Virus record (IMG/VR): IMGVR_UViG_3300027749_005140 | Location: 64,001-128,000 of that record | DNA length: 64,000 nt | Source of the DNA: a virus | Taxonomy: Duplodnaviria > Heunggongvirae > Uroviricota > Caudoviricetes | Strand: one strand, 5' to 3' | Shown here: positions 1 through 64,000 of the stretch, in pieces | How positions within the stretch are numbered: position 1 is the stretch's first letter | How the letters are laid out: every line of letters starts with the position of its first letter | Translations under genes and position numbers: made by a program | The notes under the pieces: generated by a model | Told to the model about the DNA's origin: nothing | Database searches by the model: none | What the model saw: only the letters and a program-made list of their open reading frames with translations

Positions 1-904
1 ATTTATATGGATTACCATGCCAAAAATCACCATTAAATTCATATATAGTATTTGTTTTAGGTTCATAACCATCAACAATATACTTATCAATTCTAACCTG
101 TCTTTCTTTGATACCTAGTCTATCTAACCAATTATTCTCCATCATCCCAAACTTTAAACCACATTTAGGACAACCTCTTCCTAATAAATGTTTATTAGGA
201 CTTTGTAAAAAATCACCGTGTGTTTTACAAGTTATTATAACTTTTTTACTACTATTTATATAATCTACCTTTGAGTAGTCATACCTATTATTATGAATAT
301 CACTTGCACCTTCTATAAAATCAAAATTACTTTTTTTATTAAGACCTACACATTTTGAGCAACCATGTCCTTTTAAATGTGAACCTACTCTCTGAGTAAA
401 ATCACCGTGGTCATTACAAAATATACTAATAGAATCCATTATTTTTAAAAAACTATTATCTTTTTTATAAATGTATTTATTATTATGAACTATATTAGAT
501 TTTATTATAAAATCATCATTTGTAATAGACTTAGATTCTTGTACACAAGAAGGACAACCACTTCCACTTAAATGATTATTAGGTCTTTGTTTAAAATTAC
601 CATGAATTTTACAAATTATACTTATTTTATCTTTACTATTCACATATTTATCTAAGTAGATATATTTATTATTATGAACTTGATTGGCTTTTTTAATAAA
701 ATCATCATTTGTTAGTATATTAGATTCTTTTATACATTTAGGACAATTACTACCCTTCAAATGTATATCAGCCCTTTGAAAAAAAACTCCGTGTCTTTCA
801 CATAAAATTTCAACTTTATATTTACTACCACTATATTCACTCAAATAAACATATCTATCTTTATGTATATCTTTTACCTTTTTTAAAAAATCATTATTTG
901 TCAT
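1..904 (-). CDS. Partial (runs off the window edge) protein with four DUF723-like Zn-binding repeats and a C-terminal Vsr/DUF559-like endonuclease domain; probable free-standing homing endonuclease
   Basis: Not in the ORF track. Manual translation from ATG at 904: MTNNDFLKKVKDIHKDRYVY..., four repeats of C-x2-HG-x-F-x-Q-x4-HL-x-G-x2-C-x2-C, then ...VDGYEPKTNTIYEFNGDFWHGNPYK. TAATATATA motif just upstream (909-917). Confidence 0.75.
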   Translation of the reverse strand, partial: MTNNDFLKKVKDIHKDRYVYLSEYSGSKYKVEILCERHGVFFQRADIHLKGSNCPKCIKESNILTNDDFIKKANQVHNNKYIYLDKYVNSKDKISIICKIHGNFKQRPNNHLSGSGCPSCVQESKSITNDDFIIKSNIVHNNKYIYKKDNSFLKIMDSISIFCNDHGDFTQRVGSHLKGHGCSKCVGLNKKSNFDFIEGASDIHNNRYDYSKVDYINSSKKVIITCKTHGDFLQSPNKHLLGRGCPKCGLKFGMMENNWLDRLGIKERQVRIDKYIVDGYEPKTNTIYEFNGDFWHGNPYK

Positions 905-975
905 ATACTATATATTAAATTTCCATAGTGGAAATTTATATTTATTGATATATTTTGGTATTATTATAAAAAATA

Positions 976-1308
976 CTATCTAAGCCACCAATCACCACCT
1001 TTGATTTCTTCAAAATCTTTAACATCATATTTATACTTATAAACCCAACACTCAATATCTCTTGATGTGTTTATTTTAACTCTTATATACTCATCACCTT
1101 CAAACTCATCTAGTTCTGGAAATATTGATGGGTCTATAAGATATATATCACCTAAAACCTCTCCGGGTCCAATTACAAAACCAGGATAGAATTCATTTAC
1201 TCTATAAATTTTACCTTTAATTGTTGCTCTTCCAAAAAAAATAGGTTTCTTTAGTAAATTTTTTGCAGTATCTCTGAATTGACCATATACAAATAAATGT
1301 TCTTTCAT
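976..1308 (-). CDS. Gamma-glutamylcyclotransferase (AIG2-like) family protein
   Basis: LFVYG N-terminal motif, YPG, LDEFEG-x-EY-x-R, CWVY typical of the GGCT/AIG2 fold. Confidence 0.8.
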   Translation of the reverse strand: MKEHLFVYGQFRDTAKNLLKKPIFFGRATIKGKIYRVNEFYPGFVIGPGEVLGDIYLIDPSIFPELDEFEGDEYIRVKINTSRDIECWVYKYKYDVKDFEEIKGGDWWLR

Positions 1309-1311
1309 AAT

Positions 1312-1710
1312 TTAATAATAACCTTTCCCAATAACAGAGTGTCTAACACCACCTCTCGGGTTTTCTACATCACCAGTGTATCTCGGAATTAAATGACAAT
1401 GAAATTGCATTACAGTTTGTCCTGCAGATTCACCACAGTTCATTCCTATATTGTAACCATCTGGTTCATATTGTGATTCAACTATCTGTTTAGCTTTATC
1501 TAACATTTCAGATAGTTTATTCTTTTTAGATTGACTTAAATCAAAGTAAGTTTCTTCTGAACCGTTTGTTATAATAAGTATATGACCTGGACTTGTTGGA
1601 AATCCATCAAACATTATAAAGAAGTCACTATCTTGATATAAGATTTTATCATCTTCTATCATATGTCTTCCGAACTTAACATCTTCATTTAAACTTGTAA
1701 ACTTTCTCAT
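1312..1710 (-). CDS. HIT family nucleotide hydrolase with an N-terminal capsid-targeting-like peptide
   Basis: PTSPGHILII, DGYNIGMNCGESAGQTVMQFHCHLIPRY (histidine triad with first His replaced by Q), GDVENPRGGVR. Confidence 0.9.
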   Translation of the reverse strand: MRKFTSLNEDVKFGRHMIEDDKILYQDSDFFIMFDGFPTSPGHILIITNGSEETYFDLSQSKKNKLSEMLDKAKQIVESQYEPDGYNIGMNCGESAGQTVMQFHCHLIPRYTGDVENPRGGVRHSVIGKGYY

Positions 1711-1722
1711 GATGTATATATT

Positions 1723-3930
1723 TTATTCAAATAATGGAAACGAAGGTAAAACCAGACGAGTGTTCGCATTATCTGCAAAAACTAAATATTTAGAATCGTC
1801 TCTAATAATAGTTTGATTAAGTATTTTATCAAACGTAGATTCTGGTATAATGTCAGTAAATAATCTAAGATTAGTAGCTCTCATATCAGATCCTAATAAT
1901 TGAGGGTTAGTATTTTCAATAGTAAATTGAATAGGTGTCATATCTTGTTCATCAGAATAAACTTTTCTCAAGAAGTTACTAGTAAGTTTACCAGCATCCT
2001 CTTCAAAATCAACATTACGTTTATAAATAAATTGAGAGATCTTTCTATTTCTTTGATCAACATTTAATGTATAACAATACCAAACTTCTTCATCTAAGAT
2101 TAAATCAGAATTAGTAGTATAAGTATCACTATTCAAAGTAACCGTTATTACATCATTTACTAAGTTTACTTTCCAACCAATTAGATTGGCATCATCATAG
2201 AAGTTAAAGAAGTTATAAGTCTCACCATCTATATAATTATTGATATTAAACCAAATAGTAAATCCAATATTATCAGAAACTTTCAGAATAGGATCAGAGT
2301 TAAAGTAATTTACTGCTGGTATTCCTGCATCAACAGAATATAAGTCATAATTTGATTTAGATATTACAGTAGAAGCATTTTCAATTAGTTCTTTATTTAT
2401 ACTTGCTAAATATTCTAATCTAATTAAATCTTTAGTTAAAGGTCTTGTTTGAACTTTATTAGCTATTGCTCTCTTATCATCAGTATTCTCAACACCAAAT
2501 AATGAATCAATTGTAGTATTCTGTGTAAGCATATCCAATTTGTTTTGAATCTCTGTTGTACCAGCTTGTACATTTGCTTTTTGGTTGTATTTTTTCAGAA
2601 TCAATTTATAATAAACAGACGAGTTATTGAATCCTCTGAATTGTGATACGTGATCTACTTGAAACATTCTACTTAGTTGACAGAAAAACATAAAGTCTTC
2701 TTTACCTGGTCTTCTTTGAGCACCAAATACACTTTTAAACTGTTCTTTAGTAATATGTACTTCCATATTATCAAATAAACTTAAATCAAATTGATTCATT
2801 GTAATTTGTGAGTCTGGAAACTCATTATTATTTACCGACACTCTAACATCACCTTCACAAACAATATTATATAATTGATACTCATGCATTGAATAATCTT
2901 GTCCTTTTGCATCAGGGTCAGTTACAAAGTAAACAACTTGATGTCCAAACATCATTTGAGCATCAGTACTTAATTTATTTAAAAGGTTAAGTGCAGTACT
3001 TTGATTATAAGGATTATAAAGAAGTGCTTGTTGGTCTTTAGTCATTGGTGAAAAAATATTAGTAGAATCACAACTTCCTCCACTATTTGAGTTTAAATTA
3101 GTATTAGGTATAAAATTTCCATTAGCATCAAATGCCCCAGTTAAGTTAGACTGACAACATTCTCTCAATCCGTATAAATTACTTTTTTGATAATCTAAAG
3201 TAACATTTTGAAAATTACCAACTAGATTTATATCTTGTATTTTTACTGGAACACCAGATTTATTTTCTATTGAATATTCAACCTCAAAAAATCTCGTTGG
3301 TGTTAGTCTTTTAGTAGATACATTTTCTTTAGTTAGAAATTCCCAATCAGACCAAGTTCTTGAATTATCTTGAGAGTATCTCCATTTTAAATCTACCCCT
3401 TGTATACCAGTAGATGATATAACTTCAACATCTTCCAATTTAAAGACCTTATAAATAAAAGGTGGTTTAATTACTTGAATACCACCTGCCAATAATTGAA
3501 CTGCAGAACCATCATCGGTCATAGGTCTTTCAACTGAACACTCAATTGCATATTCTAATATTCTAATTGAACCAAGTGGATTTGTTCCTTTTCTAACCCA
3601 CTTTATATCTAGATATAATGGGTCTAAAGGATCGATTGGTGGAAAGTTATCAATATATTTTTTTAAGTCAAACCAAGTAGTCCATTTTTGACCATCTCTT
3701 GACAAACGATAATACTGTTGTAAATATCTGGTAGTAGATAAACCTAAAGTATCGTAAGTGAATTTGGTTATCTTACTAATATTTTGTAAATTTGTAAAAC
3801 TGATTATGTACTCTTCTTCTATATTATTAATATAGGGTGTTGCATCGGCGGCCGAAGCCGAGGCACTTATGTTAAATTTATCAGAAATAACAGTGGAACC
3901 ATTTAAAACATTTGTATCTATTGTAAACAT
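1723..3930 (-). CDS. Virion protein with a central T4 gp14-like neck/head-completion domain and extra N- and C-terminal (LamG-like) domains
   Basis: RRPGKEDFMFFCQLSRMFQVDHV...YYKLILKKY resembles the gp14 RP-x-EGD-L-I-Y-F...LFEI...Y-x-L pattern; C-terminal IGFTIWF...WYCYTLNVD is LamG-like; TAATATATA motif upstream. Confidence 0.55.
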   Translation of the reverse strand: MFTIDTNVLNGSTVISDKFNISASASAADATPYINNIEEEYIISFTNLQNISKITKFTYDTLGLSTTRYLQQYYRLSRDGQKWTTWFDLKKYIDNFPPIDPLDPLYLDIKWVRKGTNPLGSIRILEYAIECSVERPMTDDGSAVQLLAGGIQVIKPPFIYKVFKLEDVEVISSTGIQGVDLKWRYSQDNSRTWSDWEFLTKENVSTKRLTPTRFFEVEYSIENKSGVPVKIQDINLVGNFQNVTLDYQKSNLYGLRECCQSNLTGAFDANGNFIPNTNLNSNSGGSCDSTNIFSPMTKDQQALLYNPYNQSTALNLLNKLSTDAQMMFGHQVVYFVTDPDAKGQDYSMHEYQLYNIVCEGDVRVSVNNNEFPDSQITMNQFDLSLFDNMEVHITKEQFKSVFGAQRRPGKEDFMFFCQLSRMFQVDHVSQFRGFNNSSVYYKLILKKYNQKANVQAGTTEIQNKLDMLTQNTTIDSLFGVENTDDKRAIANKVQTRPLTKDLIRLEYLASINKELIENASTVISKSNYDLYSVDAGIPAVNYFNSDPILKVSDNIGFTIWFNINNYIDGETYNFFNFYDDANLIGWKVNLVNDVITVTLNSDTYTTNSDLILDEEVWYCYTLNVDQRNRKISQFIYKRNVDFEEDAGKLTSNFLRKVYSDEQDMTPIQFTIENTNPQLLGSDMRATNLRLFTDIIPESTFDKILNQTIIRDDSKYLVFADNANTRLVLPSFPLFE

Positions 3931-3986
3931 AATTTATATATTAAAAAAATAATTCTATAATCTTTTGTTATATTAAATAATATGTG

Positions 3987-3994
3987 TATATTTG
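3987..3994 (+). promoter_or_regulatory. Bacteroidota sigma70-type -7 element TAnnTTTG (representative; also 6920, 7101, 9372, 13282, 14220, 45217, 49231, 60831, 61882)
   Basis: TA-nn-TTTG recurs upstream of + strand starts, mostly 10-40 nt before them; matches the established Bacteroidetes primary-sigma consensus. Confidence 0.75.
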
Positions 3995-4030
3995 CATGTT
4001 ATTAATTATAATAATAATAAAATCGCTAAA

Positions 4031-5251
4031 ATGAATATAACAAAAAAATTCTTACAACTAACATCAAGAACTTATCCTCACGGTACTGAGCAAGAACTTT
4101 TTCACTTGTTACCGAAAAGTTTAAAAGAGGATGAATTTGGTAACTTATTTATTAAAATAGGTGAGAGCGATGTTATGTTTACTTCACACTTAGATACCGC
4201 AACTAAAGCAAATACAGAAGTCGTTCATATTTTTGACGGAGATATCATCAAAACTGATGGTAAATCTATCTTAGGTGCAGATGATAAAGCTGGTGTAACA
4301 ATTATGTTAAACATGATCGAAAAAAACATTCCAGGTTTATATTACTTTTTCTTAGGAGAAGAAGTAGGCTGTATTGGTTCAAGAAAAGTAGCAGACGTAC
4401 AAAAAGAAGAGAAAATTCCAGGTATCAACAAAGTAATCTCTTTTGACCGTAGAAGTACTGATTCTATTATTACATTTCAAAGTTCAAAAAGATGTTGTTC
4501 AGATACATTCGGTGATGCTCTTGCAAAAGCATTCAATGACGTTGAAGAAACATTCTCATATAAATTAGATAAAAATGGTGTTTTAACTGACTCTATACAA
4601 TTTATTAGTATTTATCCAGAGTGTACAAACATTTCTGTTGGTTATTACTCTGAACATACTTTCTCTGAAAGACAAGATATTGCTCACTTAACTAAATTAG
4701 CGGCAGCTTGTTTGAAAGTTGACTGGTCTGCATTACCTGTAGAAAGAGATCCATCTAAAGTTGAGTACGATTACTCTTGGGGTGCTTATGGTTACGGTGA
4801 TGATTGGGGTGCTTGGGGTGGTTCAAGATATGACACTGGTAACTATACCAATGCTTATGCTTCAACAAATGTTATGGATAACGATTACAGTTCTTCAAGA
4901 ACTAGACAACAAGGTGCTTACAGAGTTAAAACTGAGAAATCTTGGTTCTATGACGAATTGTTCCAATATCTATCTATGATTGAAACAAATGCTACAACTG
5001 GTAAAATAGTTAAAGTAGAATTGATCGAAGATAGAATTAAATATGAGTCTCAACTTATTACAAGATTGTTCAAAGATATTGAACTACACTATACTAAATT
5101 AGAATGGGATGGTTTCAAATGTACTGTATTCTATGAGTCAGAACACAGAACTGAATGTGATAGAAATGATTTGTTAGAGTACTTACCAGATTTAGATTAT
5201 CGTGGTTTAGAAATCTTAGGTGATTATGACGATAGTGTTTATATGTGTTAA
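4031..5251 (+). CDS. M28/M20-clan zinc peptidase
   Basis: FTSHLDT, GADDKAG, EEVG, SFDRR, TDS, NISVGYYSEHT. Start moved to ATG 4031, downstream of the TATATTTG promoter element. Confidence 0.8.
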   Translation: MNITKKFLQLTSRTYPHGTEQELFHLLPKSLKEDEFGNLFIKIGESDVMFTSHLDTATKANTEVVHIFDGDIIKTDGKSILGADDKAGVTIMLNMIEKNIPGLYYFFLGEEVGCIGSRKVADVQKEEKIPGINKVISFDRRSTDSIITFQSSKRCCSDTFGDALAKAFNDVEETFSYKLDKNGVLTDSIQFISIYPECTNISVGYYSEHTFSERQDIAHLTKLAAACLKVDWSALPVERDPSKVEYDYSWGAYGYGDDWGAWGGSRYDTGNYTNAYASTNVMDNDYSSSRTRQQGAYRVKTEKSWFYDELFQYLSMIETNATTGKIVKVELIEDRIKYESQLITRLFKDIELHYTKLEWDGFKCTVFYESEHRTECDRNDLLEYLPDLDYRGLEILGDYDDSVYMC

Positions 5252-5280
5252 AAAAAGTCGAGAGAAATCTCGACTTTTTT
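5251..5280 (+). terminator. Rho-independent terminator
   Basis: AAAAAAGTCGAGA-gaaa-TCTCGACTTTTTT directly after the peptidase stop. Confidence 0.85.
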
Positions 5281-5381
5281 ATTTTTATGATAATTTTAAT
5301 TTAATATATAATAAAAAATAAAAAAATCTCGACTTTTTTATTTTTATGATAATTATAATTTAATATATAATAAAAAATAAA
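5265..5381 (+). repeat. 58-bp tandem duplication (period 59) containing half a terminator and a TAATATATA motif
   Basis: aaatctcgacttttttatttttatgataatt(t/a)taatttaatatataataaaaaataaa at 5265 and 5324, one mismatch. Confidence 0.9.
5302..5310 (+). promoter_or_regulatory. Candidate phage late promoter TAATATATA (representative; + at 5361, 7183, 7905; - at 909, 3935, 18197, 37478, 41742, 42903, 45196, 54676, 60723)
   Basis: Exact 9-mer in intergenic positions shortly upstream of structural and capsid-targeted genes; analogous to the T4 late promoter TATAAATA. Confidence 0.6.
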
Positions 5382-5389
5382 CAATTAAA

Positions 5390-6658
5390 ATGTCTATATC
5401 TATTTTTGATAAAAACTCTTGGGCTAATTTACTTCCGAAGGAACTAACAGTAGTTACAAATAATGGTAAATTTACTTTAAAACTACCTGAACAAAATGGT
5501 AGCGAAAACATGGTAGTACCAGATTCTGGACCATCAACTGCAGTAACTGTTATTGCAGATCAAATACAAATCAATTATTCACAAAATACAATGGAAGAAT
5601 TCGGTGGTAGTCCAACAAAAGATGGTGAACCAGATACATTAGAGTTTGATATACATACTGTTAAAACTAATGATGGTACACAAGCTAATCCAGATAATCT
5701 GAAATTAAATGTAAATATAACTTATGGTGATGCACCAGTTTCTAAGTTTACAATATCAATGCCAGGTGAAACTGAGGTCGTTCATTATCAAGGATTTGGT
5801 TCTAAGTATGATCCTAATACTTCCTTTGGTTTTGAGGATGAATCTTTACAAGCACTTATTGACTTTTTTAATAGATTCGGGTTTAAATTAGATAAAGATG
5901 ATTTTACATTTCTTGATAAGAATCCTGATAGTTATACTTATACAGAAGCAGTTAAAATAATGCCAAGTTTTAATGGTGATGTTGTTTTAGTTATTAATAA
6001 TAGTAAACCACAAGAAAATAGATTTTTAACAAATGTTTTAAACTATTTAAAAATGAGAGGAGTTGATCATGTTGTTGCATCTAATCCAGAGGAAGTTAAA
6101 AAGAATAATACTGATAAAGTAATTGGTGCAATTTCAACCGGTTCTCAATATAGATTATCTAACCCAGAAACTGATAATGAATGTGCTGCAAGTACAGAAG
6201 CTTTAAATACATTGAAATGTCCGGTATTAGGTATGTGTTATGGAATGCAGCATATGGGTACTGAGAATGGAGCTAATTTAGCTACTTTAGATAAAACTTA
6301 TAATGATAAATCAATACTAAGTGAATATGATAAACAACATCCTTTATTTAATGGTTTAGATTTATCGGATACTCAAGCAAGCTTTGATTTTAATGATTAT
6401 CTTGAAAATTGTCCACAAGGATTTAAAACAATTGCTAAATTAGATGATAAAATAGCAGGTATCTCAAATGATGAAAAGAAACACTTTGGATTACTTTTTC
6501 ATCCAGAAGATATAGAAGACACATATGGTATATTAGATAACTTTATTGGAATGTGTCAACAAGGTCAAAATAAAAATGACGAACAAGTTATAGACCAATC
6601 TAAGAATGATATGAAATACATACAAACTTACGAAAGTTTTAGAAAAAAAAGAAAATAA
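5390..6658 (+). CDS. Unknown N-terminal domain fused to a class I glutamine amidotransferase-like domain
   Basis: PVLGMCYGMQ nucleophile elbow and FHPE complete the Cys-His-Glu triad; C-terminus ends MKYIQTYESFRKKRK. Confidence 0.7.
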   Translation: MSISIFDKNSWANLLPKELTVVTNNGKFTLKLPEQNGSENMVVPDSGPSTAVTVIADQIQINYSQNTMEEFGGSPTKDGEPDTLEFDIHTVKTNDGTQANPDNLKLNVNITYGDAPVSKFTISMPGETEVVHYQGFGSKYDPNTSFGFEDESLQALIDFFNRFGFKLDKDDFTFLDKNPDSYTYTEAVKIMPSFNGDVVLVINNSKPQENRFLTNVLNYLKMRGVDHVVASNPEEVKKNNTDKVIGAISTGSQYRLSNPETDNECAASTEALNTLKCPVLGMCYGMQHMGTENGANLATLDKTYNDKSILSEYDKQHPLFNGLDLSDTQASFDFNDYLENCPQGFKTIAKLDDKIAGISNDEKKHFGLLFHPEDIEDTYGILDNFIGMCQQGQNKNDEQVIDQSKNDMKYIQTYESFRKKRK

Positions 6659-6664
6659 ATAACT

Positions 6665-6910
6665 ATGAGTACAACTCCACAAATTCCACAAATTGAGATA
6701 ACAGAAGATCAAACTCAACGTTCAATTTCAGCTGCATTTGATTCAGTAAACTTAATCAATGAATTAAAATCAAAACCTTCCTTAACAGAAGAAGAACAAA
6801 CTAGAGTAGACAGAAACAAGGAACACTTAACAATAATGTTAGCTAAAGATTGGTTTGAAGCTGGTTTAACAGAACAACAAAAAACTGACATAAATACTTG
6901 TTTAGTTTAA
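6665..6910 (+). CDS. Hypothetical protein (81 aa)
   Basis: ORF with plausible start directly after the GATase gene. Confidence 0.6.
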   Translation: MSTTPQIPQIEITEDQTQRSISAAFDSVNLINELKSKPSLTEEEQTRVDRNKEHLTIMLAKDWFEAGLTEQQKTDINTCLV

Positions 6911-6944
6911 AATAAGTTGTATCTTTGTCAAAATAATAGAAACA

Positions 6945-7070
6945 ATGGCTGGTAAAAAAGGGCAGTTTGCCGTTTGTAAAGAATGGGCTAAACACTTGAG
7001 AAAGAAATACAAAAGAATCTTTTGGAGCTCAGAAAGAGCACTTTCTAAAAAAGAAATTAAAAAAATCTAA
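6945..7070 (+). CDS. Small basic protein (41 aa), not in ORF track
   Basis: MAGKKGQFAVCKEWAKHLRKKYKRIFWSSERALSKKEIKKI; TATCTTTG element at 6920-6927 and A-rich 5' region. Confidence 0.6.
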   Translation: MAGKKGQFAVCKEWAKHLRKKYKRIFWSSERALSKKEIKKI

Positions 7071-7196
7071 TAAAAATTAGGTGAATTGAAAACTTTATAT
7101 TACTTTTGTACTATATAAAAATATAGATACTTAAAAAGTATAGTATAAAATCAAAGAAAAACAAAAAGGAACAATAAAAGTTTAATATATAGTATT

Positions 7197-7295
7197 ATGA
7201 AAAATGTAAATAAAAATATAGTAGTTATGCCGCAGCCGATGCAGGATCAGGATCGTTTCACGAACCAGACTAACTATGTATTTATATCACATTAA
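7197..7295 (+). CDS. Putative attenuator leader peptide (32 aa) of the tRNA cluster
   Basis: MKNVNKNIVVMPQPMQDQDRFTNQTNYVFISH; GC-rich codon block ATG CCG CAG CCG ATG CAG GAT CAG GAT at 7227-7253; followed by a terminator and then the tRNAs. Confidence 0.6.
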   Translation: MKNVNKNIVVMPQPMQDQDRFTNQTNYVFISH

Positions 7296-7318
7296 GAAAT
7301 TACGTGTATAAAAATTAC

Positions 7319-7352
7319 AAATCCGTTAGTCTTTGAGACTAACGGATTTTTT
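7319..7352 (+). terminator. Rho-independent terminator between the leader ORF and the first tRNA (attenuator)
   Basis: AAATCCGTTAGTC-tttga-GACTAACGGATTTTTT; AGACTAAC at 7267-7274 is complementary to its 5' arm (7325-7332). Confidence 0.8.
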
Positions 7353-7371
7353 ATGGAATAAAATTAAATAT

Positions 7372-7444
7372 TGGAGGTATCGTATAATGGTAATTATCCA
7401 GGGTGTTGGCCCCTGTGATTTGGGTTCGAATCCTAATACTCTAA
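7372..7444 (+). tRNA. Atypical tRNA-Gln-like (anticodon loop TGTTGGC, TTG with G33; bulged acceptor stem); possibly a pseudogene
   Basis: Body closely resembles the tRNA-Gln at 7641; anticodon stem CAGGG/CCCTG; T-arm TTGGG-TTCGAAT-CCTAA; extra G in TGGAGGTA/TACTCTA. Confidence 0.55.
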
Positions 7445-7450
7445 CAAAAA

Positions 7451-7536
7451 CTAGGCATTGGGCAGAGGCTATACCCACCTGATTTGGGATCAGGATTCTT
7501 AACAGATAATCGTCAGTTCGAATCTGACTGCTTAGA
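7451..7536 (+). tRNA. tRNA-Pro(TGG) with a long variable arm
   Basis: CTAGGCA/TGCTTAG acceptor; CCTGA-TTTGGGA-TCAGG; 17-nt variable region; GTCAG-TTCGAAT-CTGAC; C1 and A73. Confidence 0.75.
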
Positions 7537-7543
7537 CAAAAAT

Positions 7544-7632
7544 AGTCGTGTGGTGGCAAAGGTTGCCGACCTGCCTGTCACGCAGGGTTGTCTTCGGACA
7601 TTTGTATGCCGGTTCGAGTCCGGTCACGACTG
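7544..7632 (+). tRNA. tRNA-Asp(GTC) with a long variable arm
   Basis: AGTCGTG/CACGACT, G73; CCTGC-CTGTCAC-GCAGG; variable arm contains TGTC-TTCG-GACA; GCCGG-TTCGAGT-CCGGT. Confidence 0.8.
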
Positions 7633-7640
7633 CAATATAC

Positions 7641-7713
7641 TGGAGTATCGTATAATGGCTAATTACCTCGCACTTTGACTGCGATAATATAGGTTCGATT
7701 CCTATTACTCCAA
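7641..7713 (+). tRNA. tRNA-Gln(TTG)
   Basis: TGGAGTA/TACTCCA; TCGCA-CTTTGAC-TGCGA; ATAGG-TTCGATT-CCTAT. Confidence 0.9.
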
Positions 7714-7718
7714 CAACA

Positions 7719-7793
7719 CGCGTAACGATCCACAGAGAGAGGTTACCCGACTTGGTATCGGGGTTATTGTCAGTTCGAGTCTGACTTACGCGA
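7719..7793 (+). tRNA. tRNA-Pro(TGG) (T37, C8 atypical)
   Basis: CGCGTAA/TTACGCG, A73; CCCGA-CTTGGTA-TCGGG; GTCAG-TTCGAGT-CTGAC. Confidence 0.8.
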
Positions 7794-7799
7794 CGAAAT

Positions 7800-7871
7800 A
7801 GTGCTGTAGCTCAGTGGAAGAGTGTCTGGTTGTCGCCCAGAAGGTCGCGGGTTCAATCCCCGTCAGTACTG
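7800..7871 (+). tRNA. tRNA-Asp(GTC) (G37)
   Basis: AGTGCTG/CAGTACT, G73; GCTC-AGTGGAA-GAGT; TCTGG-TTGTCGC-CCAGA; GCGGG-TTCAATC-CCCGT. Confidence 0.85.
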
Positions 7872-7875
7872 CAAT

Positions 7876-7895
7876 TTCGATTCCGATAGGGACCG
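7876..7895 (+). pseudogene. Orphan 3' fragment of a tRNA (T-loop, T-stem 3' strand, acceptor 3' strand, G discriminator)
   Basis: TTCGATT-CCGAT-AGGGACC-G with no matching 5' half, immediately before the endonuclease promoter. Confidence 0.45.
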
Positions 7896-7933
7896 ATAAT
7901 TATTTAATATATATAATAAAATAATTATTTATT

Positions 7934-8761
7934 ATGTATGAAAAAGTTTGTAAGTGGTGTGGTAATTTAATCTCTGTTGAAAAACAACAATCATTTGCAT
8001 CACATGTCGCTGGATGTATTATGAATCCAAAAGTAGAAGAACGATACAAAAAGAATAGTGAGAGATTCAAGGGTGTTCTAAAGGTTGAACGAACTGAAAT
8101 AGTTAAAGAGTGTCCTAAATGTAAAGAAATTTTTAAAGTAATTGCAACTGAATCAGAAATTAGACGTAATAAGGTCAGATTATTTTGTTCTAGAAAGTGT
8201 TCAAATGCAAGAATACATTCGGAGTTGACTAAAGAAAAAATGTCATCGGCATCAATTGGTATTATTCCTTATAATAAAGGAATTAAAAAAATTAAAAAAT
8301 TTACTTGTGTTAAATGTGGTAAAGAAGGTATTATAAAAAAATATAATAATAAACAAAAGTATCACTCAGAATGTTGGAGATTATCATCTGGTGGTATAAG
8401 ACAGGGTAGTAGTAGAGGTAAAAAGGGTTGGTATAAAGGTTACTGGTGTGATAGTAGTTATGAACTAGCATATCTTATTTACAATTTAGATAATTCTATT
8501 TTGATTGAAAGAAATAAAAATGGTTTTGAATATACTCATAATGATGAAAAACATTTATTCTATCCGGATTTCATAATAGGAGGTAAATATATTGAGATAA
8601 AGAATTATAAATCAGAACTTACTGATAGTAAAATATCACAATTTCCATATGAAATAGAAATATATTATAAAGAAGAAATGAAACCATTCATAGAATATGT
8701 AAAAAATAAATATGGTAAGGATTTCATAAAATTATATGAAGAAAATAAAATGGCGTTGTAG
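7934..8761 (+). CDS. Zn-finger plus PD-(D/E)XK (TnsA-like) endonuclease; probable homing endonuclease inserted in the tRNA cluster
   Basis: Several CxxC pairs; GWYKGYWCDSSYELAY, YPDFII, YIEIKNY; stop TAG falls inside the following tRNA. Confidence 0.7.
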   Translation: MYEKVCKWCGNLISVEKQQSFASHVAGCIMNPKVEERYKKNSERFKGVLKVERTEIVKECPKCKEIFKVIATESEIRRNKVRLFCSRKCSNARIHSELTKEKMSSASIGIIPYNKGIKKIKKFTCVKCGKEGIIKKYNNKQKYHSECWRLSSGGIRQGSSRGKKGWYKGYWCDSSYELAYLIYNLDNSILIERNKNGFEYTHNDEKHLFYPDFIIGGKYIEIKNYKSELTDSKISQFPYEIEIYYKEEMKPFIEYVKNKYGKDFIKLYEENKMAL

Positions 8762-8823
8762 CTCAGAGGCAGAGCAGTCGGTTCATATCCGTCAGGACGG
8801 GATCTCGGAATTCCCCAACGCTA
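8752..8823 (+). tRNA. tRNA with CAT anticodon (Met or Ile2) and a non-canonical T-loop
   Basis: GGCGTTG/CAACGCT; GCTC-AGAGGCA-GAGC; GTCGG-TTCATAT-CCGTC (one mismatch); GGGAT-CTCGGAA-TTCCC. Confidence 0.7.
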
Positions 8824-8828
8824 CAAAA

Positions 8829-8857
8829 TAAAAAACCTCTCAAATGAGAGGTTTTAT
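8829..8857. terminator. Bidirectional terminator ending the tRNA cluster
   Basis: AAAACCTCTC-aaat-GAGAGGTTTT between convergent units. Confidence 0.8.
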
Positions 8858-8860
8858 TTG

Positions 8861-9055
8861 TTAGTTTTCTAATACCTTATCGATATTAGCTTCTCTAACT
8901 TTAGCTTTTACAATACTTGGACTTTGCATATCCTCGTCTGTAATTCCTAATTGAGTTTTGATGATATTTAATAAATATCTTTCATTCTCCCATTTGTAGT
9001 TTGGTGCTTCTGACATATCTTCTGACATCATTCCACCACTAAAACTTTTGTTCAT
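8861..9055 (-). CDS. Small hypothetical protein with the C-terminal R-x-x-x-I-x-x-V-L tag
   Basis: Ends VREANIDKVLEN. Confidence 0.65.
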   Translation of the reverse strand: MNKSFSGGMMSEDMSEAPNYKWENERYLLNIIKTQLGITDEDMQSPSIVKAKVREANIDKVLEN

Positions 9056-9108
9056 AGTAAATTGTTATTTTTTAAATTATATATAGAAACATAAAATAAG
9101 TTTAACCA

Positions 9109-9360
9109 ATGAAAACATTAATAGTAAAATCTCCAACACAGCTTTGGACTATTCTTAAAAATAAAGAAGAGATTTTTGAATCCAATAGAGAATTAGAAAG
9201 ATTTATCTTTGTTACAGAAAAATTCATCAAAGGATGTCAATGTGGCTCAGATAACCAAACCTTAATGGATAATCAATATAACTTTATCTCAACAAGTGAA
9301 GAAATCATTTCGCTTTTAAAATTAGAATTAGGATATGATGAAATTATCTTTGATAAATAA
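9109..9360 (+). CDS. Hypothetical protein
   Basis: ORF track, ATG with A-rich upstream. Confidence 0.6.
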   Translation: MKTLIVKSPTQLWTILKNKEEIFESNRELERFIFVTEKFIKGCQCGSDNQTLMDNQYNFISTSEEIISLLKLELGYDEIIFDK

Positions 9361-9397
9361 ATAACTTTTCGTATCTTTGTAATTAAATATATACATT

Positions 9398-9853
9398 ATG
9401 ATGAAACGTGTATATAAAGTAAGATATTCAAAATCCTCATTAGAACTAAATGATGATTATGATAACCTATCCGACTTTGAGAAAGAACAAATTTCAGAAT
9501 TAGATGCTGAAGGTTTTTTTGATTACGAAGATAATAGTATTTATTGTTGTTATGTTATATCAACACCCGTAGAAGTAGTAAAATATAGTAAGATACTTAC
9601 TAATAATTTAATTCAACACGAGTACCTAGATTTATCACAAGAAATTCTAAATAACAAAATAGATATAGAGTTAGAATTAGAAGATAAATTAGATGAAAAG
9701 AATTTATTTAAGTATGATTTCTTTTTAGATGATTTAGAACACTGGATTTATAATAACTTAGAAATAGACATCGTTCTCGATAGAATAACCGATGTCGGAA
9801 TAAACTCATTAAGACAAGTCGAGAAAGACTTTTTAAAACATTACACAGTATGA
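9398..9853 (+). CDS. Hypothetical protein with a C-terminal DUF6576-like motif
   Basis: DIVLDRITDVGINSLRQVEKDFL resembles the LDKI-x2-G-x2-SL-x3-EK-x-FL motif. Confidence 0.6.
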   Translation: MMKRVYKVRYSKSSLELNDDYDNLSDFEKEQISELDAEGFFDYEDNSIYCCYVISTPVEVVKYSKILTNNLIQHEYLDLSQEILNNKIDIELELEDKLDEKNLFKYDFFLDDLEHWIYNNLEIDIVLDRITDVGINSLRQVEKDFLKHYTV

Positions 9854-10263
9854 TAGTATTTTTAGATGATATCCGAATCCCATCAATGTCTCACAATTTG
9901 AGTAAAGGTCTCGGTGTGGACTATTCTGATAAAAATAAATGGGTAATAGTTAGAGATTACTTTGAGTTTATTGACTTAGTAGACAAACATTTTGACGAAA
10001 TTGATTTGATTTCTTTTGACCACGATTTAGCTTGCTATAAAGATGGTGTTGAGTTCACTGGTAAGTCTGCAGTTGATTATTTAATTGATTACTGTTTAGA
10101 TCATAATAAAAAGTTTCCAGATTGGTATGCTCATACAGACAACACTTCTGGAAAAAGAAATATAATAGGAGCGATATTAAACTACATAAATAAAGTAGAA
10201 GGTAAAGATATTACAAACTTTAGATACTACCACAATGGTATCGTAAACAACAAACCAGTATGA
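9850..10263 (+). CDS. Cyclic-phosphate-processing receiver-domain (cREC-like) protein
   Basis: IVFLDDIR, WVIVRDY, ISFDHDL, TGKSAVDYL, HTDN-x2-G pattern. Confidence 0.7.
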   Translation: MIVFLDDIRIPSMSHNLSKGLGVDYSDKNKWVIVRDYFEFIDLVDKHFDEIDLISFDHDLACYKDGVEFTGKSAVDYLIDYCLDHNKKFPDWYAHTDNTSGKRNIIGAILNYINKVEGKDITNFRYYHNGIVNNKPV

Positions 10264-10583
10264 CATTTTTAGATACACATCTAATTATTAAAATTAGAGA
10301 TAAAGTAAAAGCCATAGATCATATCGGATTTATATGGCTTGATAGACCTATCTATGATAAGAAATTTGTCATTGATAGAATTAAATTAGATCCTTATGAG
10401 TGTGAAGAGATAATGCCAATCAGTTGGTATGCAGTAAGTCCTAAAGCACGTTTAAAGATTTATAACGCATTACGTAGAGAAGAAGTTTATATTAAACAAA
10501 AATTAAATGAAAATGATGCTTGGTGTAACTATTACATAAACATTAAACCAAGTCAAAAATTAAAGAAAAATGAACTTAGATAA
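10260..10583 (+). CDS. Hypothetical protein
   Basis: ATGA overlap with upstream gene. Confidence 0.55.
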   Translation: MTFLDTHLIIKIRDKVKAIDHIGFIWLDRPIYDKKFVIDRIKLDPYECEEIMPISWYAVSPKARLKIYNALRREEVYIKQKLNENDAWCNYYINIKPSQKLKKNELR

Positions 10584-11292
10584 AATAGATTTACATTATC
10601 GTTGTGTCGATATAGATTATCACACAGAATATGATTGCGAGAATAATGGCTGTAATGATGAAGGAATTTGTCGTTGTGGTAGTATTCATGACGCAGTGGT
10701 TACACGTGTTGATATTTCTCAAATGGTAAATCTAATTTATGATGAACTGTTTGATAGTAGTACTGTTTTAGGTAAAAGAGAAGATAGATTAAATCAATTA
10801 CTATATGGTATAGGTGAAGACATAAACCGTTATACTATTGACAGAGTTTTAAGAAAATATAAAATATGGGAACCAGATAACTTTGATGTTGAAGTTTGTG
10901 GTGGATACTATGGTCAAGAAATAGAGGGTACGTTCATTATTAAAAACATTTCAGATAAAATAGAGGCAGAATTAGACATAGCTTTTTCTATTGAAGATCT
11001 ATCCGGTAGAGTTGAGTATTTATTAGGTTTAGAGTATGGTAGTTTACTACCAGAGTTAGAGAATTGTCAATACGAAATAATCGAACTTGATAAAAGTGAA
11101 ATAAACTTTGGTGCTATAGAACATCATAGTAAAGTAAAGAAAAAAGATCTAGAGTTCTATAGTGATAAAAACTATAAAGGTATACGAGGTGTTGTTACAT
11201 TTAGTAGAGGTAAATATCGACTAATCGATGGATATCATAGAGTTCATACAACTGCAGGACATAAAGTAAAAGTTCTAAAAGCGTTTAAATAG
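10570..11292 (+). CDS. Protein with a C-terminal ParB/sulfiredoxin-like domain and an N-terminal Cys cluster
   Basis: YRLIDGYHRV; C-x4-C-x4-ICRC near N-terminus. Confidence 0.6.
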   Translation: MNLDKIDLHYRCVDIDYHTEYDCENNGCNDEGICRCGSIHDAVVTRVDISQMVNLIYDELFDSSTVLGKREDRLNQLLYGIGEDINRYTIDRVLRKYKIWEPDNFDVEVCGGYYGQEIEGTFIIKNISDKIEAELDIAFSIEDLSGRVEYLLGLEYGSLLPELENCQYEIIELDKSEINFGAIEHHSKVKKKDLEFYSDKNYKGIRGVVTFSRGKYRLIDGYHRVHTTAGHKVKVLKAFK

Positions 11293-11320
11293 AAAAAGAC
11301 TCCAATTGGAGTCTTTTTCT
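11291..11320. terminator. Bidirectional terminator
   Basis: Perfect palindrome AGAAAAAGACTCC-aatt-GGAGTCTTTTTCT between convergent genes. Confidence 0.85.
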
Positions 11321-13220
11321 ATTTAAACCATTTTTCTATAAATTCAGATCTTTGTGGCCAATAATGAGGATCTAAATCATCATCTAATTTTTGACTCTCT
11401 ATAATCTCATCTATTTTAGTTTTCAACTCTTCAACTGTTATAAGTGGTTTGTCTCTAAATAAAGTAGGTTTATCTTTATAAGTTTCTATATCAGTATAAT
11501 AATCAAACCAATCAGTTATTCTTCTGTATTTATCAAGATTATCATCATCATCACTTACTTTATCAATTTCATATCCAAGTAATTTAGCATCTTCTTTTGT
11601 TAGATAGAAGTATTCTTTTTCGTTATCAGTTTTTAGTAGATAAGTTTCTATTTTGAAAATATTTAAAACATATTCATTTTTATAATCTAATGTAAGCAGT
11701 TCTAATTTAATCGCTTCTTTATCTCTCCAATCACGATCTTCGACTTTTAGCTCGTTATACCATACCTTCTCTTTTACCTTACCCATTAAGATAATAGTAT
11801 CTTTATCATCTTTGTGATAATATTCATCACCCCAACCACCTGAAATTGTACCATCATCATCAACACTCGTAACTGTTGTAACCCCATCTTCTTCAAATAT
11901 ATAATCTTGATAATCATCACACCAAATGGCATTATCACTATGATAGTATTGATCATCCCATTCTGACCAAGAAAGATCGTCATATCCATCTGGATAAACA
12001 CCTGCACGAGAACCTCTTGTAACACGAATAGAATCTTCTCTGTATATCCAATCTCCTAATCTTTCAGAATAGATTGCATCATCTCTCTCAATATCACAAT
12101 CATGCCAATCAGAATAAACCGTATCACTTATTTCAGTATAACCACCAGAAGTACTATCTAAAATATAACATCCAATATGTTCATTCTCTTCAGTATCATT
12201 ATCATTAGTAAGTATTCCAGTCTTTGGATCATATCTTCTAAATGTGTCAACATAAGGAAATCTATTATATTCCTTACGATTAAGTTGAACCTTTAACTCT
12301 AGTTTATAATTCTGATCTTCGAATGTTACTGAATCTAGACTATGATGATTATTATGTGTTTTATAAGCCCAACCTCTTTCAATCGCATAAGTTCTAAACT
12401 TTTCTATATCAGAATCTTTTATAGTATATTGTCTGTCTAAAAAATAATCAATATCTAAGTGATCTTCTTCAGGAACTGTATTACTATCATCAATTACTTT
12501 CCAAATAAGTGATCTTCCAATTAGTTTATCATCTTCTAATAAAACTAACATTCTACACACCTCTGGATTAGAAGTATAAAGTTCGAATGTTCCTTTTTCT
12601 GCCCTTGCCATACAAGAACTTCCTAATGAACCATTCATAATCTTATAATTATTATAATCATACCAGTAAGCGATTTCTTCACCTGATACTTCAATAAATC
12701 TTTCACCACTTTGTTCTAATGTAGATTTGAATTTATTTACAAATTCTTCTACTTCTCTTGCTGTAAATTTACTAGGGAATATATTATTTATAAAACGACC
12801 TAATTTAATAGGATTTCTAGCTTTTTCATATGGATCTGCATCACCTAACATACCTTGTCCTCTCAAAGGAGATTCACTCCTGACAGTATTAGCTCCACTA
12901 TGTAAGTCCCATATATCGTCACCAATAAGTGGATCATTGTTTAATGTGTCTTCTAAACCCTCTTCATCAAAAACATCAGAGAATCTATCACCTAGAATCT
13001 TTTTAGTATTCTTCATCGTTGTAAATGAAACATAACCTTCTTTATCTAAATTGACAAATGTTATGTCTGGTTTTATATCAGTTTTCTCAGTATCTAAAAG
13101 TGTTTTAGAAATAGGTTCACTAGATAGTTTATTTAAAACCCTTTTAAATGGTGGTGCATAAAATATTACTGACTCATTTAGTAATCTTTCAAGTATAAAA
13201 TCATTATATTTACTTATCAT
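11319..13220 (-). CDS. Large hypothetical phage protein (SCM...GRSLIW...LDRQY...FPYVDTF family) with an acidic repeat region and a capsid-targeting-like N-terminus
   Basis: Motifs as listed; N-terminus MISKYNDFILERLLNE. Confidence 0.6.
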   Translation of the reverse strand: MISKYNDFILERLLNESVIFYAPPFKRVLNKLSSEPISKTLLDTEKTDIKPDITFVNLDKEGYVSFTTMKNTKKILGDRFSDVFDEEGLEDTLNNDPLIGDDIWDLHSGANTVRSESPLRGQGMLGDADPYEKARNPIKLGRFINNIFPSKFTAREVEEFVNKFKSTLEQSGERFIEVSGEEIAYWYDYNNYKIMNGSLGSSCMARAEKGTFELYTSNPEVCRMLVLLEDDKLIGRSLIWKVIDDSNTVPEEDHLDIDYFLDRQYTIKDSDIEKFRTYAIERGWAYKTHNNHHSLDSVTFEDQNYKLELKVQLNRKEYNRFPYVDTFRRYDPKTGILTNDNDTEENEHIGCYILDSTSGGYTEISDTVYSDWHDCDIERDDAIYSERLGDWIYREDSIRVTRGSRAGVYPDGYDDLSWSEWDDQYYHSDNAIWCDDYQDYIFEEDGVTTVTSVDDDGTISGGWGDEYYHKDDKDTIILMGKVKEKVWYNELKVEDRDWRDKEAIKLELLTLDYKNEYVLNIFKIETYLLKTDNEKEYFYLTKEDAKLLGYEIDKVSDDDDNLDKYRRITDWFDYYTDIETYKDKPTLFRDKPLITVEELKTKIDEIIESQKLDDDLDPHYWPQRSEFIEKWFK

Positions 13221-13230
13221 ATTATTATTA

Positions 13231-13256
13231 AAACTTTATTTATTTCTTATATATAA
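13231..13256 (+). promoter_or_regulatory. Candidate phage middle promoter AAACTTT-N13-ATATAA (representative; also 15478+, 38874-, 39980-, 42777-, 42932+, 49201-, 50961+)
   Basis: Bipartite motif with a 13-nt spacer (14 nt at 39980) upstream of the kinase, clpC, SSB, nrdB, guaC operon, grpE/dnaJ operon and dnaK. Confidence 0.6.
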
Positions 13257-13294
13257 AAATTGTCATTCCGAATTTTATTCGTATATTTGTAATT

Positions 13295-13771
13295 ATGAAA
13301 ACAAAATCACCATTCGTTATAATATTATCAGGAATACCAATGTCTGGTAAATCTACTTGGGTAAGAGAAAACTACCCAGATGTTCTTGCTATATCCAGAG
13401 ACGAACTTGTTATGGAAGTTGCAGGTACAAGAGATTATAACTTAGCATTTAAAACTGTTGATCAAAAAGCAGTTGATAAATTATTGGCTAAAAGAATAAC
13501 TGATGCAGCTACTCAAAAAGTTGATGTTATCATCGACATGACTAACTTATCAAGAAAAGTAAGAGTAAAAAACCTTTCTTACTTCTCTAATGATTATTAC
13601 AAAGTATCTGTTGTATTACCAATACTAGATTCAGAAGAATACAAAAGGAGAAATGATTTTAGATTAGTAAACGAAAACAAATTCATACCACCATTTGTAA
13701 TTAAATCAATGATGGATTCTTTCGTTTTTCCAACAGATGATGAAGGTTTTGATAAAATAATTTTAGTATAA
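13295..13771 (+). CDS. P-loop kinase, AAA_33/polynucleotide-kinase-like
   Basis: ILSGIPMSGKST, ISRDE, VIIDMTNL, RR-x-N-x-x-R lid. Confidence 0.8.
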   Translation: MKTKSPFVIILSGIPMSGKSTWVRENYPDVLAISRDELVMEVAGTRDYNLAFKTVDQKAVDKLLAKRITDAATQKVDVIIDMTNLSRKVRVKNLSYFSNDYYKVSVVLPILDSEEYKRRNDFRLVNENKFIPPFVIKSMMDSFVFPTDDEGFDKIILV

Positions 13772-14193
13772 TGGCATCAATTAAAAGTTTGGAACGTATG
13801 AAGGAATACATTAGACGTGCTAATGGTTCACCAGGTCCAGAAGGTATTTATCCCAAAGGATGGATAAAAAAGAAAGAAGAAAAAAACAAAAATATGGACA
13901 TAATAAACATTTTATTAGATGCAGTCGTTGCATCAGGAAAGAAATTTAGTGAAATACCTAAAGAGTCGGTTTATGCTTACCTTGAAAAGGCAGGAATAAA
14001 TAAAAGTAAATGGCAAGGTATCTATGAGACACTTGCGAGTAAATTTAAAGAAACTAAATCCACTGTTAAAATTGTAGAAGATAGAACACCTAAAAACATT
14101 GTAGATTATACTGAAAACAGTTCAAGAAATGATGTTATGAAGAGAGAACCGAGAAAAACTATTTTCTCCGAAATTAAAAAATTAACGAAATAA
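13771..14193 (+). CDS. Hypothetical protein
   Basis: TAATG overlap with the kinase. Confidence 0.55.
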   Translation: MASIKSLERMKEYIRRANGSPGPEGIYPKGWIKKKEEKNKNMDIINILLDAVVASGKKFSEIPKESVYAYLEKAGINKSKWQGIYETLASKFKETKSTVKIVEDRTPKNIVDYTENSSRNDVMKREPRKTIFSEIKKLTK

Positions 14194-14248
14194 TTTTTGG
14201 ATTTCTGGAGTAATCACCGTATATTTGTACTCTAATAAAGAAACAGAT

Positions 14249-14584
14249 ATGACAAACTTCGACAACTTAAAATTTATTGATGGTGATTTCTTAACTACTG
14301 AAAGTCTTGCAGATATGATCTATGAGAACGAAGGTTCTTTTACACAAAAAGATCAATCTATGTCATTTGATGTAGATGGGAAAGATGTTACCGTAAACTA
14401 TGAGGTTTATGTTGAAGGAACTATCGAAGAAGAAAGTGGTGACTATTGGACACCAGGATCTTGTGATGTAGAACTTACTGATGTTGATGTTACTATCAAC
14501 GAAGTTTTTATCGATGGTGTGTTAGTAGATCTTGATACAGAAGACTTTTTTAAAGTAGAAACGTTATTAAAAAATAGTTTATAA
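14249..14584 (+). CDS. Acidic hypothetical protein
   Basis: Start moved to ATG 14249, downstream of the TATATTTG element. Confidence 0.6.
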   Translation: MTNFDNLKFIDGDFLTTESLADMIYENEGSFTQKDQSMSFDVDGKDVTVNYEVYVEGTIEEESGDYWTPGSCDVELTDVDVTINEVFIDGVLVDLDTEDFFKVETLLKNSL

Positions 14585-14618
14585 TAAAAAAACCCAGATT
14601 TTTATCTGGGTTTTTTTA
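14585..14618 (+). terminator. Rho-independent terminator
   Basis: AAAAAAACCCAGAT-tttt-ATCTGGGTTTTTTT. Confidence 0.8.
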
Positions 14619-14629
14619 TATATAGTATT

Positions 14630-15112
14630 ATGAGAAATATAAAAACGATACTAGAGTTCTTCGATGATGATGATTTTAAATCACAATACGAGATACCTTA
14701 TCTAAAAGGTGAAATGCCTGAAGTCATAAGTAAGTTTAAAGATTATGAGTCTAGTGAAGATATTAGATTCTTGGATGTAATGAGATACCAATTTCCAGTA
14801 CTTAATCACTTCAATTATAAAGTAGTTGAAAAGGGAGAAAATAAAATACATCTTCTTTTTGCGACATCACTAAAACATGTAAATGGAGACGACTATTATG
14901 CTTCTATTACATTTGCTTTCCATAAAGAAAAATATACAGTAATTACAATCTTTAGAAAACTAAAAAGTGAAGATAAATCTAAATGGGATGTCAAAGAACA
15001 TAAATTTAATGATATACATTCAACATTTACTGTTGTTGAAGACTTTATAAAAAGGTGCGAAGATTTTAACATCATAATACCAGATCTTAATTTTAATATA
15101 CAAAGTAACTAA
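14630..15112 (+). CDS. Hypothetical protein with a capsid-targeting-like N-terminus
   Basis: MRNIKTILEFFD; TTATATATA upstream. Confidence 0.6.
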   Translation: MRNIKTILEFFDDDDFKSQYEIPYLKGEMPEVISKFKDYESSEDIRFLDVMRYQFPVLNHFNYKVVEKGENKIHLLFATSLKHVNGDDYYASITFAFHKEKYTVITIFRKLKSEDKSKWDVKEHKFNDIHSTFTVVEDFIKRCEDFNIIIPDLNFNIQSN

Positions 15113-15156
15113 ACTAATCATTTACAATCTCGTATAACATAAAAATTACTTTTTTT

Positions 15157-15477
15157 ATGTGGGTAAAAATTGACGACGAAGTATTTCATGTCGAGGATAT
15201 AAGTGTACAACTTTCTATTTCTAAACATGCCACTATTTATCTGGATTTAGACATTCAGAACAATAAACACTACTACGACTTTTTTATAGATAAATATGAG
15301 AAGGTTAAGAATTTCACAATTGAACATACTAAATATATTGCAAAGGGCTGTCGTATAAAAACTATTGATATAGTTTTTAACTCAAAGTTAAATCTAAACA
15401 TCTACTGTGAACATATTGATACTGATGTATCTGAAAGAAGAGATTCTATCATTGAACAAATTTTAAAAGAAAAGTAA
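15157..15477 (+). CDS. Hypothetical protein with the C-terminal tag
   Basis: Ends ERRDSIIEQILKEK. Confidence 0.6.
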   Translation: MWVKIDDEVFHVEDISVQLSISKHATIYLDLDIQNNKHYYDFFIDKYEKVKNFTIEHTKYIAKGCRIKTIDIVFNSKLNLNIYCEHIDTDVSERRDSIIEQILKEK

Positions 15478-15532
15478 AAACTTTAAACAATTACAGAATA
15501 TAAAACTTATTATAAATCTTATTAAATAAATT

Positions 15533-17638
15533 ATGGAGATAAACAAAAACTTACTTACGAAAACACTTGACATTAAAGCTTCTCTAGAAGATGATGACGA
15601 TGATGACTACAACAAATTCGGAGGTGGTAACGGTAAAAAATCTGACACTAAATCTAAAACTCCGGTATTAGATACTTACAGTCGTGATTTAACCAAATAT
15701 GCGGAAGAAGGTAAACTTGATCCTATTGTAGGTAGAGATAAAGAAATCGAAAGAGTTTCTCAAATTCTTTCAAGAAGAAAGAAAAATAATCCTATGTTAC
15801 TTGGTGAAGCAGGAGTTGGTAAATCTTCTATCGCAGAAGGATTAGCACTTAGAATCGCTCAACGAAAAGTTAGTAGAATCTTATTTGACAAAAGAGTTGT
15901 TATGTTGGATCTAGCTTCTATGGTTGCGGGTACTAAATACAGAGGACAATTTGAAGAAAGAATCAAAGCTCTTATGGCAGAGGTTGAAGATGATAAATCT
16001 ATTATTCTTTTTATTGATGAAATTCACACTATGATTGGTGCCGGTGGTTCAAGTGGTTCTATGGATGCTTCTAATATGTTTAAACCTGCTTTAGCAAGAG
16101 GTGAAATCCAAATCATTGGTGCAACAACACTTGATGAGTATAGAAAACATGTTGAAAAAGATGCTGCATTAGAAAGACGTTTTCAGAAAGTTATTGTTGA
16201 ACCTGCTACTGCAGAAGAAACTATACAAATCTTAACAAACATAAAAGATAAGTATGAGTCTCATCATAACGTAACTTACACTGAAGAAGCAATTAAAGCT
16301 TGTGTTGATTTAACTGTAAGATATATGTCTGATAGACACTTACCAGATAAAGCTATCGATGCGTTAGATGAAGCTGGTGCAAGAGTACACATATCTAACA
16401 TAGTAGTTCCTAAAGAAATTACTGATGTAGAACAAAAGATCATCGAAATCAAAGAAAAGAAAAATGATGTAATCAAACGTCAGAAGTATGAAGAAGCTGC
16501 TAAATTGAGAGATGTTGAAAAACAATTAAATACTCAATTACAAGTAGCTAAAGAAAGATGGGAAGAAGAAACTTTGAAAAACAGACAATTAGTAAGTGAA
16601 GATAATGTAGCTGAGGTTGTTTCTATGATTACTGGTATTCCAGTTCAGAAAGTAAATCAAAGTGAAAACAAAAAACTTTCTAAAATGTATGAAAACATTG
16701 CGGGTAAAGTTGTTGGACAAGATGATGCTGTTAAGAAAATCATCAAATCTATCCAAAGAGGTAGAGTTGGTATGAAAGATCCTAACAAACCAATCTTTAG
16801 TGGTATCTTAATTGGTAACTCTGGAGTTGGTAAAACAGAATTAGCGAAACAATTATCTAAGTATTTGTTTGAATCAGAAGATTCTTTAATCAGATTAGAT
16901 ATGTCTGAGTATATGGACAAAATCTCTTTAACAAGAATTCAAGGTGCCGCTCCTGGATATGTTGGATATGATGATGCGAACGTATTAGATAAAATAAGAA
17001 GAAAGCCTTATTCAGTTATTCTTTTAGATGAGATTGAAAAAGCTCATCCGGATATATTCAATCTTTTCTTACAGATGTTAGATGAAGGACATATTACAGA
17101 TTCTCACGGTAGAAAAGTTAGTTTTAAAAACTGTGTAATCTTAATGACTTCAAATGTTGGTACTAAAGTTGTTAAAGAATTTGGTGCTGGTGTTGGATTC
17201 TCTACCAAAACTAAAACAGATAAGAGAGAAGATGATATAAAAGGTATCTTAGAAAAAGAGTTGAAGAAAAAATTTGCACCTGAATTTATCAATAGATTAG
17301 ATGAAATCATTTACTTTAGAGATTTAGGTAAAGAAGAAATAATGAAAATTGTTGAACTTGAATTAAGAAAAACTTTAGGACGAGGTTTAGAGATTGGATT
17401 TACTTTAGAAGTGTCTGATGTGTTGAAAGAACATTTAGTTGAGATTGGTTATGATCCTCAATTTGGTGCTCGACCTTTGAAAAGAGCAATTCAACGAAGT
17501 ATCGATGATGCAGTGACTGAATTTATTATTGAAAGTGAACCAAAAGAAGGTACTACTTTAGTACTTGATTATGATGTTGAAAATGATGTAACAACAGTCA
17601 ACTTGAAAAAGAGAAAGAAAATAAAAAAAGAAGAGTAA
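15533..17638 (+). CDS. clpC: ClpC-type AAA+ unfoldase lacking the N-terminal Clp-repeat domain
   Basis: LDPIVGRDKEI, GEAGVGKS, FIDEIH, GATTLDEY, LPDKAID; UVR-like coiled coil QKYEEAAKLRD; NBD2 GNSGVGKT, LLDEIEKAH; VGF ClpP-binding loop. Confidence 0.9.
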   Translation: MEINKNLLTKTLDIKASLEDDDDDDYNKFGGGNGKKSDTKSKTPVLDTYSRDLTKYAEEGKLDPIVGRDKEIERVSQILSRRKKNNPMLLGEAGVGKSSIAEGLALRIAQRKVSRILFDKRVVMLDLASMVAGTKYRGQFEERIKALMAEVEDDKSIILFIDEIHTMIGAGGSSGSMDASNMFKPALARGEIQIIGATTLDEYRKHVEKDAALERRFQKVIVEPATAEETIQILTNIKDKYESHHNVTYTEEAIKACVDLTVRYMSDRHLPDKAIDALDEAGARVHISNIVVPKEITDVEQKIIEIKEKKNDVIKRQKYEEAAKLRDVEKQLNTQLQVAKERWEEETLKNRQLVSEDNVAEVVSMITGIPVQKVNQSENKKLSKMYENIAGKVVGQDDAVKKIIKSIQRGRVGMKDPNKPIFSGILIGNSGVGKTELAKQLSKYLFESEDSLIRLDMSEYMDKISLTRIQGAAPGYVGYDDANVLDKIRRKPYSVILLDEIEKAHPDIFNLFLQMLDEGHITDSHGRKVSFKNCVILMTSNVGTKVVKEFGAGVGFSTKTKTDKREDDIKGILEKELKKKFAPEFINRLDEIIYFRDLGKEEIMKIVELELRKTLGRGLEIGFTLEVSDVLKEHLVEIGYDPQFGARPLKRAIQRSIDDAVTEFIIESEPKEGTTLVLDYDVENDVTTVNLKKRKKIKKEE

Positions 17639-17655
17639 TACTCTTCTTTTTTTTT
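17623..17655. terminator. Bidirectional terminator
   Basis: AAAAAAAGAAGAGT-aat-ACTCTTCTTTTTTT between convergent genes. Confidence 0.75.
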
Positions 17656-18172
17656 ATTTACCTGCCAAATTGGCCAATTTTCCTTTTGCTACTGGATCAT
17701 GAACATCCCAAGTATACAGAGTTTCAGAATTTGTATTATTATCATCTACCTCTAAATAATTAGATTTTCCATTACCTGGTGTTGAATAGATATCCAATGT
17801 ACACATTTTACCAGGTTTTTCTGAATAACTAATAGTTAAGTCTTCACTTCTTGTAGGTTTTCTAAGAACTTCAATACCACCTTGTGGTGAAACTATACTA
17901 AAACTTTGACAAGTTTGTTCAGTCCATTGCATAATACCATACACATTCTCATCACCTTGTTTTACTTTATCATAAGCTTCCTGTCTTAGCTTTCTTGATT
18001 CATCAGTTGAATTTGAATTTTTAGTTATTACTTTTAATCCATTTTTAATTAAATCTGACTCATATCTTTTTGCCATATCTACTAAAGATTTAGTATTACC
18101 TTCCATCCTTCTATTAGTTTCATGATCTATATCAATTTCTTCAAAAATTTTGAATGACTTTAAGTATTTCAT
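17654..18172 (-). CDS. Hypothetical protein with a capsid-targeting-like N-terminus
   Basis: MKYLKSFKIFEE; TAATATATA upstream (18197-18205). Confidence 0.6.
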   Translation of the reverse strand: MKYLKSFKIFEEIDIDHETNRRMEGNTKSLVDMAKRYESDLIKNGLKVITKNSNSTDESRKLRQEAYDKVKQGDENVYGIMQWTEQTCQSFSIVSPQGGIEVLRKPTRSEDLTISYSEKPGKMCTLDIYSTPGNGKSNYLEVDDNNTNSETLYTWDVHDPVAKGKLANLAGK

Positions 18173-18250
18173 AATAATTTATTTTTTTTTATAATGTATA
18201 TATTAAAACAAAAACATCATTTTACATATAAAAAGAAAATAATTTTGTAT

Positions 18251-20224
18251 ATGCAAAAAGACTCAAAAATATTTATAGCCGGTCACAAAGGTATGGTCGG
18301 TTCTGCTATACATAGAAAACTAAAAGAACTAGGTTATACTAATATAATTACTTCAACAAAATCAGATCTAAACTTAAAAAATCAAGAAGATGTTAGATTT
18401 TTTTTCTGGCATCATTCTTTTGAATATGTTTTCTTATGTGCTGCCAAAGTTGGTGGTATAAAAGCTAATTCAGACTTTAAAGCAGACTTTATCTATGATA
18501 ATATAATGATACAATCTAATATTATTCATTCCGCTAAACATTTTGGAGTTAAAAAACTTCTTTTCTTAGGTTCATCTTGTATTTATCCCAAGTTATGTCA
18601 ACAACCAATCAAAGAAGAATACTTACTTACTGGTTCATTAGAACCAACCAACGATTCGTATGCTATAGCTAAGATTGCTGGTATTAAAATGTGTCAAAGT
18701 TTTAATGAACAGTATGGTACTAATTTTATTTCAGTTATGCCAACAAATCTTTATGGTCAATGCTTTTCACACGATACTGATGTATTAACACCTAAAGGTA
18801 TCAAAAATATTAAAGACATTAAAATAGGTGATGAAATTTATACATTGAATCCAACATCACACAATGTTGAGATAGAAAAAGTTATTGCAACACAAACTAC
18901 AAAAACTAATGAATTTTTTAACTTCAAATCCAGAGGATGTGATTTTAGAGTAACACCTGATCATAAAATCTATTATAAAACATCAACAAAATATGTTAAA
19001 AGAGAGGCAGAAATATTCAGAAATATAGCAGGTAAAGAATATGGTCAAATAACATTAGCACATCATAATATTATAGAAAATAATAAGATGTATCAATTTG
19101 ATTTGAAAAAATATAAAGATGATAAACACATATTACGATATGATAACTATATGAAAGATGGAAAACATAGTAATTATAAATATTATCCAACCGAATATGA
19201 TCTATTGGATATTTGTGAATTTATAGGTTGGTATGTATCAGAAGGTTCAATATTAGATAATAAAAAAACAAAATATGATAATTTAGATTGTGGTCAGATA
19301 AGAATATCGCAACACAAATTCATAAATCCTGAAAATTATAGTGAAATAGACAATTTATTAACACGTATGGGAATATCATATGGGAAAGATAATTTTGCAT
19401 TTTACTTCACATCAAGAGCATTAAAAACTTTTATTAGAGAAGAAATTGGAGTAGGTTCTAATAATAAAAAAATACCTAATTTTATATATGAGTTGTCATC
19501 AGAATATAGATTAAAAGTTTTTAAATCTTTAATGAAAGGAGATGGTAATAAAAGTGGATTTAGATATAATACAAAGTCAATTCAACTTAGAGATGATTTT
19601 GTTTTATTGGCATTTTCACTAGGTATAAAAACATCATATTCCTTTAGTGGAGTCTGGAGAATTAACATAAGAAATATAAGTGAGAAAGTAACAGTTAAAT
19701 ATAAAAATATAAACATAGAAAATATAAATAATGAAGCAGTCTATTGTGTAACTACTGAGAAAAATCATATAATATATGCCGGTAGAAATGGTAAATTTAA
19801 TTGGATAGGCCAATGTGATAACTATGATTTGAATAACTCACACGTACTTCCTGCAATGATTAGAAAGTTTCACGAAGCTAAAATCAATAATTTACCACAC
19901 GTAGAAATATGGGGTGACGGTTCTCCAATGAGAGAGTTTTTATTTGTTGATGATCTAGCAGATGCTTGTTTACATCTAATGGAAAATTACAATGATTCTG
20001 AAATAGTAAACATTGGTACTGGTGAAGATATAACAATTAAAGATCTAGCTTACTTAGTAAAAGAAGTAGTTGGATTTAAAGGTAATATACTTTTTAATTC
20101 ACAAATGCCTAATGGAACACCTAGAAAACTATTAGATGTTTCCAAACTTACAAACTTAGGATGGCAATATAAAATATCTCTTAAAGAAGGTATAGAAAAA
20201 ACATATGTAGATTATGTCAAATAA
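18251..20224 (+). CDS. fcl: GDP-L-fucose synthase interrupted by an intein
   Basis: [39 protein letters not shown]|...|[29 protein letters not shown]; about 306 aa after intein removal. Confidence 0.92.
18761..19813 (+). mobile_element. LAGLIDADG-containing intein (351 aa) ending in Gln
   Basis: Begins CFSHDTDV; VTPDHKIY block B; [10 protein letters not shown] and LMKGDGN LAGLIDADG blocks; [10 protein letters not shown] block F; ends WIGQ followed by extein Cys. Confidence 0.9.
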
Positions 20225-21260
20225 AAAAGTCGCACTCCTAACGGGGATAACGGGAATGGATGGTTCTCACCTAGCAGAACTTCTTTTAGACAAAGGTTAT
20301 GAAGTACACGGTATTATTAGAAGATGTTCATCATTTAATACTGCCCGTATCGATCATATTTATGATAGAATAAAACTACACTATGGTGATCTAACTGATC
20401 CGTTAGTTATTTCAGATTTAGTGACGAAAATACAACCAGATGAAGTTTATAACTTAGGTGCTCAGTCACACGTTAGAGTTTCATTTGAGATACCTTATTA
20501 TACCGCACAAGTTGATGGTTTAGGTACATTAGTAATATTAGAGGCCGTAAAAAACCACTGTCCTAATGCAAGAGTTTATCAGGCATCTACTTCTGAACTA
20601 TATGGTGGTATGTCTTATAATATGCCAGTAACCGGATACACAGAAGAATCAGTTATGCATCCACGTTCACCTTATGGTTGTGCGAAGATGTATGGTCTTT
20701 GGATAACAAAGAACTATAGAGAATCTTATGGAATGCATATTAGTAATGGAATACTTTTCAACCACGAAGGTGAAAGAAGAGGTGAGACATTTGTTACCAG
20801 AAAAGTAACGATGGCATTGGGAGTTATTAAAAACTATTTAGATCATGGTCAAAGTGATTTCCCTACATTAAAATTAGGTAACCTTTACTCTAAAAGAGAT
20901 TGGGGATATGCCAAAGATTATGTTTATGGTATGTGGCTAATGACACAACAAGACACTCCAGACGATTACGTTTTGGCAACTAATGAAACACATTCAATTA
21001 AAGAATTGGTCGACCTAGCGGCCTTAGAATGTAAAATGGAATTGAAATGGATTGGAGAAGGAATAAATGAGAAAGCTTATTTTGAAGATAATGTAATTGT
21101 AGAGATTGATGAGAGATATTACAGACCGGCAGAGGTTGATATACTTTTAGGAGACTATACAAAAGCAAAGGAAAAATTAGGTTGGGAACCAAAAGTTAAG
21201 TTTAATGACTTAGTTAAAATTATGATGAATCATGATATAAAAAGTCAACAAACTCCTTAA
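20214..21260 (+). CDS. gmd: GDP-mannose 4,6-dehydratase
   Basis: [62 protein letters not shown]-x-SKRDWG. Confidence 0.95.
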
Positions 21261-21952
21261 TGAAACTTATTATCGAATACTTTAAATCCACAAATCAAAA
21301 TCGTGATGTAGAATATAAATCTTGTATAAATGAGAATATTAAGAATACTTTAATTGAAAAGATATATATCTTCATATCAGATGATTCTATACTAGATTTA
21401 CAATCAGATAAAATTGAAATTATTAAAATAGATAATAGACCTTCATTTAAGTTTTTATTTGAATGGTGTAATACTAACCTACCAGATGATATTTGTATTG
21501 TTGCAAATACTGATATTTTCTTTGACTCAACTATAGAACACCTAAATAATACTGATCTTACTAATACATTTCTTGCTTTAACAAGATGGGATTTAGTACT
21601 CAAAGATAATCAATGGTTTGTTGATTTTTATAATAAATCATGTAATCAAATTGGACTAACGACTGGAATGTTTTCACAAGATTCTTGGATATTTAAAACA
21701 CCTATAAAAGTAGATGAAAGAAGCAACTTTCTAATGGGTAAACCAGGATGTGATAACAGAATTGTTCAAATCTATTTAGAGAATGATTATAATGTTAAAA
21801 ATCCAAGTATGCAGATAGTTAGTAAACACTTACATATTTCTAATCATAGAACTTATAATAATACAGATATGGTATTTGGTCCATATCTTTTGGTTGAACC
21901 AACCAATGATATAAATATCGATAGCCAAAAGAAAACAATACCACACTTTTAA
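21260..21952 (+). CDS. Putative GT-A-like glycosyltransferase or glycan-modifying protein
   Basis: IVANTDIFFD, ALTRWD, SQDSWIF, GKPGCDNR; lies in the glycan operon. Confidence 0.45.
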   Translation: MKLIIEYFKSTNQNRDVEYKSCINENIKNTLIEKIYIFISDDSILDLQSDKIEIIKIDNRPSFKFLFEWCNTNLPDDICIVANTDIFFDSTIEHLNNTDLTNTFLALTRWDLVLKDNQWFVDFYNKSCNQIGLTTGMFSQDSWIFKTPIKVDERSNFLMGKPGCDNRIVQIYLENDYNVKNPSMQIVSKHLHISNHRTYNNTDMVFGPYLLVEPTNDINIDSQKKTIPHF

Positions 21953-22785
21953 TGAGAGTAGATAAGAGATTTAATTCACAAGAAAGTAATGATGCGATTG
22001 CCAACTTAGTAAAAGAAAATAAAAGTTTTCTAATATCAAGAGTAGGATTAGGTGGAGAAACTGCTATATCTGCTTTAGTATTAGCAAATCAACAAATACC
22101 ACAACATGTTTATAATTGGTTCTATATAAATGCAGGGTTCTATGGATCAAAAAATCTTATAACCTATGCAAAGTATTACAAGTCTGCTTGTGAATCTTGT
22201 GACTTACACGCATATTGGAATTTTCAAGGATTTATCGAAATGGAAGACTTTCTAGTACCTGAAGATAAAACACTTATTGATGTAAGTGCATTAGAATCAT
22301 TTAGATTTGATAATCCTTGGACAGAACATCTAAAAGGTAAAAAGATACTTATTATAAATCCATTTAAAGAAACAATAGATAAACAATTGCTAGTTAAGGA
22401 TAAGATATGGGAAAATAAAAATATACTACCTGATGCAGAATATATTACATATAAGTCTGTTCAATCAATTGGTGGTCAAGGTCCAGATAAAGACTGGTAT
22501 GAATCATATGATAAAATGTGTAAAGATATATCAGAGATAGATTTTGATGTTGCTTTACTAGGTTGTGGTTCATACGGACTACCACTATGTGATTTTATTA
22601 AAAATAAATTGAATAAATCTACCGTTTATATTGGTGGTGGACTTCAATTATACTTTGGTATAAAAGGTAAAAGATGGGAAGGTAGTGAAGATATTACAAA
22701 ATTCTATAATGAATATTGGGTAAGACCAAATACAGAAGAAACACCGGCAACAAGTACAATGGTTGAGGGTGGTTGTTACTGGTAA
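21952..22785 (+). CDS. Putative GT-D-fold-like glycosyltransferase
   Basis: KKILIINPF, DFDVALLGCGSYGLPL, VYIGGGLQLYFGIKGKRW. Confidence 0.5.
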   Translation: MRVDKRFNSQESNDAIANLVKENKSFLISRVGLGGETAISALVLANQQIPQHVYNWFYINAGFYGSKNLITYAKYYKSACESCDLHAYWNFQGFIEMEDFLVPEDKTLIDVSALESFRFDNPWTEHLKGKKILIINPFKETIDKQLLVKDKIWENKNILPDAEYITYKSVQSIGGQGPDKDWYESYDKMCKDISEIDFDVALLGCGSYGLPLCDFIKNKLNKSTVYIGGGLQLYFGIKGKRWEGSEDITKFYNEYWVRPNTEETPATSTMVEGGCYW

Positions 22786-22799
22786 AAAATAAAATTAAA

Positions 22800-23708
22800 A
22801 TGGAAAAATTATTAATAAGTTATTGTTTCTTTACACCAAAGAACTTACATAAAGAAATGAGATTTTGGGATCTCTATAATACATATGATAGATATTGGTA
22901 TAATATACCTGCTTTAATGGCAGTTAATAGTATTATATACCCGAATGCAAAAATAAAAATACACCTCTCGGAGGAAATAAAATCAAACCCATTATTCGAG
23001 ATTTTGTATAAAATATCTGAAAATATGAGTAATGTTGAATTGGTATTTATGCCTTATGAATATACCAACACTGAACCAACTATGTGGAGATATAAACCTT
23101 TATTCGATAAAGAATCTGATGTTGTTTTATGTAGAGACATAGATTCACTACCCAATGAAGATGAGATAAAATCAACATACTACTTTTTACAAAATAAAAA
23201 TTATAAAGTACATACTTTAAGAACACATACAAATCATGGTAGTGGTGCAACTATAATACTAGCAGGTCTTTGTGGATATAGACCATCAGAAATATACTTT
23301 ATAAAGGATATTACATTTGATGCTTACTATAATCATTTTAAATCAATGAGTTGGGGGTTAGATCAAAACTCACTAATAAATCTATTCGTAAGAGATCAAC
23401 CTTGGACAGGTGAAAATTTTCTAGACTCACCAATTAGTACCGAATATCATAAAGTACCAAATGCCTTAATAAACTGTAAATCATTCAATCAAGATTTCTA
23501 TAGAACCAATGTTGATATTTCACAAATAGATAATCGTATTTTAGAAATACTAAATGATGAAACTAAATGGGCAGGTGAACCAACAAATTTAAGAGGTGAT
23601 AAACTAGTTAAATTATTAAGTTTAGATATACCAGAACTTAAAAAAATGAAGGAGATAATAGAATCTTGTTCAGAAGATATAAAAAACTTTTACTTAGGTA
23701 ATGTATAA
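22800..23708 (+). CDS. Putative glycosyltransferase (RDxDS motif)
   Basis: MWRYKPLFD, VVLCRDIDS, ILAGLCG, DQ-x-x-L; start moved to ATG 22800. Confidence 0.5.
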   Translation: MEKLLISYCFFTPKNLHKEMRFWDLYNTYDRYWYNIPALMAVNSIIYPNAKIKIHLSEEIKSNPLFEILYKISENMSNVELVFMPYEYTNTEPTMWRYKPLFDKESDVVLCRDIDSLPNEDEIKSTYYFLQNKNYKVHTLRTHTNHGSGATIILAGLCGYRPSEIYFIKDITFDAYYNHFKSMSWGLDQNSLINLFVRDQPWTGENFLDSPISTEYHKVPNALINCKSFNQDFYRTNVDISQIDNRILEILNDETKWAGEPTNLRGDKLVKLLSLDIPELKKMKEIIESCSEDIKNFYLGNV

Positions 23709-24522
23709 CTTTATTGATGGTGACTTCTTTGAATCACTTGCTGATTTTACCTTTGGTGATATGTACTCACAAAATATGACTGAACCAAGTTATGATTTAC
23801 TAAACTCTATTTTTCAGAAATATGATAAACCTATTCTATTCATTGAAACACATAGACTAGGTAATTTGTTTAGAGAACTAGTAAAGTTTTCTAATAATGT
23901 GATAATTATTGCACATAATTCAGATGCAACTTTTGGTATTGAATTATTTAATAATCTTCCAAAAAATGTTGAGAAGATATGGTGTCAGAATTATAACTAT
24001 ATTGAAACTGATAGAATTAAAAGTTTACCTATTGGTTTAGAAAGAGTTAGATGGTTTCCAGAACAAAAGAAACAAGAAGTACTTTATCAATCAATAGGTG
24101 ATAATACTAAATCTGATTTAGTTTATATGAACTTTAACCCAGGTACTAATCCTCAGAGACAAACTATATTTGATCAATTAAATAACAAATCATTTATTAC
24201 ACAGAAAATGGTTGGAAATGGTGGAGATTATAATACTTATATAAATGATATAAAATCACATAAATATGTTATATCACCACCGGGAAATGGTATAGATTGC
24301 CATAGAAACTGGGAGGCAATTTATTTGGGTTGTATTCCTATAGTTTTAGATAGTTATTTTAATAGAAATGTGTATGAAAAATTACCAGTTTTAATTGTTA
24401 AAGATTATGAGCTAAATGAGAAAGAATTACTTGATAGGTATGATGAAATCATAAACAAAAATCAAAACATTGATATAATAAATAAAAAATATTGGGAGAA
24501 TGAAATTAGATCTAATAAATAA
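23701..24522 (+). CDS. Exostosin-like (GT47) glycosyltransferase
   Basis: KYVISPPGNGIDCHRNWEAIYLGCIPIV. Confidence 0.7.
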   Translation: MYNFIDGDFFESLADFTFGDMYSQNMTEPSYDLLNSIFQKYDKPILFIETHRLGNLFRELVKFSNNVIIIAHNSDATFGIELFNNLPKNVEKIWCQNYNYIETDRIKSLPIGLERVRWFPEQKKQEVLYQSIGDNTKSDLVYMNFNPGTNPQRQTIFDQLNNKSFITQKMVGNGGDYNTYINDIKSHKYVISPPGNGIDCHRNWEAIYLGCIPIVLDSYFNRNVYEKLPVLIVKDYELNEKELLDRYDEIINKNQNIDIINKKYWENEIRSNK

Positions 24523-25141
24523 AATATATGTTTGCCATTACACTAAACTAACGGAAAGAGTTGTTCCTTTAAAAGAGCAACTATCTAAATATAACCTAGA
24601 TACTGATTGGATTTTATCAAATGATAAAGAAGACCTAAATATTGAACTATTAAAACAAGAATTTATAAATATTGATAAGCATTTTCAACTAGATGGTCAT
24701 TATAGAAAATTAAGACTAAGTGAACTTTCACTTTTACTTAAACATTATGATATTTGGCTAGATATGAAGAATAATAATATTCAGAATGCACTTATCTTAG
24801 AAGATGATGCTTTATTATCAGATAACTTTGTTATACTATTTAATGAATATACTAAGGATATAAATAAAGATTATGATATAGTATGGGTTGGTAGTTGTTG
24901 TGATTTACATGCAAATGGTTCTTCTAATTTAATTAGAACAAATAGTAGTAGATGTACACACGGATATATGTTAAACTTAAAAGTTGTTGATACATTACTC
25001 GAAAATGTTAAGTATAATAACTACCCTGTAGATTTCTACTTCAACTATATTATAAATAAATTTAATGTAAATAACTACTGGATGGAACCAGACCTAATTT
25101 CACAAAATCCAAAATTCGAGACATCAATACAGAATGGATAA
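24500..25141 (+). CDS. GT25-family glycosyltransferase
   Basis: ELSLLLKH, ALILEDDA, CTHGYML, PVDFY. Confidence 0.75.
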   Translation: MKLDLINKIYVCHYTKLTERVVPLKEQLSKYNLDTDWILSNDKEDLNIELLKQEFINIDKHFQLDGHYRKLRLSELSLLLKHYDIWLDMKNNNIQNALILEDDALLSDNFVILFNEYTKDINKDYDIVWVGSCCDLHANGSSNLIRTNSSRCTHGYMLNLKVVDTLLENVKYNNYPVDFYFNYIINKFNVNNYWMEPDLISQNPKFETSIQNG

Positions 25142-26015
25142 AATAAAAGTAAAAGTTGTCTGTGATTGGGATAGTGACTACAATATCTCTAATATATTTA
25201 GAGATATATGGTACAATGATGACGTATCTAAAAGTATAGACCTTGTTTATAATGATGTATATGATTATTTAATAATATTAAATAAATATAAACATCAAAT
25301 AAAATGTCCTATTGAGAATCGTATAGTATTTATAATGGAACCTTCTTGGAGTCAAAATTGGGATAGAAACTTAGGATCTTATGTTTCAAAGATATACTCA
25401 CATATAAACTTTGATCAAAAATGTCAATTTAACCCATCGGTTATGACTACACACCTTTTTCCTAAACCGATAAATATTGGTGAGATACAGTATGTTGAGA
25501 ATAACATAAATACCATATCTAATACTAAATATGATAAAACTAAGAAGTTATCGATAGTAGTATCCAACATTAGTGGTTACAAAAGATATAACTTTGTACA
25601 AAATTTATTAAATAGTGATTTAGAGTTTGATATGTATGGTAGAGGTTGGAACATAACTGATAGAAGATATAAAGGATATGTTGAAAACAAATTAGATGCC
25701 ATAAAAGATTATCAATTCTCTATATGTATGGAAAATTCTGTTGAAGATGGTTATATAACCGAAAAATTCATAGACTCAATTCTGTGTGAAACAGTACCTA
25801 TTTATTATGGCTCAAAGGGTGTAGAAAATTGGTATGGTGATTGCTTTGAATATATAGATGTTGAAAATGATTCTATTGATAAAATTAAAGAAATAGTAAG
25901 TGGTGACAAAGTTTATAACTTTGATAAAGCAAAAGATTTCTATTTGAATATAAATAATCCATTTAATATTCTACTAAAATATATAAATAATAATGACACT
26001 AACAATAACACATAA
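25134..26015 (+). CDS. GT10-like alpha-1,3/4-fucosyltransferase
   Basis: KLDAIKDYQFSICMENS-x2-DGYITEKF-x-D...TVPIYYG is the GT10 signature. Confidence 0.8.
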   Translation: MDKIKVKVVCDWDSDYNISNIFRDIWYNDDVSKSIDLVYNDVYDYLIILNKYKHQIKCPIENRIVFIMEPSWSQNWDRNLGSYVSKIYSHINFDQKCQFNPSVMTTHLFPKPINIGEIQYVENNINTISNTKYDKTKKLSIVVSNISGYKRYNFVQNLLNSDLEFDMYGRGWNITDRRYKGYVENKLDAIKDYQFSICMENSVEDGYITEKFIDSILCETVPIYYGSKGVENWYGDCFEYIDVENDSIDKIKEIVSGDKVYNFDKAKDFYLNINNPFNILLKYINNNDTNNNT

Positions 26016-26796
26016 TGCGGGATTTTTCTCCTGTTGTACTATAAGACTTATAGAAATAGTAAATTTCTTTAACAAAAATAAAAATCTACCTACTATTGTT
26101 GACTCTTCAAGACAATTTGACTTTTATAAATCAAAACCAGAAGATTTATCTAAATTTTACTTCACCGAAAAAGAAAATAATATAGAATATAACATTGATA
26201 TAAAATTATCAAAAACTGATGATGAAGAACAATTCTCAGACTATAAACTATTAAATATTATCGATATAAATCCATTTGTTGAAAAGTACTTTAATTTATC
26301 TAATGAAGTAAACTCTATGGTATTAGAAATGGAACAAAAGTATAATATAGATTATGAAAATACTATTGCTGTATTTTATAGAGGTAATGATAAGGTTAAA
26401 GAAACTAATATTGGTTCATATGATGAATTTCTAAATAAAACACTTGAAATTTCTAATAGTAATCCAGAAAAGAAAATAATAATACAAACAGACGATCAAG
26501 GTTTTCTAAATTATTGTAAAGATAAGATAGATAATAGTAAAATTATAGTTTTTGATGAGATACCAAGTATAAACTCTAACCCTACTATGGCGGTACACCA
26601 TATTATTAGACCAGATGATAAAAAAATATTTGCTGCATACTTTCTAGCAATAACAAAAATCGTATCAAAATCTAATATATTGATAACACATTCTGGAAAT
26701 TGTGGTATGTGGGCAATATTACTTAGAGGTAATACTAATAATGTACATCAGTACTTAAATAGTATCTATAAACCACAATCAGATGGTTGGATATAA
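25993..26796 (+). CDS. GT11/GT23/NodZ-like fucosyltransferase
   Basis: AVFYRGNDK, IIQTDD, SKSNILITHSGNCGMWA resemble motifs I-III of this GT-B group. Confidence 0.65.
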   Translation: MTLTITHNAGFFSCCTIRLIEIVNFFNKNKNLPTIVDSSRQFDFYKSKPEDLSKFYFTEKENNIEYNIDIKLSKTDDEEQFSDYKLLNIIDINPFVEKYFNLSNEVNSMVLEMEQKYNIDYENTIAVFYRGNDKVKETNIGSYDEFLNKTLEISNSNPEKKIIIQTDDQGFLNYCKDKIDNSKIIVFDEIPSINSNPTMAVHHIIRPDDKKIFAAYFLAITKIVSKSNILITHSGNCGMWAILLRGNTNNVHQYLNSIYKPQSDGWI

Positions 26797-26812
26797 ACTA
26801 AATGTGAATTAA

Positions 26813-27628
26813 ATGAAAATAGCTTTATTACTAACTGGGCAACTTAGAACATTTGATCATGAACTTGTAAAAAAAAGTTGGAAAAAATTTATGGATGAAT
26901 ACGATGTAGAAATATTTGGTTGTTTCTGGTCTAATAGAGGCCAAAGTATTTTTTCAACTGAACAAAAATTAAATGATAATATAGATATTAATGAAAAAAT
27001 TGAAATAGATTATGTAAAAAGTATTCTTAATACAAATAATATAACTTTATTTGATTATGATGAATGGTTACAAAGAGATGAAGTTATTTCTTGGAAAAAT
27101 AAATATGATTTTGATACAAAATATTTTAACCCTTTATTTGCAAATTCTTTTCTTAGAGAAGAGTCGTATAAACTATTAGAATTAAGTAATAAACAATATA
27201 ATTCAGTTATTTCATCTCGACCAGATATTATTTTAACAAGAAAACCACCTGAATACCTATTTGAAGGTACAAATACTATTTGGCACCAAAGGTATCATTT
27301 TAAAGATATTATTTATAGTACTTTTTTTTCATCAAATCAAACAACTATGGAGAAAATTTGTAAATTTTATAGTAGTAATTTGATTGATGAATCAATTAAA
27401 TCACCTCATAATAGATATAACAATATATTAGAGCATTGTGGAGTAATGTATTCATACATAAAACTTTTGAATTTGGATGATAAATCTTATATAGGTACTC
27501 TTTTTGCAGAACCTTTTAGGACTACAGAGACCTTGAATATTGAAAATATAAGAGAGAGTATCAGACTAAATCAAAATAATCTAGGTATGGATTTTGATAA
27601 AAACTGGTTTCCACTTTTTGAAAATTAA
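26813..27628 (+). CDS. Glycan-locus protein, paralog 1 of the MK(I/V)A-x3-(S/T)G-x2-R...R(P/L)D family
   Basis: MKIALLLTGQLRTF, VISSRPD. Confidence 0.5.
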   Translation: MKIALLLTGQLRTFDHELVKKSWKKFMDEYDVEIFGCFWSNRGQSIFSTEQKLNDNIDINEKIEIDYVKSILNTNNITLFDYDEWLQRDEVISWKNKYDFDTKYFNPLFANSFLREESYKLLELSNKQYNSVISSRPDIILTRKPPEYLFEGTNTIWHQRYHFKDIIYSTFFSSNQTTMEKICKFYSSNLIDESIKSPHNRYNNILEHCGVMYSYIKLLNLDDKSYIGTLFAEPFRTTETLNIENIRESIRLNQNNLGMDFDKNWFPLFEN

Positions 27629-27643
27629 AAAAATAAAAATTAT

Positions 27644-28585
27644 ATGAAAATCGCTTTACATGATAACTCTCTGTCAATAAGAGGAACTACAGTTGCACTT
27701 TATGATTATGCAGAATATTTAACAAATAAATTCGGATACGAATGTATCATCTTGTATAACAAAGCCAGTAATAATAATGACTCTGATGTAATAAATAACA
27801 AATTCTCTAAATTTAAAGTTATTGGTTATCAGAATATTTCCGAAATAGATGGATATTTAATAGAAAATAAATGTGATTACTTTTTTGTTATTAAAAGTGG
27901 TCAGTTTGATGGAGTAATAAGTAATGTTTGTAAAAATATTATAATGGCAGTCTCTGCTAACATTAATAGGAATGATATTCACGGTGATAAATATTATGTT
28001 TGTTCTCCTTGGTTAAGTAAAATTACTGGTATTGACTATGTTCCACATATGATTAATCTACCAGATGTAGATTCTAATTTAAGAAATGAATTAGGAATAC
28101 CTTCAGATGCAATAGTTTTCGGAAGAAATGGTGGATATGAGACCTTTGACCTAATTTTTGTTAAAGATGTAATAAGAGATATACTATCAATTAAGGAAAA
28201 TTATTACTTTATTTTTCAAAATACCGAAAAATTTATTGAACATCCAAGAGTAATTTGGCTAAGTCCAAATCCTGACTTAGAATATAAGGTAAAGTTTATC
28301 AACACATGTGATGCTCATTTACACTCTCGATATGTAGGTGAGTCTTTTGGACTTACTTGTGGTGAATTCTCCATAAAAAATAAGCCAGTTATAACATGGG
28401 CCGGATCTTCCGAGAGAAATCATATTGATATATTAGGAGAAAAGGCATTATTATATAATAACTATGATGACTTAATGAGTCTATTATTGAAATTTCCTAT
28501 TATAGAGAAGAATAACTGGAATTGCTATGCTAATTTTTTACCAGACTTGGTAATTGATAGATTTAAAAAAATGTACTTAGAATAA
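27644..28585 (+). CDS. GT4-like (GT-B) glycosyltransferase
   Basis: RGTTVALYDYA; DAHLHSRYVGESFGLTCGEFS-x2-NKPVIT. Confidence 0.7.
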   Translation: MKIALHDNSLSIRGTTVALYDYAEYLTNKFGYECIILYNKASNNNDSDVINNKFSKFKVIGYQNISEIDGYLIENKCDYFFVIKSGQFDGVISNVCKNIIMAVSANINRNDIHGDKYYVCSPWLSKITGIDYVPHMINLPDVDSNLRNELGIPSDAIVFGRNGGYETFDLIFVKDVIRDILSIKENYYFIFQNTEKFIEHPRVIWLSPNPDLEYKVKFINTCDAHLHSRYVGESFGLTCGEFSIKNKPVITWAGSSERNHIDILGEKALLYNNYDDLMSLLLKFPIIEKNNWNCYANFLPDLVIDRFKKMYLE

Positions 28586-29388
28586 TGAATTATGATGACC
28601 TAAACTGTACAGTAGTGACTGCACTTTATAATATAAACAGAGAAAATTGGCCAGACTATAAAAGACCTTGGCAAGAATATTTAAACTATTTCAAAAATAC
28701 TTTATCACTTAGATGTAAGTTTGTTATTTATGTAGAACCAGATTTAGTTGATTTTGTAACTGAAGTAAGAAAGGAAGTTGATCAAGACTTGAAATACACA
28801 AAAATAGTTCAAATGGAATTTAATCAATTACCTAAGTTTTATCTTAAAGACAGAATAGATAATGTAATGTCTTCTACCGAATATAGAAACACATTAGTTG
28901 ACCCAAACCCACCAGAGTATAATAATAGTAATTATTCAGTTTTAATACTTTCTAAAATGTTTTTAGTTGAGGATGCAATTGATAAAAACTTTTATAATAC
29001 TGATTACTATATGTGGTTAGATGGTGGTATCAGACATACTAGTTTTAGAACAGAAGATAAGTTTAAATTCTATCCCAATCCACTAAAAATTAATGATATT
29101 AGTGGAATAAGAATTTTATGTAGATTTAGACCAGAGGAATCTGATTTAGACATAAAACACTTCTATAAATCTCACAAAAATAGATTTGGTGCTGGTGTTA
29201 TAGTTGGTAAAAAAGAGCATATAAAAGAATTTAACATTAAAATAAATGATATATTAGAAGAAGCTCTACTAAATAATTTAATTGATAGTGAACAATCACT
29301 TCATACTGTTTGTTATTTAAGAAACAAAGAGATGTTTGATCTAATATATAATCAAGATTGGTTCTATCATTTTGATTATTACCTATAA
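28585..29388 (+). CDS. HtrL/YibB (WlaTC)-like protein
   Basis: TVVTALYNI, SKMFLV-x2-AI-x2-N, YYMWLDGGI, DSEQ. Confidence 0.7.
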   Translation: MNYDDLNCTVVTALYNINRENWPDYKRPWQEYLNYFKNTLSLRCKFVIYVEPDLVDFVTEVRKEVDQDLKYTKIVQMEFNQLPKFYLKDRIDNVMSSTEYRNTLVDPNPPEYNNSNYSVLILSKMFLVEDAIDKNFYNTDYYMWLDGGIRHTSFRTEDKFKFYPNPLKINDISGIRILCRFRPEESDLDIKHFYKSHKNRFGAGVIVGKKEHIKEFNIKINDILEEALLNNLIDSEQSLHTVCYLRNKEMFDLIYNQDWFYHFDYYL

Positions 29389-29404
29389 AAAATAAATATA
29401 ACCT

Positions 29405-30079
29405 ATGAAAGTTGCTATTTGTATATCTGGTCATGTTAGATCACTTGATAAATGTATTCAAAACATAAGAGAAAATATATTCTACCCGATAAAAAGTGAA
29501 TTCGATACTGATATATTTCTATCAACATGGTCTACTGATAAAGACTTATCTTTTTTAAATGAAGATAGTGTTACTATTGAAGTTGAACCTACAATAGACT
29601 TTAGAATGAATTCAAAAAATTATCTAAAATATCCAAACCTATGTTGTCAAACAACTTGTGATAATGCTACATCTATGTGGTATAAAGTTAAAAAATCTTT
29701 TGATATGACAAATGATGAACATCAGATAATAGTTAGAATTAGACCTGATGTTATCTATGATACTAAAATAGATTTAAGTCAAATAATTGATTCTTATTCT
29801 AATGATAATATCTACATGTCAGAATCACCAGGCCGATACTTAGAAGTAACTAAGGGTATGTTAGATCCATTCATATTTGGTAATAGAAAGGTTATGTCAA
29901 ACCTAATGAATACTTATAACAATATTGAAGAATATGTTAAAGATGATAATATAGTACATTGTATTGAAGGATTTTTATACGAGAATACAAAAAATAATAA
30001 ATTAGAAAGAATTGATTTCAAATACTCTATTCTTAGAGAGAATGGAAATATAGATAAGTGTTATATTGAGAATAAATAA
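29405..30079 (+). CDS. Glycan-locus protein, paralog 2
   Basis: MKVAICISGHVRS, IVRIRPD. Confidence 0.5.
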   Translation: MKVAICISGHVRSLDKCIQNIRENIFYPIKSEFDTDIFLSTWSTDKDLSFLNEDSVTIEVEPTIDFRMNSKNYLKYPNLCCQTTCDNATSMWYKVKKSFDMTNDEHQIIVRIRPDVIYDTKIDLSQIIDSYSNDNIYMSESPGRYLEVTKGMLDPFIFGNRKVMSNLMNTYNNIEEYVKDDNIVHCIEGFLYENTKNNKLERIDFKYSILRENGNIDKCYIENK

Positions 30080-30089
30080 AAAAATAATT

Positions 30090-31190
30090 ATGGCTAGAAG
30101 CAAATGTGTTCTTTGTGAAGATAAAATAGAAAAAATTCACACAATAAATAATATACCATCATTTATGGGTGTTGTTGAATCAAATACCAATATAGTAAAG
30201 AATGATATGGTAATTGGAGAATGTTTAAATTGTGGACTATTACAAAATATCAATCTATTAGATCCAGACTTGATTTACTTAAACAACCATAATACACAAG
30301 TTGTTGGTGATATATGGAAAAACCATTATGTAGAATTATCAGATTTTATAAAAGAAAATTCAAATGGTAATGTAATTTTTGAAATTGGTGATCCGTCAGC
30401 AAAACTAGCCAAAAAACTAAAGGATAATTATAAAAAATGGATTATTATAGAACCAAATACTGATACCAAAAGTTTTGACAATGTTGAGATAATTAAGGGT
30501 TTCTTCCAAGGAATAAATCCTACAAATTATATTGTATCAACAATTGTTCACTCTCATGTTCTTGAACACATGTATGAGCCGGTAGAATTTCTAAAAGAGT
30601 GTAATAATATCTTACAAGATGGTGGAGTTACTATATTTTCAATACCTAATATAAAGTGGTTGATGAATAATAAAGCTCTACCGACAGGTATATTACATTT
30701 TGAACACACATATTATATCAATGAAGACAATATTGAATATTTTTTAAATAAATCCGGCTTTGAATTAAATGAAATAAAATATTATAAAAATCATTCCTTA
30801 TTCATCAAAGCAACAAAAAAAGAATTATCTAATATAAATATTACTAAATCTAATAATAAAGATGTTTTTTTAGACTTGGTTCATTATTATGATGATAAAA
30901 TTAAAAATATAAATAATAAATTGTTAAAAAAAGAATATTATTTATATTCTGCTCACATAAACTCACAGTATATGATAAATAATGGAATTAGTAATAATAT
31001 AAAGGCTTTACTAGATAAATCAGAATCTAAAATAGGTAAAAAGTTGTATGGATATGACTATGATATATTATCACCAGATTCAATTAGTAATGATGAGTCA
31101 CCAATTGTATTGGCATCACATATGGGTGTATATTATGAAGAAATAAAAAATAATCTTTTAGAGATAAATAAAAATGTGATTGTATTATGA
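30090..31190 (+). CDS. Class I SAM-dependent methyltransferase, NDP-sugar C-methyltransferase-like
   Basis: N-terminal CVLC...CLNCGLLQ Zn site, IFEIG, HSHVLEHMYEP, HFEHTYY. Confidence 0.7.
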   Translation: MARSKCVLCEDKIEKIHTINNIPSFMGVVESNTNIVKNDMVIGECLNCGLLQNINLLDPDLIYLNNHNTQVVGDIWKNHYVELSDFIKENSNGNVIFEIGDPSAKLAKKLKDNYKKWIIIEPNTDTKSFDNVEIIKGFFQGINPTNYIVSTIVHSHVLEHMYEPVEFLKECNNILQDGGVTIFSIPNIKWLMNNKALPTGILHFEHTYYINEDNIEYFLNKSGFELNEIKYYKNHSLFIKATKKELSNINITKSNNKDVFLDLVHYYDDKIKNINNKLLKKEYYLYSAHINSQYMINNGISNNIKALLDKSESKIGKKLYGYDYDILSPDSISNDESPIVLASHMGVYYEEIKNNLLEINKNVIVL

Positions 31191-31930
31191 GAGTAGCAGT
31201 TTGTTTATCAGGTCAATTGAGAAATTATAAAGAAACATTCCCATATTTTAAAAGTTTTATAATTGATGATCTATCACCAGATATATTTATTTATACAGAT
31301 AAGTATGATGTTGAAATAGAAAGATTATATAAACCAAAACATTTTGAATTTAACACTAATATTATAAATAATAACCTAGGCTATAAAAATACACATACGT
31401 CTACAAATGATATTAGCCTTTTAAATCAATTTTATAAAATTTCAGAGTGTAATAAATTAAAGTGTAAATATGAGGATGAAAATAAATTTAAGTATGATTT
31501 GGTAATTAGATGTAGACTTGATTCCTTCTTTATAAGAAAATTTAAAAAAGAAGAGCTTGAATTAAAAGATAATCAAGTTATGACACCTTGGGGTTGGGAT
31601 TTTAAATCTGTTTCAGAACATGCAGAGACTGATATTTTTGCATTAGGTAAATCAGAAGCAATGGATAAATACTCGTCAGTATTCGATAACTTAGATAAGT
31701 ATAAAAATGATATTATATTTCATCCAGAATCACTTATAGGTTATAATCTTTTTAGAGAAAATGTAGAAGTTAAAACATATGAGATTAACTTTCAATTTCA
31801 TTATCCTGAAATAGATGAGTTTGGTAATAATATTGATGTTAGTCAAAGAATACAAGAATTAAAAAACAATGGAGTTGAATATAGTCAAAATTTTTGGATG
31901 AATAAGATACTATATTATCCAATAAAATAA
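31187..31930 (+). CDS. Glycan-locus protein, paralog 3
   Basis: MRVAVCLSGQLRN, VIRCRLD, D-x-FALG, HPE. Confidence 0.5.
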   Translation: MRVAVCLSGQLRNYKETFPYFKSFIIDDLSPDIFIYTDKYDVEIERLYKPKHFEFNTNIINNNLGYKNTHTSTNDISLLNQFYKISECNKLKCKYEDENKFKYDLVIRCRLDSFFIRKFKKEELELKDNQVMTPWGWDFKSVSEHAETDIFALGKSEAMDKYSSVFDNLDKYKNDIIFHPESLIGYNLFRENVEVKTYEINFQFHYPEIDEFGNNIDVSQRIQELKNNGVEYSQNFWMNKILYYPIK

Positions 31931-31939
31931 GTAAATAAT

Positions 31940-32605
31940 ATGAAAATTGCAGTTTTGTTAACAGGGAATATAAGAACATGGTCAGAGAGTAACTTATTTG
32001 ATTTTATTGATGTTGATGTTGACTATTTTATATCTACAACAAATAAAAAATATAATTATCATCCTTTTATTTCAAATAAATTTGGATATAATCATATAAA
32101 TGATTTAATAATATCTAACGATGATATAAAAAACATCTTCAACAATATAGACTATAAAGAACTAATTATAAATGATGATGATGAAATAAACGATGATGAT
32201 TTCTCGGTAAATATGAGAAACATTGATAGTTGTTATCATCAATTTAATAGAATAAAAAAAATTTTATACTATATTGAAGAACATGAGAAAGATTATGGAA
32301 AGTATGACCTAATTATTAAGACCAGATTAGATTTAAAATACTATGGAAAGTTAAGTCAATATTTAAACGTTGATAATTATATTTATACTTCTTTTGGTGA
32401 TGGTGATCCAAATGATACAATATTAATTTCAAAAAGAGATGATTTTTTTAATATTATCAATAATATTATGCTAGAATTTTATAATCAAGCTGATCAAAAT
32501 AGTCATTTGAATCCACCACATGGCCTATTACAATCAATGTTAAATAGATTTCAACTTCAAAATAGACCTAATAATATTGCAGAAATTATAAGACTTAAAT
32601 TATAA
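31940..32605 (+). CDS. Glycan-locus protein, paralog 4
   Basis: MKIAVLLTGNIRT, IIKTRLD. Confidence 0.5.
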   Translation: MKIAVLLTGNIRTWSESNLFDFIDVDVDYFISTTNKKYNYHPFISNKFGYNHINDLIISNDDIKNIFNNIDYKELIINDDDEINDDDFSVNMRNIDSCYHQFNRIKKILYYIEEHEKDYGKYDLIIKTRLDLKYYGKLSQYLNVDNYIYTSFGDGDPNDTILISKRDDFFNIINNIMLEFYNQADQNSHLNPPHGLLQSMLNRFQLQNRPNNIAEIIRLKL

Positions 32606-32630
32606 TAAAAAGATAAAAAAATAATAGATT

Positions 32631-32951
32631 ATGAAGTTACACAAATTAGATAATATGTTTAAAGGTTGGTTTATAGGTGACTTTGAGCCAAGTTTATTTA
32701 ATGCAGACTTTGAAGTTGGTGTTAAAGAGTATAAATCCGGTGATAAAGAACAAAAACATTATCATAAACTGGCTAAAGAATTTACTGTGATAATATCGGG
32801 TAAGGTCAAGATGAATGATATTGAATATATAAAAGGAGATATAATACAAATTGACGAAAATGAATCTACGGATTTTGAGTGTATTGAAGATACAATAACT
32901 GTTGTTGTTAAAACAAAAAGTATAAAAAACGATAAATATATAAATGATTAA
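32631..32951 (+). CDS. Cupin-fold protein
   Basis: GWFIGDF, HYHK-x3-E-x-TVIISG. Confidence 0.7.
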   Translation: MKLHKLDNMFKGWFIGDFEPSLFNADFEVGVKEYKSGDKEQKHYHKLAKEFTVIISGKVKMNDIEYIKGDIIQIDENESTDFECIEDTITVVVKTKSIKNDKYIND

Positions 32952-34302
32952 ATTAGTAATATTTGACCTAGATGGGGTTTTAATAGACACAAGAGAAATA
33001 CACTATGAAGTTTTGAATAAATCCTTACTTAGTATTGATGAGAAATACACTATATCACATAAAGACCACTTGTCTAAGTTTGATGGATTATCAACAAATA
33101 GAAAATTAGAAATACTTTCTAATGAAAGAGGTTTACCTAAAGAGTTGCATAAAGTAATTTGGGAAAAGAAACAAGAATTAACTATAATAGAGTTAGAAGA
33201 TAAAATTAAAAGATCTGATAAATTGATTAATATAATTAATATATTAAAGTCAAAAGATATTAAGGTTTATGTTGCATCTAACTCTATTAAAAAAACCATA
33301 GAAATATCACTTGATAAATTAGGAATATCAGATTTAATAGACGGATTCTTATCCAATGAAGATGTTCTAAGTCCTAAACCACATCCTGAAATTTATATGA
33401 GATGTATGATAAATGAAAAGGTTATGCCAAGTGAAACTTTAATTTTAGAAGACTCATATATTGGCAGATTATCCGCAATCTCATCTGGTGCAAATATTTG
33501 CTCAGTGAATAACCCAGATGATGTCACAATTGAAAAAATAGAGAAGTCATTAAAGAATGAATTAAGAGATATTAAGTGGCATGATGATAAGATGAATATT
33601 CTAATTCCAATGGCTGGGGCGGGTAGTAGATTTTCAAGTGCAGGATACACTTTTCCAAAACCTTTAATTGAAGTTGATGGAATACCAATGATTCAAGTAG
33701 TGATTGATAATTTAAACATAGATGCGAATTTCATATATATTGTTAGAAAAGAACATTATGATAAATTTAACTTAAAATCATTTCTAAATGTAATAACACC
33801 GAATTGTAAAATTATAATGGTTGATGAAGTAACTGAAGGTGCTTGTTGTACTACTTTACTTGCAGAAGAATATATCAATAATAATAACTCACTACTAATT
33901 GCAAACTCAGATCAATTTATAGAATGGGTATCTGGTGAATATTATCACTCTATAAATACAAATGGTATTGATGGTAGTATTTTAACATTTGAAAATACAC
34001 ACCCTAAATGGAGTTATGTTAAGTGTGATGACTATGGTAATGTTGTTGAACTAAAAGAAAAGGAAGTAATAAGTAATAATGCAACAGTTGGAATTTATTA
34101 CTGGAAATCCGGTGCAGAATATGTAAAGTATTCTAAACAGATGATAAGTAAAAATATAAGAGTAAATAATGAATTCTATGTTGCACCAGTATATAATGAA
34201 GCAATTCAAGATGGTAAGATAATTAAAACACATAGAATAAAAAAGATGTGGGGGTTAGGTACACCAGAAGACTTAGAATACTACTTAAAAAACTATAAAT
34301 AA
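32944..34302 (+). CDS. HAD phosphatase fused to a nucleotidyltransferase (NTP_transferase)
   Basis: FDLDGVL, ASNS, KPHPE, LEDS; then IPMAGAGSRF...PKPLI, ANSDQ, EK-x-VIS, GIYYW, GLGTPEDL. Confidence 0.85.
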   Translation: MIKLVIFDLDGVLIDTREIHYEVLNKSLLSIDEKYTISHKDHLSKFDGLSTNRKLEILSNERGLPKELHKVIWEKKQELTIIELEDKIKRSDKLINIINILKSKDIKVYVASNSIKKTIEISLDKLGISDLIDGFLSNEDVLSPKPHPEIYMRCMINEKVMPSETLILEDSYIGRLSAISSGANICSVNNPDDVTIEKIEKSLKNELRDIKWHDDKMNILIPMAGAGSRFSSAGYTFPKPLIEVDGIPMIQVVIDNLNIDANFIYIVRKEHYDKFNLKSFLNVITPNCKIIMVDEVTEGACCTTLLAEEYINNNNSLLIANSDQFIEWVSGEYYHSINTNGIDGSILTFENTHPKWSYVKCDDYGNVVELKEKEVISNNATVGIYYWKSGAEYVKYSKQMISKNIRVNNEFYVAPVYNEAIQDGKIIKTHRIKKMWGLGTPEDLEYYLKNYK

Positions 34303-34303
34303 A

Positions 34304-34756
34304 ATGATTTATATAGCACATAGAGGAAATACCAATGGTAAGTTTGAATCTTATGAGAATGAACCAAATTATATTGATATGGCAATTAAAAAAGGATTTG
34401 ATGTAGAGATTGATATTTGGTGTATTGATAATCTAATATATCTTGGTCATGATAAACCACAATATGGTATAGACTTTGGATGGTTACGTGATAGAATAAC
34501 AAAATTGTGGATACATTGTAAAAATTTAGAAGCAATGATTCTATTAAAGAATTGTGGATATGATACTAATTATTTTTGGCATCAAGAAGATGACTTCACT
34601 ATTACTTCAATGGGTTATTTCTGGACATATCCTGGTAAAGAATTAAGTAGTAACTCGATTGCAGTGATGCCAGAGACTAAAGAATTTAAAGACATTGAAA
34701 AGGCATACGCAATATGTTCTGATTATGTAGAAAAAATAAAATTAGATAGTGAATAA
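34304..34756 (+). CDS. Glycerophosphodiester-phosphodiesterase-like mini TIM-barrel protein
   Basis: IAHRGN, EN, DVEIDIW, LGHD, WIHCKN, ICSDY. Confidence 0.7.
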   Translation: MIYIAHRGNTNGKFESYENEPNYIDMAIKKGFDVEIDIWCIDNLIYLGHDKPQYGIDFGWLRDRITKLWIHCKNLEAMILLKNCGYDTNYFWHQEDDFTITSMGYFWTYPGKELSSNSIAVMPETKEFKDIEKAYAICSDYVEKIKLDSE

Positions 34757-34796
34757 AAAAACAGGTGCAGGTGGTGAAATTTATGGGGATAACTAT

Positions 34797-34958
34797 ATGA
34801 ATCAACCTCTAGGAAAATCATATGGTATTGATATAGAAGCTAAAATGACACAAATGTTGGCTGACGAACTAACAAAATCAATTGATGCAGACATCATGAA
34901 AGAACTATTCAGTAAGAGAAATAAAAGAAAAATTAAGATTGAAAATCTTTTTAAATAA
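34797..34958 (+). CDS. Small protein carrying a gp23 major-capsid-like segment plus the C-terminal tag
   Basis: YGIDIEAKMTQMLADELTKSIDADIM; ends RKIKIENLFK; ATG start at 34797. Confidence 0.55.
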   Translation: MNQPLGKSYGIDIEAKMTQMLADELTKSIDADIMKELFSKRNKRKIKIENLFK

Positions 34959-35550
34959 TCTGAATAATCTGAGGTACATCACCAAGTTCAAGTACCTTAC
35001 TTTGATTAAGTAAGAACTCAATATCATAAAAGTTAAAGTGAAAAGTAATTGTAAATTCTTTCGCATTAACTTTTTGTTGTGAGTAGTTGAAAGTATTTTC
35101 GGATAAAGATTTAAGTATTATTTCATAAAAACGAATGATATAAATCGCATCCCTATGTATATCAACACAAGTAATTGTAAATGGTTCTAAGAAAGCATTA
35201 TCTACATCTAAATAGTGTTTACTCATAATATCAAACATCAACCAGTAATTTAAGTCGGAATCAACAGATCTAAATGTAACAGTTAAATCATGTGTAGTTG
35301 GTATATCTTGAATATTTTTTGCCGGTTTTAAGAATCTTTCTTTACCTCTAACCTCAATACGTTTAACCAACTCAAATGATATTCCTGGGAAATTTACACC
35401 TTTAATAGTAGAGTTCAAATAATCAATAACATTTTCATATTGAACCCAATTCTTCTCAAGAACTGGTGTATAAGTATCTATAATCTCAGCCTTTAAAAAA
35501 GATTGTGGTAAATTAAATATAAACTGACTAGCTTGACTGGATAATCTCAT
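34951..35550 (-). CDS. Tail-tube-fold protein (T4 gp3/gp19/gp54-like)
   Basis: IKGVNFPGISF, LTVTFRSVDSDLNYWLMFD, EFTITFHFNFYDI. Confidence 0.6.
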   Translation of the reverse strand: MRLSSQASQFIFNLPQSFLKAEIIDTYTPVLEKNWVQYENVIDYLNSTIKGVNFPGISFELVKRIEVRGKERFLKPAKNIQDIPTTHDLTVTFRSVDSDLNYWLMFDIMSKHYLDVDNAFLEPFTITCVDIHRDAIYIIRFYEIILKSLSENTFNYSQQKVNAKEFTITFHFNFYDIEFLLNQSKVLELGDVPQIIQII

Positions 35551-35565
35551 CTGTTACTATTATTT

Positions 35566-37452
35566 TTATGACATTGCACCTGGTTTTATAATAGGAGCTT
35601 GTTCGTTTATTAGTTTTCTTGTAACAACTGCAGTTTCCTTAGTTGTATTTGGATCTAAAATAATACTTGGATTATTTGCTTGCATATTCGCCGCTTGATC
35701 ATTTAACGCATTTACGTTTGATTTACTATCATATATTTTGAATAATCCGGTATATATTACTGATGTAGTAGATTGACTCTTGCCGGTGATATAAAATATA
35801 TTTATACCACTATCATATATTCTTTTAATCTCTGCAAATCTACTTTGATTTACTTTAAATACTATTTGACCAATTGCTAAATTAATATCACCAGATTCTG
35901 TGAATAATGGAAATGTAATTTGATTTTGATCATTCTTTATAACAAAACTAATCTCACTTATACTTGTCATATTAAAATAATCTGGCTTAGTCTCTGGTCC
36001 AGTTGCAATAGAGAATTTAATAACATTATCAAATGGATAAAGTAAAACCTGGATCTTACCGAATCCATAAAACATCGCATTATTAAAAAGTGCATTATCT
36101 GATTTAGCAATGATATTAAATCTATCAATTAAAACTGGGAATGGAACCTTAATAGTTTCAATAACTACACCATTTTGTGAACTTAAATTATTCATACCTT
36201 GTGTATTACCATTACCATTACTCATACCATTACCTGGAGTACCTATACCAGTATTACCTAATACCAACGAACCATTCGCATTACCTAAACCACCAATTAA
36301 AGTAGTATTTATAGATGATTTTATGTTATAGATTTTTGGTTTAGAAACATTCTTAACATTGATTTTCATCATGTTTATTGCATATTTAGATAACTCATCT
36401 TGTAACATACCATAAGAGGCTCTTCTAATAATTGTACTATCATCAACACTATCAATAAGTCTCATCTCAACATCAATTATAGCAGTTGTAGAAGAGTATT
36501 TTATTATAGGTCTATATTCTATAGTTTCATTAAAATTATCTGTTACAGTTATTGTGGTAGTCTTCCCACGAATGTTTTGCTCATATAAAGTAATATCATA
36601 TTGAACATAATAATTTCTATCTAAAGTATATGAGTCATCAATAAATTTTTTAAAACCATATATTGTATCATTATAAACTCCATATATTTCAAAAAAGTCA
36701 CCATTTGGTGAATGTTGGACTACTAATCCTAGTCTTTCAAATTCTGGTGATTGTGGTATTGATGTTGTATTATTTGCACTTAATAAATAAGACTTAACAC
36801 TATTTATTGTTTGTATATTAGTTATAAAGTGAAAGTCAATGAATATTGGTGCAGTTGAACTTAATCCAATATTATCAGTAAGGTTATAGTTTATACTATT
36901 CTCTTTTGGTTTACCATCTAAAATTTGTGAAGATAACTCACTTAATGCTGGAATTTCAACTGTGATATTCTTACCCCATAACTTTTCTTGAAAAAGTAAT
37001 GGTGGTGATGTAAAGTTCAATAAATATTGTTGATTTATATCTGTCATATCAAAATAGAAATTAGATAAGTCATAAATTTTACTATTTGTATAATCATGTG
37101 CATAAACCTTTACATAGAATCCTAAATATTCTCCAAAAGTCCAATTTATTGGTAAGTGAACTTTTAAGGTATCGTGTCTTAATGGATTACCAGATGTATA
37201 ATCTTTTACTTGTAAAAATGAATAGTTATTAGTATTTATTTTACCATATCTACCGGAGATAGTATCAAGTTTAAATAATTGATTATTTATATCATTACCA
37301 GTAATACTTGATGGACCCGCCATATAAGCATTTGTTTTATATTTAGAATTAACTAAAATACTATATGGTTCAGATATTAGATTTGAATCATTATAGATAT
37401 ATTCCAATAGAATATTTTTGTCAAGTTTGATGTATTTAGAAATCTTAGACAT
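35566..37452 (-). CDS. Probable virion structural protein
   Basis: Beta-rich 628-aa ORF co-oriented with the tail-tube-fold gene; TAATATATA upstream. Confidence 0.5.
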   Translation of the reverse strand: MSKISKYIKLDKNILLEYIYNDSNLISEPYSILVNSKYKTNAYMAGPSSITGNDINNQLFKLDTISGRYGKINTNNYSFLQVKDYTSGNPLRHDTLKVHLPINWTFGEYLGFYVKVYAHDYTNSKIYDLSNFYFDMTDINQQYLLNFTSPPLLFQEKLWGKNITVEIPALSELSSQILDGKPKENSINYNLTDNIGLSSTAPIFIDFHFITNIQTINSVKSYLLSANNTTSIPQSPEFERLGLVVQHSPNGDFFEIYGVYNDTIYGFKKFIDDSYTLDRNYYVQYDITLYEQNIRGKTTTITVTDNFNETIEYRPIIKYSSTTAIIDVEMRLIDSVDDSTIIRRASYGMLQDELSKYAINMMKINVKNVSKPKIYNIKSSINTTLIGGLGNANGSLVLGNTGIGTPGNGMSNGNGNTQGMNNLSSQNGVVIETIKVPFPVLIDRFNIIAKSDNALFNNAMFYGFGKIQVLLYPFDNVIKFSIATGPETKPDYFNMTSISEISFVIKNDQNQITFPLFTESGDINLAIGQIVFKVNQSRFAEIKRIYDSGINIFYITGKSQSTTSVIYTGLFKIYDSKSNVNALNDQAANMQANNPSIILDPNTTKETAVVTRKLINEQAPIIKPGAMS

Positions 37453-37487
37453 TTGTTATAGAAACAATATTTTATTGTATATATTAA

Positions 37488-37520
37488 AAAAGAAAACCTT
37501 TCTTATGAAAGGTTTTCTTT
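37488..37520 (-). terminator. Terminator hairpin
   Basis: AAAGAAAACCTTTC...GAAAGGTTTTCTTT overlapping the stop of 37503..37916. Confidence 0.65.
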
Positions 37521-37916
37521 AATTAATCTATCTCTAACTGATTCAATTATCTGTTCTTCAGTTAAAGTAAAATGTTTTTCTTTAATTTTTCTATAAAGTT
37601 CTTGTTCTTCTAATGCTAATTTTTCAATCTCTTTATTTAAAGGATTTACTAAATCTTCTAGTGACTTACCTTCATCATCTACTTCCTGTAGAGCTTTCAT
37701 TAGTTCATTTAAAAAGTATTCAGTACCATTACCTGGACTTTTTGAATTTCTGCTTTCTTTAGCTTCTTTCTCAATTTTTTCAATTTTAACTAATGTCTCA
37801 TCTAGTTTATTCGAAACTTGTTGAGCTTTCTTTTGATAAAGATCCATATTATTAGATAACTTTAAATAAGTTCTTCTAATTCTTACTGCATTTTGTAAAA
37901 ATACTTCATCTACCAT
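37503..37916 (-). CDS. Coiled-coil hypothetical protein
   Basis: Heptad-rich K/E/L composition. Confidence 0.6.
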   Translation of the reverse strand: MVDEVFLQNAVRIRRTYLKLSNNMDLYQKKAQQVSNKLDETLVKIEKIEKEAKESRNSKSPGNGTEYFLNELMKALQEVDDEGKSLEDLVNPLNKEIEKLALEEQELYRKIKEKHFTLTEEQIIESVRDRLIKENLS

Positions 37917-38836
37917 TATTTAATTACTTCTTTTTTTGCACGTGGTGCTCTTGGTTTAGTAACTTTAACCGGAGTTTCAGGAACTTGTGTAACTGAGTCA
38001 GTTATTTGATCATTTACAGGTACTGGAAATGATTCAACTTTATCTTCACCATAAACCAAAGTATTTATTTTACTTTTAATCATATCTTTAATAGTATCAG
38101 GATTTTTTAACAATTCATTAGTAAATTCTTCTGATAAAAAATCAATAATACTTGTTTCATAAGAATCCTCCATCATTTCGATAAAATCTAAACGAGGAAT
38201 TTTATTCTTAATATCTAAACTAATATTAAACTCAACAATTCTTTTCACACCTTTAAACATTTTAATAATAGGATCTTCAACTTCTACTCTTTGAACTGGT
38301 TGAACATACTCTACTTTTTCCTCTCTACTTACTTCAACACGTTGAACAACTTCTTGAACTGGTTGTTGATATTGAGGTACTCTTGGTAACTCACTTTCAG
38401 ATTCCTCTCCCAAAATTTTAGCAAATGCTTCATTTTGTCTTTGTAATGATTCAACAGGTGGTTGAACAATACCATACTTAGCCGCCAATGCTGCCTTTTC
38501 ATCTTCTTCTGAAGACATTGTAATAAGAGATTCTTCTTGTTCTATACCTCTCGGTATATCAATTCGATTTACACCCGCAACATTTATTTCACCATTATCA
38601 TCACCGATTTGATCTTGTGGTATATTTTTAATCTTTTCTGCTAATATATTATAAGCACCTTGATTATTAAAGAAACTCATTGGATCAATCTCTTCTGTAT
38701 ATAGTGCAGGATTCATAAGTGCAGTAACATTTAATTTTTGTTTATTTTCTAAAATTGCAATGTTCTCAAATGAATCAATAACGGTTACTATTTCACCGGT
38801 TAAGTTATTTTTAAAACTTTTATTTGCTAAACTCAT
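37916..38836 (-). CDS. Hypothetical protein
   Basis: ORF track; middle-type motif upstream (38874-38899). Confidence 0.6.
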   Translation of the reverse strand: MSLANKSFKNNLTGEIVTVIDSFENIAILENKQKLNVTALMNPALYTEEIDPMSFFNNQGAYNILAEKIKNIPQDQIGDDNGEINVAGVNRIDIPRGIEQEESLITMSSEEDEKAALAAKYGIVQPPVESLQRQNEAFAKILGEESESELPRVPQYQQPVQEVVQRVEVSREEKVEYVQPVQRVEVEDPIIKMFKGVKRIVEFNISLDIKNKIPRLDFIEMMEDSYETSIIDFLSEEFTNELLKNPDTIKDMIKSKINTLVYGEDKVESFPVPVNDQITDSVTQVPETPVKVTKPRAPRAKKEVIK

Positions 38837-38913
38837 AGTTTATTTATATTTTTTTTCAGTCTTCCTTAATAGATTATATTAAATAATTATTAAAAGTTCT
38901 GATTATACTCAAT

Positions 38914-38943
38914 AAAAAAAATCCCTATAAATAGGGATTTTTA
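38914..38943 (-). terminator. Terminator after the SSB gene
   Basis: AAAAATCCCTAT-aa-ATAGGGATTTTT. Confidence 0.7.
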
Positions 38944-38973
38944 TTAAATCATAACTAATTGATTATCAGATAG

Positions 38974-39933
38974 TTACAAGTCACTAAAGAAGTCATCTTC
39001 ATCTTCTGTAGTAGCAGTTGCACTTGCAGTGTTTGTGAAACTATCTTCAAATTCAAAATCTTCAGAAGCTGGTTTAGCTTGTTGAGCTGTTGGATAAGTA
39101 GAAGAAGATTTTCCAGTCAAGAAATTACTAATTTCAGTGATTTTTGAATGTTGTTCGTCAGTTAATTGTTTCGGAGCAAAATCTTCAAGTTCATTAGTTC
39201 TGTCAAGTAAAAATTCTTTTACTTTACCTTGTGCATTTGGATCAATTTTACCTTCTACAAGTGGAGCATTTTTGAAAACAGCTTTATCTTTAAAGTAGAT
39301 TGGTAAAGAAGTAGCCTCAGGTTTGAACATACTCATTTTGTAATCTGGGTAAGTTTCGTCTCCTGTTTGAATTTCTTTAACAACTAATACGAAATCTTTA
39401 CCTGCAGATAAATCAAATACGTTACAAGGAACGCCAGAGATTTCACCATTTTTCTCAGCAGAGATTTTATCTTTAATCGTTTTACCATATTGGAAAATAC
39501 AGATTTTACCAACTAATTCTGGTTGTTGATCATCTTCTATTACTAATACGTAAGAGTAATATTTTTTAGAATACTTTAATTGTTTTGATTTCTCAATCAA
39601 GATTGCATTCTTTGAGTTTTGCATTGTGTAATACAAATCTGTTAAAGGACATTTCTCGTTAAAGTTTTTAGGTGAATCAAACCATCCACTTAATTCTTTT
39701 TGATTTTTAATGTCCACATAGTGGCTTACTTTGTCGATAGCCGATTGTCCGATTTTACCTTCTTGTGTTAAGTTAGGTAAAAAACGAACCACACTTCTCC
39801 AACCCTTCTTTTTGTCTTTACATTTTGATAAATCTACTCTGTAGATACCATCTGTGTTTGTTGCTTTTGCTTCATTTAGGAAGTCCATTTTCGAGTCTAA
39901 CCCGCCGTTAAATAAATCATCAAGTTCATTCAT
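38974..39933 (-). CDS. T4 gp32-like single-stranded DNA-binding protein
   Basis: VRFLP, CPL, YYSYVLVIEDD-x-QPE-x-VGK-x3-FQYGK-x-I, FDL-x-GKDF-x-L, acidic tail EDEDDFFSDL. Confidence 0.85.
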   Translation of the reverse strand: MNELDDLFNGGLDSKMDFLNEAKATNTDGIYRVDLSKCKDKKKGWRSVVRFLPNLTQEGKIGQSAIDKVSHYVDIKNQKELSGWFDSPKNFNEKCPLTDLYYTMQNSKNAILIEKSKQLKYSKKYYSYVLVIEDDQQPELVGKICIFQYGKTIKDKISAEKNGEISGVPCNVFDLSAGKDFVLVVKEIQTGDETYPDYKMSMFKPEATSLPIYFKDKAVFKNAPLVEGKIDPNAQGKVKEFLLDRTNELEDFAPKQLTDEQHSKITEISNFLTGKSSSTYPTAQQAKPASEDFEFEDSFTNTASATATTEDEDDFFSDL

Positions 39934-40108
39934 AATTGCTTTTTATTGTTTTTCTATATCGGTTTAACCCGATTACTTATTATATGAAAAAGATTGATAA
40001 AAGTTTAAAAAAAGTTGTATTTTATTAGGTTATTTCTAACTTTTTTTGTATAAAATAATATCTATCCGTTTTATAATTTAAAGTTATATCCAATAAGAAT
40101 TGATTAGT

Positions 40109-40630
40109 TTAGAATTTCATATCTAATATGAACTCATAACTGATACCTCTATCATTATGAGTAACATTTAAAGTATGTGTAAATGTAGTAATTGGAAACT
40201 CTTCCCCAAATATACTTTCATCTTTGAACTTTGTTTGTAAGTGTTTAAGACCAGTTTCTATATCAAGAAAGTCATTAGAAAGTCCATTAAAAGTTGCTGC
40301 GTAACCAGATAAAGTTTTATCTCCCTTAGCATAGTTACCTACAATTCTATATCTACCAAAGAAACCAACGTGGTCTGCTTTATTTACTTTAGATATAGAT
40401 GTTTTTGCATCACGATCAAGTGCTTCTACAAAGTATTCATCTAATAAGTCTTTAGTATCTTCTAAGATCTCAGGAAAGATAGTTTTTAAATATAACATAT
40501 TCTGTTTACCAAGATTAAGTTTTCTTTCTACTTCCTCATGCCACGCTTTTTGGAATCTAGCAACATCATTACCTTCTTTATCATATAAATGACCTTCTTC
40601 AAATGCCTCGTTATACTTTCTTAATTTCAT
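40109..40630 (-). CDS. Hypothetical protein with a capsid-targeting-like N-terminus
   Basis: MKLRKYNEAFEE. Confidence 0.6.
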   Translation of the reverse strand: MKLRKYNEAFEEGHLYDKEGNDVARFQKAWHEEVERKLNLGKQNMLYLKTIFPEILEDTKDLLDEYFVEALDRDAKTSISKVNKADHVGFFGRYRIVGNYAKGDKTLSGYAATFNGLSNDFLDIETGLKHLQTKFKDESIFGEEFPITTFTHTLNVTHNDRGISYEFILDMKF

Positions 40631-41397
40631 TACTTTGTTCTAATACTTTTTATCCTTTCGGTTTGATACTTTGATATATCTATATTATTATATTGATTTA
40701 ATAAATCAACTATTCTTTTATACATTTCTATCGTAATACGACAATCCGTTAATGCATCATGATAACCAGACATATTGATTCCAAGTGCTGGTCCAACTTT
40801 ACTCATTGAAGATGAGATTAAACCATTATCTCTCGGTGAAGTTCCGATACCTTCTACCATTTTTTGATAAGTTATATCAGTTTCTGCTAACTTTTGAATA
40901 AGTGGTAAGAAATATAATTGAATCAACATTTTAGTATCAAATACTTCATTAGTTATCTTATGACCGTATCTACCAGATAACATCTGCATGTCAAATCCTG
41001 CATTCTGTGCGACTAATAAACAAGGTGAGAACTCAGTCATCCAATCAAAGAACTCATCAACGATTTGTCTTTCTTCTTTATATTTATAACCGCCCGAACC
41101 ATAATGATTGAAACTTAATATTCTTCTATTACCACCATCTGGTTGATTATACCTTGTCTTTAATTCAGAGGTTAGTTTAATTTTCTCATCGAAAGAACTA
41201 ATCTCATCAAATGTATTAGAACTGAAATTATATTTAGTCGCAAGAGAAGATACTTGTGTTAGTTGTTCTTTCTTAGGACCTAATAGGCCGGTCGTTTCTA
41301 CATCAACCCATAACCACGGTAAATTAGACTTACTTTTAAGAAAGTTTAACATTTCTGGTATGGTTTTATACCACATTTTATTTTCTTTTAACAACAT
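40630..41397 (-). CDS. DEDDh 3'-5' exonuclease (DnaQ-like)
   Basis: VDVETTG (ExoI), AQNAGFD (ExoII), HDALTDC (ExoIII). Confidence 0.85.
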   Translation of the reverse strand: MLLKENKMWYKTIPEMLNFLKSKSNLPWLWVDVETTGLLGPKKEQLTQVSSLATKYNFSSNTFDEISSFDEKIKLTSELKTRYNQPDGGNRRILSFNHYGSGGYKYKEERQIVDEFFDWMTEFSPCLLVAQNAGFDMQMLSGRYGHKITNEVFDTKMLIQLYFLPLIQKLAETDITYQKMVEGIGTSPRDNGLISSSMSKVGPALGINMSGYHDALTDCRITIEMYKRIVDLLNQYNNIDISKYQTERIKSIRTK

Positions 41398-41400
41398 CTT

Positions 41401-41736
41401 TTATTTCTTTACTTTACCTTGTTTCTTTTCGTAATCTAAATCAAATTTAACTTTTGGTTTAGGTTCAGGTGCAAATGGACCAATTAAGTGTTTTAGATTC
41501 CAAGAGGAAACAAACTTTTTATTGTGTTTTTCATAATCTTCATAAGATTCGATACCTGTATCAATAGGATTGTGAATATAATCTATATTAGCACCTTGTT
41601 TATTCATATCAGATATTCTATTACCAATATCAGTCTTTGCTGATATTTTCATAACTTTCTTTAACTGATCTACTGATTGCTGTCTAGGAAGTGCCTCATT
41701 GACTTCATCAAACTCATTAAATTTTAATATTTTCAT
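41401..41736 (-). CDS. Hypothetical protein with a capsid-targeting-like N-terminus
   Basis: Start moved to 41736, MKILKFNEFDEVNE; TAATATATA at 41742-41750. Confidence 0.6.
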   Translation of the reverse strand: MKILKFNEFDEVNEALPRQQSVDQLKKVMKISAKTDIGNRISDMNKQGANIDYIHNPIDTGIESYEDYEKHNKKFVSSWNLKHLIGPFAPEPKPKVKFDLDYEKKQGKVKK

Positions 41737-41762
41737 AAAGTTATATATTAAAATTATCAAAC

Positions 41763-41792
41763 AAAAAACCCACTCGAAAGTGGGTTGTTTTT
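41763..41792 (-). terminator. Terminator after nrdB
   Basis: AACCCACT-cgaa-AGTGGGTT with flanking A/T tracts. Confidence 0.75.
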
Positions 41793-42753
41793 AGAAATCT
41801 TCATTAAGATTATCAAAGTCAATTACTTTATCAGAAACTTTTTGATAATCACCATTTCTTTTCTCAAAGAAGTTTACTTTACCTTGTAAGGATAACATTT
41901 CCATAAAATCAAAAGGATTTTCAGAATTAAATACTTTAGTACAACCTAATTCAACTAACCAGAAGTCAGCAACGAACTCGATATACTGTGCCATAAGTTT
42001 TTCATTCATCCCAATTAAGGATACTGGTAATGAATCCGAAATAAATTCTTTTTCAATTTCAACAGCATCACAGATAATTTCTTTGATTCTTTCTTCTGTT
42101 ACTTTGTTTTGAATATACTTATTATGTAATAAACAAGCAAATTGACAGTGTAAAGCTTCGTCTCTTGAAATCAATTCATTAGAGAATGATAATCCAGGCA
42201 TTAAACCTCTTTTCTTTAACCAGAAGATTGCACAAAATGATCCAGAAAAGAATATACCTTCAACTGCAGCAAATGCAATCAATCTTTCCGCGAATGAATC
42301 AGAATCAATCCATTTTAAAGCCCACTGAGCTTTCTTTTGAACTGAAGGAACAGTATCAATTGCATTAAACAAACGATCTTTCTCATCGTTATCTCTGATA
42401 TAAGTATCAATCAATAAAGAGTAAGTTTCAGAGTGTACATTCTCCATCGCAATTTGAAATCCGTAAAAGGATTTTGCTTCAGGATATTGTACCTCTTTTA
42501 AGAAGTTTTCTGCTAAGTTTTCATTTACGATACCATCTGATGCCGCAAAGAACGCTAATACATTTTTAATGTAATGTCTTTCATTATCATTCAATTTTTC
42601 ATCCCAGTCAGTCATATCCTGTGCTAGGTCTATCTCTTCTGCCGTCCAGAATGACATTTCCTCAACTTTATAAAGATCCCATATATCGTGATACTTTAAG
42701 GGAAACATTACAAATCTGTTAGGATTTTCGGTCAATATGTGTTCTTTTTCCAT
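41791..42753 (-). CDS. nrdB: Class Ia ribonucleotide reductase beta subunit
   Basis: [49 protein letters not shown]. Confidence 0.95.
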
Positions 42754-42809
42754 AATTTATTTTTAATTTGTTTTTTTTATATACTAATTTATTACAAAGT
42801 TGTTTAGAA

Positions 42810-42898
42810 AGTGAAAACACCAAGGAGCGAATTTGGTGTTTTCTTTATAGCCTAAACTACAACCGGTCCTAAGAGTGGGTTCAATGACCCCCGGTTAT
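42810..42898 (-). ncRNA. Candidate structured small RNA or leader upstream of nrdB
   Basis: AACCGG[GGGT-CATTGA-ACCC ACTCTTAGGA]CCGGTT followed by an 11-bp hairpin GAAAACACCAA/TTGGTGTTTTC; TAATATATA just upstream; GC-rich in an AT-rich spacer. Confidence 0.4.
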
Positions 42899-42997
42899 AA
42901 ATTATATATTAAAAATATATTGATATGTTTCAAACTTTTTACTGAAATAACATAAAACATAAGTAAATAATTTATTGTCTAATTAAAAACCAAAATA

Positions 42998-43303
42998 ATG
43001 GTAAAACACGAAATTAAAGTAGATTTTTCTGACTCTACTACAATCCAAGCACTTATTGAAAAGTCTTACTTTGAAGAAGGATTCAAAGGTAAAATCTTAG
43101 GTAAGAAAAACTTCTTAACAATTGACGAGAGTGATGAAATCAATCACACAATTTTTAAAGGGCTTAACAATGCAACAGTTAAGATAACTAATGAAATCAT
43201 TGATGGTTCAATGAGATTTCTAGTTGATGAAACCGAAGGTGATGTGAGACTTTATCCTATCTCAATCTATTGTGTTAAAGAAGAAAAATATACCTTCTAC
43301 TAA
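42998..43303 (+). CDS. Hypothetical protein
   Basis: ORF track; abuts the GMP reductase-like gene. Confidence 0.6.
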   Translation: MVKHEIKVDFSDSTTIQALIEKSYFEEGFKGKILGKKNFLTIDESDEINHTIFKGLNNATVKITNEIIDGSMRFLVDETEGDVRLYPISIYCVKEEKYTFY

Positions 43304-44323
43304 ATGAAGAAATTCGACTGGAATGACATCACAATAATACCAGATACTCTGAGTACTATTGCTTCTCGTAGTGAGATAAATCCATTACAAAATGGAAAGC
43401 TTCCTATCTTTACTGCACCAATGGATATGGTTATCGATGAGAATAACATATCTGAATTTGAATTAAATAACGTAAACATTTGTTTACCGAGAAATGTTAA
43501 ATTCGATAGTTTAAAGAATGATAATTACTTCTATTCTTATGGTCTTGATGAAATGATTGTGTTATTCGAGTCTGGTAAAGATCTACCTAAAAAAGTGCTA
43601 ATTGACGTGGCTAACGGCCATATGCTCAAACTTTGGGAAATCTCTAAAAGAATAAAAGAGAAATATGGTAACAACATTGAACTAATGGTTGGTAACATTG
43701 CTAACCCTGATACTTATAGAAAGTATTGTGAGATTGGTGTTGATTGGATTAGAGTTGGTATTGGTGGAGGCTCTGCTTGTACTACATCAGCAAATGTTTC
43801 TATACATTTCCCAATGGCATCATTAGTAAATGAATGTTATGAAATATCTAAAGAGTTTGATAATCCTACCAAAATCTTAGCAGATGGTGGATTTAGAAGT
43901 TTCTCTGATATAATTAAAGCGTTAGCACTTGGAGCTCATGCTTGTATGTTAGGTGGAATCTTCAACAAATGTTTAGAAAGTTGTTCTGATAACTTTTTAA
44001 AAGATTCTGTTGGTTTATTTCATTTAATAGATGAAGAACGTGCAATCACTAATTTCGATAGTGGTATTGATGTTTGGAAGTATTATAGAGGAATGTCAAC
44101 TAAAGAAGTTCAGAAGTCTTGGAATAGGAAAGAACTTAAAACTGGTGAAGGTATTTCTAAATATAATAAAGTAGAATATACTTTATCTGGATGGAGAGAA
44201 AACTTTACTGATTATTTAAGATCAGCAATGTCTTATTCTAATAGTAGAACTTTAGAAGATTTTATCGGTCAAGCTAACTGGGTTAAAATATCACAGAATG
44301 CTTTTGATAGATTCAATAAGTAA
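43304..44323 (+). CDS. guaC: GMP reductase / IMPDH-family oxidoreductase (no CBS domain)
   Basis: APMD, IDVANGH, VGNIA, RVGIGGGSACTT, ADGG, YRGMST, EG. Confidence 0.75.
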   Translation: MKKFDWNDITIIPDTLSTIASRSEINPLQNGKLPIFTAPMDMVIDENNISEFELNNVNICLPRNVKFDSLKNDNYFYSYGLDEMIVLFESGKDLPKKVLIDVANGHMLKLWEISKRIKEKYGNNIELMVGNIANPDTYRKYCEIGVDWIRVGIGGGSACTTSANVSIHFPMASLVNECYEISKEFDNPTKILADGGFRSFSDIIKALALGAHACMLGGIFNKCLESCSDNFLKDSVGLFHLIDEERAITNFDSGIDVWKYYRGMSTKEVQKSWNRKELKTGEGISKYNKVEYTLSGWRENFTDYLRSAMSYSNSRTLEDFIGQANWVKISQNAFDRFNK

Positions 44324-44325
44324 AA

Positions 44326-44354
44326 GAAAAACCACTCATTTGAGTGGTTTTTTA
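44326..44354. terminator. Bidirectional terminator
   Basis: AAAAACCACTCA-tt-TGAGTGGTTTTT between convergent genes. Confidence 0.8.
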
Positions 44355-44395
44355 TTATTTTTATATTTTTGGTAACATAAAAACGTACTTTCTTT

Positions 44396-45175
44396 CTACT
44401 TTTTCACCATTATAAACCAAGAAGAGTTTGATTGTCCTTTGATTTCTTCTTCTACTTCTTTGTACTCTGCTTGACCTTGTGTAATCAAGTTAGCACTATT
44501 TATTTTGATTCCACCGGGGAGTGAAAAATCGTACATTCCTAGCATATTTCCTAATTGAACTTTAGTCCAACCAACAACATACTTATAGAATAAATCATCT
44601 TTAAATAAGTTTTCTTGTGGAATATTAGCGTAAGCTTCAATAATTACATCATATTCAACTTTTGTTAGAATATGTAATCTATGATTTAATTGATTAAATG
44701 AGTATTTAAGTGTATATTTATTTAATTGATTTAACATATCAGACATATTATCTAACATTGTTTTATAAACTCCTAACTCTCCAATTGTTGTAACATAAGA
44801 AGATAAGTAAGGTTGATTAGTAACTCCTAAGTTTACAGATAAGTTTGGGGTATTAAGACCTAATTGAAAAAGTGATGTTCCTTTAACTTCATATAAGTAA
44901 ACAATAGATTGTATCTCACAAGGAACACTTACATATCCATACTTTGTAAACTCTTCAATAGTAAATGCTTCTTTTTTAAGAAGGAAATACATTTTTTGTA
45001 CGGCATATTGATACCATCTATAGAAATATGGAAGAGCTCTGGATTCGATTATCTGACGTATATTTGCATCAGGCATTGTTTTTGGCAAAGCACATGAAAC
45101 ACTTATTTCAGTTTGTACTAAATCTATAAATTCATCTATTGTTAATCCACCTTGATAAGGAATATAATCTGCCAT
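44396..45175 (-). CDS. T4 gp13-like neck protein
   Basis: C-terminal KYVVGWTKVQLGNML...SLPGGIKIN...LITQGQAEYKEVEEEI matches the gp13 K-x-QWG-x-N...LPGGV-x-LNG pattern; TAATATATA upstream. Confidence 0.75.
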   Translation of the reverse strand: MADYIPYQGGLTIDEFIDLVQTEISVSCALPKTMPDANIRQIIESRALPYFYRWYQYAVQKMYFLLKKEAFTIEEFTKYGYVSVPCEIQSIVYLYEVKGTSLFQLGLNTPNLSVNLGVTNQPYLSSYVTTIGELGVYKTMLDNMSDMLNQLNKYTLKYSFNQLNHRLHILTKVEYDVIIEAYANIPQENLFKDDLFYKYVVGWTKVQLGNMLGMYDFSLPGGIKINSANLITQGQAEYKEVEEEIKGQSNSSWFIMVKK

Positions 45176-45246
45176 AAAAATTTTAATATTTATTGTATAT
45201 ATTAAATTTTAATCCGTATATTTGTACTCTAATAAAGAAACAAACT

Positions 45247-45414
45247 ATGAACTCAATCGGAAAAATAACAAAAGAACAAATCATCAAATCTAGAAAGAAA
45301 GCTTCAAGAGAAATGGAGATCGAAGCTAATGCTGGTTGGGTAGCAACTCATAAAGTACACAAGTCTCAAAAAGACTATAACAGAAAACCAAAACATAGAA
45401 ACTTAGAATTTTAA
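45247..45414 (+). CDS. Small basic protein (55 aa) ending HKSQKDYNRKPKH
   Basis: Start moved to ATG 45247, downstream of the TATATTTG element. Confidence 0.6.
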   Translation: MNSIGKITKEQIIKSRKKASREMEIEANAGWVATHKVHKSQKDYNRKPKHRNLEF

Positions 45415-45713
45415 TGGAATTTAAAATAACCACAAAATATCAGCACGGAGTAAAATCTAAGAATGGTAGACGAATAAACTATCGTCTTTACTTCTTAAAT
45501 GATATTCTAATTTACAAACAACGAGTTCCATTTGATGAAACTATGGAATTAGGATTTCAAGGTAAGTATTTTTTCACAAATGAGTATATACTCAATGGGA
45601 ATCTATACCAAACAAGAACTAATGACAAAGATGAAAGAAGTATTTACTTTCCTCTTTCTAAAAAAATACTAAAAGAATTAGGAGTACCTAATGATTTAAA
45701 AATAGAAATATAA
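45414..45713 (+). CDS. Hypothetical protein
   Basis: TAATG overlap. Confidence 0.55.
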   Translation: MEFKITTKYQHGVKSKNGRRINYRLYFLNDILIYKQRVPFDETMELGFQGKYFFTNEYILNGNLYQTRTNDKDERSIYFPLSKKILKELGVPNDLKIEI

Positions 45714-45722
45714 AAAGCCATA

Positions 45723-45896
45723 TTATTTTAATATGGCTTTTATTTTTTCTTTTCTTTCTAAATTTTTTGATAAACTTACTTTTAATTCAAACCATTCACC
45801 TTTTGAGTAAATACTATTTATACGAGTATATGTATCATAATACAAGTCACCATCATTAGGATTACTTGGTTTAGTATCAAATGATAATCTTGACAT
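45723..45896 (-). CDS. Small protein (57 aa) with the C-terminal tag, not in ORF track
   Basis: MSRLSFDTKPSNPNDGDLYYDTYTRINSIYSKGEWFELKVSLSKNLERKEKIKAILK; TAATG overlap with upstream gene. Confidence 0.6.
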   Translation of the reverse strand: MSRLSFDTKPSNPNDGDLYYDTYTRINSIYSKGEWFELKVSLSKNLERKEKIKAILK

Positions 45897-46321
45897 TAAA
45901 AATTATTATAAATCATTTTTGTTAATTTAGGATCATTAAAAGTATTACCATTAAAGAAAAGATAAATACCTTTTAGTCTCTTCACTTCTAAAATTGCCAA
46001 TTCTTCTGTTTCAAATATATTCAACATAATAGGAACTGATTTTAATTTACCTTTTTCAAATATTCTATGTTCTCCTTTAATATCATTAAAATATCTAAGT
46101 TCGATTATACTAAAGTATCCAGTTTCTACTTGATGTATCTTATATTTTATAACATAAGGTTTATTACTATACTCTTTTGTAAATATAAGAGCATCAATAC
46201 ATTCTAACATAACTTCATCTGTATGTAGATTTCTAATATTTTCCAAATCTCTTTTAGACTTTGATTGATTTATACTACACCAAAATAAACTATCTAATGT
46301 AGTTACTTGTAAATTAAACAT
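45896..46321 (-). CDS. Hypothetical protein
   Basis: TAATG overlap with dnaJ. Confidence 0.55.
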   Translation of the reverse strand: MFNLQVTTLDSLFWCSINQSKSKRDLENIRNLHTDEVMLECIDALIFTKEYSNKPYVIKYKIHQVETGYFSIIELRYFNDIKGEHRIFEKGKLKSVPIMLNIFETEELAILEVKRLKGIYLFFNGNTFNDPKLTKMIYNNF

Positions 46322-47391
46322 TAAAAATTACCAGCATTTTTTAGTTTTTCCAGTATTGCTTTTTGTTCAAGGTTGATAGACTTTGGTATTCTAATTCTAA
46401 TATTTATTACTAAACTTCCCATACCTTCGTGAATATCTGGAATTCCTTTACCATTTACTCTTATAATCTTACCGTGTTCTGTACCCGGTTCAATAGCTAC
46501 TATTACATCACCGTGTGGTGTTTTAACCGATACATTGTTACCAATTATTGCATCAATAACTGAAATCTCTACATCAACTATAATGTTACCACCTTCTCTT
46601 CTAAAATATGGCTCTCTAATTTCATCAAAGACAATATATAAGTCTCCCGGAACACCATTGACTACATGATTTCCAAATCCCGCCATACTCATTTGCATTC
46701 CATTTCCAACACCTTTAGGTATTTCAACATCAACGGTTTGTTCTTTTAAAGTTGTTCCATGTCCGTGACAAACATTACACTTGTTTGCTATTTGAGTTCC
46801 AGAACCATTACAGTCAGGACAACCCGAAACATTTCTAATTTGTCCAAATGGTGTATTTTGTACTACAGTTCTTTGTCCAGAACCATTACACGGAATACAA
46901 GTTCTTACATCGGAACCACCTTTACCATTACAAGGATTACAAGGTTCATGTCTTTTATACTTTAATTTCTTTGTAGCACCATTGATTATTTCTTCAATAG
47001 TTAAAGTAACTTTTATTCTTAAATCAGATCCTTTTGATTGTCTTTGTTGTTGTTGTTGTTGTCTTTGACCACCACCAAATATATCTCCAAATTGACTGAA
47101 TATATCATCCATATTGAAACCGTGACCTCTTCCACCACCGAATGGATTTCCACCTCCGAATGGGTTACCTCCACCATCTGCAGATCCGAATCTATCAAAA
47201 TTAGATTTCTTTTCTGGATCAGAAAGCACATCATAAGCTTCTGCAGCTTCTTTAAATTTTGTTTCTGCTTCTGGATTACCTGGATTTTTATCAGGATGCC
47301 ACTTCATTGCCATTTTACGATAAGACTTCTTAATCTCATCTTCTGATGCTGTTTTATCAACACCTAGTACGTTATAATAATCTTTTGCCAT
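46321..47391 (-). CDS. dnaJ: DnaJ co-chaperone (type I)
   Basis: J-domain HPD, G/F-rich region, four CxxCxGxG-type repeats, C-terminal domain. Confidence 0.95.
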
Positions 47392-47394
47392 ATT

Positions 47395-47709
47395 TTATGT
47401 TAATATTTTTTCTAATTTTATATCTCTATATATTTGTTTGGTTGTATCTGTCAGTCTAATACTTACCCATCTATTATATCTTATAATGAACTCAGTATTA
47501 CTTATCATTGAAGACATAATTGGCATCTCATCAATTATATCTTTGAATATAGTTTCTGCATCTTGTATCATCCAATTTTCTATTTCTGATAATCTTTTAC
47601 AGAAATAATCCATAAATGGGGTAGCAGTATCAATAACGTTACCTAGATAAATATCAGAGTTAAACCCCTGTGGAGCGCCTTCTGATATTTGTACATACCA
47701 ATTAATCAT
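47395..47709 (-). CDS. Hypothetical protein with the C-terminal tag
   Basis: Ends IYRDIKLEKILT. Confidence 0.6.
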   Translation of the reverse strand: MINWYVQISEGAPQGFNSDIYLGNVIDTATPFMDYFCKRLSEIENWMIQDAETIFKDIIDEMPIMSSMISNTEFIIRYNRWVSIRLTDTTKQIYRDIKLEKILT

Positions 47710-48223
47710 TTATTATTCTCTTTAAATTTTTATCTCTTGTTGCCAATTTCATATCAGCATCAACTGTTTCTGAATTATATGCTATATGGAATAAACCTGC
47801 AATATAATTATCAACTATAAGTTGTAGTGTTTCTTGTGTTCTATCTAAATTATCAAATATCTCTAATTTATTTGAAGACTTTGGTATAATTAAAACCAAA
47901 TAATCTAAAAATTCATCTATATCAAATAATAATTCAAATAATTGTAACCTTTCTTTTTTTAACATAGAAGGTGGAGTAACATAAACTTTACCCCACACTC
48001 TTCTAATTGTCGGTAGAATAAAATCTAGTAGATCATCATCACCATCATACAAATTTCCTTGAAATTCAAATCCTTTAAATAAGTAAAGTTTCTTATCAAT
48101 AACATATTCTAATAAATCTCTAAATTCAGATGTATTTTTAATACCTTGACACAACGTATCAAGAATTATTTCTCGATACGATGGGTTTTGATTTATTTCT
48201 AATATGGAAGGTTTAGTATTCAC
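47702..48223 (-). CDS. Hypothetical protein with a weak gp23-like segment and the C-terminal tag
   Basis: FILPTIRRVWGKV; ends TRDKNLKRIIND. Confidence 0.55.
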   Translation of the reverse strand: MNTKPSILEINQNPSYREIILDTLCQGIKNTSEFRDLLEYVIDKKLYLFKGFEFQGNLYDGDDDLLDFILPTIRRVWGKVYVTPPSMLKKERLQLFELLFDIDEFLDYLVLIIPKSSNKLEIFDNLDRTQETLQLIVDNYIAGLFHIAYNSETVDADMKLATRDKNLKRIIND

Positions 48224-48675
48224 TATTTTCCTAATACAACTTTTGGATATCTAAAAGGTTTACCATTTAATGTATAACCTTTAGTGACTACATCTATTAC
48301 TTTTTTAGCACCTGCTTCAGTTATACTAATAACTTCGTGTAACTCATCATCATAAGTTTCAGTTTGAATTGGTTCAATACCTTGTGACTTTAAGAAAGTT
48401 TCTAATTTTTGTGCGATTAGTAAAACTCCTTTATCAACTTTATCCATTGATTTCAAAGCCAATGTAACATCATTATCCATATCAATAACAGATGATAACA
48501 TTTTAGTTTTTGTGTTTAATACTAACTCTTCTTTATCTTTCTGAACTCTTCTTTTGTAGTTTTCAAAATCTGCATAAAGACGTAAGTATTTGTCCTCGGA
48601 CTCTTGTAGTTTTTGTTCTACTGTTACTTCAACAATAGTTTCTTCTAAAATTTCTTTTTGTTCTTCGTTTTCCAT
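48223..48675 (-). CDS. grpE: GrpE nucleotide exchange factor
   Basis: YLRLYADFENYKRR, HEVIS, VV-x-KGY-x-LNG...R-x-PKVVL. Confidence 0.9.
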   Translation of the reverse strand: MENEEQKEILEETIVEVTVEQKLQESEDKYLRLYADFENYKRRVQKDKEELVLNTKTKMLSSVIDMDNDVTLALKSMDKVDKGVLLIAQKLETFLKSQGIEPIQTETYDDELHEVISITEAGAKKVIDVVTKGYTLNGKPFRYPKVVLGK

Positions 48676-48680
48676 TTTTA

Positions 48681-49178
48681 TTAATAATTAAATTTAAGCA
48701 TCTTCTTTACCGCACTTGCGTTATAAAACTCATATATAACATTTTTGTCTTCAAGTTCAATCACTTCTAGTTTTTCTAAACTTATTTTCATTTCATCTAT
48801 GTATTCAACAAGCTCTTTTAATGAGTTTACCCAACCAGCACTAGGCTCCCAATAGTCAGGAAATTTATCTAAAAACTTATCAACTGCGTAGTCAAAGTTT
48901 TTCTTTCTTATAAGTAACGTACCATCTTTTTTAGGGTTATTGATAGATTTATTACTCAAAAATTCAGTAACATAAGTATTAAACTTATGAATTAAATTTA
49001 TAGTTTCGATTATTTTAAGTAAACCCATTACTAATGCATCTCTTTCAGATATTTCTATCTCTACATTTTCTTTAAGTATTCTTTCCGCTTCTTTTTCAGT
49101 ACATTGAAGTACATAATATACATAGGAGTCCCAAAGGCAACGCTTCACGATCTCTTCGGGACATAAAGTTATTTTCAT
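48681..49178 (-). CDS. Hypothetical protein
   Basis: First gene of the grpE-dnaJ operon; middle-type motif upstream. Confidence 0.6.
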   Translation of the reverse strand: MKITLCPEEIVKRCLWDSYVYYVLQCTEKEAERILKENVEIEISERDALVMGLLKIIETINLIHKFNTYVTEFLSNKSINNPKKDGTLLIRKKNFDYAVDKFLDKFPDYWEPSAGWVNSLKELVEYIDEMKISLEKLEVIELEDKNVIYEFYNASAVKKMLKFNY

Positions 49179-49256
49179 ATTATTTTTAGTAATTTTATTA
49201 TTATATGTGTATTTAGTAAGAAGTTTTTCTTATCTTTGTCAAAATATAATTAAAAC

Positions 49257-49448
49257 ATGGAAATAAACCAAAAAGTAGAATTAAATAAGAAGATTAAATC
49301 TTATGATGGTGCTAATTCATTTTTAGTGTCATTACAGAAGCAATTAAAAACAAATACAAAATTAAATAAAGAAGACTTTAAAGGAAGACAAGTAAAAGTT
49401 TTAAGTGATAAACAATACTCTGTTGCCGAAAGTTTATTAAAAGACTAA
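49257..49448 (+). CDS. Hypothetical protein
   Basis: TATCTTTG element upstream. Confidence 0.55.
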   Translation: MEINQKVELNKKIKSYDGANSFLVSLQKQLKTNTKLNKEDFKGRQVKVLSDKQYSVAESLLKD

Positions 49449-49451
49449 AAT

Positions 49452-49664
49452 ATGAATAACAATTATAACATCGCAGTATCTGCAATAGATCTTCTTAGTG
49501 ATGGTTTAACATCTAACAACCATACTAAGATAAGAGAAGCACTTAATATGATTCATGACGAGAATTTTTCTTGGAGTGGATTAGAAGTTGTCAAGATGGA
49601 GTGGGATGAATTATTATTAGAAATTAAGCGAAGATACGAAGAAGTAAAAGTAAAACTTAAATAA
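49452..49664 (+). CDS. Hypothetical protein
   Basis: Operon position. Confidence 0.55.
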   Translation: MNNNYNIAVSAIDLLSDGLTSNNHTKIREALNMIHDENFSWSGLEVVKMEWDELLLEIKRRYEEVKVKLK

Positions 49665-49665
49665 A

Positions 49666-50925
49666 ATGAAAACACTATACAACATACCAACTTACGATGA
49701 AGCATTAGCTTTGGTTAATAGAGTGGACTCTCCATTCTACGAGTCAAAATCTATTGTTGGTGGGTATGCTGTATCTACTTTCAACTATAGATTAGCTTCT
49801 TGGGCGGATTTCAATGATGTAGGTGCGAAAGAAATGAGAGGAATATCATACGTATTCAACTCTGACGGATCTTTGTTTAAAAGATACTTATTATTAGAGA
49901 AATTCTTTAACTTGAACCAAGTACCAGATACTATGTATTCAGAAGTTAAAGATTTCAAAATAAAATCTATCTACAACAAAGAAGATGGATCTGTTGCATC
50001 ATTTATAAAACTTCCAGATGGATCAGTTTTTGGTAAATCAAAAATGTCTGTTATTACAGACCAAGCAGAAGGTATCATGAGAGTTTACAAATCAAATGAG
50101 TCTGTAAAAAGATTTGTTGATTGGACTTTCGATAACGATATATCTGCAATCTTTGAGTATGTCGCTCCATCAAACAAAATTGTTTTGAGATATGCAAAAG
50201 AAGATTTAATCTTGTTAAAATTGAGAGATAATGTTACTGGTGAACTATTAGACTTAAATGACTATTTAGACGTAATCGGAGACATTAGAATGGCGCCTTC
50301 TGAGGCAGGTTATACTTTAGACGAGTTAATCGAAATGGCTTCTTACACAGAAGATAAAGAAGGATGGATAATTGAATTTACTAACGGTTTATTGATGAAA
50401 ATCAAAACTGATTGGTACTTCAAAAGGCACGGTATATTGACTGAGGATATTTACAGAGAAAACATTATAATCAACTACATCTTAACTGATGAAATTGATG
50501 ATGTTGTTGCACAAATCCCAGAAGATGAAGTAGAAGCTCACGCTAGAATTGAAAAAATTATCTTAATAGTTAAAAGAGCTTTATCTAAAAAAGTTGAAGA
50601 AATAAAAAGATCATATGAGTTCTACTTAACTGTGGGTTCAAGAAAAGATTATGCAATCAACTATAGAGGTAAAGAAGAGAACTTCGCGTTTGTAATGAAA
50701 ATGGCGACTGTAGATGAAATGGCATTACTATCAAGAGAAGAAATCTTAGAAATCTTTGAAGAATATGAAAGATATGAATATATGATCAAAAATTCTGAAC
50801 CATTTGAAATGGCGAAAGGTTGGTTGTCGAGAGATACTAACAAATTGTTAATAGCAAGAGATTGGTTATCTAAAATTGACCCAACTTTATTCTTCATTGA
50901 CGTTGAAGAAGATGTAGAAGACTAA
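49666..50925 (+). CDS. T4 RNA ligase 1 (RnlA) family
   Basis: LEKFFNLNQ, K-x-DGS adenylation motif (YNKEDGS), FEY-x-APSNKIVL-x-Y, EGW, MKIKTDWY. Confidence 0.85.
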   Translation: MKTLYNIPTYDEALALVNRVDSPFYESKSIVGGYAVSTFNYRLASWADFNDVGAKEMRGISYVFNSDGSLFKRYLLLEKFFNLNQVPDTMYSEVKDFKIKSIYNKEDGSVASFIKLPDGSVFGKSKMSVITDQAEGIMRVYKSNESVKRFVDWTFDNDISAIFEYVAPSNKIVLRYAKEDLILLKLRDNVTGELLDLNDYLDVIGDIRMAPSEAGYTLDELIEMASYTEDKEGWIIEFTNGLLMKIKTDWYFKRHGILTEDIYRENIIINYILTDEIDDVVAQIPEDEVEAHARIEKIILIVKRALSKKVEEIKRSYEFYLTVGSRKDYAINYRGKEENFAFVMKMATVDEMALLSREEILEIFEEYERYEYMIKNSEPFEMAKGWLSRDTNKLLIARDWLSKIDPTLFFIDVEEDVED

Positions 50926-50950
50926 AACCCACCGATTGGTGGGTTTTTTA
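50923..50950 (+). terminator. Rho-independent terminator
   Basis: AAAACCCACC-gatt-GGTGGGTTTTTT. Confidence 0.85.
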
Positions 50951-51104
50951 AAAATTTGTAAAACTTTTTTAATTTTTACAATATATATTTAGTGTAAAGA
51001 TTATGTATGACATAATGTCATTATCTTATGTATAAATGTCAGTAAAATAACTTTGGCACAGAAATTGAATATTACTAATTACAAAAAAATAAATTAATTA
51101 AATT

Positions 51105-52997
51105 ATGGCAAAAGATGTAATCATCGGAATCGATCTTGGAACCACTAATAGCTGTGTAGCAGTTGTTGAAGGTGGAGAACCAATCGTTATTTCAAATTCA
51201 GAAGGTAAAAGAACAACACCTTCAGTTGTAGGATTCACTGATAAAGACAGAAAAGTTGGTGACCCTGCGAAAAGACAAGCAGTTACAAACCCTGAAAAAA
51301 CTGTTTACTCAATAAAAAGATTTGTAGGGAAAGACTTTTCATCTTGTACAGATGAAGTAACAAGAGTTCCTTACAAAGTAGAAAAAACTGGCTCAAATGT
51401 ACCTGGTGTTAGAATTGACGACAGAGTATATACTCCACAAGAAATCTCAGCAATGATTCTTCAAAAGATGAAGAAAACTGCAGAAGATTACTTGGGTTAT
51501 GAAGTAACTAGAGCAGTTATTACCGTTCCTGCTTACTTCGGTGATGCAGAAAGAACAGCAACAATCGAAGCAGGAGAAATCGCTGGTTTGAAAGTTGAAA
51601 GAATTATCAATGAACCAACTGCGGCTGCTTTAGCATATGGTTTAGATAAGAAAAACACTGAATCTAAAATTTTAGTATTTGACTGTGGTGGTGGAACTCA
51701 CGACGTGTCTGTATTAGAAATTGGTGATGGTGTTTTTGAAGTAAAATCTACTGATGGTGATACTCACTTAGGTGGTGACGACTTTGATAATGAAATCATT
51801 ACTTGGATGGTAGAAGAATTCAAATCTGAAAATGGTATGGATTTATCAAAAGATGCTATGGCATTACAAAGATTAAAAGAAGCTGCTGAGAAAGCGAAGA
51901 TTGAATTATCTTCTTCTACAACAACTGATATTAATCTACCTTACATCACATCAAGAGACAATCAGCCTTTACACTTTGTTAAACAGTTAACTAAAGCGAA
52001 ATTTGAACAAATGACTAGTTCATTAGTTAAAAGAGCTATTGATTGTGCAAAGTCTGCTCTTAAAAGTGCTAAATTAAAACCATCTGATATTGACGAAGTT
52101 ATCTTAGTTGGTGGTTCTACAAGAATTCCTGCTATTCAAGATGCTATCGAATCATTCATTGGTAAGAAAGCAAACAAATCTGTGAACCCAGATGAAGTTG
52201 TTGCGTTAGGAGCAGCTATTCAAGGAGCAGTTTTAACTGGTGGTATTTCAGATGTATTACTTTTAGATGTAACTCCTCTTTCACTTGGTATTGAAACAAT
52301 GGGTAGCGTATTTACAAAATTGATTGATGCAAATACTACTATTCCTACAAGAAAAAGTGAAACATTCTCTACTGCCTCAGATAATCAATCATCAGTGGAA
52401 ATCCACTGTCTTCAAGGAGAAAGACCGATGGCAAGAGATAACCGTTCTTTAGGTAGATTCCATTTAGATGGTATCCCACCTGCACCAAGAGGTGTTCCCC
52501 AAGTTGAGGTGATTTTGGATATCGATGCTAACGGTATACTTTCTGTAACCGCGAAAGATAAAGCTACTGGTAAAGAAAACAAAATCCGAATTGAAGGTGG
52601 TTCTCAGTTGACTAAAGAGGAAATTGAGAACATGAAGGCAGAAGCTGAAGCTAATGCAGAATCTGATAGAATTGAAAGAGAAACAGTTGACAAACTTAAC
52701 GGTGCAGACAACTTAATCTTCCAAACAGAAAAACAAATTAAAGAGTTTGATGAAAAACTATCAGAAGAAGACAAGAGAGCTTTAGGTATAGACCTAGAAG
52801 AATTGAAAAAAGCTTATGCTGATAAAAATGTTGATGCAATTGACGAAAGTTCTAAAAAACTAAGTGAATCATGGCATGCAATCAGTACTAAATTGTACGA
52901 ACAATCTCAAAATGAACCTGAGCAAACTAACGAAAGCTCAGATGATAATGTTGAAGATGTAAGCTTTGAGGAAGTTTCTGATGAAGAAACTAAGTAA
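51105..52997 (+). CDS. dnaK: Hsp70 chaperone DnaK
   Basis: [57 protein letters not shown]. Confidence 0.97.
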
Positions 52998-53016
52998 GTA
53001 ATAGTTTCTAACTATT

Positions 53017-53050
53017 TAAAAACCCAGTAATTATATTACTGGGTTTTTTA
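53017..53050 (+). terminator. Rho-independent terminator
   Basis: AAAAACCCAGTAAT-tat-ATTACTGGGTTTTT. Confidence 0.85.
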
Positions 53051-53061
53051 TATATAGGTAT

Positions 53062-53310
53062 ATGAAAGAAATATTTAGTAGTGTTATAAGAAAAAAAGTT
53101 ACTAAACTAATTAGTGATATAGGGTTAGATATTTCGGAGATAGTTATCAAATTACCTCTAAGTATTGAAACTTTTGATACTATAGAATTGATCAATAATA
53201 CTATTATTCTTCATAGATTTGAAGCTAATTTAGATTATATTTTTCTTTTTGATCATTTAGAAGATGAAGATAAGTTAGAGGTATATAAACTACTTTTTAT
53301 TTATTTATGA
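53062..53310 (+). CDS. Hypothetical protein
   Basis: TTATATATA upstream. Confidence 0.5.
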   Translation: MKEIFSSVIRKKVTKLISDIGLDISEIVIKLPLSIETFDTIELINNTIILHRFEANLDYIFLFDHLEDEDKLEVYKLLFIYL

Positions 53311-53805
53311 CGAATATCTACTTTTATTCTTTTCTGCAAGATAAGCTTTTAAGTCTTCATAGTTGACATTACCTGGATTACTAAATATTTTATCAGAAAA
53401 ACCAATTGGTTTATCCTCAATCTTTTTAATTTCATTCGCTTTTACACGCTCATCATACTCTTCTTCAACAGTTTTTAGTATGTGTCCTAAGTAAAATTCG
53501 ATACCTTTATCTCTTACTAATAAATTATCCAATTCAAATAAAAATTCTTGTAAATCGTCAGTATAAACTGCAAAAGATTTATCTTTTATATAATGATCTA
53601 CATAGAACTTTATATCACCAACATTTCCCTGTCCATAAATTGTGGTATTATATTGCATGTTATAAAACTTTGCAAACTTATCTTTATCATTATAAATACG
53701 GGATCCATTTTTCTCTATAGTAGGAACTAATCCTAAACTAACTCTAAAATACCTGGATTTTTTAAATTCTTGAAGTGTTTGAAAACTTGATACTATACTT
53801 AACAT
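53305..53805 (-). CDS. Hypothetical protein
   Basis: ORF track. Confidence 0.6.
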   Translation of the reverse strand: MLSIVSSFQTLQEFKKSRYFRVSLGLVPTIEKNGSRIYNDKDKFAKFYNMQYNTTIYGQGNVGDIKFYVDHYIKDKSFAVYTDDLQEFLFELDNLLVRDKGIEFYLGHILKTVEEEYDERVKANEIKKIEDKPIGFSDKIFSNPGNVNYEDLKAYLAEKNKSRYSS

Positions 53806-53833
53806 AATTTATTTATTAAAATAAACTAGTTTC

Positions 53834-54394
53834 CTATTCAGTTTCTATTTCAAACTTTTCTTCTTCGTCACCAAACACATCATCTAATTCAATTTTAAGA
53901 TTGATAAGATATTCTTCATCTAACGATTTAACATCTACATTTTTATCTAATTGACCAATTATCTCAAATGTATTTATTTCATATTTTTTAAGAGTAACAT
54001 GACACTTTTTAATATCTTCTATACTAAAATCTTTATCATCTTCTTTAGGGAATGCTGCAATATCTTGTGCGACCTCTGCAGTATCTACTTTTATAAAAAT
54101 AGAATATGAATTTTCGTCATCAGAAAACTTAACTGTTAAGCCAGTATTCTTCATTGATATTTCAGAACTATCCAATCTAACACCAAACTCTTTAAAAGTT
54201 GGTTTATTCTTATCTTTATTAGATGAAAACTTTGCCTTTTTAACAGTCATTTCTTCAGAATCTTCTTCTGGCTCAGACTCATATTCAAACATCTTATCGA
54301 TTTTATTCTTTAAAACACCTAGTAATGAGTTACTATAGTTTTCAATTGTATCAGTTGCTTCAAGAATAAACTCTGTATATTTAATTATCTTCAT
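53834..54394 (-). CDS. Hypothetical protein with a capsid-targeting-like N-terminus
   Basis: MKIIKYTEFILE. Confidence 0.6.
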   Translation of the reverse strand: MKIIKYTEFILEATDTIENYSNSLLGVLKNKIDKMFEYESEPEEDSEEMTVKKAKFSSNKDKNKPTFKEFGVRLDSSEISMKNTGLTVKFSDDENSYSIFIKVDTAEVAQDIAAFPKEDDKDFSIEDIKKCHVTLKKYEINTFEIIGQLDKNVDVKSLDEEYLINLKIELDDVFGDEEEKFEIETE

Positions 54395-54398
54395 CTTA

Positions 54399-54671
54399 TT
54401 ATAAATTTTTTATTGATGTATTTGGTTTTGGTGGCATCACAATTGTTGAATACCCACCTTGTCCTAATCCTATCTTATCTTTTATATCATTTACAAAAAC
54501 TTGAGGTACTTTACCACTATCTTCATATTCTACCATCATTTCACCATAAAAGTCCATAAGATTATTTATCTCTATCGGTCTTAAATTAAATTTCTTTAGT
54601 ATAGAAAGAACTTCTGATTGATAATCATTATCTGAATATCCGAATCCTTCAAAAGTTTTTAAATGTTTCAT
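54399..54671 (-). CDS. Hypothetical protein with a capsid-targeting-like N-terminus
   Basis: MKHLKTFEGF; TAATATATA at 54676-54684. Confidence 0.6.
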   Translation of the reverse strand: MKHLKTFEGFGYSDNDYQSEVLSILKKFNLRPIEINNLMDFYGEMMVEYEDSGKVPQVFVNDIKDKIGLGQGGYSTIVMPPKPNTSIKNL

Positions 54672-54681
54672 ATACTATATA

Positions 54682-55173
54682 TTACTTATCACAAGTACCT
54701 TTTTCTACCTTTACTCTATACTGCATAGCTTTATCATAAACAAACTCAATTAGCCAAGGTTCAACATCAGTTATTTTAAATAAAAAACTTAACTCAAATA
54801 AATAAGCTTGCATTTCTTCATTACAAACATTATTATTATCGGATATATGTGCAATGTGATATGCTTCATGAATAATTGTTGATGCAAGATTATTTATAGA
54901 ACCTCTACCAAAATTTTTTGAGGAAATTACAATAACTCTCTTACCATCAATTATATGAATAGTATTTATACTACCATTCCAAACACTTATTCTATCTACA
55001 TTTGTTTCTACGAAGTCATAAAGAAATGGATCAACTATCTTAATCTTATCAAGTGATCTTTGTATCTCTACATCCCAGAAGTCTCCAGCTTTATCTATTT
55101 TAATTTGTGCATTAAGATTACAATAAAATAGAATAAAACATATTAAAAATAACTTACATTTTATAAACTGCAT
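54682..55173 (-). CDS. Putative secreted zincin metallopeptidase
   Basis: Hydrophobic signal-like N-terminus ending NLNA|Q; IIHEAYH with downstream EE-x-QAY-x-x-E. Confidence 0.6.
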   Translation of the reverse strand: MQFIKCKLFLICFILFYCNLNAQIKIDKAGDFWDVEIQRSLDKIKIVDPFLYDFVETNVDRISVWNGSINTIHIIDGKRVIVISSKNFGRGSINNLASTIIHEAYHIAHISDNNNVCNEEMQAYLFELSFLFKITDVEPWLIEFVYDKAMQYRVKVEKGTCDK

Positions 55174-55600
55174 CTTCTATACTTTTTTTTAATGCTCCGG
55201 CGAATGAAGTTTTATTAAATGGTAGATTCTCATCATTCAAATCAATGAATGTAGCAGTTACTGATGTTTTTGCTCTACCTACTCCTTCAAAATCTTCACC
55301 ATCTTTTGTGATTTTAACTTTAACCTCTGTATCTTTACTTACCTTCATAAATGGTCCTATTGATACACCAACAGTTGGTGCTTCAATACTAACTATCTCT
55401 ACAACAATTGGTTTACCATCTTCACATATAGTAAAGTTTTCTGACATAATCTCTTCTGTAAGTTGTCTAATACCAAAGACTACTCTTTCTTTTTTCATTT
55501 CCGGTGCATCAACTGATGACTTAATTTCAGTAACTTTATAACAGGGTTTTGTGAATCCCATTAAAGCCATAACAACTAAAATTATTATTAAATCTTTCAT
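55154..55600 (-). CDS. Putative secreted protein, possibly a short CsgG/FlgT-like fold
   Basis: Signal-like N-terminus; alternating beta pattern ending FAGALKKSIEDAV; lies in the CsgG operon. Confidence 0.45.
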   Translation of the reverse strand: MKDLIIILVVMALMGFTKPCYKVTEIKSSVDAPEMKKERVVFGIRQLTEEIMSENFTICEDGKPIVVEIVSIEAPTVGVSIGPFMKVSKDTEVKVKITKDGEDFEGVGRAKTSVTATFIDLNDENLPFNKTSFAGALKKSIEDAVYKM

Positions 55601-55602
55601 AA

Positions 55603-57294
55603 TTAAAACATTATTTTTCCACCTGTTAAAACTTGATAGTTTAACATGCTTTTATTCATTTCATAAACTCCTGAGAAACTAACATTAAACTTAAACGTTT
55701 TTGTAAGTTTATAATCCCAGGTAGAATAAGGAACGATGAGTATACTACTATCCCACCATTTACCATCATAAAACTGTGTAAATGGAGAATAAACTCCGAT
55801 AAATAGTACAGAACCAGATATTTTTGGACTTATATTATATGAGTAAAACCCACCACCAATTGCAGATATATTCATAAAACTTTTTTCACCATATTTACCT
55901 GCAGTATAGTTTAAACCAGCCATTGTAGTAAGCTTTTTCCAATTACCTTTATATCTCTTAGATAATACCATTGTAGTTGTATTAAAAAAGTCTTTATCAA
56001 AGTTCATCATTGACGAATTTGCTGCAATAAATGTTAGTTTAGATTTTTTGAACACCCAAGCTTTATACAAAGTTATATTAGTATTATTTACAACTGATGT
56101 GAAATTGACTAATACACCTTTAACACGAGTATTATCAGTATTTGCCATTGTCATAGAACTTGTAAACTTAAACTGATTTTTTGCAGTAGGATCTTCTGCA
56201 CTTTTCATTACAACAATATCACCAGAACCAATCATAGATCCTGTTTTCTTCTCACTCTTATTACCTTTTCCACCACTAGAACCACCACTAGAGTTATCCT
56301 CTGCATCGGCTACTGTAGTTGATGTTGTACTTGAACTTGAACTAGTTGATGTATTTTTATCTTCATCCTTTTTATTATCACCGCTTGAATTATCCTCTGA
56401 ATTTGAAACTGCATTTGCAGTAGAACCACTTCCTCCTCCACTACCTTGAGTCGTAACTCCAGTACCACTAGTTGATACACTTGGTGTAGTAGTGTTATTT
56501 GCTACTGAAGTTGAACCAGAAGTTGTTGAACCACCATTAGTTGAACCATTAGTTGAACCAGAAGTTGTTGAATTACCATTAGTTGAACCAGAAGTTGAAC
56601 CAGAAGTTGTTGAACCATTAGTTGAACCAGAAGTTGTTGAACCATTAGTTGAACCATTAGTTGTTGAATTACCATTAGTTGAACCATTAGTTGAACCAGA
56701 AGTTGTTGAACCACCATTAGTTGAACCACCATTAGTTGAACCAGAAGTTGTTGAATTACCATTAGTTGAACCATTAGTTGTTGAATTACCATTAGTTGAA
56801 CCAGAACTTGTTGAACCAGAACTCTTCTCTTCTTTTTTCTCATTAGAAGAACTACTAGAATCACCATTCTCACTATTATCTAAAGCATTTGCTAAATTAC
56901 TAGACATTCCACCACCTGCAACATCCGATAAAATATCACTCATCATACTTGTTATGTTTGCAACACTTACAACAGTACTTATAACATTTTGGGCAACTGT
57001 CATATTTATATTATTCGTTAAAACAGTTGCTATAGCACCACAAGGTTGACTTGTATTTGTACCGGAAACTGTATTCATCCAAGTTTGGAAATTACCATTA
57101 TTAAAATCAACACTATTAAACGTACCAACATGACCATAATAATCTACAGTTACATTACTACCTGGTGCACCAATAGGTACAGTCAATGACTTTAACTTAC
57201 CAGAACAAGGCTCAATATAAGAGTAGTCATAACTACTTTGTGAATATGTAGTTAAACTAATTAGTATTAAAAGTAATGTTAGTATCTTTTTCAT
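55603..57294 (-). CDS. Secreted protein with a central Ser/Thr/Gly/Asn repeat and a C-terminal outer-membrane beta-barrel-like domain
   Basis: Signal peptide; STNG/STTSG repeats; about 200 C-terminal residues of amphipathic strands ending in Phe. Confidence 0.6.
56505..56825 (-). repeat. Coding microrepeat array of 12-15-nt units encoding STNG / STTSG / STNGN
   Basis: Repeated gttgaaccatta and gttgaaccagaagtt units on the + strand. Confidence 0.9.
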
Positions 57295-58001
57295 TATTTA
57301 GCGAATACTGCTTTTTTAATCATTTTTGATATAATTCTTGAAGCAGCAGTTTCAAGAGATTTCTTTGTTGTAATACCAATAGTTGATTGATTAAACTTAA
57401 CCTCATCAACACCATCAAGTAAAGTTGCTTTCTTTATAGTAACTGCTTCACTTGTACCTGAACCTGTAATAACTTCACCTGTTTCTGCATCAACAAATCT
57501 AACTTGAAGTCCAAGAATAGTCTTTTGTTTTAACTCTGCAGAACCTACTGTAAGTTCTTCCTCATCTGATACAGAGAAGTCATATACTTCAATATAAACA
57601 AAGTATTTAGCTAAAATAACATTACCCTTCACTTTTATTTGATTTGATGATATACCCTTTGCGGAAGCTTTATCTTGTGCAATCATCTTTTGTTTGATGT
57701 CATTTTTATCTTCGGTGAATACGAAACGATTTGTCATCTCTAAGTATTCTAATACAATATTTGCAACACCTAATCCAACTCTTTTATCTTTAAGTTCTGG
57801 ATACATTGCATAAACATCTTCATTGATACCAATTGAAAGTACTTGTACCGGAATTGGTTCCCCATCATAGTCTGCAACTACATTGATAGATTGTTTTTTC
57901 TCAAATTCTGCTTGATATGACTCAGTTTTGGTACTACCTATAACTTGAGCAGTAGCTGATAATCCTATAAGAGAAATTATTATAAAAAGTAGGTTTTTCA
58001 T
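57294..58001 (-). CDS. CsgG/HfaB-family protein
   Basis: Signal peptide; GLGVANIVLEYL...RFVF-x-E, AKYFVYIEVYDF, LQVRFVDAETGEVI. Confidence 0.7.
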   Translation of the reverse strand: MKNLLFIIISLIGLSATAQVIGSTKTESYQAEFEKKQSINVVADYDGEPIPVQVLSIGINEDVYAMYPELKDKRVGLGVANIVLEYLEMTNRFVFTEDKNDIKQKMIAQDKASAKGISSNQIKVKGNVILAKYFVYIEVYDFSVSDEEELTVGSAELKQKTILGLQVRFVDAETGEVITGSGTSEAVTIKKATLLDGVDEVKFNQSTIGITTKKSLETAASRIISKMIKKAVFAK

Positions 58002-58022
58002 TACATTTTTTTATTTTTTTGG

Positions 58023-58058
58023 AAAAAAAAGAGATGATTTAAAAACCATCCCTTTTTT
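58023..58058 (-). terminator. Weak terminator-like hairpin inside the envelope operon
   Basis: AAAAAGAGATG...CATCCCTTTTT. Confidence 0.4.
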
Positions 58059-58070
58059 ATTTTTTGGTTT

Positions 58071-58391
58071 TTACCAAGGGTCTTCTTCTTTTGGTTTAGC
58101 TGGTGTAGCAGCAGGTGCCGCTTTCTCAACTGTTTTTTCTCTAATGATAGTTGTACCCCCACCACCTTGCTTTTGTTGGTTAGTGTTGTTATTAGCTACA
58201 TTAACTACAATAGGTGCTGCAGCTGGTGCTGCTACTTCAGTTTTTGTTTTCTCCTCATCATCTGAGTGTCCACCAAATAATTGAGTTGATACCCAAACTC
58301 CACCTGCAGTGATTAAAGTTGTTATTCCACCGATTATTGTTTTCTTTAATCCTGACATTGTACCGTCATTTGTTTCTGTTTCTTCTGACAT
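58071..58391 (-). CDS. Single-pass membrane protein
   Basis: Start moved to ATG 58391; hydrophobic IIGGITTLITAGGVWV; Ala/Pro-rich tail. Confidence 0.55.
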   Translation of the reverse strand: MSEETETNDGTMSGLKKTIIGGITTLITAGGVWVSTQLFGGHSDDEEKTKTEVAAPAAAPIVVNVANNNTNQQKQGGGGTTIIREKTVEKAAPAATPAKPKEEDPW

Positions 58392-58407
58392 AATTTTTTT
58401 ATTTTTT

Positions 58408-58761
58408 TTATTGTTCACTGTCCATTGTGTTAGATAGTGCAACACCATCTTCCTCATCAACCTTTTGAATAAGCATTTTATCTCTATCTTCAGAGTTGAA
58501 CCAATAGTCAACTACTTTGTTAAGATTTCCTACGAATGCACCTAAAAGAATAAGTAATAATTCTTTCCAGTCTTCTCCTACTGGTACTCCAAAGAATATA
58601 CCAGAATTGATTCCTAGTATAATCATAAAGAATAAACCTAATACTATCGCTGTAATTCTCCAACGATTAGATTGCATTTGTTGTAACATAAAGTAGAAAC
58701 GATTTTTATCATCTACTTTTACATACTCACTGTCTCCACCAAAAAATGATTTTAAACTCAT
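58408..58761 (-). CDS. Two-TM membrane protein, holin-like motif
   Basis: ITAIVLGLFFMIILG and LLLILLGAFVGNLNKVVDYWFNS. Confidence 0.5.
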   Translation of the reverse strand: MSLKSFFGGDSEYVKVDDKNRFYFMLQQMQSNRWRITAIVLGLFFMIILGINSGIFFGVPVGEDWKELLLILLGAFVGNLNKVVDYWFNSEDRDKMLIQKVDEEDGVALSNTMDSEQ

Positions 58762-58777
58762 ATTTATTTTATTTTTT

Positions 58778-60694
58778 TTATTGTTTAACTACTTTTGTTG
58801 CAGTTAAATGTTGTTGAGAATCAGGTGCCAAAACTGCGATATATGTCCCAGTTGGTAATTCACCTAAATCTACTGTATAGCTATATTTTCCCTTTGGAAA
58901 ATTCTCAGTTATAACATCAATACATTTTTTACCATTGATGTCATAGAAACCTAAGTTAGCTTTAGTTCCTTTTGATACTGTGAAAGCAACTGTTACCTGT
59001 CCATCAGTTGGATTAGGGTAAACAATCATTTCATTTGTATTTACTAAAGAACCATTATTCATTTTATTTATTACTACTAAACCATCAGTTGGTCTAATAT
59101 TGAAATCGTGAGAAGTTGCATCACCTGCTGCTTTACGAGTAACTACTAAAGGACTAGTTCCCCAGTCACCTTGTGGTTTTTTAGCAACAAATTGTAATGT
59201 GAATGCAATATCATTATTTTTAACTAAATCTAAACCACCGAATGCATCATAACCACCCCAGTCAATAATATTTTCTTCTGGGTTAGTATAAGACATCCAT
59301 CTTGAAACAGATGTTGTACTTTCAATCCCTTTAAATTCTAAAAGGGATTGGTCATACCATACTCCAAACTGCATTGAACCTAAAAGGTAATCAGCAGAAA
59401 GTACTCTTACAGGAACATTGATTAAGTTACCTTCTTGAATGTTATTTAAAGTAGGTAAGTTTAATTCAATTTCTTGATTTACATTATCAAATATGATAGT
59501 TTTGTCAATAATATGGTAAGGAGCATTTGCTGGGTTAGCAATCTCAATTGGAACCATACGAGCCATTTGGAAACCTGTGTTGTTAGTATCTCCTGCACCT
59601 AATACATAGAAACTTACTAATGTATGTGGATCAGCTGGTAAAATAACTTTATCAAATACAGTTACACCAGGAATTGTAGATCTCAAGTTTGTTGGTGAAG
59701 TATTTACAGTATTGTATTCAGTTTCATTAAAGAATAAAACATCTTTTACACCATTTGGCCAAGCAGTAAATCTACCTGCGATTCTACCAAATATTGAATA
59801 AACGTCAGCAATAGTAATTGTATTAGAACCATTTACGTCAGCAGAATAGAAATCAAATCCTGTTGGTGTAGTTGTACCTAAAACAATATCATTAGCTTTT
59901 TGAGCATCTGCTGTTGTTACGATGTTACCAAAGTTAAGAGCATCACCTTGAACGTGTATTCTTACATCATAGTAAGATACGTCAATTGGTTCATTAAATG
60001 TGAACGCACCATTCACATCAGTAGTAAATGTTGTTACATCTGTCCAAGTTGTTGCAGTAGTTGCTTTCTTTTGTAATACAACTGGGATGTTTTTTGCACC
60101 AGCACCTGTAACTGTTTTGAAGTTACCAGAGTAAGCAAACATTTGTTGTTGGAAAACCCCACCATAGTTATGAACAACTAAAGTTGTATCTAAACCATTT
60201 ATATCTGATGCTCCATTTGGAAATGCAGTTACACCAGTTACAGCCATATTGGCAATTGGATTTGTTCCTGAAAAGTTTTGAAAGTTAGGAGTATGAAGTA
60301 ATTTCAAATCAAATAACGTTCCATCAGGAATAGTAAAGGTAGAAGAACTACCAGTGTATGCGATTGTAATTGTTATGTTACCTTCAGTAGTGTTGGTAAC
60401 ATATTGTAAACTTTGTGGGAATGTTGTGTTTAAAGAAGTTACGACTGGAGCTCCACCTGCGAAAGCTACTTTGTCATACCATACTCTAAACTGAACACCC
60501 GAAACTTTTGTAGAAGTAGTGTTCGCATAACACATTCTAACATGAGTTTCCCCTGCAGTAATTGTCCCAACTGGGTAAGTACTGTCAAACATAACATAAA
60601 CCCCTGTTCCAGGAGCGGTAGGACAAGTCTGTGCAAATGTAGAAAAACTACATAACAAGAACAAACCTACCATAAAGGTTAAGATTTTTTTCAT
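58778..60694 (-). CDS. T9SS type-A-sorted protein with cohesin, dockerin-like and second cohesin domains
   Basis: Signal peptide; GVQFRVWYD and GSMQFGVWYDQSLLEF cohesin-like segments; paired Ca-binding repeats (NFGNIVTTADAQ, ADVNGSNTITIADV); C-terminal IVYPNP...FYDINGK...GTYIAVL...KVVKQ. Confidence 0.8.
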   Translation of the reverse strand: MKKILTFMVGLFLLCSFSTFAQTCPTAPGTGVYVMFDSTYPVGTITAGETHVRMCYANTTSTKVSGVQFRVWYDKVAFAGGAPVVTSLNTTFPQSLQYVTNTTEGNITITIAYTGSSSTFTIPDGTLFDLKLLHTPNFQNFSGTNPIANMAVTGVTAFPNGASDINGLDTTLVVHNYGGVFQQQMFAYSGNFKTVTGAGAKNIPVVLQKKATTATTWTDVTTFTTDVNGAFTFNEPIDVSYYDVRIHVQGDALNFGNIVTTADAQKANDIVLGTTTPTGFDFYSADVNGSNTITIADVYSIFGRIAGRFTAWPNGVKDVLFFNETEYNTVNTSPTNLRSTIPGVTVFDKVILPADPHTLVSFYVLGAGDTNNTGFQMARMVPIEIANPANAPYHIIDKTIIFDNVNQEIELNLPTLNNIQEGNLINVPVRVLSADYLLGSMQFGVWYDQSLLEFKGIESTTSVSRWMSYTNPEENIIDWGGYDAFGGLDLVKNNDIAFTLQFVAKKPQGDWGTSPLVVTRKAAGDATSHDFNIRPTDGLVVINKMNNGSLVNTNEMIVYPNPTDGQVTVAFTVSKGTKANLGFYDINGKKCIDVITENFPKGKYSYTVDLGELPTGTYIAVLAPDSQQHLTATKVVKQ

Positions 60695-60842
60695 TGGTTG
60701 GTTGATATTTTTTTTTTCATAATATATATTAAAAAAAAAATCGAAAAAATGTCAACTTTTCACTGTATATAAGTAAAATCCTTGTAAAATAAAGAGGACC
60801 TTTTATAGTAGAAAATTAAAAAAACTTTTGTACCTTTGTAAA

Positions 60843-61757
60843 ATGAAGAATATAGGCTATTGTTGTATCTCCATGGGAGTAAATACAGGTAAGAAAAAGA
60901 AAGAATTCGTAACGGTGAACCGAGGTATGGTTCGTAGAACATTTGATGCAAAAGGTCTTCCTTATGTATCAGAACTAATTATTGAAAATCTAAAAGATAC
61001 TTTAAAACTATTAGAGTATAACATTAAGAATAACATTTACATTTATCGAATGTCAAGTGACTCCTTTCCTTGGATGTCAGAATATGAGTTCAGTGATCTA
61101 CCAAAGTTCCCTGCCATTCATACTTATATGAAACTTATCGGTAAGAAAGTAAAAGACCACGGTATACGTATATCGTACCACCCTGGACCTTTCAATGTGC
61201 TCGCAAGTGAGAATCCATCAGTAGTTCAGAAGACTATTAAAGAATTAAACAAACACGCAGAACTTATGGATTTGATGGAATTAGACCAAACTACATTCTA
61301 TCCAATCAACATTCATATCAATACTACTCAACCAACAAGAGAGTTGGCTGCAGAAAGATTTTGTAAAGAGTTTGAAAACTTATCAGAGTCTTGTAAGAAA
61401 AGATTAGTTGTAGAGAATGACGATGGTCAAAACCAATACTCTGTTAAAATGTTATATGACTGGGTTCATCAAGTTATTGGTATTCCAATTACTGTAGATA
61501 GTTTACACTATCAATGTCATCCAGATAATATGAGTTGGGAAGATACATTAAGATTAGGAACATCTACTTGGAAAGGTGTAAGACCTCTTACACATCATTC
61601 ATCTACAAAAACATATGAAGATACTACTGCAAAAAAAATTGCACATGCTGATTTTTTATATGAAAAGTTTGAAAGTTTTGATATAGAAGTAGATATAGAA
61701 CTAGAATGCAAACAAAAAGATTTGGCTTTATTTAGATACAGGAAAGAGCATATTTAA
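60843..61757 (+). CDS. uvsE: UV-damage endonuclease UvsE/UVDE
   Basis: IGYCCI, YRMSSD-x-FP, SYHPGPFNVL, NIH, LVVENDD, VDSLHY, HHS, H-x-D, ELECKQKD. Confidence 0.9.
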   Translation: MKNIGYCCISMGVNTGKKKKEFVTVNRGMVRRTFDAKGLPYVSELIIENLKDTLKLLEYNIKNNIYIYRMSSDSFPWMSEYEFSDLPKFPAIHTYMKLIGKKVKDHGIRISYHPGPFNVLASENPSVVQKTIKELNKHAELMDLMELDQTTFYPINIHINTTQPTRELAAERFCKEFENLSESCKKRLVVENDDGQNQYSVKMLYDWVHQVIGIPITVDSLHYQCHPDNMSWEDTLRLGTSTWKGVRPLTHHSSTKTYEDTTAKKIAHADFLYEKFESFDIEVDIELECKQKDLALFRYRKEHI

Positions 61758-61758
61758 T

Positions 61759-61857
61759 ATGGGTCGTTATTGTCCCGTATGGTTTGATGAAAGAGAATTA
61801 GAGTTTGTAAATAAAGATGATGAACGAGATTATAAACTCAAAAAGTTATTAGGATAA
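61759..61857 (+). CDS. Small protein (32 aa) consisting largely of the C-terminal tag, not in ORF track
   Basis: MGRYCPVWFDERELEFVNKDDERDYKLKKLLG. Confidence 0.5.
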   Translation: MGRYCPVWFDERELEFVNKDDERDYKLKKLLG

Positions 61858-61917
61858 TTTGGTATTATCAAATAATGACCGTATATTTGTACTCTAATCA
61901 AATAACAAAAACGACTT

Positions 61918-62292
61918 ATGATAACATCTACTAAAATCAATTCAGTTCAAGCTAAGATTAAAGCAGCAATCGCACAAATTGCAAGAGAAGAAAATGTTGA
62001 TATTACTTTTGGTTCTTGTAGATATGACAGTGCCAAATACAACACGACAATGACTGTTAAAACTAAAGTTATCACTGAAAGAGTTATCACTGTAAATGAT
62101 AATACTTCTAAAATGTTAGGATTTGATGGTAATGTTATTGGTAGATTTACAATTGTAAATGGTAAAACATTCACTATCACTGACATCAAAACAAGAAACA
62201 GAACTTATCCAATCATCGCGCAGTTTGAAGGTAAATCATACAAGCTTAGTGTACCACAAGTAAAAAGAGGTTTACTAAACTTAACAAAATAA
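61918..62292 (+). CDS. Hypothetical protein
   Basis: Extended TATATTTG promoter cassette upstream. Confidence 0.6.
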   Translation: MITSTKINSVQAKIKAAIAQIAREENVDITFGSCRYDSAKYNTTMTVKTKVITERVITVNDNTSKMLGFDGNVIGRFTIVNGKTFTITDIKTRNRTYPIIAQFEGKSYKLSVPQVKRGLLNLTK

Positions 62293-62320
62293 TAAAAGAG
62301 GACTATTTGTCCTCTTTTTT
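62293..62320. terminator. Bidirectional terminator
   Basis: AAAAGAGGAC-tattt-GTCCTCTTTT between convergent genes. Confidence 0.8.
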
Positions 62321-62770
62321 CTTTTTATTTCTTTCGATAATCATTTCCTCTGGTGTTAGTAATCCTCTACCAAACAATTTAACTCTATCGTCATATCTTT
62401 TCTTAACTCTTTCTGAAATTGGCACTGGTGCTCCTTCATCATCAATTCTAACGAATACCATTTTAGTCGAACAAACTAAATCTTGAACACCTGTATAAAC
62501 ATTATGTTTTCTTGCTTCAAGATTGATTGTAATAGATGTATTACCTATCTTCTCAACACTACCATATATCTTAATTAAGTTACCAGTTTTAACTGGTCTT
62601 TGAAAAATTACTTCTTCAATTTTCTTTGTAACCATTCTTGGTGTATCACAAATCTGACAACAATAAACTGCTGCAGACTCGTCTAAAATTGACATCATTT
62701 CACCACCAAATAAATTTCCATGTACTCCTATCTGTGAGGCCATACACACTCTTGTTGTAATTAGTTCCAT
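62303..62770 (-). CDS. Hotdog-fold acyl-CoA thioesterase (YciA-like)
   Basis: GVHGNLFGGEMMSILDESA, VT, F-x-RPV-x-G-x-L, GNTSI, MVFVRID-x2-G-x-PVP. Confidence 0.85.
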   Translation of the reverse strand: MELITTRVCMASQIGVHGNLFGGEMMSILDESAAVYCCQICDTPRMVTKKIEEVIFQRPVKTGNLIKIYGSVEKIGNTSITINLEARKHNVYTGVQDLVCSTKMVFVRIDDEGAPVPISERVKKRYDDRVKLFGRGLLTPEEMIIERNKKKKEDK

Positions 62771-62773
62771 TAT

Positions 62774-63187
62774 TTATATTTTAATTATTTCTACCCCTGC
62801 TTCTCTTAAAAACTCTACACCAGTTATATCTTTGTAATCTTCGTGATAAACTAATCTTTTAATTCCTGATTGAAGAACTAATTTAGAACAATCTCTACAC
62901 GGAGAATGTGTTTGATATAATGTTGCACCATCACAAGATTGACCGTGTTTAGCACATTTTAAGATAGCATTTGCTTCTGCGTGAATAACAAACCAATTAG
63001 TTTCATCATTAGTCTCACAGCAGTTATCAAACCCTGTCGGTGTTCCATTGTAACCATCTGATACAATCATACCATTTTTTACAATTATGGCTCCTACTTG
63101 TTTTCTAGTACAATGTGAAAGTGTTGCCCACTCGTGAGCCATATTTAGATATACTTTATCGTATCTTTCTTGTTTTTCCTTTTCCAT
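62774..63187 (-). CDS. dCMP deaminase (ComEB-like)
   Basis: SHC-x-R-x-QVGAIIV, GYNG-x-P-x-G, HAEANAI, SPC-x2-C. Confidence 0.9.
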   Translation of the reverse strand: MEKEKQERYDKVYLNMAHEWATLSHCTRKQVGAIIVKNGMIVSDGYNGTPTGFDNCCETNDETNWFVIHAEANAILKCAKHGQSCDGATLYQTHSPCRDCSKLVLQSGIKRLVYHEDYKDITGVEFLREAGVEIIKI

Positions 63188-63357
63188 TTCATTATTCTTT
63201 TAATTTTACCAATACGTCTATGTTTTCTGAGTATCTTATGAAACTCTTCATAAGTTTCTTTTGAAGTAACAACATAATTAGCAGAACCTCTTATAGAAGC
63301 TCTACTAATCTCATTTGCTGCTTTACTTATCTTACTAATTAAAGATCGATTATCCAT
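63145..63357 (-). CDS. Small protein carrying a gp23 major-capsid-like segment plus the tag
   Basis: LISKISKAANEISRASIRGSANYVVTS; then RRIGKIKRIM; start moved to ATG 63357. Confidence 0.55.
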   Translation of the reverse strand: MDNRSLISKISKAANEISRASIRGSANYVVTSKETYEEFHKILRKHRRIGKIKRIMKWKRKNKKDTIKYI

Positions 63358-63901
63358 GAATTTTATCAATCTGATGTAAATCCAAAGTCAATGGTGTTTT
63401 TCTACCAAAGATTGAAACTGCTAGAACTACTTTTTGATCTTCAACTTTCTCAACGGTCGCTTTCATTGTAGTGAAAGGTCCTTCGTTTATCATAACTTCT
63501 TCACCAACAATATAAGAAAGTGTTGATTCTTTAGTCATTGATTCAGTATGTCTACCAATCATTCTATTTACTTCTAATTCAGTAAGTGATTTAATGTCAC
63601 CATTTCTTTCTGTTAAGAAACCGGCAACTCCTTTAACACCTTTTAAAAAGTATTTAAGTTCTCCTAATGAATTAGTTTCCATAAAGATATATCCAGGTAA
63701 CATAATAGTTTCTTTCTGAACTTTCTTACCATTTTTCAAGTAGAAAATCTTTTCAAGTGGAACAATTACTTGTCCTACTTTACCAATAAGATCTCCATTC
63801 TCTGCTTCTTTTGTAAGACGCTCTGCTACTGATTTTTCGCGGTTTCCAGCGGTGCGGACCACATAAAAGCTCATACCTTGTGTATGTTTTGTATTTTCCA
63901 T
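63350..63901 (-). CDS. nusG: NusG transcription elongation factor
   Basis: NGN domain FYVVRT-x-GNRE...PGYIF...VAGFL; KOW domain GEEV-x-I-x-EGPF...VSIFGRKTP. Confidence 0.85.
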   Translation of the reverse strand: MENTKHTQGMSFYVVRTAGNREKSVAERLTKEAENGDLIGKVGQVIVPLEKIFYLKNGKKVQKETIMLPGYIFMETNSLGELKYFLKGVKGVAGFLTERNGDIKSLTELEVNRMIGRHTESMTKESTLSYIVGEEVMINEGPFTTMKATVEKVEDQKVVLAVSIFGRKTPLTLDLHQIDKIHG

Positions 63902-63903
63902 AT

Positions 63904-64000
63904 TTATTGTTTGTTTTTATTTACCCAGTCTTTTATAAGACTTTCTATAATTTTTGATTTATTATACATTTTATACTCAACTATTTTAATAAACTCACCA
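63904..64000 (-). CDS. Partial small protein, ribbon-helix-helix-like C-terminus
   Basis: ...YKMYNKSKIIESLIKDWVNKNKQ*; 5' end outside the window. Confidence 0.35.
   Translation of the reverse strand, partial: GEFIKIVEYKMYNKSKIIESLIKDWVNKNKQ

Follow-up and report, generated by a model that had tools for sequence, protein, structure and literature searches.

A tRNA operon of a huge freshwater phage is likely to be gated by a ribosome-mediated transcription attenuator, in which translation of a leader peptide senses the aminoacyl-tRNAs that the operon itself encodes. The leader-plus-tRNA unit occupies positions 7183-8855 of the window, by which we mean the whole stretch of 64,000 nucleotides that was analysed, and its ORFs and tRNAs lie on the + strand of a 132-kb huge-phage genome. 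Its anatomy, its non-random match to the tRNAs, the conservation of the reading frame, the covariation of the terminator and the alternative folds were computed; translation of the leader ORF, stalling, regulated read-through and feedback are inferred, and there are no RNA-end, ribosome-occupancy or read-through data. The attenuator interpretation, advanced in the original prediction, was supported in every computational test that was run. The phage is likely to produce these tRNAs only at times when they are in short supply for the ribosomes.

Layout of the leader and the tRNA operon

The unit consists of a promoter-like motif, the leader ORF, a hairpin of regions 1 and 2, an 8-bp antiterminator, a terminator with its T-tail and the tRNAs, in this order (Table 1). 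The motif, the 32-codon ORF and its run of Met, Pro, Gln and Asp codons were present at or near the places where the original prediction had put them. The tRNAs follow in the order Gln, Pro, Asp, Gln, Pro and Asp, after which come an HNH-like ORF, a tRNA with a CAT anticodon and a final terminator. ARAGORN and Rfam returned the anticodons that had been read from the sequence (Gln-like, Pro, Asp, Gln, Pro, Asp and CAT), the CAT anticodon by Rfam alone.

Table 1. Features of the leader-plus-tRNA unit, in positions of the window
Feature	Position	Strand	Details
Promoter-like block	7067..7098	+	TTAG, 20 nt, TACTTTTG; read from sequence
TAATATATA motif	7183-7191	+	5 nt before leader ATG; phage promoter-like signal
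Leader ORF	7197-7295	+	32 codons; stop codon 7293-7295
Control run, codons 11-19	7227-7253	+	ATG CCG CAG CCG ATG CAG GAT CAG GAT = MPQPMQDQD
Region 1 (anti-antiterminator)	7216-7226	+	predicted to pair with region 2 when leader untranslated
Region 2	7267-7279	+	core 7267-7274 = AGACTAAC; partners: region 1 or terminator 5′ arm
Intrinsic terminator (regions 3 and 4)	7319..7355	+	arms 7319-7332 and 7336-7349, 3-nt loop, T-tail
Gln-like tRNA, anticodon UUG	7372-7445	+	ARAGORN; Rfam 32 bits, narrowly over cut-off 29
tRNA-Pro (UGG), 87 nt	7451-7537	+	long variable arm; ARAGORN + Rfam, 40 bits
tRNA-Asp (GUC), 90 nt	7544-7633	+	long variable arm hairpin; ARAGORN + Rfam, 38 bits
Canonical tRNA-Gln (UUG)	7641-7714	+	ARAGORN + Rfam, 60 bits
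tRNA-Pro (UGG), canonical length	7719-7794	+	ARAGORN
Canonical tRNA-Asp (GUC)	7800-7872	+	ARAGORN + Rfam, 64 bits
HNH-endonuclease-like ORF	7934-8761	+	interrupts array; PHROG 1271, E = 3e-5
CAU-anticodon tRNA	8752-8823	+	Rfam 43 bits; missed by ARAGORN
Operon-closing terminator	8832..8855	.	symmetric hairpin, both strands usable

The first, Gln-like tRNA has an unusual anticodon loop, UGUUGGC, with G at position 33, and close relatives carry the identical loop. The CAU-anticodon tRNA has a U-U mismatch in its anticodon stem and is probably an elongator Met tRNA. The HNH-like ORF, which has its own TAATATATA at 7905-7913, places its final codons and stop codon within this tRNA. In a close relative without the HNH-like ORF (L049), a Gln tRNA immediately precedes the CAT tRNA, which is contiguous with the array, and the terminator after the CAT tRNA is conserved.

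Two promoter-like elements precede the leader ORF. The distal block, also kept upstream of homologous units in relatives, is presumably a host-type Bacteroidota promoter (TTTG / TAnnTTTG); its assignment to sigma-A is our inference from the consensus of such promoters. A transcript starting there would carry an A-rich 5′ untranslated region before the leader ORF. The proximal element, TAATATATA, occurs 35 times in the genome (13.2 +/- 4.4 in Markov-1 simulations), 14 times with an ATG 4-6 nt downstream (0.9 expected). This start context is common to ordinary phage genes, and the motif stands upstream of 5 of the 6 leader ORFs in the genome. Its placement 4-6 nt ahead of start codons would give leaderless-type transcripts. 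We regard TAATATATA as promoter-like only; the polymerase that would use it, and whether intrinsic terminators stop that polymerase, are not known.

In four metatranscriptomes, the stretch was represented only by assembled contigs of small parts of it, and contigs cannot show RNA ends or levels. One of these, from a variant strain, covers 6952-7281 except for 7109-7140; no contig covers the terminator or the tRNAs.

Non-randomness of the control run

The sequence MPQPMQDQD is the only run of at least seven {P,Q,D,M} codons in the six frames of the 132-kb genome, and the chance of nine such codons in succession is about 4e-8 given the protein composition and 5e-10 given the base composition. 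CCG makes up 5% of the Pro codons in the phage's long ORFs but both of those in the run; CAG makes up 14% of the Gln codons in the long ORFs but all three in the run. The run codons are cognate to the downstream Gln, Pro, Asp and CAT tRNAs, as the regulatory codons of an attenuator should be to its target. A caveat is that the encoded UGG and UUG anticodons decode the leader CCG and CAG codons via wobble only, and the host tRNA set is unknown.

We also considered a tandem-repeat or tRNA-fragment origin of the run, which has 10 nt (GGATCAGGAT) in common with the anticodon arm of the 87-nt tRNA-Pro. This origin was set aside because in-frame conservation and synonymous variation across the homologues (see below) account better for the run.

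Terminator and alternative folds of the leader RNA

The terminator had been described as a U-tailed hairpin with a 13-bp stem. Such a hairpin does lie there, with a stem of 14 bp (7319-7332 x 7336-7349) instead; at -18.4 kcal/mol (z = -6.5), it was equalled by none of 200 shuffles. Its T-tail is 20 nt from the first tRNA, and no promoter-like site was found in these 20 nt, so that the independent promoter downstream of 7352 that would have spoken against the original prediction did not come to light. The leader thus has what an attenuator requires in front of its target genes, namely an intrinsic terminator between the leader ORF and the tRNAs with no promoter-like site after it.

The region 2 core is an exact copy of the 3′ arm segment 7337-7344 and is therefore complementary to the 5′ arm segment 7325-7332, a complementarity that the original prediction had correctly identified. 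Its other partner is region 1: the two form a hairpin (7216-7226 x 7268-7279), and the fold of 7210-7285 has an energy of -16.8 kcal/mol (z = -2.5). As expected of an anti-antiterminator, the core of region 2 pairs with the corresponding upstream segment in the fold of lowest energy for 46 of the 51 homologues. The untranslated leader is predicted to fold as the region 1:2 hairpin plus the terminator. When a ribosome footprint was masked (from 7190 to 7250..7265) in a transcript ending at 7333-7340, the antiterminator, 7267-7274 x 7325-7332, became the fold of lowest energy, the whole masked nascent structure having -13.1 kcal/mol (z = -2.3). The exchange of pairing partners foreseen by the original prediction was thus obtained in the nascent transcript. 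In these folds, with the footprint masked and region 4 not yet made, region 2 pairs as an antiterminator should, and the pairing is conserved, without compensatory changes.

In the full-length leader, the lowest-energy folds always kept the terminator, whatever was masked, and the antiterminator appeared only in nascent folds. This dominance of the terminator is expected of a kinetic switch, yet thermodynamics alone is no proof of switching. The antiterminator is weak: its 8 bp are far weaker than the terminator and, taken alone, marginal against shuffled leaders (z = -1.5, p ~0.1). Over 20 units, the antiterminator pairing beat shuffled leaders (p <= 0.05) in 8, and it always lay just 3′ of the control run. 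Region 2 pairs with its own terminator arm at -10.3 kcal/mol, compared with -2.7 to -4.4 kcal/mol for the arms of the other five units. Leaders likewise pair best with their own terminator 5′ arm in three genomes, where 2/720, 6/5040 and 20/5040 permutations matched the observed pairing. Since a ribosome at the stop codon would leave the region 2 core uncovered, we infer that the off state depends on timing and on re-pairing of regions 1 and 2.

Conservation of Pro/Gln/Asp leaders

Homologous Pro/Gln/Asp leaders with a terminator were found at more than 60 loci on viral and metagenome contigs, each followed by Pro, Asp or Gln tRNAs within ~3-105 nt. Across 51 aligned homologues, the leader ORF contained 267 gap runs, every one a multiple of 3 in length, whereas those after the stop codon numbered 75, 46 and 111 for lengths of 0, 1 and 2 modulo 3. 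Pro and Gln codons varied at the third position only; at one Pro codon, every one of the four bases occurred in third position (A16 C4 G19 T12), and a Gln codon was divided between A (28) and G (20). The terminator stem covaried, with 24 alignment cells changed on both sides (4.3 in shuffles), a value reached in none of 500 shuffles. The antiterminator pairing was kept in 97.8% of alignment cells with no compensatory changes, both strands being nearly invariant. Most homologues had been retrieved with a pattern that fixed both antiterminator strands, which limits this covariation test of regions 2 and 3. A looser pattern without the both-strand requirement gave mostly unrelated sequences among the matches listed and at least 11 unconstrained homologues. 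In one homologue (L253), the terminator stem differs and its loop contains the complementary segment.

The homologues share a conserved C-terminal motif, Ala/Thr-Asn-Tyr/Cys-Val-Phe. It falls on region 2, where all three codon positions are conserved, as a constraint on RNA would lead one to expect. Public runs holding most of the stretch are freshwater metagenomes. The design is a common one among uncultured huge phages; its homologous leaders stem from many IMG/VR and metagenome contigs.

Leaders follow the tRNA content of their arrays

The original prediction had proposed that leader codons co-vary with the tRNA set, and several comparisons bore this out. The five other tRNA arrays of the genome are preceded by the same design (leader, region 2 copy and terminator), giving six modules that together cover all 20 amino acids; in one, a nine-codon run of eight Ser codons and one Arg codon precedes tRNA-Arg and three tRNA-Ser. 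Arrays of this design are also present in two relatives of ~0.63 Mb, the uncultured-phage assemblies LR745206.1 and LR756502.1 (635 kb and 642 kb), with 50-61 tRNA matches each. A synteny search of these assemblies matched the gene at 8861-9055 with no tRNAs around that match, and the arrays were therefore located by an Rfam tRNA search. The true assignment of leaders to arrays was the single best permutation in all three genomes: 1 of 720 here, 1 of 5040 in LR745206.1 and 1 of 5040 in LR756502.1.

In relatives with split-off Gln tRNAs, a separate poly-Gln leader is followed by Gln tRNAs only, in 24 of 24 cases, and Met codons occur within the run only in the lineage that has the CAT tRNA in the array. 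Counting against such tracking, the first leader retains Gln codons even in relatives in which a separate attenuator serves the Gln tRNAs.

Discussion

We propose the following sequence of events. Transcription would begin at one of the two upstream promoter-like elements, and a ribosome would initiate on the leader ORF. With ample Met-, Pro-, Gln- and Asp-tRNAs, it would pass codons 11-19 and region 2 while regions 3 and 4 are made; the terminator would then form and halt transcription before the first tRNA. If any sensed tRNA is scarce, the ribosome would stall in the run, holding region 1 and leaving region 2 free to pair with 7325-7332, so that no terminator forms and transcription continues into the Gln, Pro, Asp and CAT tRNAs. 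Without translation, regions 1 and 2 would pair and the terminator would form. Because the products of the operon are the molecules sensed, the device would be a negative-feedback controller of supply. The CAT tRNA could here escape this control, through transcription also from the TAATATATA that came with the HNH-like ORF.

We entertain, tentatively, a wider possibility. Each of the six codon-matched attenuators may turn on its own tRNA block only once decoding of the codons of that block is limiting, and together they may rebuild a balanced pool of all 20 classes while host tRNAs are lost in a long infection to dilution, degradation or cleavage by anticodon nucleases; the odd isodecoders (long variable arm, altered anticodon loop) beside canonical tRNAs would be the nuclease-resistant part. 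There is no evidence either way for a nuclease trigger.

The same attenuator might instead respond to amino-acid starvation, charging failure or infection timing rather than to tRNA abundance, with no true product feedback. The phage would then raise its output of tRNAs whenever decoding of these codons slowed, for whatever cause. A device of this kind senses decoding speed only, for which scarce and uncharged tRNA are indistinguishable, and the trp and his attenuators cannot tell the two apart. We nevertheless consider this unlikely: extra tRNA does not relieve amino-acid starvation, and the precise module-by-module match of leaders and tRNAs would be difficult to account for if the product were irrelevant to the sensor. 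It is much less probable still that tRNAs bind the codon-like run directly, as in a T-box with several specifier triplets, and stabilise one fold without translation. The triplets are indeed complementary to the downstream anticodons, and terminator and antiterminator do form alternative folds. They stand, however, in one frame with a start and a stop, behind a start context of ordinary genes, and all 267 ORF indels keep that frame, while neither a match to the T-box or another Rfam family nor a feature like the T-box acceptor-binding bulge was found.

Two further explanations would make the adjacency of ORF and tRNAs incidental. That the hairpin merely terminates the upstream genes, the small ORF being fortuitous and the tRNAs arising by leaky read-through or from an unrecognised promoter, is strongly disfavoured. 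Terminators often precede tRNA arrays and AT-rich DNA holds many short ORFs, but the run is unique in the genome, the design recurs in six arrays, leaders and arrays match as the best permutation in three genomes, and more than 50 distinct homologues keep the ORF in frame. The two promoter-like elements between the upstream gene and the ORF place the terminator inside, and not at the end of, a transcription unit. Hardly any more credible is a leader peptide that acts in its own right, for instance as a small regulator or toxin. The conserved C-terminal motif is what one would expect of it; this motif, however, overlaps region 2, where all three codon positions are constrained, and the peptides of the six modules have in common only composition rules tied to their own arrays.

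The preferred reading, a translated attenuator, places the unit beside trpL, hisL, thrL (Thr+Ile) and ilvL (Ile+Val+Leu), with which it shares a short leader (translation here being inferred) and a run of regulatory codons. Like the enterobacterial attenuators, it has four segments with mutually exclusive 1:2, 2:3 and 3:4 pairings and an intrinsic terminator directly before the regulated genes, and as in their multivalent members, one leader would sense several amino acids. It differs in that up to 4 tRNA species are sensed in nine codons, and in being phage-borne and part of a set of six modules. Its target genes encode tRNAs rather than biosynthetic enzymes, so that the sensed molecule is itself the product. 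We found no sequence or Rfam relationship between the phage leader and the enterobacterial leader families: the curated Rfam leader families (His, Thr, Trp, Leu, Phe etc.) gave no match at the gathering score, Phe_leader reaching only 23-26 bits (cut-off 55) on the other terminator, at 8826-8888. Within 6800-9100 (E <= 1), no T-box or other curated leader family was found beyond weak matches driven by terminator hairpins.

The E. coli pheST (pheM) attenuator and the Gram-positive T-box likewise regulate parts of the translation apparatus by the state of cognate tRNA via attenuation. Those systems control synthetase genes, whereas the phage unit would control tRNA genes; in a T-box, uncharged tRNA is bound directly and no translation is involved, and the phage leader lacks T-box features. 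In mycobacteria, leaderless poly-Cys short ORFs are cysteine-responsive attenuators (bioRxiv 10.1101/834739). The phage leader resembles them in its run of sensed codons and in a sensor ORF that is probably at or near the 5′ end of the transcript; it differs in host group, in regulated genes (cysteine metabolism there) and in output mechanism, the phage having a visible terminator and antiterminator. The tRNAs of huge-phage arrays, from the same kind of phage, have been counted (Al-Shayeb et al. 2020, PMC7162821), in a text that does not contain 'attenuat', 'leader' or 'terminator'. A full-text literature search found no published description of leader-peptide control of tRNA genes, although such absence is no proof.

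Leader-peptide attenuation is a textbook mechanism, known to us only for genes that make or charge amino acids. With tRNAs as the regulated genes, the ribosome would directly gauge tRNA supply and close a feedback loop. The modules would also lend themselves to use as small natural sensors that report how much of a given tRNA species is available. Decoding speed at the codons read by its own tRNAs evidently matters to the phage, and the arrangement would give an evolutionary answer to the long-running question of what phage tRNAs are for.

Features of the Pro/Gln/Asp/CAT unit

The virus record comprises 131,933 bp with a G+C content of 29%, and the window corresponds to its bases 64001–128000. 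All of the features named in the original prediction, namely the motif, the short ORF with its codon run, the hairpin, the copied segment at 7267–7274 and the tRNAs, were found in the present unit (see the table below); the U-tailed terminator is indeed present, with a stem of 14 bp instead of the proposed 13 bp. The terminator fold energy was −18.4 kcal/mol (z = −6.5). Since the AGACTAAC segment within the ORF is identical to part of the terminator 3′ arm, it is complementary to 7325–7332. An independent promoter downstream of the terminator would have refuted the proposed attenuation; the T-tail lies 20 nt from the first tRNA, and no promoter-like site was found in this interval.

Positions of features of the present unit and of tRNAs with a long variable arm (window coordinates unless marked "genome", which refers to the whole record)
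Feature	Position	Description
Motif TAATATATA	7183–7191	read in the sequence
Leader ORF	7197–7295	32 codons; codons 11–19 (control run) are ATG CCG CAG CCG ATG CAG GAT CAG GAT
AGACTAAC (region 2 core)	7267–7274	same as part of the terminator 3′ arm
Terminator	7319–7332 × 7336–7349	perfect hairpin with 3-nt loop, T-tail
tRNA array	7372–8823	Gln-like(UUG), Pro(UGG, 87 nt), Asp(GUC, 90 nt), Gln(UUG), Pro(UGG), Asp(GUC), HNH-like ORF, CAT-anticodon tRNA
CAT-anticodon tRNA		8752–8823, after the HNH-like ORF; detected by Rfam only, 43 bits
HNH-endonuclease-like ORF	7934–8761	between tRNA-Asp and the CAT tRNA
TAATATATA of the HNH-like ORF	7905–7913	
Terminator closing the array	8832–8855	
Long-variable-arm tRNAs	7451–7537, 7544–7633	
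Long-variable-arm tRNA (His)	genome 29957–30045	
Long-variable-arm tRNA (Asn)	genome 62552–62640	
Long-variable-arm tRNA (Ile)	genome 62637–62729	
Long-variable-arm tRNA (Cys)	genome 63008–63096	
Long-variable-arm tRNA (Thr)	genome 63266–63347	

The control run is the sole run of seven or more Pro, Gln, Asp or Met codons in all six frames of the whole genome. The chance of nine such codons in a row is about 4e-8 from the protein composition of the phage and 5e-10 from its base composition. Both Pro codons of the run are CCG and all three Gln codons are CAG, which account for 5% of the Pro codons and 14% of the Gln codons, respectively, in the long ORFs of the phage. As a weakness, these CAG and CCG codons are read by the encoded UUG and UGG anticodons through wobble only.

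The HNH-like ORF has its final four codons and stop codon inside the CAT tRNA, and its own TAATATATA could express this tRNA independently in the present genome. A close relative, L049, lacks the ORF and has the CAT tRNA straight after a Gln tRNA, followed by the operon terminator; the CAT tRNA thus belongs to the operon and the ORF is an insertion. The Lys/Trp/Phe/His array is likewise interrupted by a similar ORF (genome 30197–31207).

Many of the tRNAs are paired by anticodon, one member being of normal length and the other, with its long variable arm, measuring 82–93 nt. Such an arm is normally restricted in bacteria to tRNAs for Leu, Ser and Tyr. Relatives (L046, L048 and L049) retain the long forms, which are therefore probably functional. 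In the first Gln-like tRNA (7372–7445; Rfam 32 bits) the anticodon loop reads UGUUGGC, G replacing the near-universal U33, and this loop also occurs in the close relatives L046 and L049.

Predicted RNA switch

In the lowest-energy fold of the untranslated leader, region 1 (7216–7226) pairs with region 2 (7268–7279), enclosing the control run (−16.8 kcal/mol, z = −2.5); the terminator is formed as well. A ribosome stalled within the run was represented by masking the RNA through 7250–7265, which covers a footprint anywhere in the run, and by ending the transcript at 7333–7340, before the terminator 3′ arm. The lowest-energy fold of this masked nascent RNA has 7267–7274 paired with 7325–7332, closing an inner hairpin (−13.1 kcal/mol, z = −2.3). 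The masked folding proposed originally therefore moves the prediction from the 1:2 hairpin plus terminator to the antiterminator in the nascent transcript. In full-length RNA the terminator always wins, as expected of a kinetic switch. Region 2 and the stop codon are 19 nt apart, which makes the off state dependent on timing and on re-pairing of regions 1 and 2.

The present unit has a short antiterminator, which by itself exceeds chance only marginally. The leader pairs with its own terminator arm at −10.3 kcal/mol, versus −2.7 to −4.4 kcal/mol with the arms of other units. Across all 20 units of three genomes, namely the present one and its relatives LR745206.1 and LR756502.1, the segment pairing best with the terminator 5′ arm lies just past the control run, at codons 14–27. 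In 8 units this segment outperforms shuffled leaders (p ≤ 0.05), with 1 expected by chance. The leaders favour their own terminator arm, the observed sum being matched by 2/720, 6/5040 and 20/5040 permutations in the three genomes.

Six modules in one genome

We examined the upstream DNA of all remaining tRNA arrays, using relaxed ARAGORN and Rfam tRNA calls, and found five further arrays with the same parts. These modules have a leader ORF of 25–36 codons, preceded in four of the five by TAATATATA 5–6 nt ahead of the ATG. Past the codon run, 7–8 nt of the terminator 3′ arm are copied within the ORF; a strong T-tailed hairpin follows, with the tRNAs some 10–25 nt on.

Amino acids in which the codon runs of the other five leaders are rich, and the tRNAs downstream
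Leader run	Downstream tRNAs
Phe, Lys, Trp, His	Lys, Trp, Phe, His, Lys
eight Ser and one Arg (nine codons)	Arg(ACG), three Ser
Ile, Ala, Glu, Gly, Tyr	Tyr, Glu x3, Ile(UAU), Gly x2, Ala
Leu, Arg	Arg(UCU), Leu x4
Asn, Thr, Val, Ile, Cys	Asn x2, Ile(GAU), Val x2, Cys x2, Thr x2

With the present unit included, all 20 amino acids are represented among the six modules. We scored each leader against each array as the fraction of leader residues whose tRNA is in that array. Among the 720 possible permutations for the present genome, and among the 5040 for each of LR745206.1 and LR756502.1, which have seven units each, the true pairing alone gave the maximum. The expectation that leader codons track the tRNA set was thus borne out within each of the three genomes. 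As these genomes are related, the three results are not independent of one another; each permutation test, taken within its genome, is valid alone.

The sole array without a leader ORF (genome 38156–38372) directly follows TAATATATA and comprises two tRNAs, both with CAT anticodons. One of them starts with CGCGGG and has a mismatched first acceptor pair (C1-U72), as in bacterial initiator tRNAs. An initiator tRNA would be invisible to a sensor based on elongation stalling. ARAGORN with intron search places a 137-nt CAT-anticodon tRNA, its anticodon loop enlarged by a 56-nt insertion, at the end of the Lys/Trp/Phe/His operon (genome 31286–31422); the leader of this operon contains two Met codons as well.

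Homologues of the present leader

By pattern scanning we obtained four IMG/VR contigs, plus at least 60 other loci of viral or metagenome origin, that have a terminator and a homologous leader, the latter typically ...NPQPQ(VVI)DQDP...ANYVF.... Every locus passing a filter for a short ORF plus any tRNA at ≤120 nt had Pro, Asp or Gln tRNAs downstream. The patterns demanded Asp-Gln-Asp codons, so that this part of the leader was fixed by the search; the downstream tRNA identity was not.

When 51 distinct homologues were aligned, 267/267 gap runs within the ORF were multiples of three, the distribution after the stop codon being 75/46/111 (remainder 0/1/2 on division by three). Third positions vary, one Pro codon showing all four bases and one Gln codon A and G; in the region 2 core, conservation extends to every codon position. 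Judged from the alignment, this pattern is the signature of a putatively translated frame in which codon identities matter, overlaid by RNA-structure constraint. Covariation is evident in the terminator stem (24 cells with both partners altered versus 4.3 in shuffles, 0/500 reaching the observed value), and one homologue has a different terminator stem. For 46 of the 51 homologues, the lowest-energy fold includes the 1:2 pairing. The 2:3 pairing is preserved in 97.8% of alignment cells and, being nearly invariant, provides no covariation evidence.

The Gln tRNAs of many relatives form a block of their own, preceded by a homologous second leader whose run comprises four to seven Gln codons. In all 24 cases with a tRNA in reach, only Gln tRNAs lie downstream of such a leader, which upholds the proposal that leaders in relatives follow their tRNA content. 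Met codons inside the control run, and a CAT-tRNA homologue downstream, were found in the MPQPMQDQD lineage only; no such homologue was found in about 30 loci for which the downstream sequence extends 2 kb or more. Being confined to one lineage, this link represents one evolutionary event.

Promoter-like motifs and genomic setting

TAATATATA occurs 35 times in the genome, versus 13 expected, and is followed by ATG 4–6 nt downstream in 14 cases, versus 0.9 expected. Many of these are ordinary genes, so the leader starts like a normal gene of the phage. The arrangement, as at 7183–7199, suggests a phage promoter giving leaderless or nearly leaderless mRNAs, and the leader transcript itself is perhaps leaderless. 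About 90 nt farther upstream lies a conserved block, TTAG/TTTG - ~20 nt - TAnnTTTG, which, by its resemblance to that consensus, is inferred to be a promoter of the Bacteroidota type. One metatranscriptome contig of a variant strain, otherwise colinear with 6952–7281, lacks the 32 nt between the two promoter-like elements (7109–7140). Two tandem ~59-nt modules, each with a T-rich terminator-like stretch and TAATATATA, occur at 5302–5370, upstream of a GATase-domain gene (5390–6658).

The window codes for a ClpB-like protein, Hsp70 and an intein-bearing epimerase, a set typical of huge phages. The epimerase ORF (18194–20224; NAD-dependent epimerase/dehydratase) has Hint/intein-like matches in its middle and, by these matches, is probably an intein-interrupted gene. 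The closest named relatives in the phage collection are the uncultured-phage assemblies LR745206.1 and LR756502.1 (635 kb and 642 kb), and the public runs containing most of the window are freshwater metagenomes.

Comparison with known systems

The device had no Rfam family match, and no T-box features were found in the unit. A full-text literature search found no description of leader-peptide control of tRNA genes, and the text of the huge-phage paper (PMC7162821) does not mention attenuation, leaders or terminators. By analogy, the device appears to work in the manner of the multivalent leader-peptide attenuators that control amino-acid operons in enterobacteria: every structural feature of such an attenuator that is testable is in place, with translation, stalling and regulated read-through inferred. 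It differs from them in targeting tRNA genes, so that the sensed molecule is itself the product, in forming a modular set that spans the whole code, and in residing in a phage.

Follow-up and report, generated by a model that had tools for sequence, protein, structure and literature searches.

Flagellin glycosylation islands and the lipooligosaccharide loci of Campylobacter and Neisseria are exporter-free and hypervariable, with sets of soluble transferases and sugar-nucleotide enzymes that vary between conserved flanks. In phages, the glycosylation cassettes of mycobacteriophages have two to four genes, and O-antigen serotype-conversion modules one to three. The mycobacteriophages Che8 and Corndog carry soluble transferases, with or without a methyltransferase, near their virion genes, and are the only phage case known to have a proven acceptor, the capsid and tail-tube subunits (Freeman et al. 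2023, cited in PMC12619734). T4-like cyanomyoviruses carry clusters read as LPS or cell-wall genes (P-SSM2; S-SCSM1 ORF113-135; Synechococcus phage B23 gp347-359; PMC9602691). Chlorovirus PBCV-1 and the fibril clusters of Megavirinae combine virus-encoded Gmd/GMER-type enzymes with many soluble transferases and methyltransferases, in clade-specific clusters with cytoplasmic assembly (PMC9614988, PMC10117803).

The window (the whole stretch of DNA analysed, 64,000 nucleotides) is part of a 132-kb contig, a fragment of a freshwater phage of ~0.6 Mb that belongs to an uncultured lineage in the Mahaphage group of huge phages, whose hosts are predicted to be Bacteroidetes. The locus described here is best explained as a self-contained cytoplasmic glycan assembly line in a Mahaphage-type huge phage. 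A reading of the sequence alone (below, the sequence-only reading) had proposed a tightly coupled operon of 19 genes and 16.5 kb, and ORF calling agreed: 19 co-directional plus-strand ORFs fill 18251-34756 almost without gaps. Up to and including the mini-ORF that follows (g20), 13 of the 19 junctions overlap and the widest gap is 25 nt. The genes are as follows.

g1, 18251-20224, plus strand: GDP-L-fucose synthase (Fcl); NCBIfam GDPFucSynFcl 462.7 bits, Pfam Epimerase and Hint
g2, 20214-21260, plus strand: GDP-mannose 4,6-dehydratase (Gmd); Pfam GDP_Man_Dehyd 423 bits, full length
g3, 21260-21952, plus strand: 230-aa protein that travels with g4-g6
g4, 21952-22785, plus strand: candidate GT-D-like glycosyltransferase; Pfam GT-D-like 24.9 bits, under the cut-off of 27
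g5, 22773-23708, plus strand: protein of ~302-311 aa with no family match; probable start, ATG at 22800
g6, 23701-24522, plus strand: candidate GT47 (exostosin)/RXYLT1-like transferase; Pfam Exostosin_GT47 28.9 bits, under the cut-off of 33.4
g7, 24500-25141, plus strand: GT25 glycosyltransferase; Pfam Glyco_transf_25 58.4 bits
g8, 25134-26015, plus strand: GT10 fucosyltransferase; Pfam Glyco_transf_10 54.1 bits
g9, 25993-26796, plus strand: candidate fucosyltransferase of the NodZ/FUT8/O-FucT/GT11 superfamily; Atlas feature search only, scores 0.93-0.97
g10, 26813-27628, plus strand: DUF7796 paralog (GT-A fold); profile of g15 homologs, E 1.6e-13
g11, 27644-28585, plus strand: GT4/GT1-like (GT-B) candidate; Atlas feature search only, scores 0.96-0.99
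g12, 28585-29388, plus strand: HtrL/YibB-family protein; Pfam HtrL_YibB 130.8 bits
g13, 29405-30079, plus strand: DUF7796 paralog; g15-homolog profile, E 7.5e-26
g14, 30066-31190, plus strand: SAM-dependent methyltransferase; Pfam Methyltransf_23 31 bits
g15, 31187-31930, plus strand: DUF7796 protein with a GT6-like GT-A fold; Pfam DUF7796 34.9 bits
g16, 31940-32605, plus strand: DUF7796 paralog; g15-homolog profile, E 9.9e-14
g17, 32631-32951, plus strand: small cupin; Pfam Cupin_2 18 bits, under the cut-off
g18, 32944-34302, plus strand: fusion of a beta-phosphoglucomutase-like HAD domain (Pfam HAD_2 89 bits) and an NDP-sugar pyrophosphorylase (NTP_transferase 37 bits)
g19, 34304-34756, plus strand: 150-aa protein, always beside g18

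The first ATG of g1 is at 18194; with the start at 18251 the N-terminus is that of a canonical Fcl and agrees with the ortholog of the relative L008. Judged by their families, Gmd and Fcl would convert GDP-mannose to GDP-L-fucose, the cassette's own supply. The domains of g18, which match beta-PGM (~1e-12) and the pyrophosphorylase 4evw (1e-15) in the PDB, are likewise predicted to suit the conversion of a sugar phosphate to a second NDP-sugar, and the cupin is possibly a sugar isomerase or epimerase. Its partner g19, for which family searches (Pfam and NCBIfam included) gave no match, adjoins the g18 homolog in L001 and in cyanophage B23 and is one gene away from it in L010. Pfam, NCBIfam and hhalign gave no match for g3.

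Six of the assignments made in the sequence-only reading (Fcl, Gmd, GT10, GT25, HtrL and the methyltransferase) exceed the Pfam or NCBIfam cut-off, as do DUF7796 and the g18 fusion. Its GT47-like and GT-D-like proteins match those families at scores under the cut-off; its GT4-like (g11) and GT11/23-like (g9) proteins are leads from language-model clusters, and Pfam has no match for g9. The AF2 model of g15 (pLDDT 95) has BoGT6a (4ayl, E 7e-8) as its top Foldseek match in the PDB, followed by human GTA/GTB. Counting the GT10, the NodZ/GT11-like candidate, the GT25, the GT47-like, GT-D-like and GT4-like proteins, HtrL and the four DUF7796 paralogs (g10, g13, g15 and g16), one tightly coupled unit encodes ~11 soluble transferases, candidates included, and a methyltransferase. 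The sugar chain built by the cassette would be complex and probably methylated.

Like the cassette, the cyanomyovirus clusters have Gmd, Fcl, fucosyltransferases, GT25 and unnamed transferases in one direction and no exporters, with functions that are putative in both. The homologs in common are Gmd (~60% identity), the HAD-pyrophosphorylase fusion (52-54%), its 150-aa partner (48%), HtrL (31%) and DUF7796 (25%). HtrL homologs, at 23-31% identity, extend from cyanophages to phages of Xanthomonas, Stenotrophomonas and Campylobacter, several of them jumbo-sized. The cyanomyoviruses are Kyanoviridae, whereas the backbone here is of the ~0.6-Mb Mahaphage type with a predicted Bacteroidetes host, and here the cassette has a single fixed location, next to a tail gene, with module swapping documented at the population level. 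The mycobacteriophage cassettes are far shorter than the present 19 genes and are without a sugar-nucleotide pathway. The giant viruses infect eukaryotes, and nothing shown here is homologous to the organisation of their clusters or to their acceptors (major capsid protein, fibrils).

The slot is bounded by the following features.

15533-17638, plus strand: ClpC/ClpB-like AAA+ gene, the conserved upstream flank; phrog_4871 751.9 bits
17623-17653, no strand assigned: strong terminator hairpin 3' of the ClpC-like gene, the upstream boundary
34749-34958, plus strand: mini-ORF g20, at the 3' edge of every cassette variant; weak Pfam Gp23 match
34951-35550, minus strand: 199-aa tail-tube-fold protein (T4 gp3/gp19-like), convergent with the cassette, the downstream boundary
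35566-37452, minus strand: conserved 628-aa protein directly upstream of the tube-fold gene, sheath-like in size and position

The ClpC-like gene followed by an equivalent hairpin recurs in L008, L004 and L005, and its product is 68-69% identical in LR745206.1 and LR756502.1. The mini-ORF, at 42-89% identity across all ten distinct relatives, is a conserved flank outside the cassette cargo. In each of the ten the slot holds a differing glycan cassette without an exporter. The tube protein is 78-98% identical among them, and the cassettes differ even where it reaches 95-98%. Our cassette has g2-g9 in common with L008, g3-g6 and g18-g19 with L010, g7-g9 with L015, and g11-g12 and g15-g19 with L001; the modules are thus mosaic and shuffled among close relatives. 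Identities are 83-91% for g3 and 94% for g5 (called there as 302 aa) in L008 and L010, 87-97% for g4 in L006, L008 and L010, and 71% for g11 in L001. In the L006 cassette a 495-aa protein bears the families of g6 (GT47/RXYLT1-like), there unmarked; tblastn gave no match to g6. The methyltransferase g14 is distant kin of a sugar C-methyltransferase in the LR745206.1 cassette and is 23% identical over 74% of its length to a C-methyltransferase of L004. That relatives hold different cassettes at the same slot is the most informative fact about the locus, and is missing from the sequence-only reading. Phage glycan clusters as such are already known; the Mahaphage membership, the fixed slot, the swapping of cassettes across ten relatives and the genes common to T4-like cyanophage clusters are new.

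The proposed tail-fold and structural neighbours are borne out for the 199-aa gene. Its AF2 model (pLDDT 90) matches T4 gp3 (7.5e-7) and tube proteins of contractile systems in Foldseek, its profile matches gp3 in the PDB at 8e-5, and 25 of 65 family members match phrog_45 'tail tube'. It has 1876 homologs, the best 120 of which are at least 90% identical. The 628-aa protein has 1491 homologs, and Pfam, PHROG, Atlas and PDB profile searches gave it no family.

In none of the 19 products does a 19-residue Kyte-Doolittle window reach 1.6, which indicates no membrane segment, and no N-terminus resembles a signal peptide, as had been claimed by eye. The 132-kb contig has no polytopic membrane ORF anywhere and no Bac_transf, Glycos_transf_4, Polysacc_synt (Wzx), Wzy_C, ABC2_membrane or STT3, in a search whose positive controls matched; the same export and initiation families are absent genome-wide from two complete relatives (635 and 642 kb). 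The earlier statement that the operon has no Wzx, Wzy, ABC exporter or initiating phosphoglycosyl transferase therefore extends to the contig, and the wider flippase search it called for found no flippase, polymerase/ligase, ABC exporter, initiating phosphoglycosyl transferase or STT3 in the contig or the complete relatives. O-antigen and capsule loci dependent on Wzx/Wzy or ABC transporters resemble the cassette in their sugar-nucleotide genes, transferases, methyltransferases and hypervariability between conserved flanks, but their initiating transferase, flippase, polymerase and exporter have no counterpart in the cassette or the complete relatives.

These searches largely refute the case that the sequence-only reading had named against itself, a recently captured host capsule or O-antigen cluster that the phage carries passively, with exporters elsewhere. 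The same gene families do occur in bacterial polysaccharide loci. However, besides the missing export genes, the cassette's GC content fits the phage (26.7% vs 29.5% in the rest of the contig). Two proteins, g9 and g11, were looked up in the ESM Atlas, where their closest clusters are overwhelmingly viral (mostly Uroviricota and Nucleocytoviricota); the homologs of g15 are unnamed metagenomic proteins. With a glycan cassette in the slot of all ten relatives, the slot is a lineage-wide variable glycan island and a long-standing phage feature. We therefore consider passive capture scarcely credible; the cassette genes, by their sequence neighbours, appear to be drawn from a viral pool.

What the glycan is attached to is a harder question. 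We tentatively favour phage virion proteins, which we hold to be possible rather than probable, over remodelling of host lipooligosaccharide or another lipid carrier. The transferases would act in succession, and a branched oligosaccharide with fucose and methyl groups would grow directly on virion proteins in the cytoplasm of the infected cell, most plausibly on surface-exposed tail or head proteins, and each phage would thereby gain a strain-specific glycan coat. The nearest analogues would be flagellin glycosylation islands, mycobacteriophage capsid and tail-tube glycosylation, and chlorovirus and Megavirinae glycosylation. This reading draws on the 19 soluble products and the absence of initiation, flipping, polymerisation, ligation and oligosaccharyl-transfer genes from cassette, contig and complete relatives; on the tail-tube-fold gene that bounds the slot in every relative; on cassette swapping and mosaic modules, a pattern that marks surface structures subject to diversifying selection; on a transferase number (11 or more) far above that of serotype-conversion modules; and on genes from the viral pool (the g9 and g11 Atlas clusters, which include Nucleocytoviricota, and several cyanophage homologs). 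It also has precedents in the capsid and tail-tube glycans of mycobacteriophages (as cited in PMC12619734), in jumbo phage XacN1, which has an HtrL homolog and whose virions contain detected glycoproteins (PMC5852040), and in the clade-specific glycan clusters of giant viruses (PMC10117803, PMC9614988).

Several observations count against virion proteins. The cassette does not lie in a structural operon: it is convergent with the tube gene and 3' of the chaperone gene, and the gp32 and RNR replication genes sit just past the tail genes. The promoter-like motif TTTAATATATA precedes the 628-aa gene and is absent upstream of the cassette, and so gives no sign of co-regulation with virion genes, and similarity of the 628-aa protein among relatives does not follow cassette similarity. 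The cytoplasmic pathway put forward in the sequence-only reading stands in being phage-resident and soluble, with its own GDP-fucose and no export genes; its step from a missing exporter to cytoplasmic or virion glycosylation is incomplete, because core extension of the lipooligosaccharide type needs only soluble transferases and host MsbA/Lpt.

Hence the main alternative, to which we give somewhat less credence, is that the phage transferases add sugars to a lipid-linked acceptor of the host at the inner membrane face. The acceptor would be lipid A-core (of the lipooligosaccharide type) or an undecaprenyl-phosphate-linked O-glycan or O-antigen primer. The host's MsbA/Lpt or its flippase and ligase would export the product and give the infected cell an altered surface, which might, for example, exclude superinfecting phages or keep progeny from adsorbing again. 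In architecture, the two leading explanations are modelled on flagellin islands and lipooligosaccharide loci; these loci are cellular, whereas the present locus is viral and has no flagellin, heptosyltransferase or waa flanks. Outer-core loci are exporter-free, with soluble transferases only, and do without a dedicated initiating enzyme, a flippase and a polymerase; remodelling therefore accounts for the missing genes equally well. HtrL occurs in the LPS-core region of E. coli and is, like GT25, a family tied to the LPS core; both, together with GT10/GT11-type fucosyltransferases and GT6-like enzymes, are used on bacterial lipooligosaccharides and O-antigens. In the L009 variant, the encoded SIS, GHMP-kinase and CTP_transf_like proteins possibly form a heptose pathway. 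The literature on the homologous cyanophage clusters leans towards modification of the host surface (PMC9602691), and huge phages are reported to encode many host-envelope proteins (PMC7162821; bioRxiv 10.64898/2026.10.24.761521). Yet no cyanophage cluster is known from experiment to alter LPS, and no core-anchoring heptosyl or Kdo transferase is seen in the cassette of the window. Moreover, host export and ligation machinery would have to accept at least 11 very different glycans, the scale is far above known serotype conversion, and the constant neighbour of the slot is a tail gene rather than an envelope gene.

The solubility of all enzymes would also suit another cytoplasmic acceptor (a non-structural phage or host protein, a glycolipid, a small molecule or free oligosaccharide), as would the three products without a family match, g3, g5 and g19. 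We think this unlikely: the fast shuffling of modules across relatives is most easily understood for an exposed structure, and we know of no precedent of such size. Far less likely still is DNA hypermodification, in which hydroxymethylated phage bases would be glycosylated to evade restriction. Known DNA glycans have one to three sugars, far exceeded by 11 transferases and a fucose pathway, and the enzyme families in the cassette are the classical ones for glycoconjugates. Soluble enzymes and diversifying selection would suit this reading, and phage transferases are capable of DNA hypermodification with glycans (Pyle et al. 2024, cited in PMC12619734). However, the sole thymidylate-synthase-family gene in the two complete relatives scores as a bona fide thymidylate synthase (338 bits vs a cut-off of 108), not a divergent hydroxymethylase.

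The Fcl gene is split by a 351-aa intein (18761-19813; NCBIfam intein N-terminal region), missing from the sequence-only reading; the L008 ortholog is intein-free and 90% identical over the exteins.

The cassette region is a compact block in which all 20 ORFs between window positions 18194/18251 and 34958 lie on the + strand. At 13 of the 19 junctions neighboring ORFs overlap, and no gap exceeds 25 nt. Between the block and the upstream ClpC-like gene lie a strong hairpin terminator and a short divergent gene, and the 3′ end of the block overlaps the stop of a convergent minus-strand gene. The features of the region are as follows (window coordinates):

15533-17638 (+), ClpC-like gene
17623-17653, strong hairpin terminator at the upstream edge of the cassette block
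18251-34756 (+), cassette genes g1 to g19
34749-34958 (+), 20th ORF, a conserved flank
34951-35550 (-), 199-aa gene with tail-tube fold
35566-37452 (-), 628-aa gene

The 20th ORF, a mini-ORF of 69 aa, reaches into the stop of the tube-fold gene with which it converges. It has a weak Pfam match to Gp23 (major capsid), and every cassette variant has it at the 3′ edge (42-89% identity).

The phage contig record is 131,933 bp long, the window being bases 64001-128000 of the IMG/VR virus record. The window genes are syntenic with those of LR745206.1 and LR756502.1, at 50-85% amino-acid identity. Both are members of the Mahaphage clade, with Bacteroidetes as their predicted hosts, and are among the largest phage genomes of Al-Shayeb et al. 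(PMC7162821). By this comparison the contig would cover roughly a fifth of a ~0.6-Mb genome, and the absence of exporters was therefore tested in the complete relatives.

None of the 19 products has a 19-residue hydropathy window of at least 1.6 or a signal-peptide-like N-terminus, and no polytopic membrane ORF is present anywhere in the 131,933-bp record. No multi-spanning membrane ORF is found in the cassette variants of relatives either; one ORF each in L001 (a related 55-kb record), L005 (the cassette region of LR756502.1) and L010 (a slot region from a metagenome scaffold) has a single window just over the 1.6 threshold. Profile searches covered the contig record, L001 and the complete LR745206.1 (634,780 bp) and LR756502.1 (642,428 bp), with control genomes that matched each family. 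They found no initiating phosphoglycosyl transferase (PF02397, Bac_transf; PF00953, WecA/MraY type), Wzx (PF01943), ABC-2 permease (PF01061), Wzy/O-antigen ligase/PglL (PF04932) or STT3. Two observations of the sequence-only reading, a tightly packed run of co-directional ORFs and the lack of any transporter, exporter or membrane protein, are thereby confirmed. The cassette differs in this from a Wzx/Wzy- or ABC-dependent O-antigen or capsule locus, whose initiating transferase, flippase or ABC exporter, and polymerase/ligase are all absent here, and the view that a host capsule cluster was passively captured is essentially excluded.

Among the enzymes, Gmd (g2) scores 423 bits in Pfam, above the curated cut-off, and Fcl (g1) scores 463 bits against an equivalog cut-off of 500, falling just short because an intein splits the gene. 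GT25, GT10, HtrL_YibB, SAM-dependent methyltransferase and DUF7796 matches are also above curated cut-offs, as is g18, a fusion of a beta-phosphoglucomutase-like HAD domain to an NDP-sugar pyrophosphorylase. The closest solved structures of the fusion are beta-PGM (about 1e-12) and the pyrophosphorylase 4evw (1e-15). The GT-D-like (g4), GT47/RXYLT1-like (g6) and cupin (g17) matches fall under the cut-offs. The enzymes earlier called GT4-like (g11) and GT11/23-like (g9) stay as leads only, from language-model similarity to clusters whose members carry, in proportions from a minority up to a majority, Glycos_transf_1 (g11) or NodZ/FUT8/O-FucT/GT11 (g9). No match to g3, g5 or g19 was found in PHROG, Pfam, NCBIfam or PDB sequence searches, and profile-profile comparison ruled out g3 and g5 as DUF7796 members.

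The Fcl intein (window 18761-19813, 351 aa) begins with Cys, ends in Gly-Gln (not His-Asn) and is followed by Cys at the +1 position. The Fcl ortholog of L008 (18729-19649), the slot region of a 639,601-bp relative, is precisely without the intein while the exteins are 90% identical, so the intein is a presence/absence polymorphism within this lineage.

In all, the cassette has about 11 transferase candidates, including four putative GT6-like GT-A paralogs. The predicted model of g15 (pLDDT 95) has Bacteroides ovatus BoGT6a as its top Foldseek match (4ayl; E 7e-8, TM 0.56-0.63), followed among solved structures by the human A and B blood-group transferases (GTA, GTB) and alpha-1,3-galactosyltransferase; sequence identity of these matches to the GT6 structures is 10-18%. 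We gathered 56 homologs of g15 and aligned 40 of them with the window paralogs g10, g13 and g16 as input for the fold prediction. A profile made from the g15 homologs detects g10, g13 and g16 (E 1e-13 to 7e-26). The fold match of g15 and the profile hits together point to four GT6-like paralogs in the cassette (g10, g13, g15 and g16). In Pfam the DUF7796 genes fall outside Glyco_transf_6, DUF7796 being the sole family that they match; the predicted g15 structure gives this family a GT6-like fold.

A megablast search with the full cassette as query gave a single match in the phage collection (338 bp, 72%), and relatives therefore had to be found at the protein level. With the 199-aa flank as a handle, seven more distinct relatives were fetched (L006, L008, L009, L010, L013, L015 and L017, slot regions from metagenome scaffolds), three of which turned up again on a further contig with a different sample accession. 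Together with L001, LR745206.1 and LR756502.1 they make ten distinct relatives. The L006 to L017 variants were compared as fetched slot regions, the 5′ parts of several lying outside the regions covered. The window's gene set occurs in none of the ten, and g10, g13 and g14 are confined to the window among the slots seen (5′ parts of several variants being outside the view). In LR745206.1, where the ClpC-like gene is 68% identical and the minus-strand genes downstream are 78%, 66% and 82% identical, the slot holds a different cassette of 18 genes (~15 kb). Yet another, of 24 genes (~23.5 kb), occupies the slot of LR756502.1.

Slot contents in relatives of the window phage

LR745206.1, transferases: GT31-like, GT6, GT2, GT11
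LR745206.1, sugar enzymes: CapD-like dehydratase, deacetylase, formyltransferase, RmlD-like reductase, epimerase
LR745206.1, methyltransferases: FkbM, sugar C-methyltransferase, one further methyltransferase
LR745206.1, remainder: five ORFs without Pfam match
L008 (639,601-bp scaffold): g2-g9 in common at 83-96%; Fcl intein-free; g10-g19 replaced by three other genes
L015: g7-g9 in common, then GT61, PRK-family kinase, aldolase, large NTP transferase
L010: g3-g6 and g18-g19 in common
L013: Fcl and Gmd, then FkbM, GT10, GT15, GT8, GT2
L009: SIS, GHMP-kinase and CTP_transf_like genes, read as a heptose-type pathway
L017: UDP-galactopyranose mutase and GT11
L001: g11-g12 and g15-g19 in common

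In the close clade the tube protein is 95-98% identical despite the differing cassettes. The slot is thus a modular glycan island shuffled by recombination. Phage glycan clusters themselves were already known; what is new here is a lineage-wide, modular and hypervariable slot in the largest known phages. The LR745206.1 and LR756502.1 cassettes (L004 21765-36556 and L005 4751-28224, respectively) include a true Pfam GT6 enzyme beside GT11; their rare-sugar genes include those for formyltransferase, deacetylase and C-methyltransferase. In bacteria, a GT6 and GT11 pair makes blood-group-like epitopes.

Among deposited phage records, T4-like cyanophages have the closest homologs of the cassette genes. 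Gmd is about 60% identical in P-SSM2, S-CAM7 and others, and the g18 fusion 52-54% in B3/B23, S-PRM1 and S-CAM9; the values are 48% for its 150-aa partner g19, 31% for HtrL (g12) and 25% for DUF7796 (g13/g15). The adjacent pair g18-g19 (window 32944-34756; L003 15001-16805) is also found in L001 and in the T4-like cyanophages B3/B23 (48-54%), and in L010 one gene lies between the two homologs. The distribution of the pair indicates that modules have been exchanged between Bacteroidota phages and cyanobacterial phages. Clusters of the cyanomyovirus type resemble the window cassette in their co-directional Gmd, Fcl, fucosyltransferases and further transferases, with no exporter here, and have homologous genes in common with it; a comparable cluster of 13 genes is gp347-359 of Synechococcus phage B23. 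The backbone here, however, is not that of a T4-like cyanophage (Kyanoviridae) but is syntenic with Mahaphage LR745206.1 and LR756502.1. Big phages such as cyanophages and jumbo phages repeatedly carry large glycan clusters without exporters, and we know of no demonstrated function for any such cluster.

The neighbor on the tail side had been described as a tail-fold gene, and this is borne out. The model of the 199-aa protein (pLDDT 90) has the fold of the contractile-tail tube family, with best matches to T4 gp3, gp48/54/19 and AFP/PVC tubes; its family profile matches gp3 in PDB (8e-5), and 25 of 65 diverse family members have a PHROG 'tail tube' match. By its size and position, the 628-aa gene just upstream could encode a sheath. 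The protein, which has a Gly/Asn/Ser-rich loop, gave no match in Pfam, PHROG, Atlas (best score 0.76) or a PDB profile search, and all its listed homologs are close relatives. Beyond it are gp32, exonuclease and RNR; the tail genes are therefore an islet and not part of a long structural operon. The cassette is convergent with the tube-fold gene, as in all relatives, and does not lie within a structural operon. Database homologs number 1,876 for the 199-aa protein (the best 120 at least 90% identical) and 1,491 for the 628-aa protein (the best 120 at least 75% identical), on contigs up to 648-656 kb, much of this from lake metagenomes. The two proteins are thus convenient markers of a very abundant huge-phage lineage.

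The enzyme inventory, the solubility of the products, the lack of exporters, the fixed slot and its modular variation are established by the analysis. The transferases would act in sequence to build a branched oligosaccharide, both fucosylated and methylated, on an acceptor accessible from the cytoplasm. As the acceptor we favor virion proteins, at close to but short of an even chance, because of the constant tail-gene neighbor, the scale of the cassette, its drawing on the viral gene pool, and an architecture close to flagellin glycosylation islands and proven viral systems. In the literature as cited in PMC12619734, mycobacteriophages are the only proven case of virion glycosylation. As in their cassettes, soluble phage transferases here adjoin a predicted virion gene. 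Glycoproteins have been detected in XacN1 virions (PMC5852040), and the glycan clusters of giant viruses are clade-specific (PMC10117803, PMC9614988).

The sequence-only reading had taken the missing exporters to favor a cytoplasmic pathway that glycosylates virion proteins or feeds the host O-glycosylation/LPS pathway. The soluble, exporter-free pathway stands, but the missing exporters are also compatible with a host lipid-linked acceptor, because lipooligosaccharide loci have none either. The main rival is that a host lipid A-core or undecaprenyl-linked primer is extended and exported by host machinery, a serious contender that we nonetheless find doubtful. A lipooligosaccharide-type locus for outer-core extension is likewise made up only of sugar-nucleotide genes and soluble transferases and lacks an exporter of its own, and GT25 and HtrL point to such a role; Pfam scans of the 19 genes found no core heptosyl or Kdo transferase. 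The field reads cyanophage clusters in the same way: that of S-SCSM1 (Gmd, Fcl, three fucosyltransferases, five further transferases) is annotated as cell-wall genes, with host-surface modification proposed (PMC9602691). Recent huge-phage surveys give glycosyltransferases only as auxiliary or envelope-associated genes. Glycosylation of the phage genome itself is unlikely: each of the two complete relatives has one ThyA-family gene, which scores as a true thymidylate synthase (the window genome being ~20% sampled), and neither the scale of the cassette nor its families fit.

Returning to virion proteins as the favored acceptor, a wider picture may be drawn, which we offer tentatively as possible rather than probable. 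The largest known phages would wear strain-specific glycan coats, the slot serving them as an O-antigen or flagellin-glycosylation locus serves bacteria. Transferase modules would be swapped by recombination, some of them exchanged with phages as distant as T4-like cyanophages, and virion 'serotypes' would differ even where tail proteins are 95-98% identical. If the glycan is on virions, strain-level glycan diversity would be a new axis of phage variation, and adsorption, particle stability, grazing or recognition could be affected; if it is on the host, lytic infection would involve phage-driven surface conversion on a large scale. The lineage, abundant in lakes, is represented by >1,800 homologs of the neighboring tail protein on contigs up to about 650 kb, and provides a natural experiment, in which conserved flanks enclose many alternative cassettes of interchangeable modules. 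In addition, the cassettes offer a range of soluble transferases, most of them uncharacterized, such as those of DUF7796, that could serve glycoengineering.

As regards expression, the cassette is probably a unit of its own behind the terminator. The intergenic upstream regions of the whole contig show a 12-22-fold enrichment of a promoter-like motif, TTTAATATATA, which is placed 21-29 nt or exactly 5 nt ahead of start codons, the latter spacing suggesting leaderless transcripts. Examples are at window 37478(-), 18197(-), 5303(+), 7184(+), 42903(-) and 60723(-). The motif is found ahead of the tRNA leader modules, of RNR and of the 628-aa gene beside the tail gene, and is absent upstream of the glycan cassette. 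A plain sigma-70 promoter scan gave 153 sites vs. 156 in shuffled sequence. The T4-late-like word TATAAATA, which in L008 and L005 stands upstream of the gene that opens the cassette, was dropped because it is too frequent in DNA of 28% GC to be evidence. In the window, 4 nt separate a TAnnTTTG word of the Bacteroidetes type from the Fcl start; in L008 the word reads TAATTTTC.

Two further observations concern the genome outside the cassette. The phage encodes a chaperone set, comprising the ClpC/ClpB-like AAA+ protein (15533-17638) and DnaK (within 46321-52997), the latter 85% identical to that of LR745206.1. Three contig paralogs of 395, 409 and 633 aa (window 11319-13220; contig C1 5146-6333 and 50467-51696) all match one LR745206.1 gene (L002 about 21870-23165).

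Follow-up and report, generated by a model that had tools for sequence, protein, structure and literature searches.

We have analysed a small viral gene whose product joins an isolated element of the T4-type major capsid protein to a basic C-terminal helix, referred to here as the tag, which recurs on many unrelated proteins of the same contig. The gene lies at 34749-34958 of the window, the term used for the whole 64,000-nt stretch of DNA analysed, which corresponds to bases 64001-128000 of a 131.9-kb viral contig with 29% G+C, the contig being a genome fragment. The nearest deposited relatives are two uncultured huge phages, LR745206.1 (634.8 kb, referred to as W01) and LR756502.1 (642.4 kb, W02). 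Judged from sequence, 34749-34958 is a real, conserved and translated-looking gene, and its product may act as a tag-docked mimic competing for the partner of the copied capsid element, a proposal to which we give an even chance of being correct.

The mini-gene and its genomic setting

The first-pass annotation had reported a 53-aa ORF with an ATG start at 34797-34958; this ORF is present and reads as quoted there. Its start was misplaced by 48 nt, as the conserved gene begins at GTG 34749, in an 8-nt overlap with the preceding gene and its stop codon. The 16 additional N-terminal residues of the 69-aa model contain the motif K-T-G-A-G-G-E-I-Y, kept in most family members, and independent gene calls on other metagenomes give close homologues of 68-71 aa with this same architecture. 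Conservation of the N-terminal extension in relatives, combined with the layout of these homologues, defines the mini-gene as 34749-34958, encoding 69 aa. The gene, its parts and its immediate border are as follows.

34749..34958, plus strand: whole mini-gene, 69 aa, GTG start and TAA stop, defined by the conserved N-terminal extension and dN/dS
34749..34802, plus strand: N-terminal part, residues 1-18, with the K-T-G-A-G-G-E-I-Y motif, from alignments A1 and A3; predicted disordered (pLDDT 56-65)
34803..34913, plus strand: capsid-like segment, residues 19-55, from PF07068, phrog_138 and PDB profile matches; helix pLDDT > 90
34914..34955, plus strand: basic C-terminal helix tag, residues 56-69, R60-x3-I64-x2-L67-F68, from alignments and the contig motif count
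34951..34958, no strand: 8 nt shared by the 3' ends of the convergent mini-gene and tail-tube-like gene, from the sequence and ORF list
34951-35550, minus strand: tail-tube-like neighbour gene, 199 aa, a language-model lead only

The N-terminal part is variable and is absent from the two closest relatives (L010 and L011); searched alone, the K-T-G-A-G-G-E-I-Y motif had no match in the PDB or in the W01 and W02 genomes.

Two conserved genes of 199 and 628 aa adjoin the mini-gene at window positions 34951-37452 on the minus strand, neither having a Pfam or PHROG match. A language model gave a lead from the 199-aa gene to the Phage_TTP_2/gp19 tail tube families, and the two neighbours are probably very divergent tube and sheath genes. 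At 37453-37520, a G+C-rich hairpin with a T-run is followed by A-T-A-T-A-T-A ~25-30 nt before the start codon of a structural gene. The same unit is found upstream of the capsid gene (L005, L004) and of a sheath-like gene (L002, L003) and is a candidate late promoter or terminator unit of the clade. It precedes the mini-gene in one relative only, L028, and promoter and terminator scans detected nothing above shuffled expectation. A full capsid gene was not found within the 131.9-kb contig, which is a fragment.

An orthologue of the mini-gene is present at the same, syntenic place in both W01 and W02. Retrieval via the neighbouring 199-aa gene yielded 55 IMG/VR loci, two of which end too early to judge, leaving 53 that were scored. 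The mini-gene directly follows the 199-aa gene in 27 of these 53 loci, convergent with it and with ends overlapping by a few bases, and is missing from the slot in the remaining 26, where sugar-enzyme genes or nothing are found instead. Absence from the slot in about half of the related loci indicates that the mini-gene is accessory and not a core assembly factor. The slot after the tube-like gene is the boundary of a variable, swappable glycan cassette. In L015, L017, L020, L023, L025, L027, L035, L037 and L053, differing sugar-enzyme genes directly fill the slot and the mini-gene is absent there.

Where present, the gene is under purifying selection. Nei-Gojobori dN/dS values were 0.13-0.35 for twelve closer pairs, in which dS is unsaturated or mildly saturated, and 0.36-0.48 for three more distant pairs. 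The first-pass annotation had asked whether the short ORF is conserved in relatives with its own start and stop or is a non-conserved, untranslated remnant; the former is observed, and the remnant reading does not hold for an ORF that is conserved in this manner.

The family is large. A profile search of 5.8 billion proteins identified 711 clusters at 90% identity (E <= 1e-3), and among the matches listed the proteins are 55-89 aa in length and are named only 'hypothetical protein'. An exhaustive HMMER search of 1.84 billion representatives identified 440 clusters at 50% identity, nearly all of 42-95 aa, and no longer or fused form of the family was recovered among 8000 scored candidates. Two apparent long forms were rejected: P0170 (762 aa, eight stretches) is a repeat protein and a false positive, and P0140 (225 aa) is a fusion or read-through with an upstream enzyme-like gene. 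A rare variant, P0271 (152 aa), joins the spine helix to the C-terminal strands of the capsid protein and does not carry the tag. The architectures of P0271 and P0140 may show how the mini-genes arose. In L011, a truncated second copy of the mini-gene (4700-4795, minus strand) comprises the helix start only, without the tag, ~1 kb from the intact copy, and looks like a remnant of duplication or recombination.

Likeness to the T4-type capsid protein

The only Pfam family matched by the 69-aa protein is PF07068 (Gp23), residues 19-55 aligning with profile positions 160-196 at 19 bits (E 1e-3), a score under the curated cut-off of 24.4 bits and a match covering 37 of the 376 profile positions. 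Family members score 24.5-30.8 bits against the same profile, above this cut-off. The major head protein family of the PHROG collection, phrog_138, was matched by 16 of 19 members (best E 1.8e-7) over profile positions ~213-256. A PHROG scan of the 53-aa ATG version alone returned nothing at E 0.01 or better, the match being seen only for the 69-aa model and for family members. A weak match to phrog_14392 (47 positions, unknown function), likewise found in 16 of 19 members, was discarded as unspecific, since this profile also rings in 6 of 14 control genomes. When searched against all PDB sequences, the 19-member profile identified T4 gp24 residues 188-224 (E 1.2e-4), and a 130-member profile returned only gp24 (E 5e-4) and gp23 (E 0.025, residues 269-312), the gp23 alignment reaching back to residue 269 only with this larger profile. 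The initial claim that a small gene with its own start and stop carries an isolated segment of gp23, position for position, is thus borne out by profile matches. The gp23 stretch given in support of that claim is in register with published residue numbers (D285, D287, G292, V306, V307; PMC9546572).

The likeness extends to the capsid protein of the phage clade itself. In a six-frame search of the whole W01 and W02 genomes, the helix part matched only the orthologous mini-gene and the phages' own capsid gene (560-571 aa; E ~3e-5), aligning with residues 335-373 of the own-clade major capsid protein (MCP). The gp23 assignment, which the first-pass annotation had tied to profile searches against gp23 and the MCP of the phage clade, is upheld by significant matches. 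The family scores 21-22 bits against its own clade's capsid protein and 23.4 bits against T4 gp24. The capsid helix is identical in W01 and W02, and the mini-gene helices of these two phages are ~60% identical by our own count. As the family is no closer to the capsid protein of its own clade than to gp24, and its helices diverge faster, the mini-gene is an old offshoot of the capsid lineage that has evolved on its own, and it does not stem from a recent duplication of part of the capsid gene. In LR745206.1 it is located far from the capsid gene (440 kb versus 201 kb). A split or intron-interrupted capsid gene was considered and rejected, because 28 kb separates the pieces, which are not on the same strand, and because an intact capsid gene of 560-571 aa is present in the relatives as well.

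The complete HK97 fold, with A and P domains, E-loop and N-arm, is not present in the 69-aa product, for which a disordered N-terminus and one long helix are predicted; the mini-protein is a fragment derivative, not a capsid protein. Comparison with T4 gp23 and gp24 (PF07068, PHROG 138, HK97 fold; PDB 1yue, 5vf3, 6uzc, 8gmo) shows that residues 19-55 align without gaps with gp24 188-224 and gp23 ~276-312 and that the conserved positions of the family are the consensus positions of the capsid family. In contrast, the mini-protein has ~44 of the > 400 residues and adds an unrelated C-terminal tag, and it is without the A domain, P-domain sheet, E-loop, N-arm and insertion domain, so that it cannot form a capsomer.

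On alignment evidence, the copied piece is gp23 269-312, which takes in the short helix of the P domain together with the greater part of the long spine helix. In our own mapping from alignment coordinates and residue numbers, D28 of the mini-protein corresponds to gp23 D285, L37 to L294, I45 to I302 and I49 to V306; D28 is nearly invariant in the family, and L37, I45 and I49 are invariant. The short P-domain helix of T4 is negatively charged and, close to the quasi-threefold axes, contacts adjacent capsomers through its charges; the head-length mutations A268V, A275T, D285V and D287V/N sit beside it (PMC9546572). The triple change G292S/V306I/V307I, located in the spine helix, bypasses the requirement for the gp31 co-chaperonin (PMC9546572).

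For the window protein, AlphaFold2 predicted a disordered N-terminus followed by one helix, residues 29-68, with pLDDT > 90 in the helix. In the model of a typical 75-aa member, a short helix is followed by one of 24 residues, and a G-x-E-P-D turn then interrupts the chain before the tag, which forms a helix of its own; this predicted layout mirrors the short-helix and spine-helix architecture of the capsid protein. A Foldseek search of the PDB with the 75-aa model returned no meaningful match, as expected for two or three helices.

The C-terminal tag and other tagged capsid pieces

The tag is a short amphipathic C-terminal helix of the form R-x3-I/L-x2-I/L-L/F. R60 and I64 are invariant in both family alignments (A1 and A3). 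The motif R-x3-[IL]-x2-[ILV]-[LFIMY] is present in the last few residues of 13 of the 179 predicted contig proteins (~7%), which are mostly small (median 106 aa). It occurs internally only 5 times in 24x more positions, a 61-fold C-terminal enrichment (Fisher p 5.5e-15). The motif was set after the tails had been inspected, but one and the same motif served for the positional control. Numerous other small ORFs of W01, W02 and G000 likewise end in a match to the tag part of the family profile. The earlier observation that the tag is shared with other ORFs is confirmed by these counts. Tagged ORFs of the window include the following.

8861..9055, minus strand: tagged small ORF, 64 aa, by tag motif; no family match
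15157..15477, plus strand: tagged small ORF, 106 aa, by tag motif; no family match
45723..45896, minus strand: tagged small ORF, 57 aa, by tag motif; no family match
47395..48223, minus strand: two tagged ORFs of 104 and 173 aa, flanked by grpE and dnaJ of the phage, by tag motif; without capsid likeness
63145..63369, minus strand: tagged sister mini-ORF with a different capsid segment (R-G-x-x-N-Y-V-V strand region), by phrog_138, PF07068 and tblastn

None of the other 12 contig proteins in the motif count has a capsid match, 10 having been screened by Pfam and PHROGs and the two at 47395-48223 checked separately; the 10 screened proteins also matched no Pfam family and no named PHROG. The ORF at 47702, which the first-pass annotation had listed with the mini-gene, carries the tag but gave no Pfam or PHROG capsid match. 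In W01, neither the 707-aa gene directly upstream of the capsid gene nor the other genes next to it carry the tag, and nothing therefore links the tag to the head-assembly machinery. Window positions 46321-52997 contain phage-encoded Hsp70 (819 bits), DnaJ and GrpE genes, with a T4-type RNA ligase gene nearby.

Tagged genes with other pieces of the capsid protein were detected in this phage and in a relative. The sister ORF at 63145-63369 matched phrog_138 at E 1.4e-4 (profile positions 281-314) and PF07068 at E 1.5e-4, and its best tblastn matches are all T4-like capsid genes. In W01, a tagged mini-gene of 61 aa (L009:1507-1692, LR745206.1 ~222206-222391) matched phrog_138 positions 180-213, a strand and short-helix segment which directly precedes the region at ~213-256 matched by the 34749-34958 family. 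As separate tagged genes carry other or adjacent capsid segments, the design is a repeated one and not a one-off relic. A further capsid-like stretch at genome 12940-13005, found by tblastn, has no start codon, is probably a chance match and was set aside. A 166-aa ORF at window positions 53305-53805 (minus strand), without the tag, is conserved in W01 and W02 at 57-66% identity. Within it, at 53640-53584, G-D-I-x-F-Y-V-D-x-Y-x-K resembles the capsid C-terminal region (tblastn E 0.14), a likeness that has no Pfam support and may be due to chance.

Proposed function, alternatives and relation to known systems

The mini-protein would, in the reading we favour, be a molecular mimic, or 'microprotein', of the short-helix/spine-helix element of the capsid protein. 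The tag would dock it on a common hub, and the capsid-like helix would compete for whatever normally binds that element in the capsid protein. The preferred partner would be the capsid protein itself, or capsomers during head assembly, and the mini-protein could modulate or block the joining of capsomers either in the phage's own very large head or in that of a co-infecting T4-type competitor. Capsomer-capsomer assembly is the first-choice target because in T4 the element is an inter-capsomer contact and a head-length determinant, because several interface-type pieces are tagged and because small helical mimics made by satellites, such as CpmB (PMC5644958), are known to alter capsid size. A core role in assembly is weakened by four observations: the gene is accessory, it borders a glycan cassette that is swappable, its helix varies independently of the phage's own capsid protein, and the tag is common to many unrelated proteins. 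The same four observations keep alternatives based on a decoy, on the tag only or on chaperones alive. A further point against a mimic is that, once the capsid protein has folded, most of the spine helix is buried within the same subunit, so that a free copy need not reach an interface.

More broadly, huge phages might keep a set of 'addressed' microproteins, each combining one conserved interface or core element of the T4-type capsid protein with a universal docking helix. Such proteins could act in trans on capsid assembly, setting the geometry of the phage's own head or blocking co-infecting T4-type phages, or could serve as baits that hand host capsid sensors over to the phage hub. This generalisation is tentative, and we think it somewhat likelier to fail than to hold.

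The alternative that survives best, itself unlikely, is an immune decoy or bait, the main idea of the first-pass annotation, in which the capsid-like helix would occupy a host capsid sensor (Lit, CapRel or Avs7/Dsr1-like) without triggering it. The tag might then pass the bound sensor on to a hub of the phage, for instance a protease or a factor that sequesters it. An accessory, patchy gene at the edge of a swappable cassette is consistent with this role, as are the tagging of several different capsid pieces and the evolution of the mini-gene, which is faster than that of the capsid helix yet keeps the positions conserved across T4-type capsid proteins. Defences that sense capsid proteins are described, some of them acting with EF-Tu (PMC9712102, PMC13581612). 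However, the copied segment corresponds to gp23 residues 269-312 and not to the Gol region at 93-122, which Lit senses, and no sensor is known to read gp23 269-312; Avs-type sensors are reported to recognise folds and not linear peptides (PMC13581612). No signature of a defence or anti-defence gene was seen beside the mini-gene, and a decoy leaves the presence of the tag on many unrelated proteins unexplained.

This last feature is accommodated if the gene is an exapted relic, the capsid-derived helix now being a generic body for a tag-dependent function that has nothing to do with capsids, as in the other small tagged proteins. We regard this as rather unlikely. The tag is carried by at least 12 other contig proteins, with a capsid match in none of the 12, and the mini-gene does not covary with the capsid helix of its clade, both as expected of a relic. 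In contrast, it is precisely at the consensus positions of the capsid family that the mini-proteins are most conserved, independent tagged genes carry other capsid segments, and in the rare relative P0271 the helix is joined to capsid C-terminal strands, all of which counts against a generic body.

A role in folding is distinctly improbable. The free helix would mimic the segment that makes gp23 dependent on GroEL/gp31. It would regulate folding of the capsid protein by binding to chaperones (a chaperonin, or the Hsp70/DnaJ/GrpE set that the phage encodes) or else to the P-domain sheet of newly made capsid protein that is still unfolded. The gp31-bypass sites G292, V306 and V307 are indeed inside the copied helix (PMC9546572). 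Hsp70, DnaJ and GrpE are encoded in the window, with two tagged ORFs between grpE and dnaJ, but these arguments concern position only, and 12 kb separates the mini-gene from the chaperone genes. To our knowledge, the tag is not a typical Hsp70 substrate motif, which also counts against this role. Finally, chance similarity or a non-coding ORF is hardly credible: the window protein alone reaches 19 bits against the 24.4-bit Pfam cut-off and short amphipathic helices can resemble one another, but family members exceed the cut-off, PDB and whole-genome profile searches return only capsid proteins, and hundreds of clusters are under purifying selection.

If the mimic reading is true, parts of the capsid protein, made as separate small proteins, serve the phages with the largest known genomes as regulators or weapons. 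The only precedents for this are satellites, which copy the tails of scaffold proteins, and the microProteins of eukaryotes. Because T4 head-length mutations cluster in the copied piece, the family would offer a handle on the sizing of very large capsids or on phage-phage exclusion. The occurrence of a shared C-terminal helix on ~7% of proteins suggests that these phages have a docking hub not yet described, and its discovery would place dozens of 'hypothetical' small genes in a functional context for the first time. The family comprises hundreds of clusters, and its members are short enough for direct synthesis and testing. A full-text literature search found no description of stand-alone capsid-fragment genes, of a shared C-terminal tag in huge phages or of a phage-encoded capsid-fragment decoy.

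Three groups of known systems invite comparison. A short terminal peptide serving as an address or docking label on otherwise unrelated proteins is familiar from the T4 capsid targeting sequence and from the clamp-binding tails of gp43, gp33 and gp55. In T4 internal proteins the targeting sequence is at the N-terminus, where the prohead protease removes it by cutting at L/I-x-E, and the C-terminal clamp-binding tails of T4/RB69 gp43, gp33 and gp55 end in aromatic pairs. In contrast, the tag described here is a C-terminal helix with R, I/L, I/L and L/F at i, i+4, i+7 and i+8. Nor does the mini-protein resemble cargo of the capsid targeting sequence, its shared element being C-terminal and its N-terminus variable.

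Gol/Lit, CapRel and Avs7/Dsr1 (PMC9712102, PMC13581612) show that short or conserved capsid features are read by host defences, which a decoy could exploit. The mini-protein differs from the Gol peptide in the segment carried, which is gp23 269-312 in place of 93-122.

There is also a likeness in form to SaPI1 CpmB, P4 Sid and PLE TcaP, with which the mini-protein shares a small, helical, stand-alone character, the reuse of part of some head-assembly protein as an element that competes for binding and a plausible role as a modulator of capsid geometry; CpmB is a small helical protein that redirects capsid size by competing with the scaffolding protein of the helper phage (PMC5644958). CpmB differs in being satellite-encoded and in mimicking the scaffold, whereas here the gene is phage-encoded and the element mimicked is that of the capsid protein. 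CpmB reportedly shares a C-terminal motif with the scaffolding protein of its helper phage; in the present case, the shared tail is found on many non-structural proteins, and the function of the mini-protein is a predicted one. At most, the mini-protein would work like a scaffold-mimicking size redirector or a microProtein.

Follow-up and report, generated by a model that had tools for sequence, protein, structure and literature searches.

A mini-gene in the 64,000-nucleotide stretch of phage DNA analysed here (the window) encodes a small protein in which a conserved block of the T4-type major capsid protein gp23 is joined to a C-terminal tag. It is a real gene under purifying selection, and its relatives among huge phages carry whole series of such tagged capsid fragments. 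This design, a conserved capsid block plus a lineage-specific tag, is real, selected and undescribed, and its function is putative; we tentatively suggest that the mini-protein serves as bait for host factors that recognise capsid protein. The features are collected in Table 1.

Table 1. Mini-gene, neighbouring genes and other tagged or capsid-like ORFs (window coordinates)
Feature	Position	Strand	Remarks
70-aa mini-gene	63145..63357	-	capsid A-domain block + variable linker + C-terminal tag
gp23-like block, residues 4-35	63253..63348	-	Pfam Gp23 222-253; T4 gp23 from residue 351
15-16 bp inverted repeat within core-motif codons	63276..63310	-	kept in 12 close orthologues
Tag R-x-x-K-I-x-x-I, residues 48-55	63193..63216	-	common to many unrelated small proteins
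13-residue basic tail of mini-protein	63145..63187	-	present in some orthologues only
nusG	63350..63901	-	upstream neighbour of mini-gene in orthologues examined
dCMP deaminase	62774..63187	-	downstream neighbour of mini-gene
Second capsid-like ORF	34749..34958	+	Gp23 profile 160-196, E 1e-3; spine helix; 28.2 kb away
Tagged small ORF	8861..9055	-	no capsid match
Tagged small ORF	15157..15477	+	no capsid match
Tagged small ORF	45723..45896	-	no capsid match
Two adjacent tagged small ORFs	47395..47965	-	no capsid match
32-aa tagged ORF	61759..61857	+	hardly beyond tag itself

The original prediction had placed an ORF with gp23-like residues at 63145-63357, and such an ORF is found there on the minus strand with the quoted residues present (ATG at 63357, stop at 63145). 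Residues 4-35 of its product match positions 222-253 of the Pfam Gp23 profile (PF07068; E = 1.4e-4), with a score of 21.8 bits that lies below the Pfam gathering cut-off of 24.4 and a match that covers 32 of the 376 profile positions; the mini-protein also matches the PHROG 138 major head protein (E = 1.7e-4). Individual matches to Gp23 (E <= 0.01) were obtained for 43 of the 58 family members (best E = 5.5e-9), so the proposed homology is borne out by the profile searches. The top PDB matches of the family profile are to residues 351-389 of T4 gp23, in the A domain (E = 0.013), which confirms the T4 sequence cited in the prediction. In 2000 shuffles of the segment, none scored as high as the real one against either of the two capsid proteins used. 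Distant members match T4 gp23 through the helix at 381-387, whose residues 381 and 387 lie in the A domain at the subunit interface (PMC9546572), whereas the likeness of the subfamily in the window stops at about residue 33. That the likeness is due to chance, or the ORF spurious or broken, would fit the sub-threshold score of the single sequence, but this vanishingly improbable reading is already refuted by the family-wide Gp23 matches, the shuffle test, the selection on the gene and the orthologues, which are intact and in synteny at identities as low as about 35%.

The mini-gene shares its first 8 nt with the 3' end of nusG and its last 43 nt with the beginning of the dCMP deaminase gene. 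The basic tail is probably a by-product of read-through, as most orthologues terminate right past the tag. The contig is 132 kb long, has a CheckV completeness of 43% and is without a full capsid gene. Matches to the complete 642-kb phage LR756502 were found for 87 of its 163 ORFs of at least 50 aa (median identity 47.5%), mostly collinear over the 340-505 kb region, and the source is a giant freshwater phage of the Mahaphage type. The largest genomes of the study to which LR756502 belongs were placed in the Mahaphage clade, with Bacteroidetes as predicted hosts (PMC7162821); from clade membership alone, the uncultured host of the contig phage would be a member of the Bacteroidetes. A promoter scan gave a result at chance level. 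Contigs from four freshwater metatranscriptomes span the mini-gene, but they span its neighbours too, and DNA carry-over is possible. A terminator-like bidirectional hairpin (62294-62318) lies between the converging run from nusG to a thioesterase gene and a 124-aa ORF. The window also holds a full chaperone set, consisting of a phage ClpB/C-type ATPase, DnaJ, GrpE and DnaK (15533-17638, 46321-48675 and 51105-52997).

Our searches recovered 33 and later about 97 clusters of homologues (51-81 aa), and most orthologues are 57-61 aa long. In two close loci, six distant ones and LR756502, the mini-gene comes immediately after nusG or is separated from it by a single gene. In distant relatives a gene of 250-270 aa is inserted after nusG, in which HNH-like H-H and C-x-x-C motifs can be seen by eye. 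A weak search for longer forms returned one NusG fusion, one 195-aa protein with an N-terminal extension and one capsid protein at E = 10; the NusG fusion, in frame with the mini-protein in metagenome record P0106, may be real or an assembly error.

Purifying selection on the mini-gene is evident from a pooled dN/dS of 0.33 (p = 2e-15) over ten non-overlapping pairs, which share no sequence yet are not fully independent on the tree. The pairwise values mostly exceed those of nusG, and the constraint is therefore moderate. At short range the core, linker and tag all give 0.29-0.36, so that the core is not visibly more constrained, although its dS is lowered because of a hairpin in the core codons. 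The gp23-like residues are kept in the homologues, and the core motif of the family is I-x3-S-x-RGSANY-x3-S; this motif is lost in the LR756502 orthologue. Column conservation in the family follows that in diverse capsid proteins (Spearman 0.68, p = 6e-5) and falls on the capsid-like positions L6, I10, A14, I17, G24, Y28 and V30, whereas S21 and S25 are near-invariant in the family and poorly or not conserved among capsid proteins.

The kept residues trace a hydrophobic helix face and a turn that are likewise conserved in capsid proteins, and these seven capsid-like positions probably form a packed, mostly buried face of the block. A partner that encounters capsid protein before it is folded or assembled would therefore fit better than one that reads a surface epitope, and the role of epitope mimic put forward in the original prediction is not supported. 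AlphaFold predicts two helices, at residues 3-22 and 33-69, joined by a loop that spans the core motif (mean pLDDT 82, pTM 0.35), and the mini-protein is thus modelled as two helices without a defined tertiary fold. A fold search returned generic long helices only (best Z 5.3), the ESM Atlas gave no usable match and NCBIfam no match, and PADLOC gave a single weak match to one family member only. Co-folding of the fragment with the P and A region of a foreign capsid protein scored 0.01, which counts neither for nor against an interaction.

The hairpin in the core codons has a predicted energy of about -17 kcal/mol, which is reached by at most 1% of synonymous recodings. No two-sided compensatory change was seen among the 12 close orthologues, and distant orthologues are without the hairpin. 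It is possibly a site of mRNA processing or pausing. The hairpin was rejected as the cause of the conserved serines, because the peptide motif stays where the hairpin is absent.

The tag is a property of the genome rather than of the capsid fragments. The pattern R-x-x-K-[IL]-x-x-[IL] closes 16 ORFs of the contig, both capsid fragments included, and in LR756502 it is found on 126 of 1076 ORFs with a strict pattern and on 182 with a loose one that admits some false positives; the matches in LR756502 cluster within about nine residues of the C-terminus, and most tagged proteins are without capsid sequence. The original prediction had taken the tag common to the two capsid-like ORFs as a sign that they belong together. 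Since at least 12% of the genes in a complete relative end in it, the tag does not speak for a connection between these two ORFs in particular; that the likeness of the mini-protein to gp23 is unlikely to be due to chance holds through the Gp23 matches, the shuffles and the selection, but not through the tag. Synonymous codons in the tag vary freely at background usage and I and L interchange, so it is a peptide motif and unlikely to be a DNA element. One tagged mini-protein of LR756502 (320919, plus strand, 71 aa) resembles, in its body, the UVR motif of a 707-aa Clp-type ATPase encoded by the same phage (E = 8e-5).

T4 internal proteins carry an N-terminal capsid targeting sequence (CTS) that is cleaved and common to many unrelated small proteins. 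The tag resembles it as a short terminal motif on many unrelated small phage proteins; it differs in being C-terminal, and the N-terminus of the mini-protein is without a CTS motif. About 64 ORFs of LR756502 begin with a motif of the type M-K-x-L-K-x-F-x-x-F-x-E, similar to the T4 sequence, and this set shares one member with the 126 C-tagged ORFs, where about seven would be expected. N-terminal motifs of the CTS-like type occur in the window as well (5390, 11319, 17654, 53834 and 54399).

Within the contig, Gp23 matches are confined to the mini-gene and the ORF at 34749-34958, and further capsid-fragment ORFs are found in its relatives. The complete relatives have at least five tagged fragments, spread along the capsid protein. 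In LR756502 these correspond to a P-domain strand, the spine helix, the A-domain block, the strands that follow it and a C-terminal block. Besides a capsid gene of 566 aa, the 476-kb genome G011 (97% complete) contains six capsid-like pieces, of which four are short and end in the tag, and in another related record a spine-helix fragment directly follows the mini-gene orthologue. The 735-kb LR756501 contains five capsid fragments, the A-domain block included, with a different tag, D-P-Y-G-E-E-x-W, which closes at least 41 ORFs of that genome and none in LR756502 or the contig. A family of such genes, as had been proposed, therefore exists. That the fragments make up one shared epitope is unlikely, because those of the relatives are spread along the protein and cover nearly every conserved capsid block. 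Detection favours conserved blocks, so less conserved ones may be copied as well. Longer capsid paralogues of 160-260 aa are also present near to or away from the capsid gene (LR756502 234417 and 241135, and two loci of G011), and some longer paralogues bear the tag internally rather than at the end.

The mini-protein is homologous to gp23, yet it is no capsid protein. T4 gp23-type major capsid proteins (PF07068, PHROG 138, HK97 fold) have 450-600 residues, whereas the mini-protein has 57-70, is homologous over about 32 A-domain residues and is too short for an HK97 fold with its P and A domains and E loop; they are encoded in a head module with scaffold, protease and portal, whereas the mini-gene lies outside, after nusG, and its product is tagged. 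Nor is it a CTS protein or Gol. Host proteins can read a short conserved capsid stretch alone, as in Gol/Lit/EF-Tu and CapRel (PMC3014915, PMC9712102), and the mini-protein likewise contains a short conserved capsid stretch. However, Gol comes from the first quarter of gp23 and lies within the capsid gene (PMC3014915), whereas the mini-protein corresponds to T4 residues 351-389, a different block, in a stand-alone gene with its own selection; Gol, moreover, activates defence through the Lit protease and EF-Tu. According to a recent preprint (bioRxiv 10.64898/2026.01.04.697583), Lit and CapRel read short capsid motifs, and the sensors Avs7, Avs8 and Avs10 engage the A domain, the domain that the mini-protein copies, at its hexon/penton interface. 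These Avs sensors are described there as wrapping the whole capsid fold, which they need, over 3,700 square angstroms, and the passages on them mention no phage decoy. In a literature search with thin coverage of subscription journals we found nothing on the tag and no paper on tagged capsid fragments, and no library family corresponds to them either.

Our preferred reading, put forward tentatively as a possibility, is that the mini-protein acts during infection as a bait or decoy, aimed at host factors that recognise capsid proteins broadly. Its N-terminal helix and loop, which copy the conserved A-domain block of T4-type capsid proteins, would bind whatever the same block binds in the capsid protein; the likeliest partner may be a host factor of broad specificity that recognises capsid protein while it is nascent or unassembled, such as an immune sensor, a protease or a chaperone. 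The amphipathic tag may be a docking motif that a large group of small proteins of this phage have in common, and it would bring the complex to a shared hub, where it would be sequestered or degraded and for which the phage ClpB/C-type ATPase and DnaK/DnaJ/GrpE are candidates. With this chaperone set a degradation hub is possible; a link of the tag to these or any other proteases or chaperones is conjectural. The bait reading is supported by the selection, by conservation that tracks the capsid's with R23, N27 and S32 kept, by the fact that two lineages, each with an unrelated tag of its own, have repeatedly captured conserved capsid blocks, by a tag that is free in its synonymous codons and nearly excludes the CTS-like motif, and by the existence of host sensors of capsid protein. 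It is weakened because 30 residues do not offer the whole fold that Avs sensors wrap, because Gol turns defence on instead of blocking it, because dN/dS is even across core, linker and tag, because the likeness of the subfamily ends short of the 381-387 helix and because the LR756502 orthologue is without the core motif. It is a doubtful extension of this reading that the whole tagged library of capsid blocks in huge phages, many of them of foreign form, consists of baits, by which a sensor or a competitor capsid would be caught and delivered by the tag to the hub.

A somewhat doubtful alternative sees the mini-protein as an exapted relic, in which an ancestral or captured capsid piece acquired a tag and was retained for a purpose other than recognising capsids, as a helical tag carrier or a new binding site; its foreign likeness would then be a retained ancestral state. 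The near-invariance of S21 and S25, the even constraint along the gene, the many tagged proteins without capsid sequence and the decay of the motif in LR756502 agree with this, and so does a 250-aa capsid paralogue of the phage's own that reads S-R-K-G-P-A-N at the block, an older form of the motif that thus existed in the lineage. Against it, the family's conservation pattern follows the capsid's, and numerous distinct conserved blocks of the capsid protein turn up as tagged genes in two lineages that differ in their tags, while a like origin from other own proteins was seen only for the UVR motif and a doubtful Nudix case in a single-sequence search of limited reach. The core may have been captured from other phages or retained from an ancestor. 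The phage's own capsid type, deduced from colinear relatives, reads E-G-R-[VI]-G-P-A-Q-[YF] at the block (relatives fetched and G011), and R23, N27 and S32 of the mini-protein family, which represent the wider T4-type form, are replaced in the 80 capsid genes of this clade that were fetched.

This difference bears on two further explanations. The mini-protein may be a weapon against co-infecting T4-like jumbo phages, a reading we think unlikely, in which the fragment would swap into or cap a folding competitor capsid, so that head assembly is blocked or the capsid is marked by the tag for destruction, and the own capsid would be spared because it has diverged at the block. Its model is provided by P4 Sid, PICI Cpm and Tab, small satellite or prophage proteins that target virion assembly in another phage; unlike the mini-protein, they are not tagged copies of capsid segments, and no homology to them was seen. 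The window fragment scores 84 against an AT-rich clade of 592-aa foreign capsids and 55 against its own clade, and 95 of 99 family members score higher against the foreign one, but the pattern used to fetch the foreign set was derived from the mini-protein family, which inflates and biases both comparisons. Less biased is G011, where four of the five short fragments prefer foreign capsids (own versus foreign: 31 vs 74-86, 43 vs 73-91, 54 vs 69-80 and 57 vs 78-88) and three of these four, with margins of 15-55 points, are independent of that pattern. The apparently buried position of the kept residues would also suit fragment complementation. Several fragments of LR756502 and LR756501 are, however, closer to their own capsid, and the same signal arises from likeness to a family consensus. 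It is very unlikely that the mini-protein instead modulates the phage's own head assembly, as a folding helper or in the control of timing or size. Its first helix does match the own-clade capsid (Q-R-x-L-x-x-K-I-x-x-A), some orthologues and other fragments score best against their own capsid, and some fragments of LR756502 and G011 are no more than about 15 kb away from the capsid gene; the mini-gene, however, is surrounded by nusG and genes of nucleotide metabolism, in LR756502 and G011 about 275 kb separate it from the capsid gene, and the core departs from the invariant own-clade sequence at the mini-protein's best-kept positions.

Capsid protein is a main trigger of bacterial immunity, and we found no description of a phage counter-measure built from capsid fragments. 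This analysis adds a selection test of the family, a comparison of two tags in complete genomes and a contrast of own and foreign capsids within one genome. If the fragments are baits, they would identify which capsid surfaces are read by Bacteroidota hosts or by competing phages, and the tag would point to a hub that serves more than one in ten genes in the largest phages. Whatever the mechanism, the block-plus-tag design has been selected, with two tags in two lineages, and it can be tested with synthetic genes of 60 residues.
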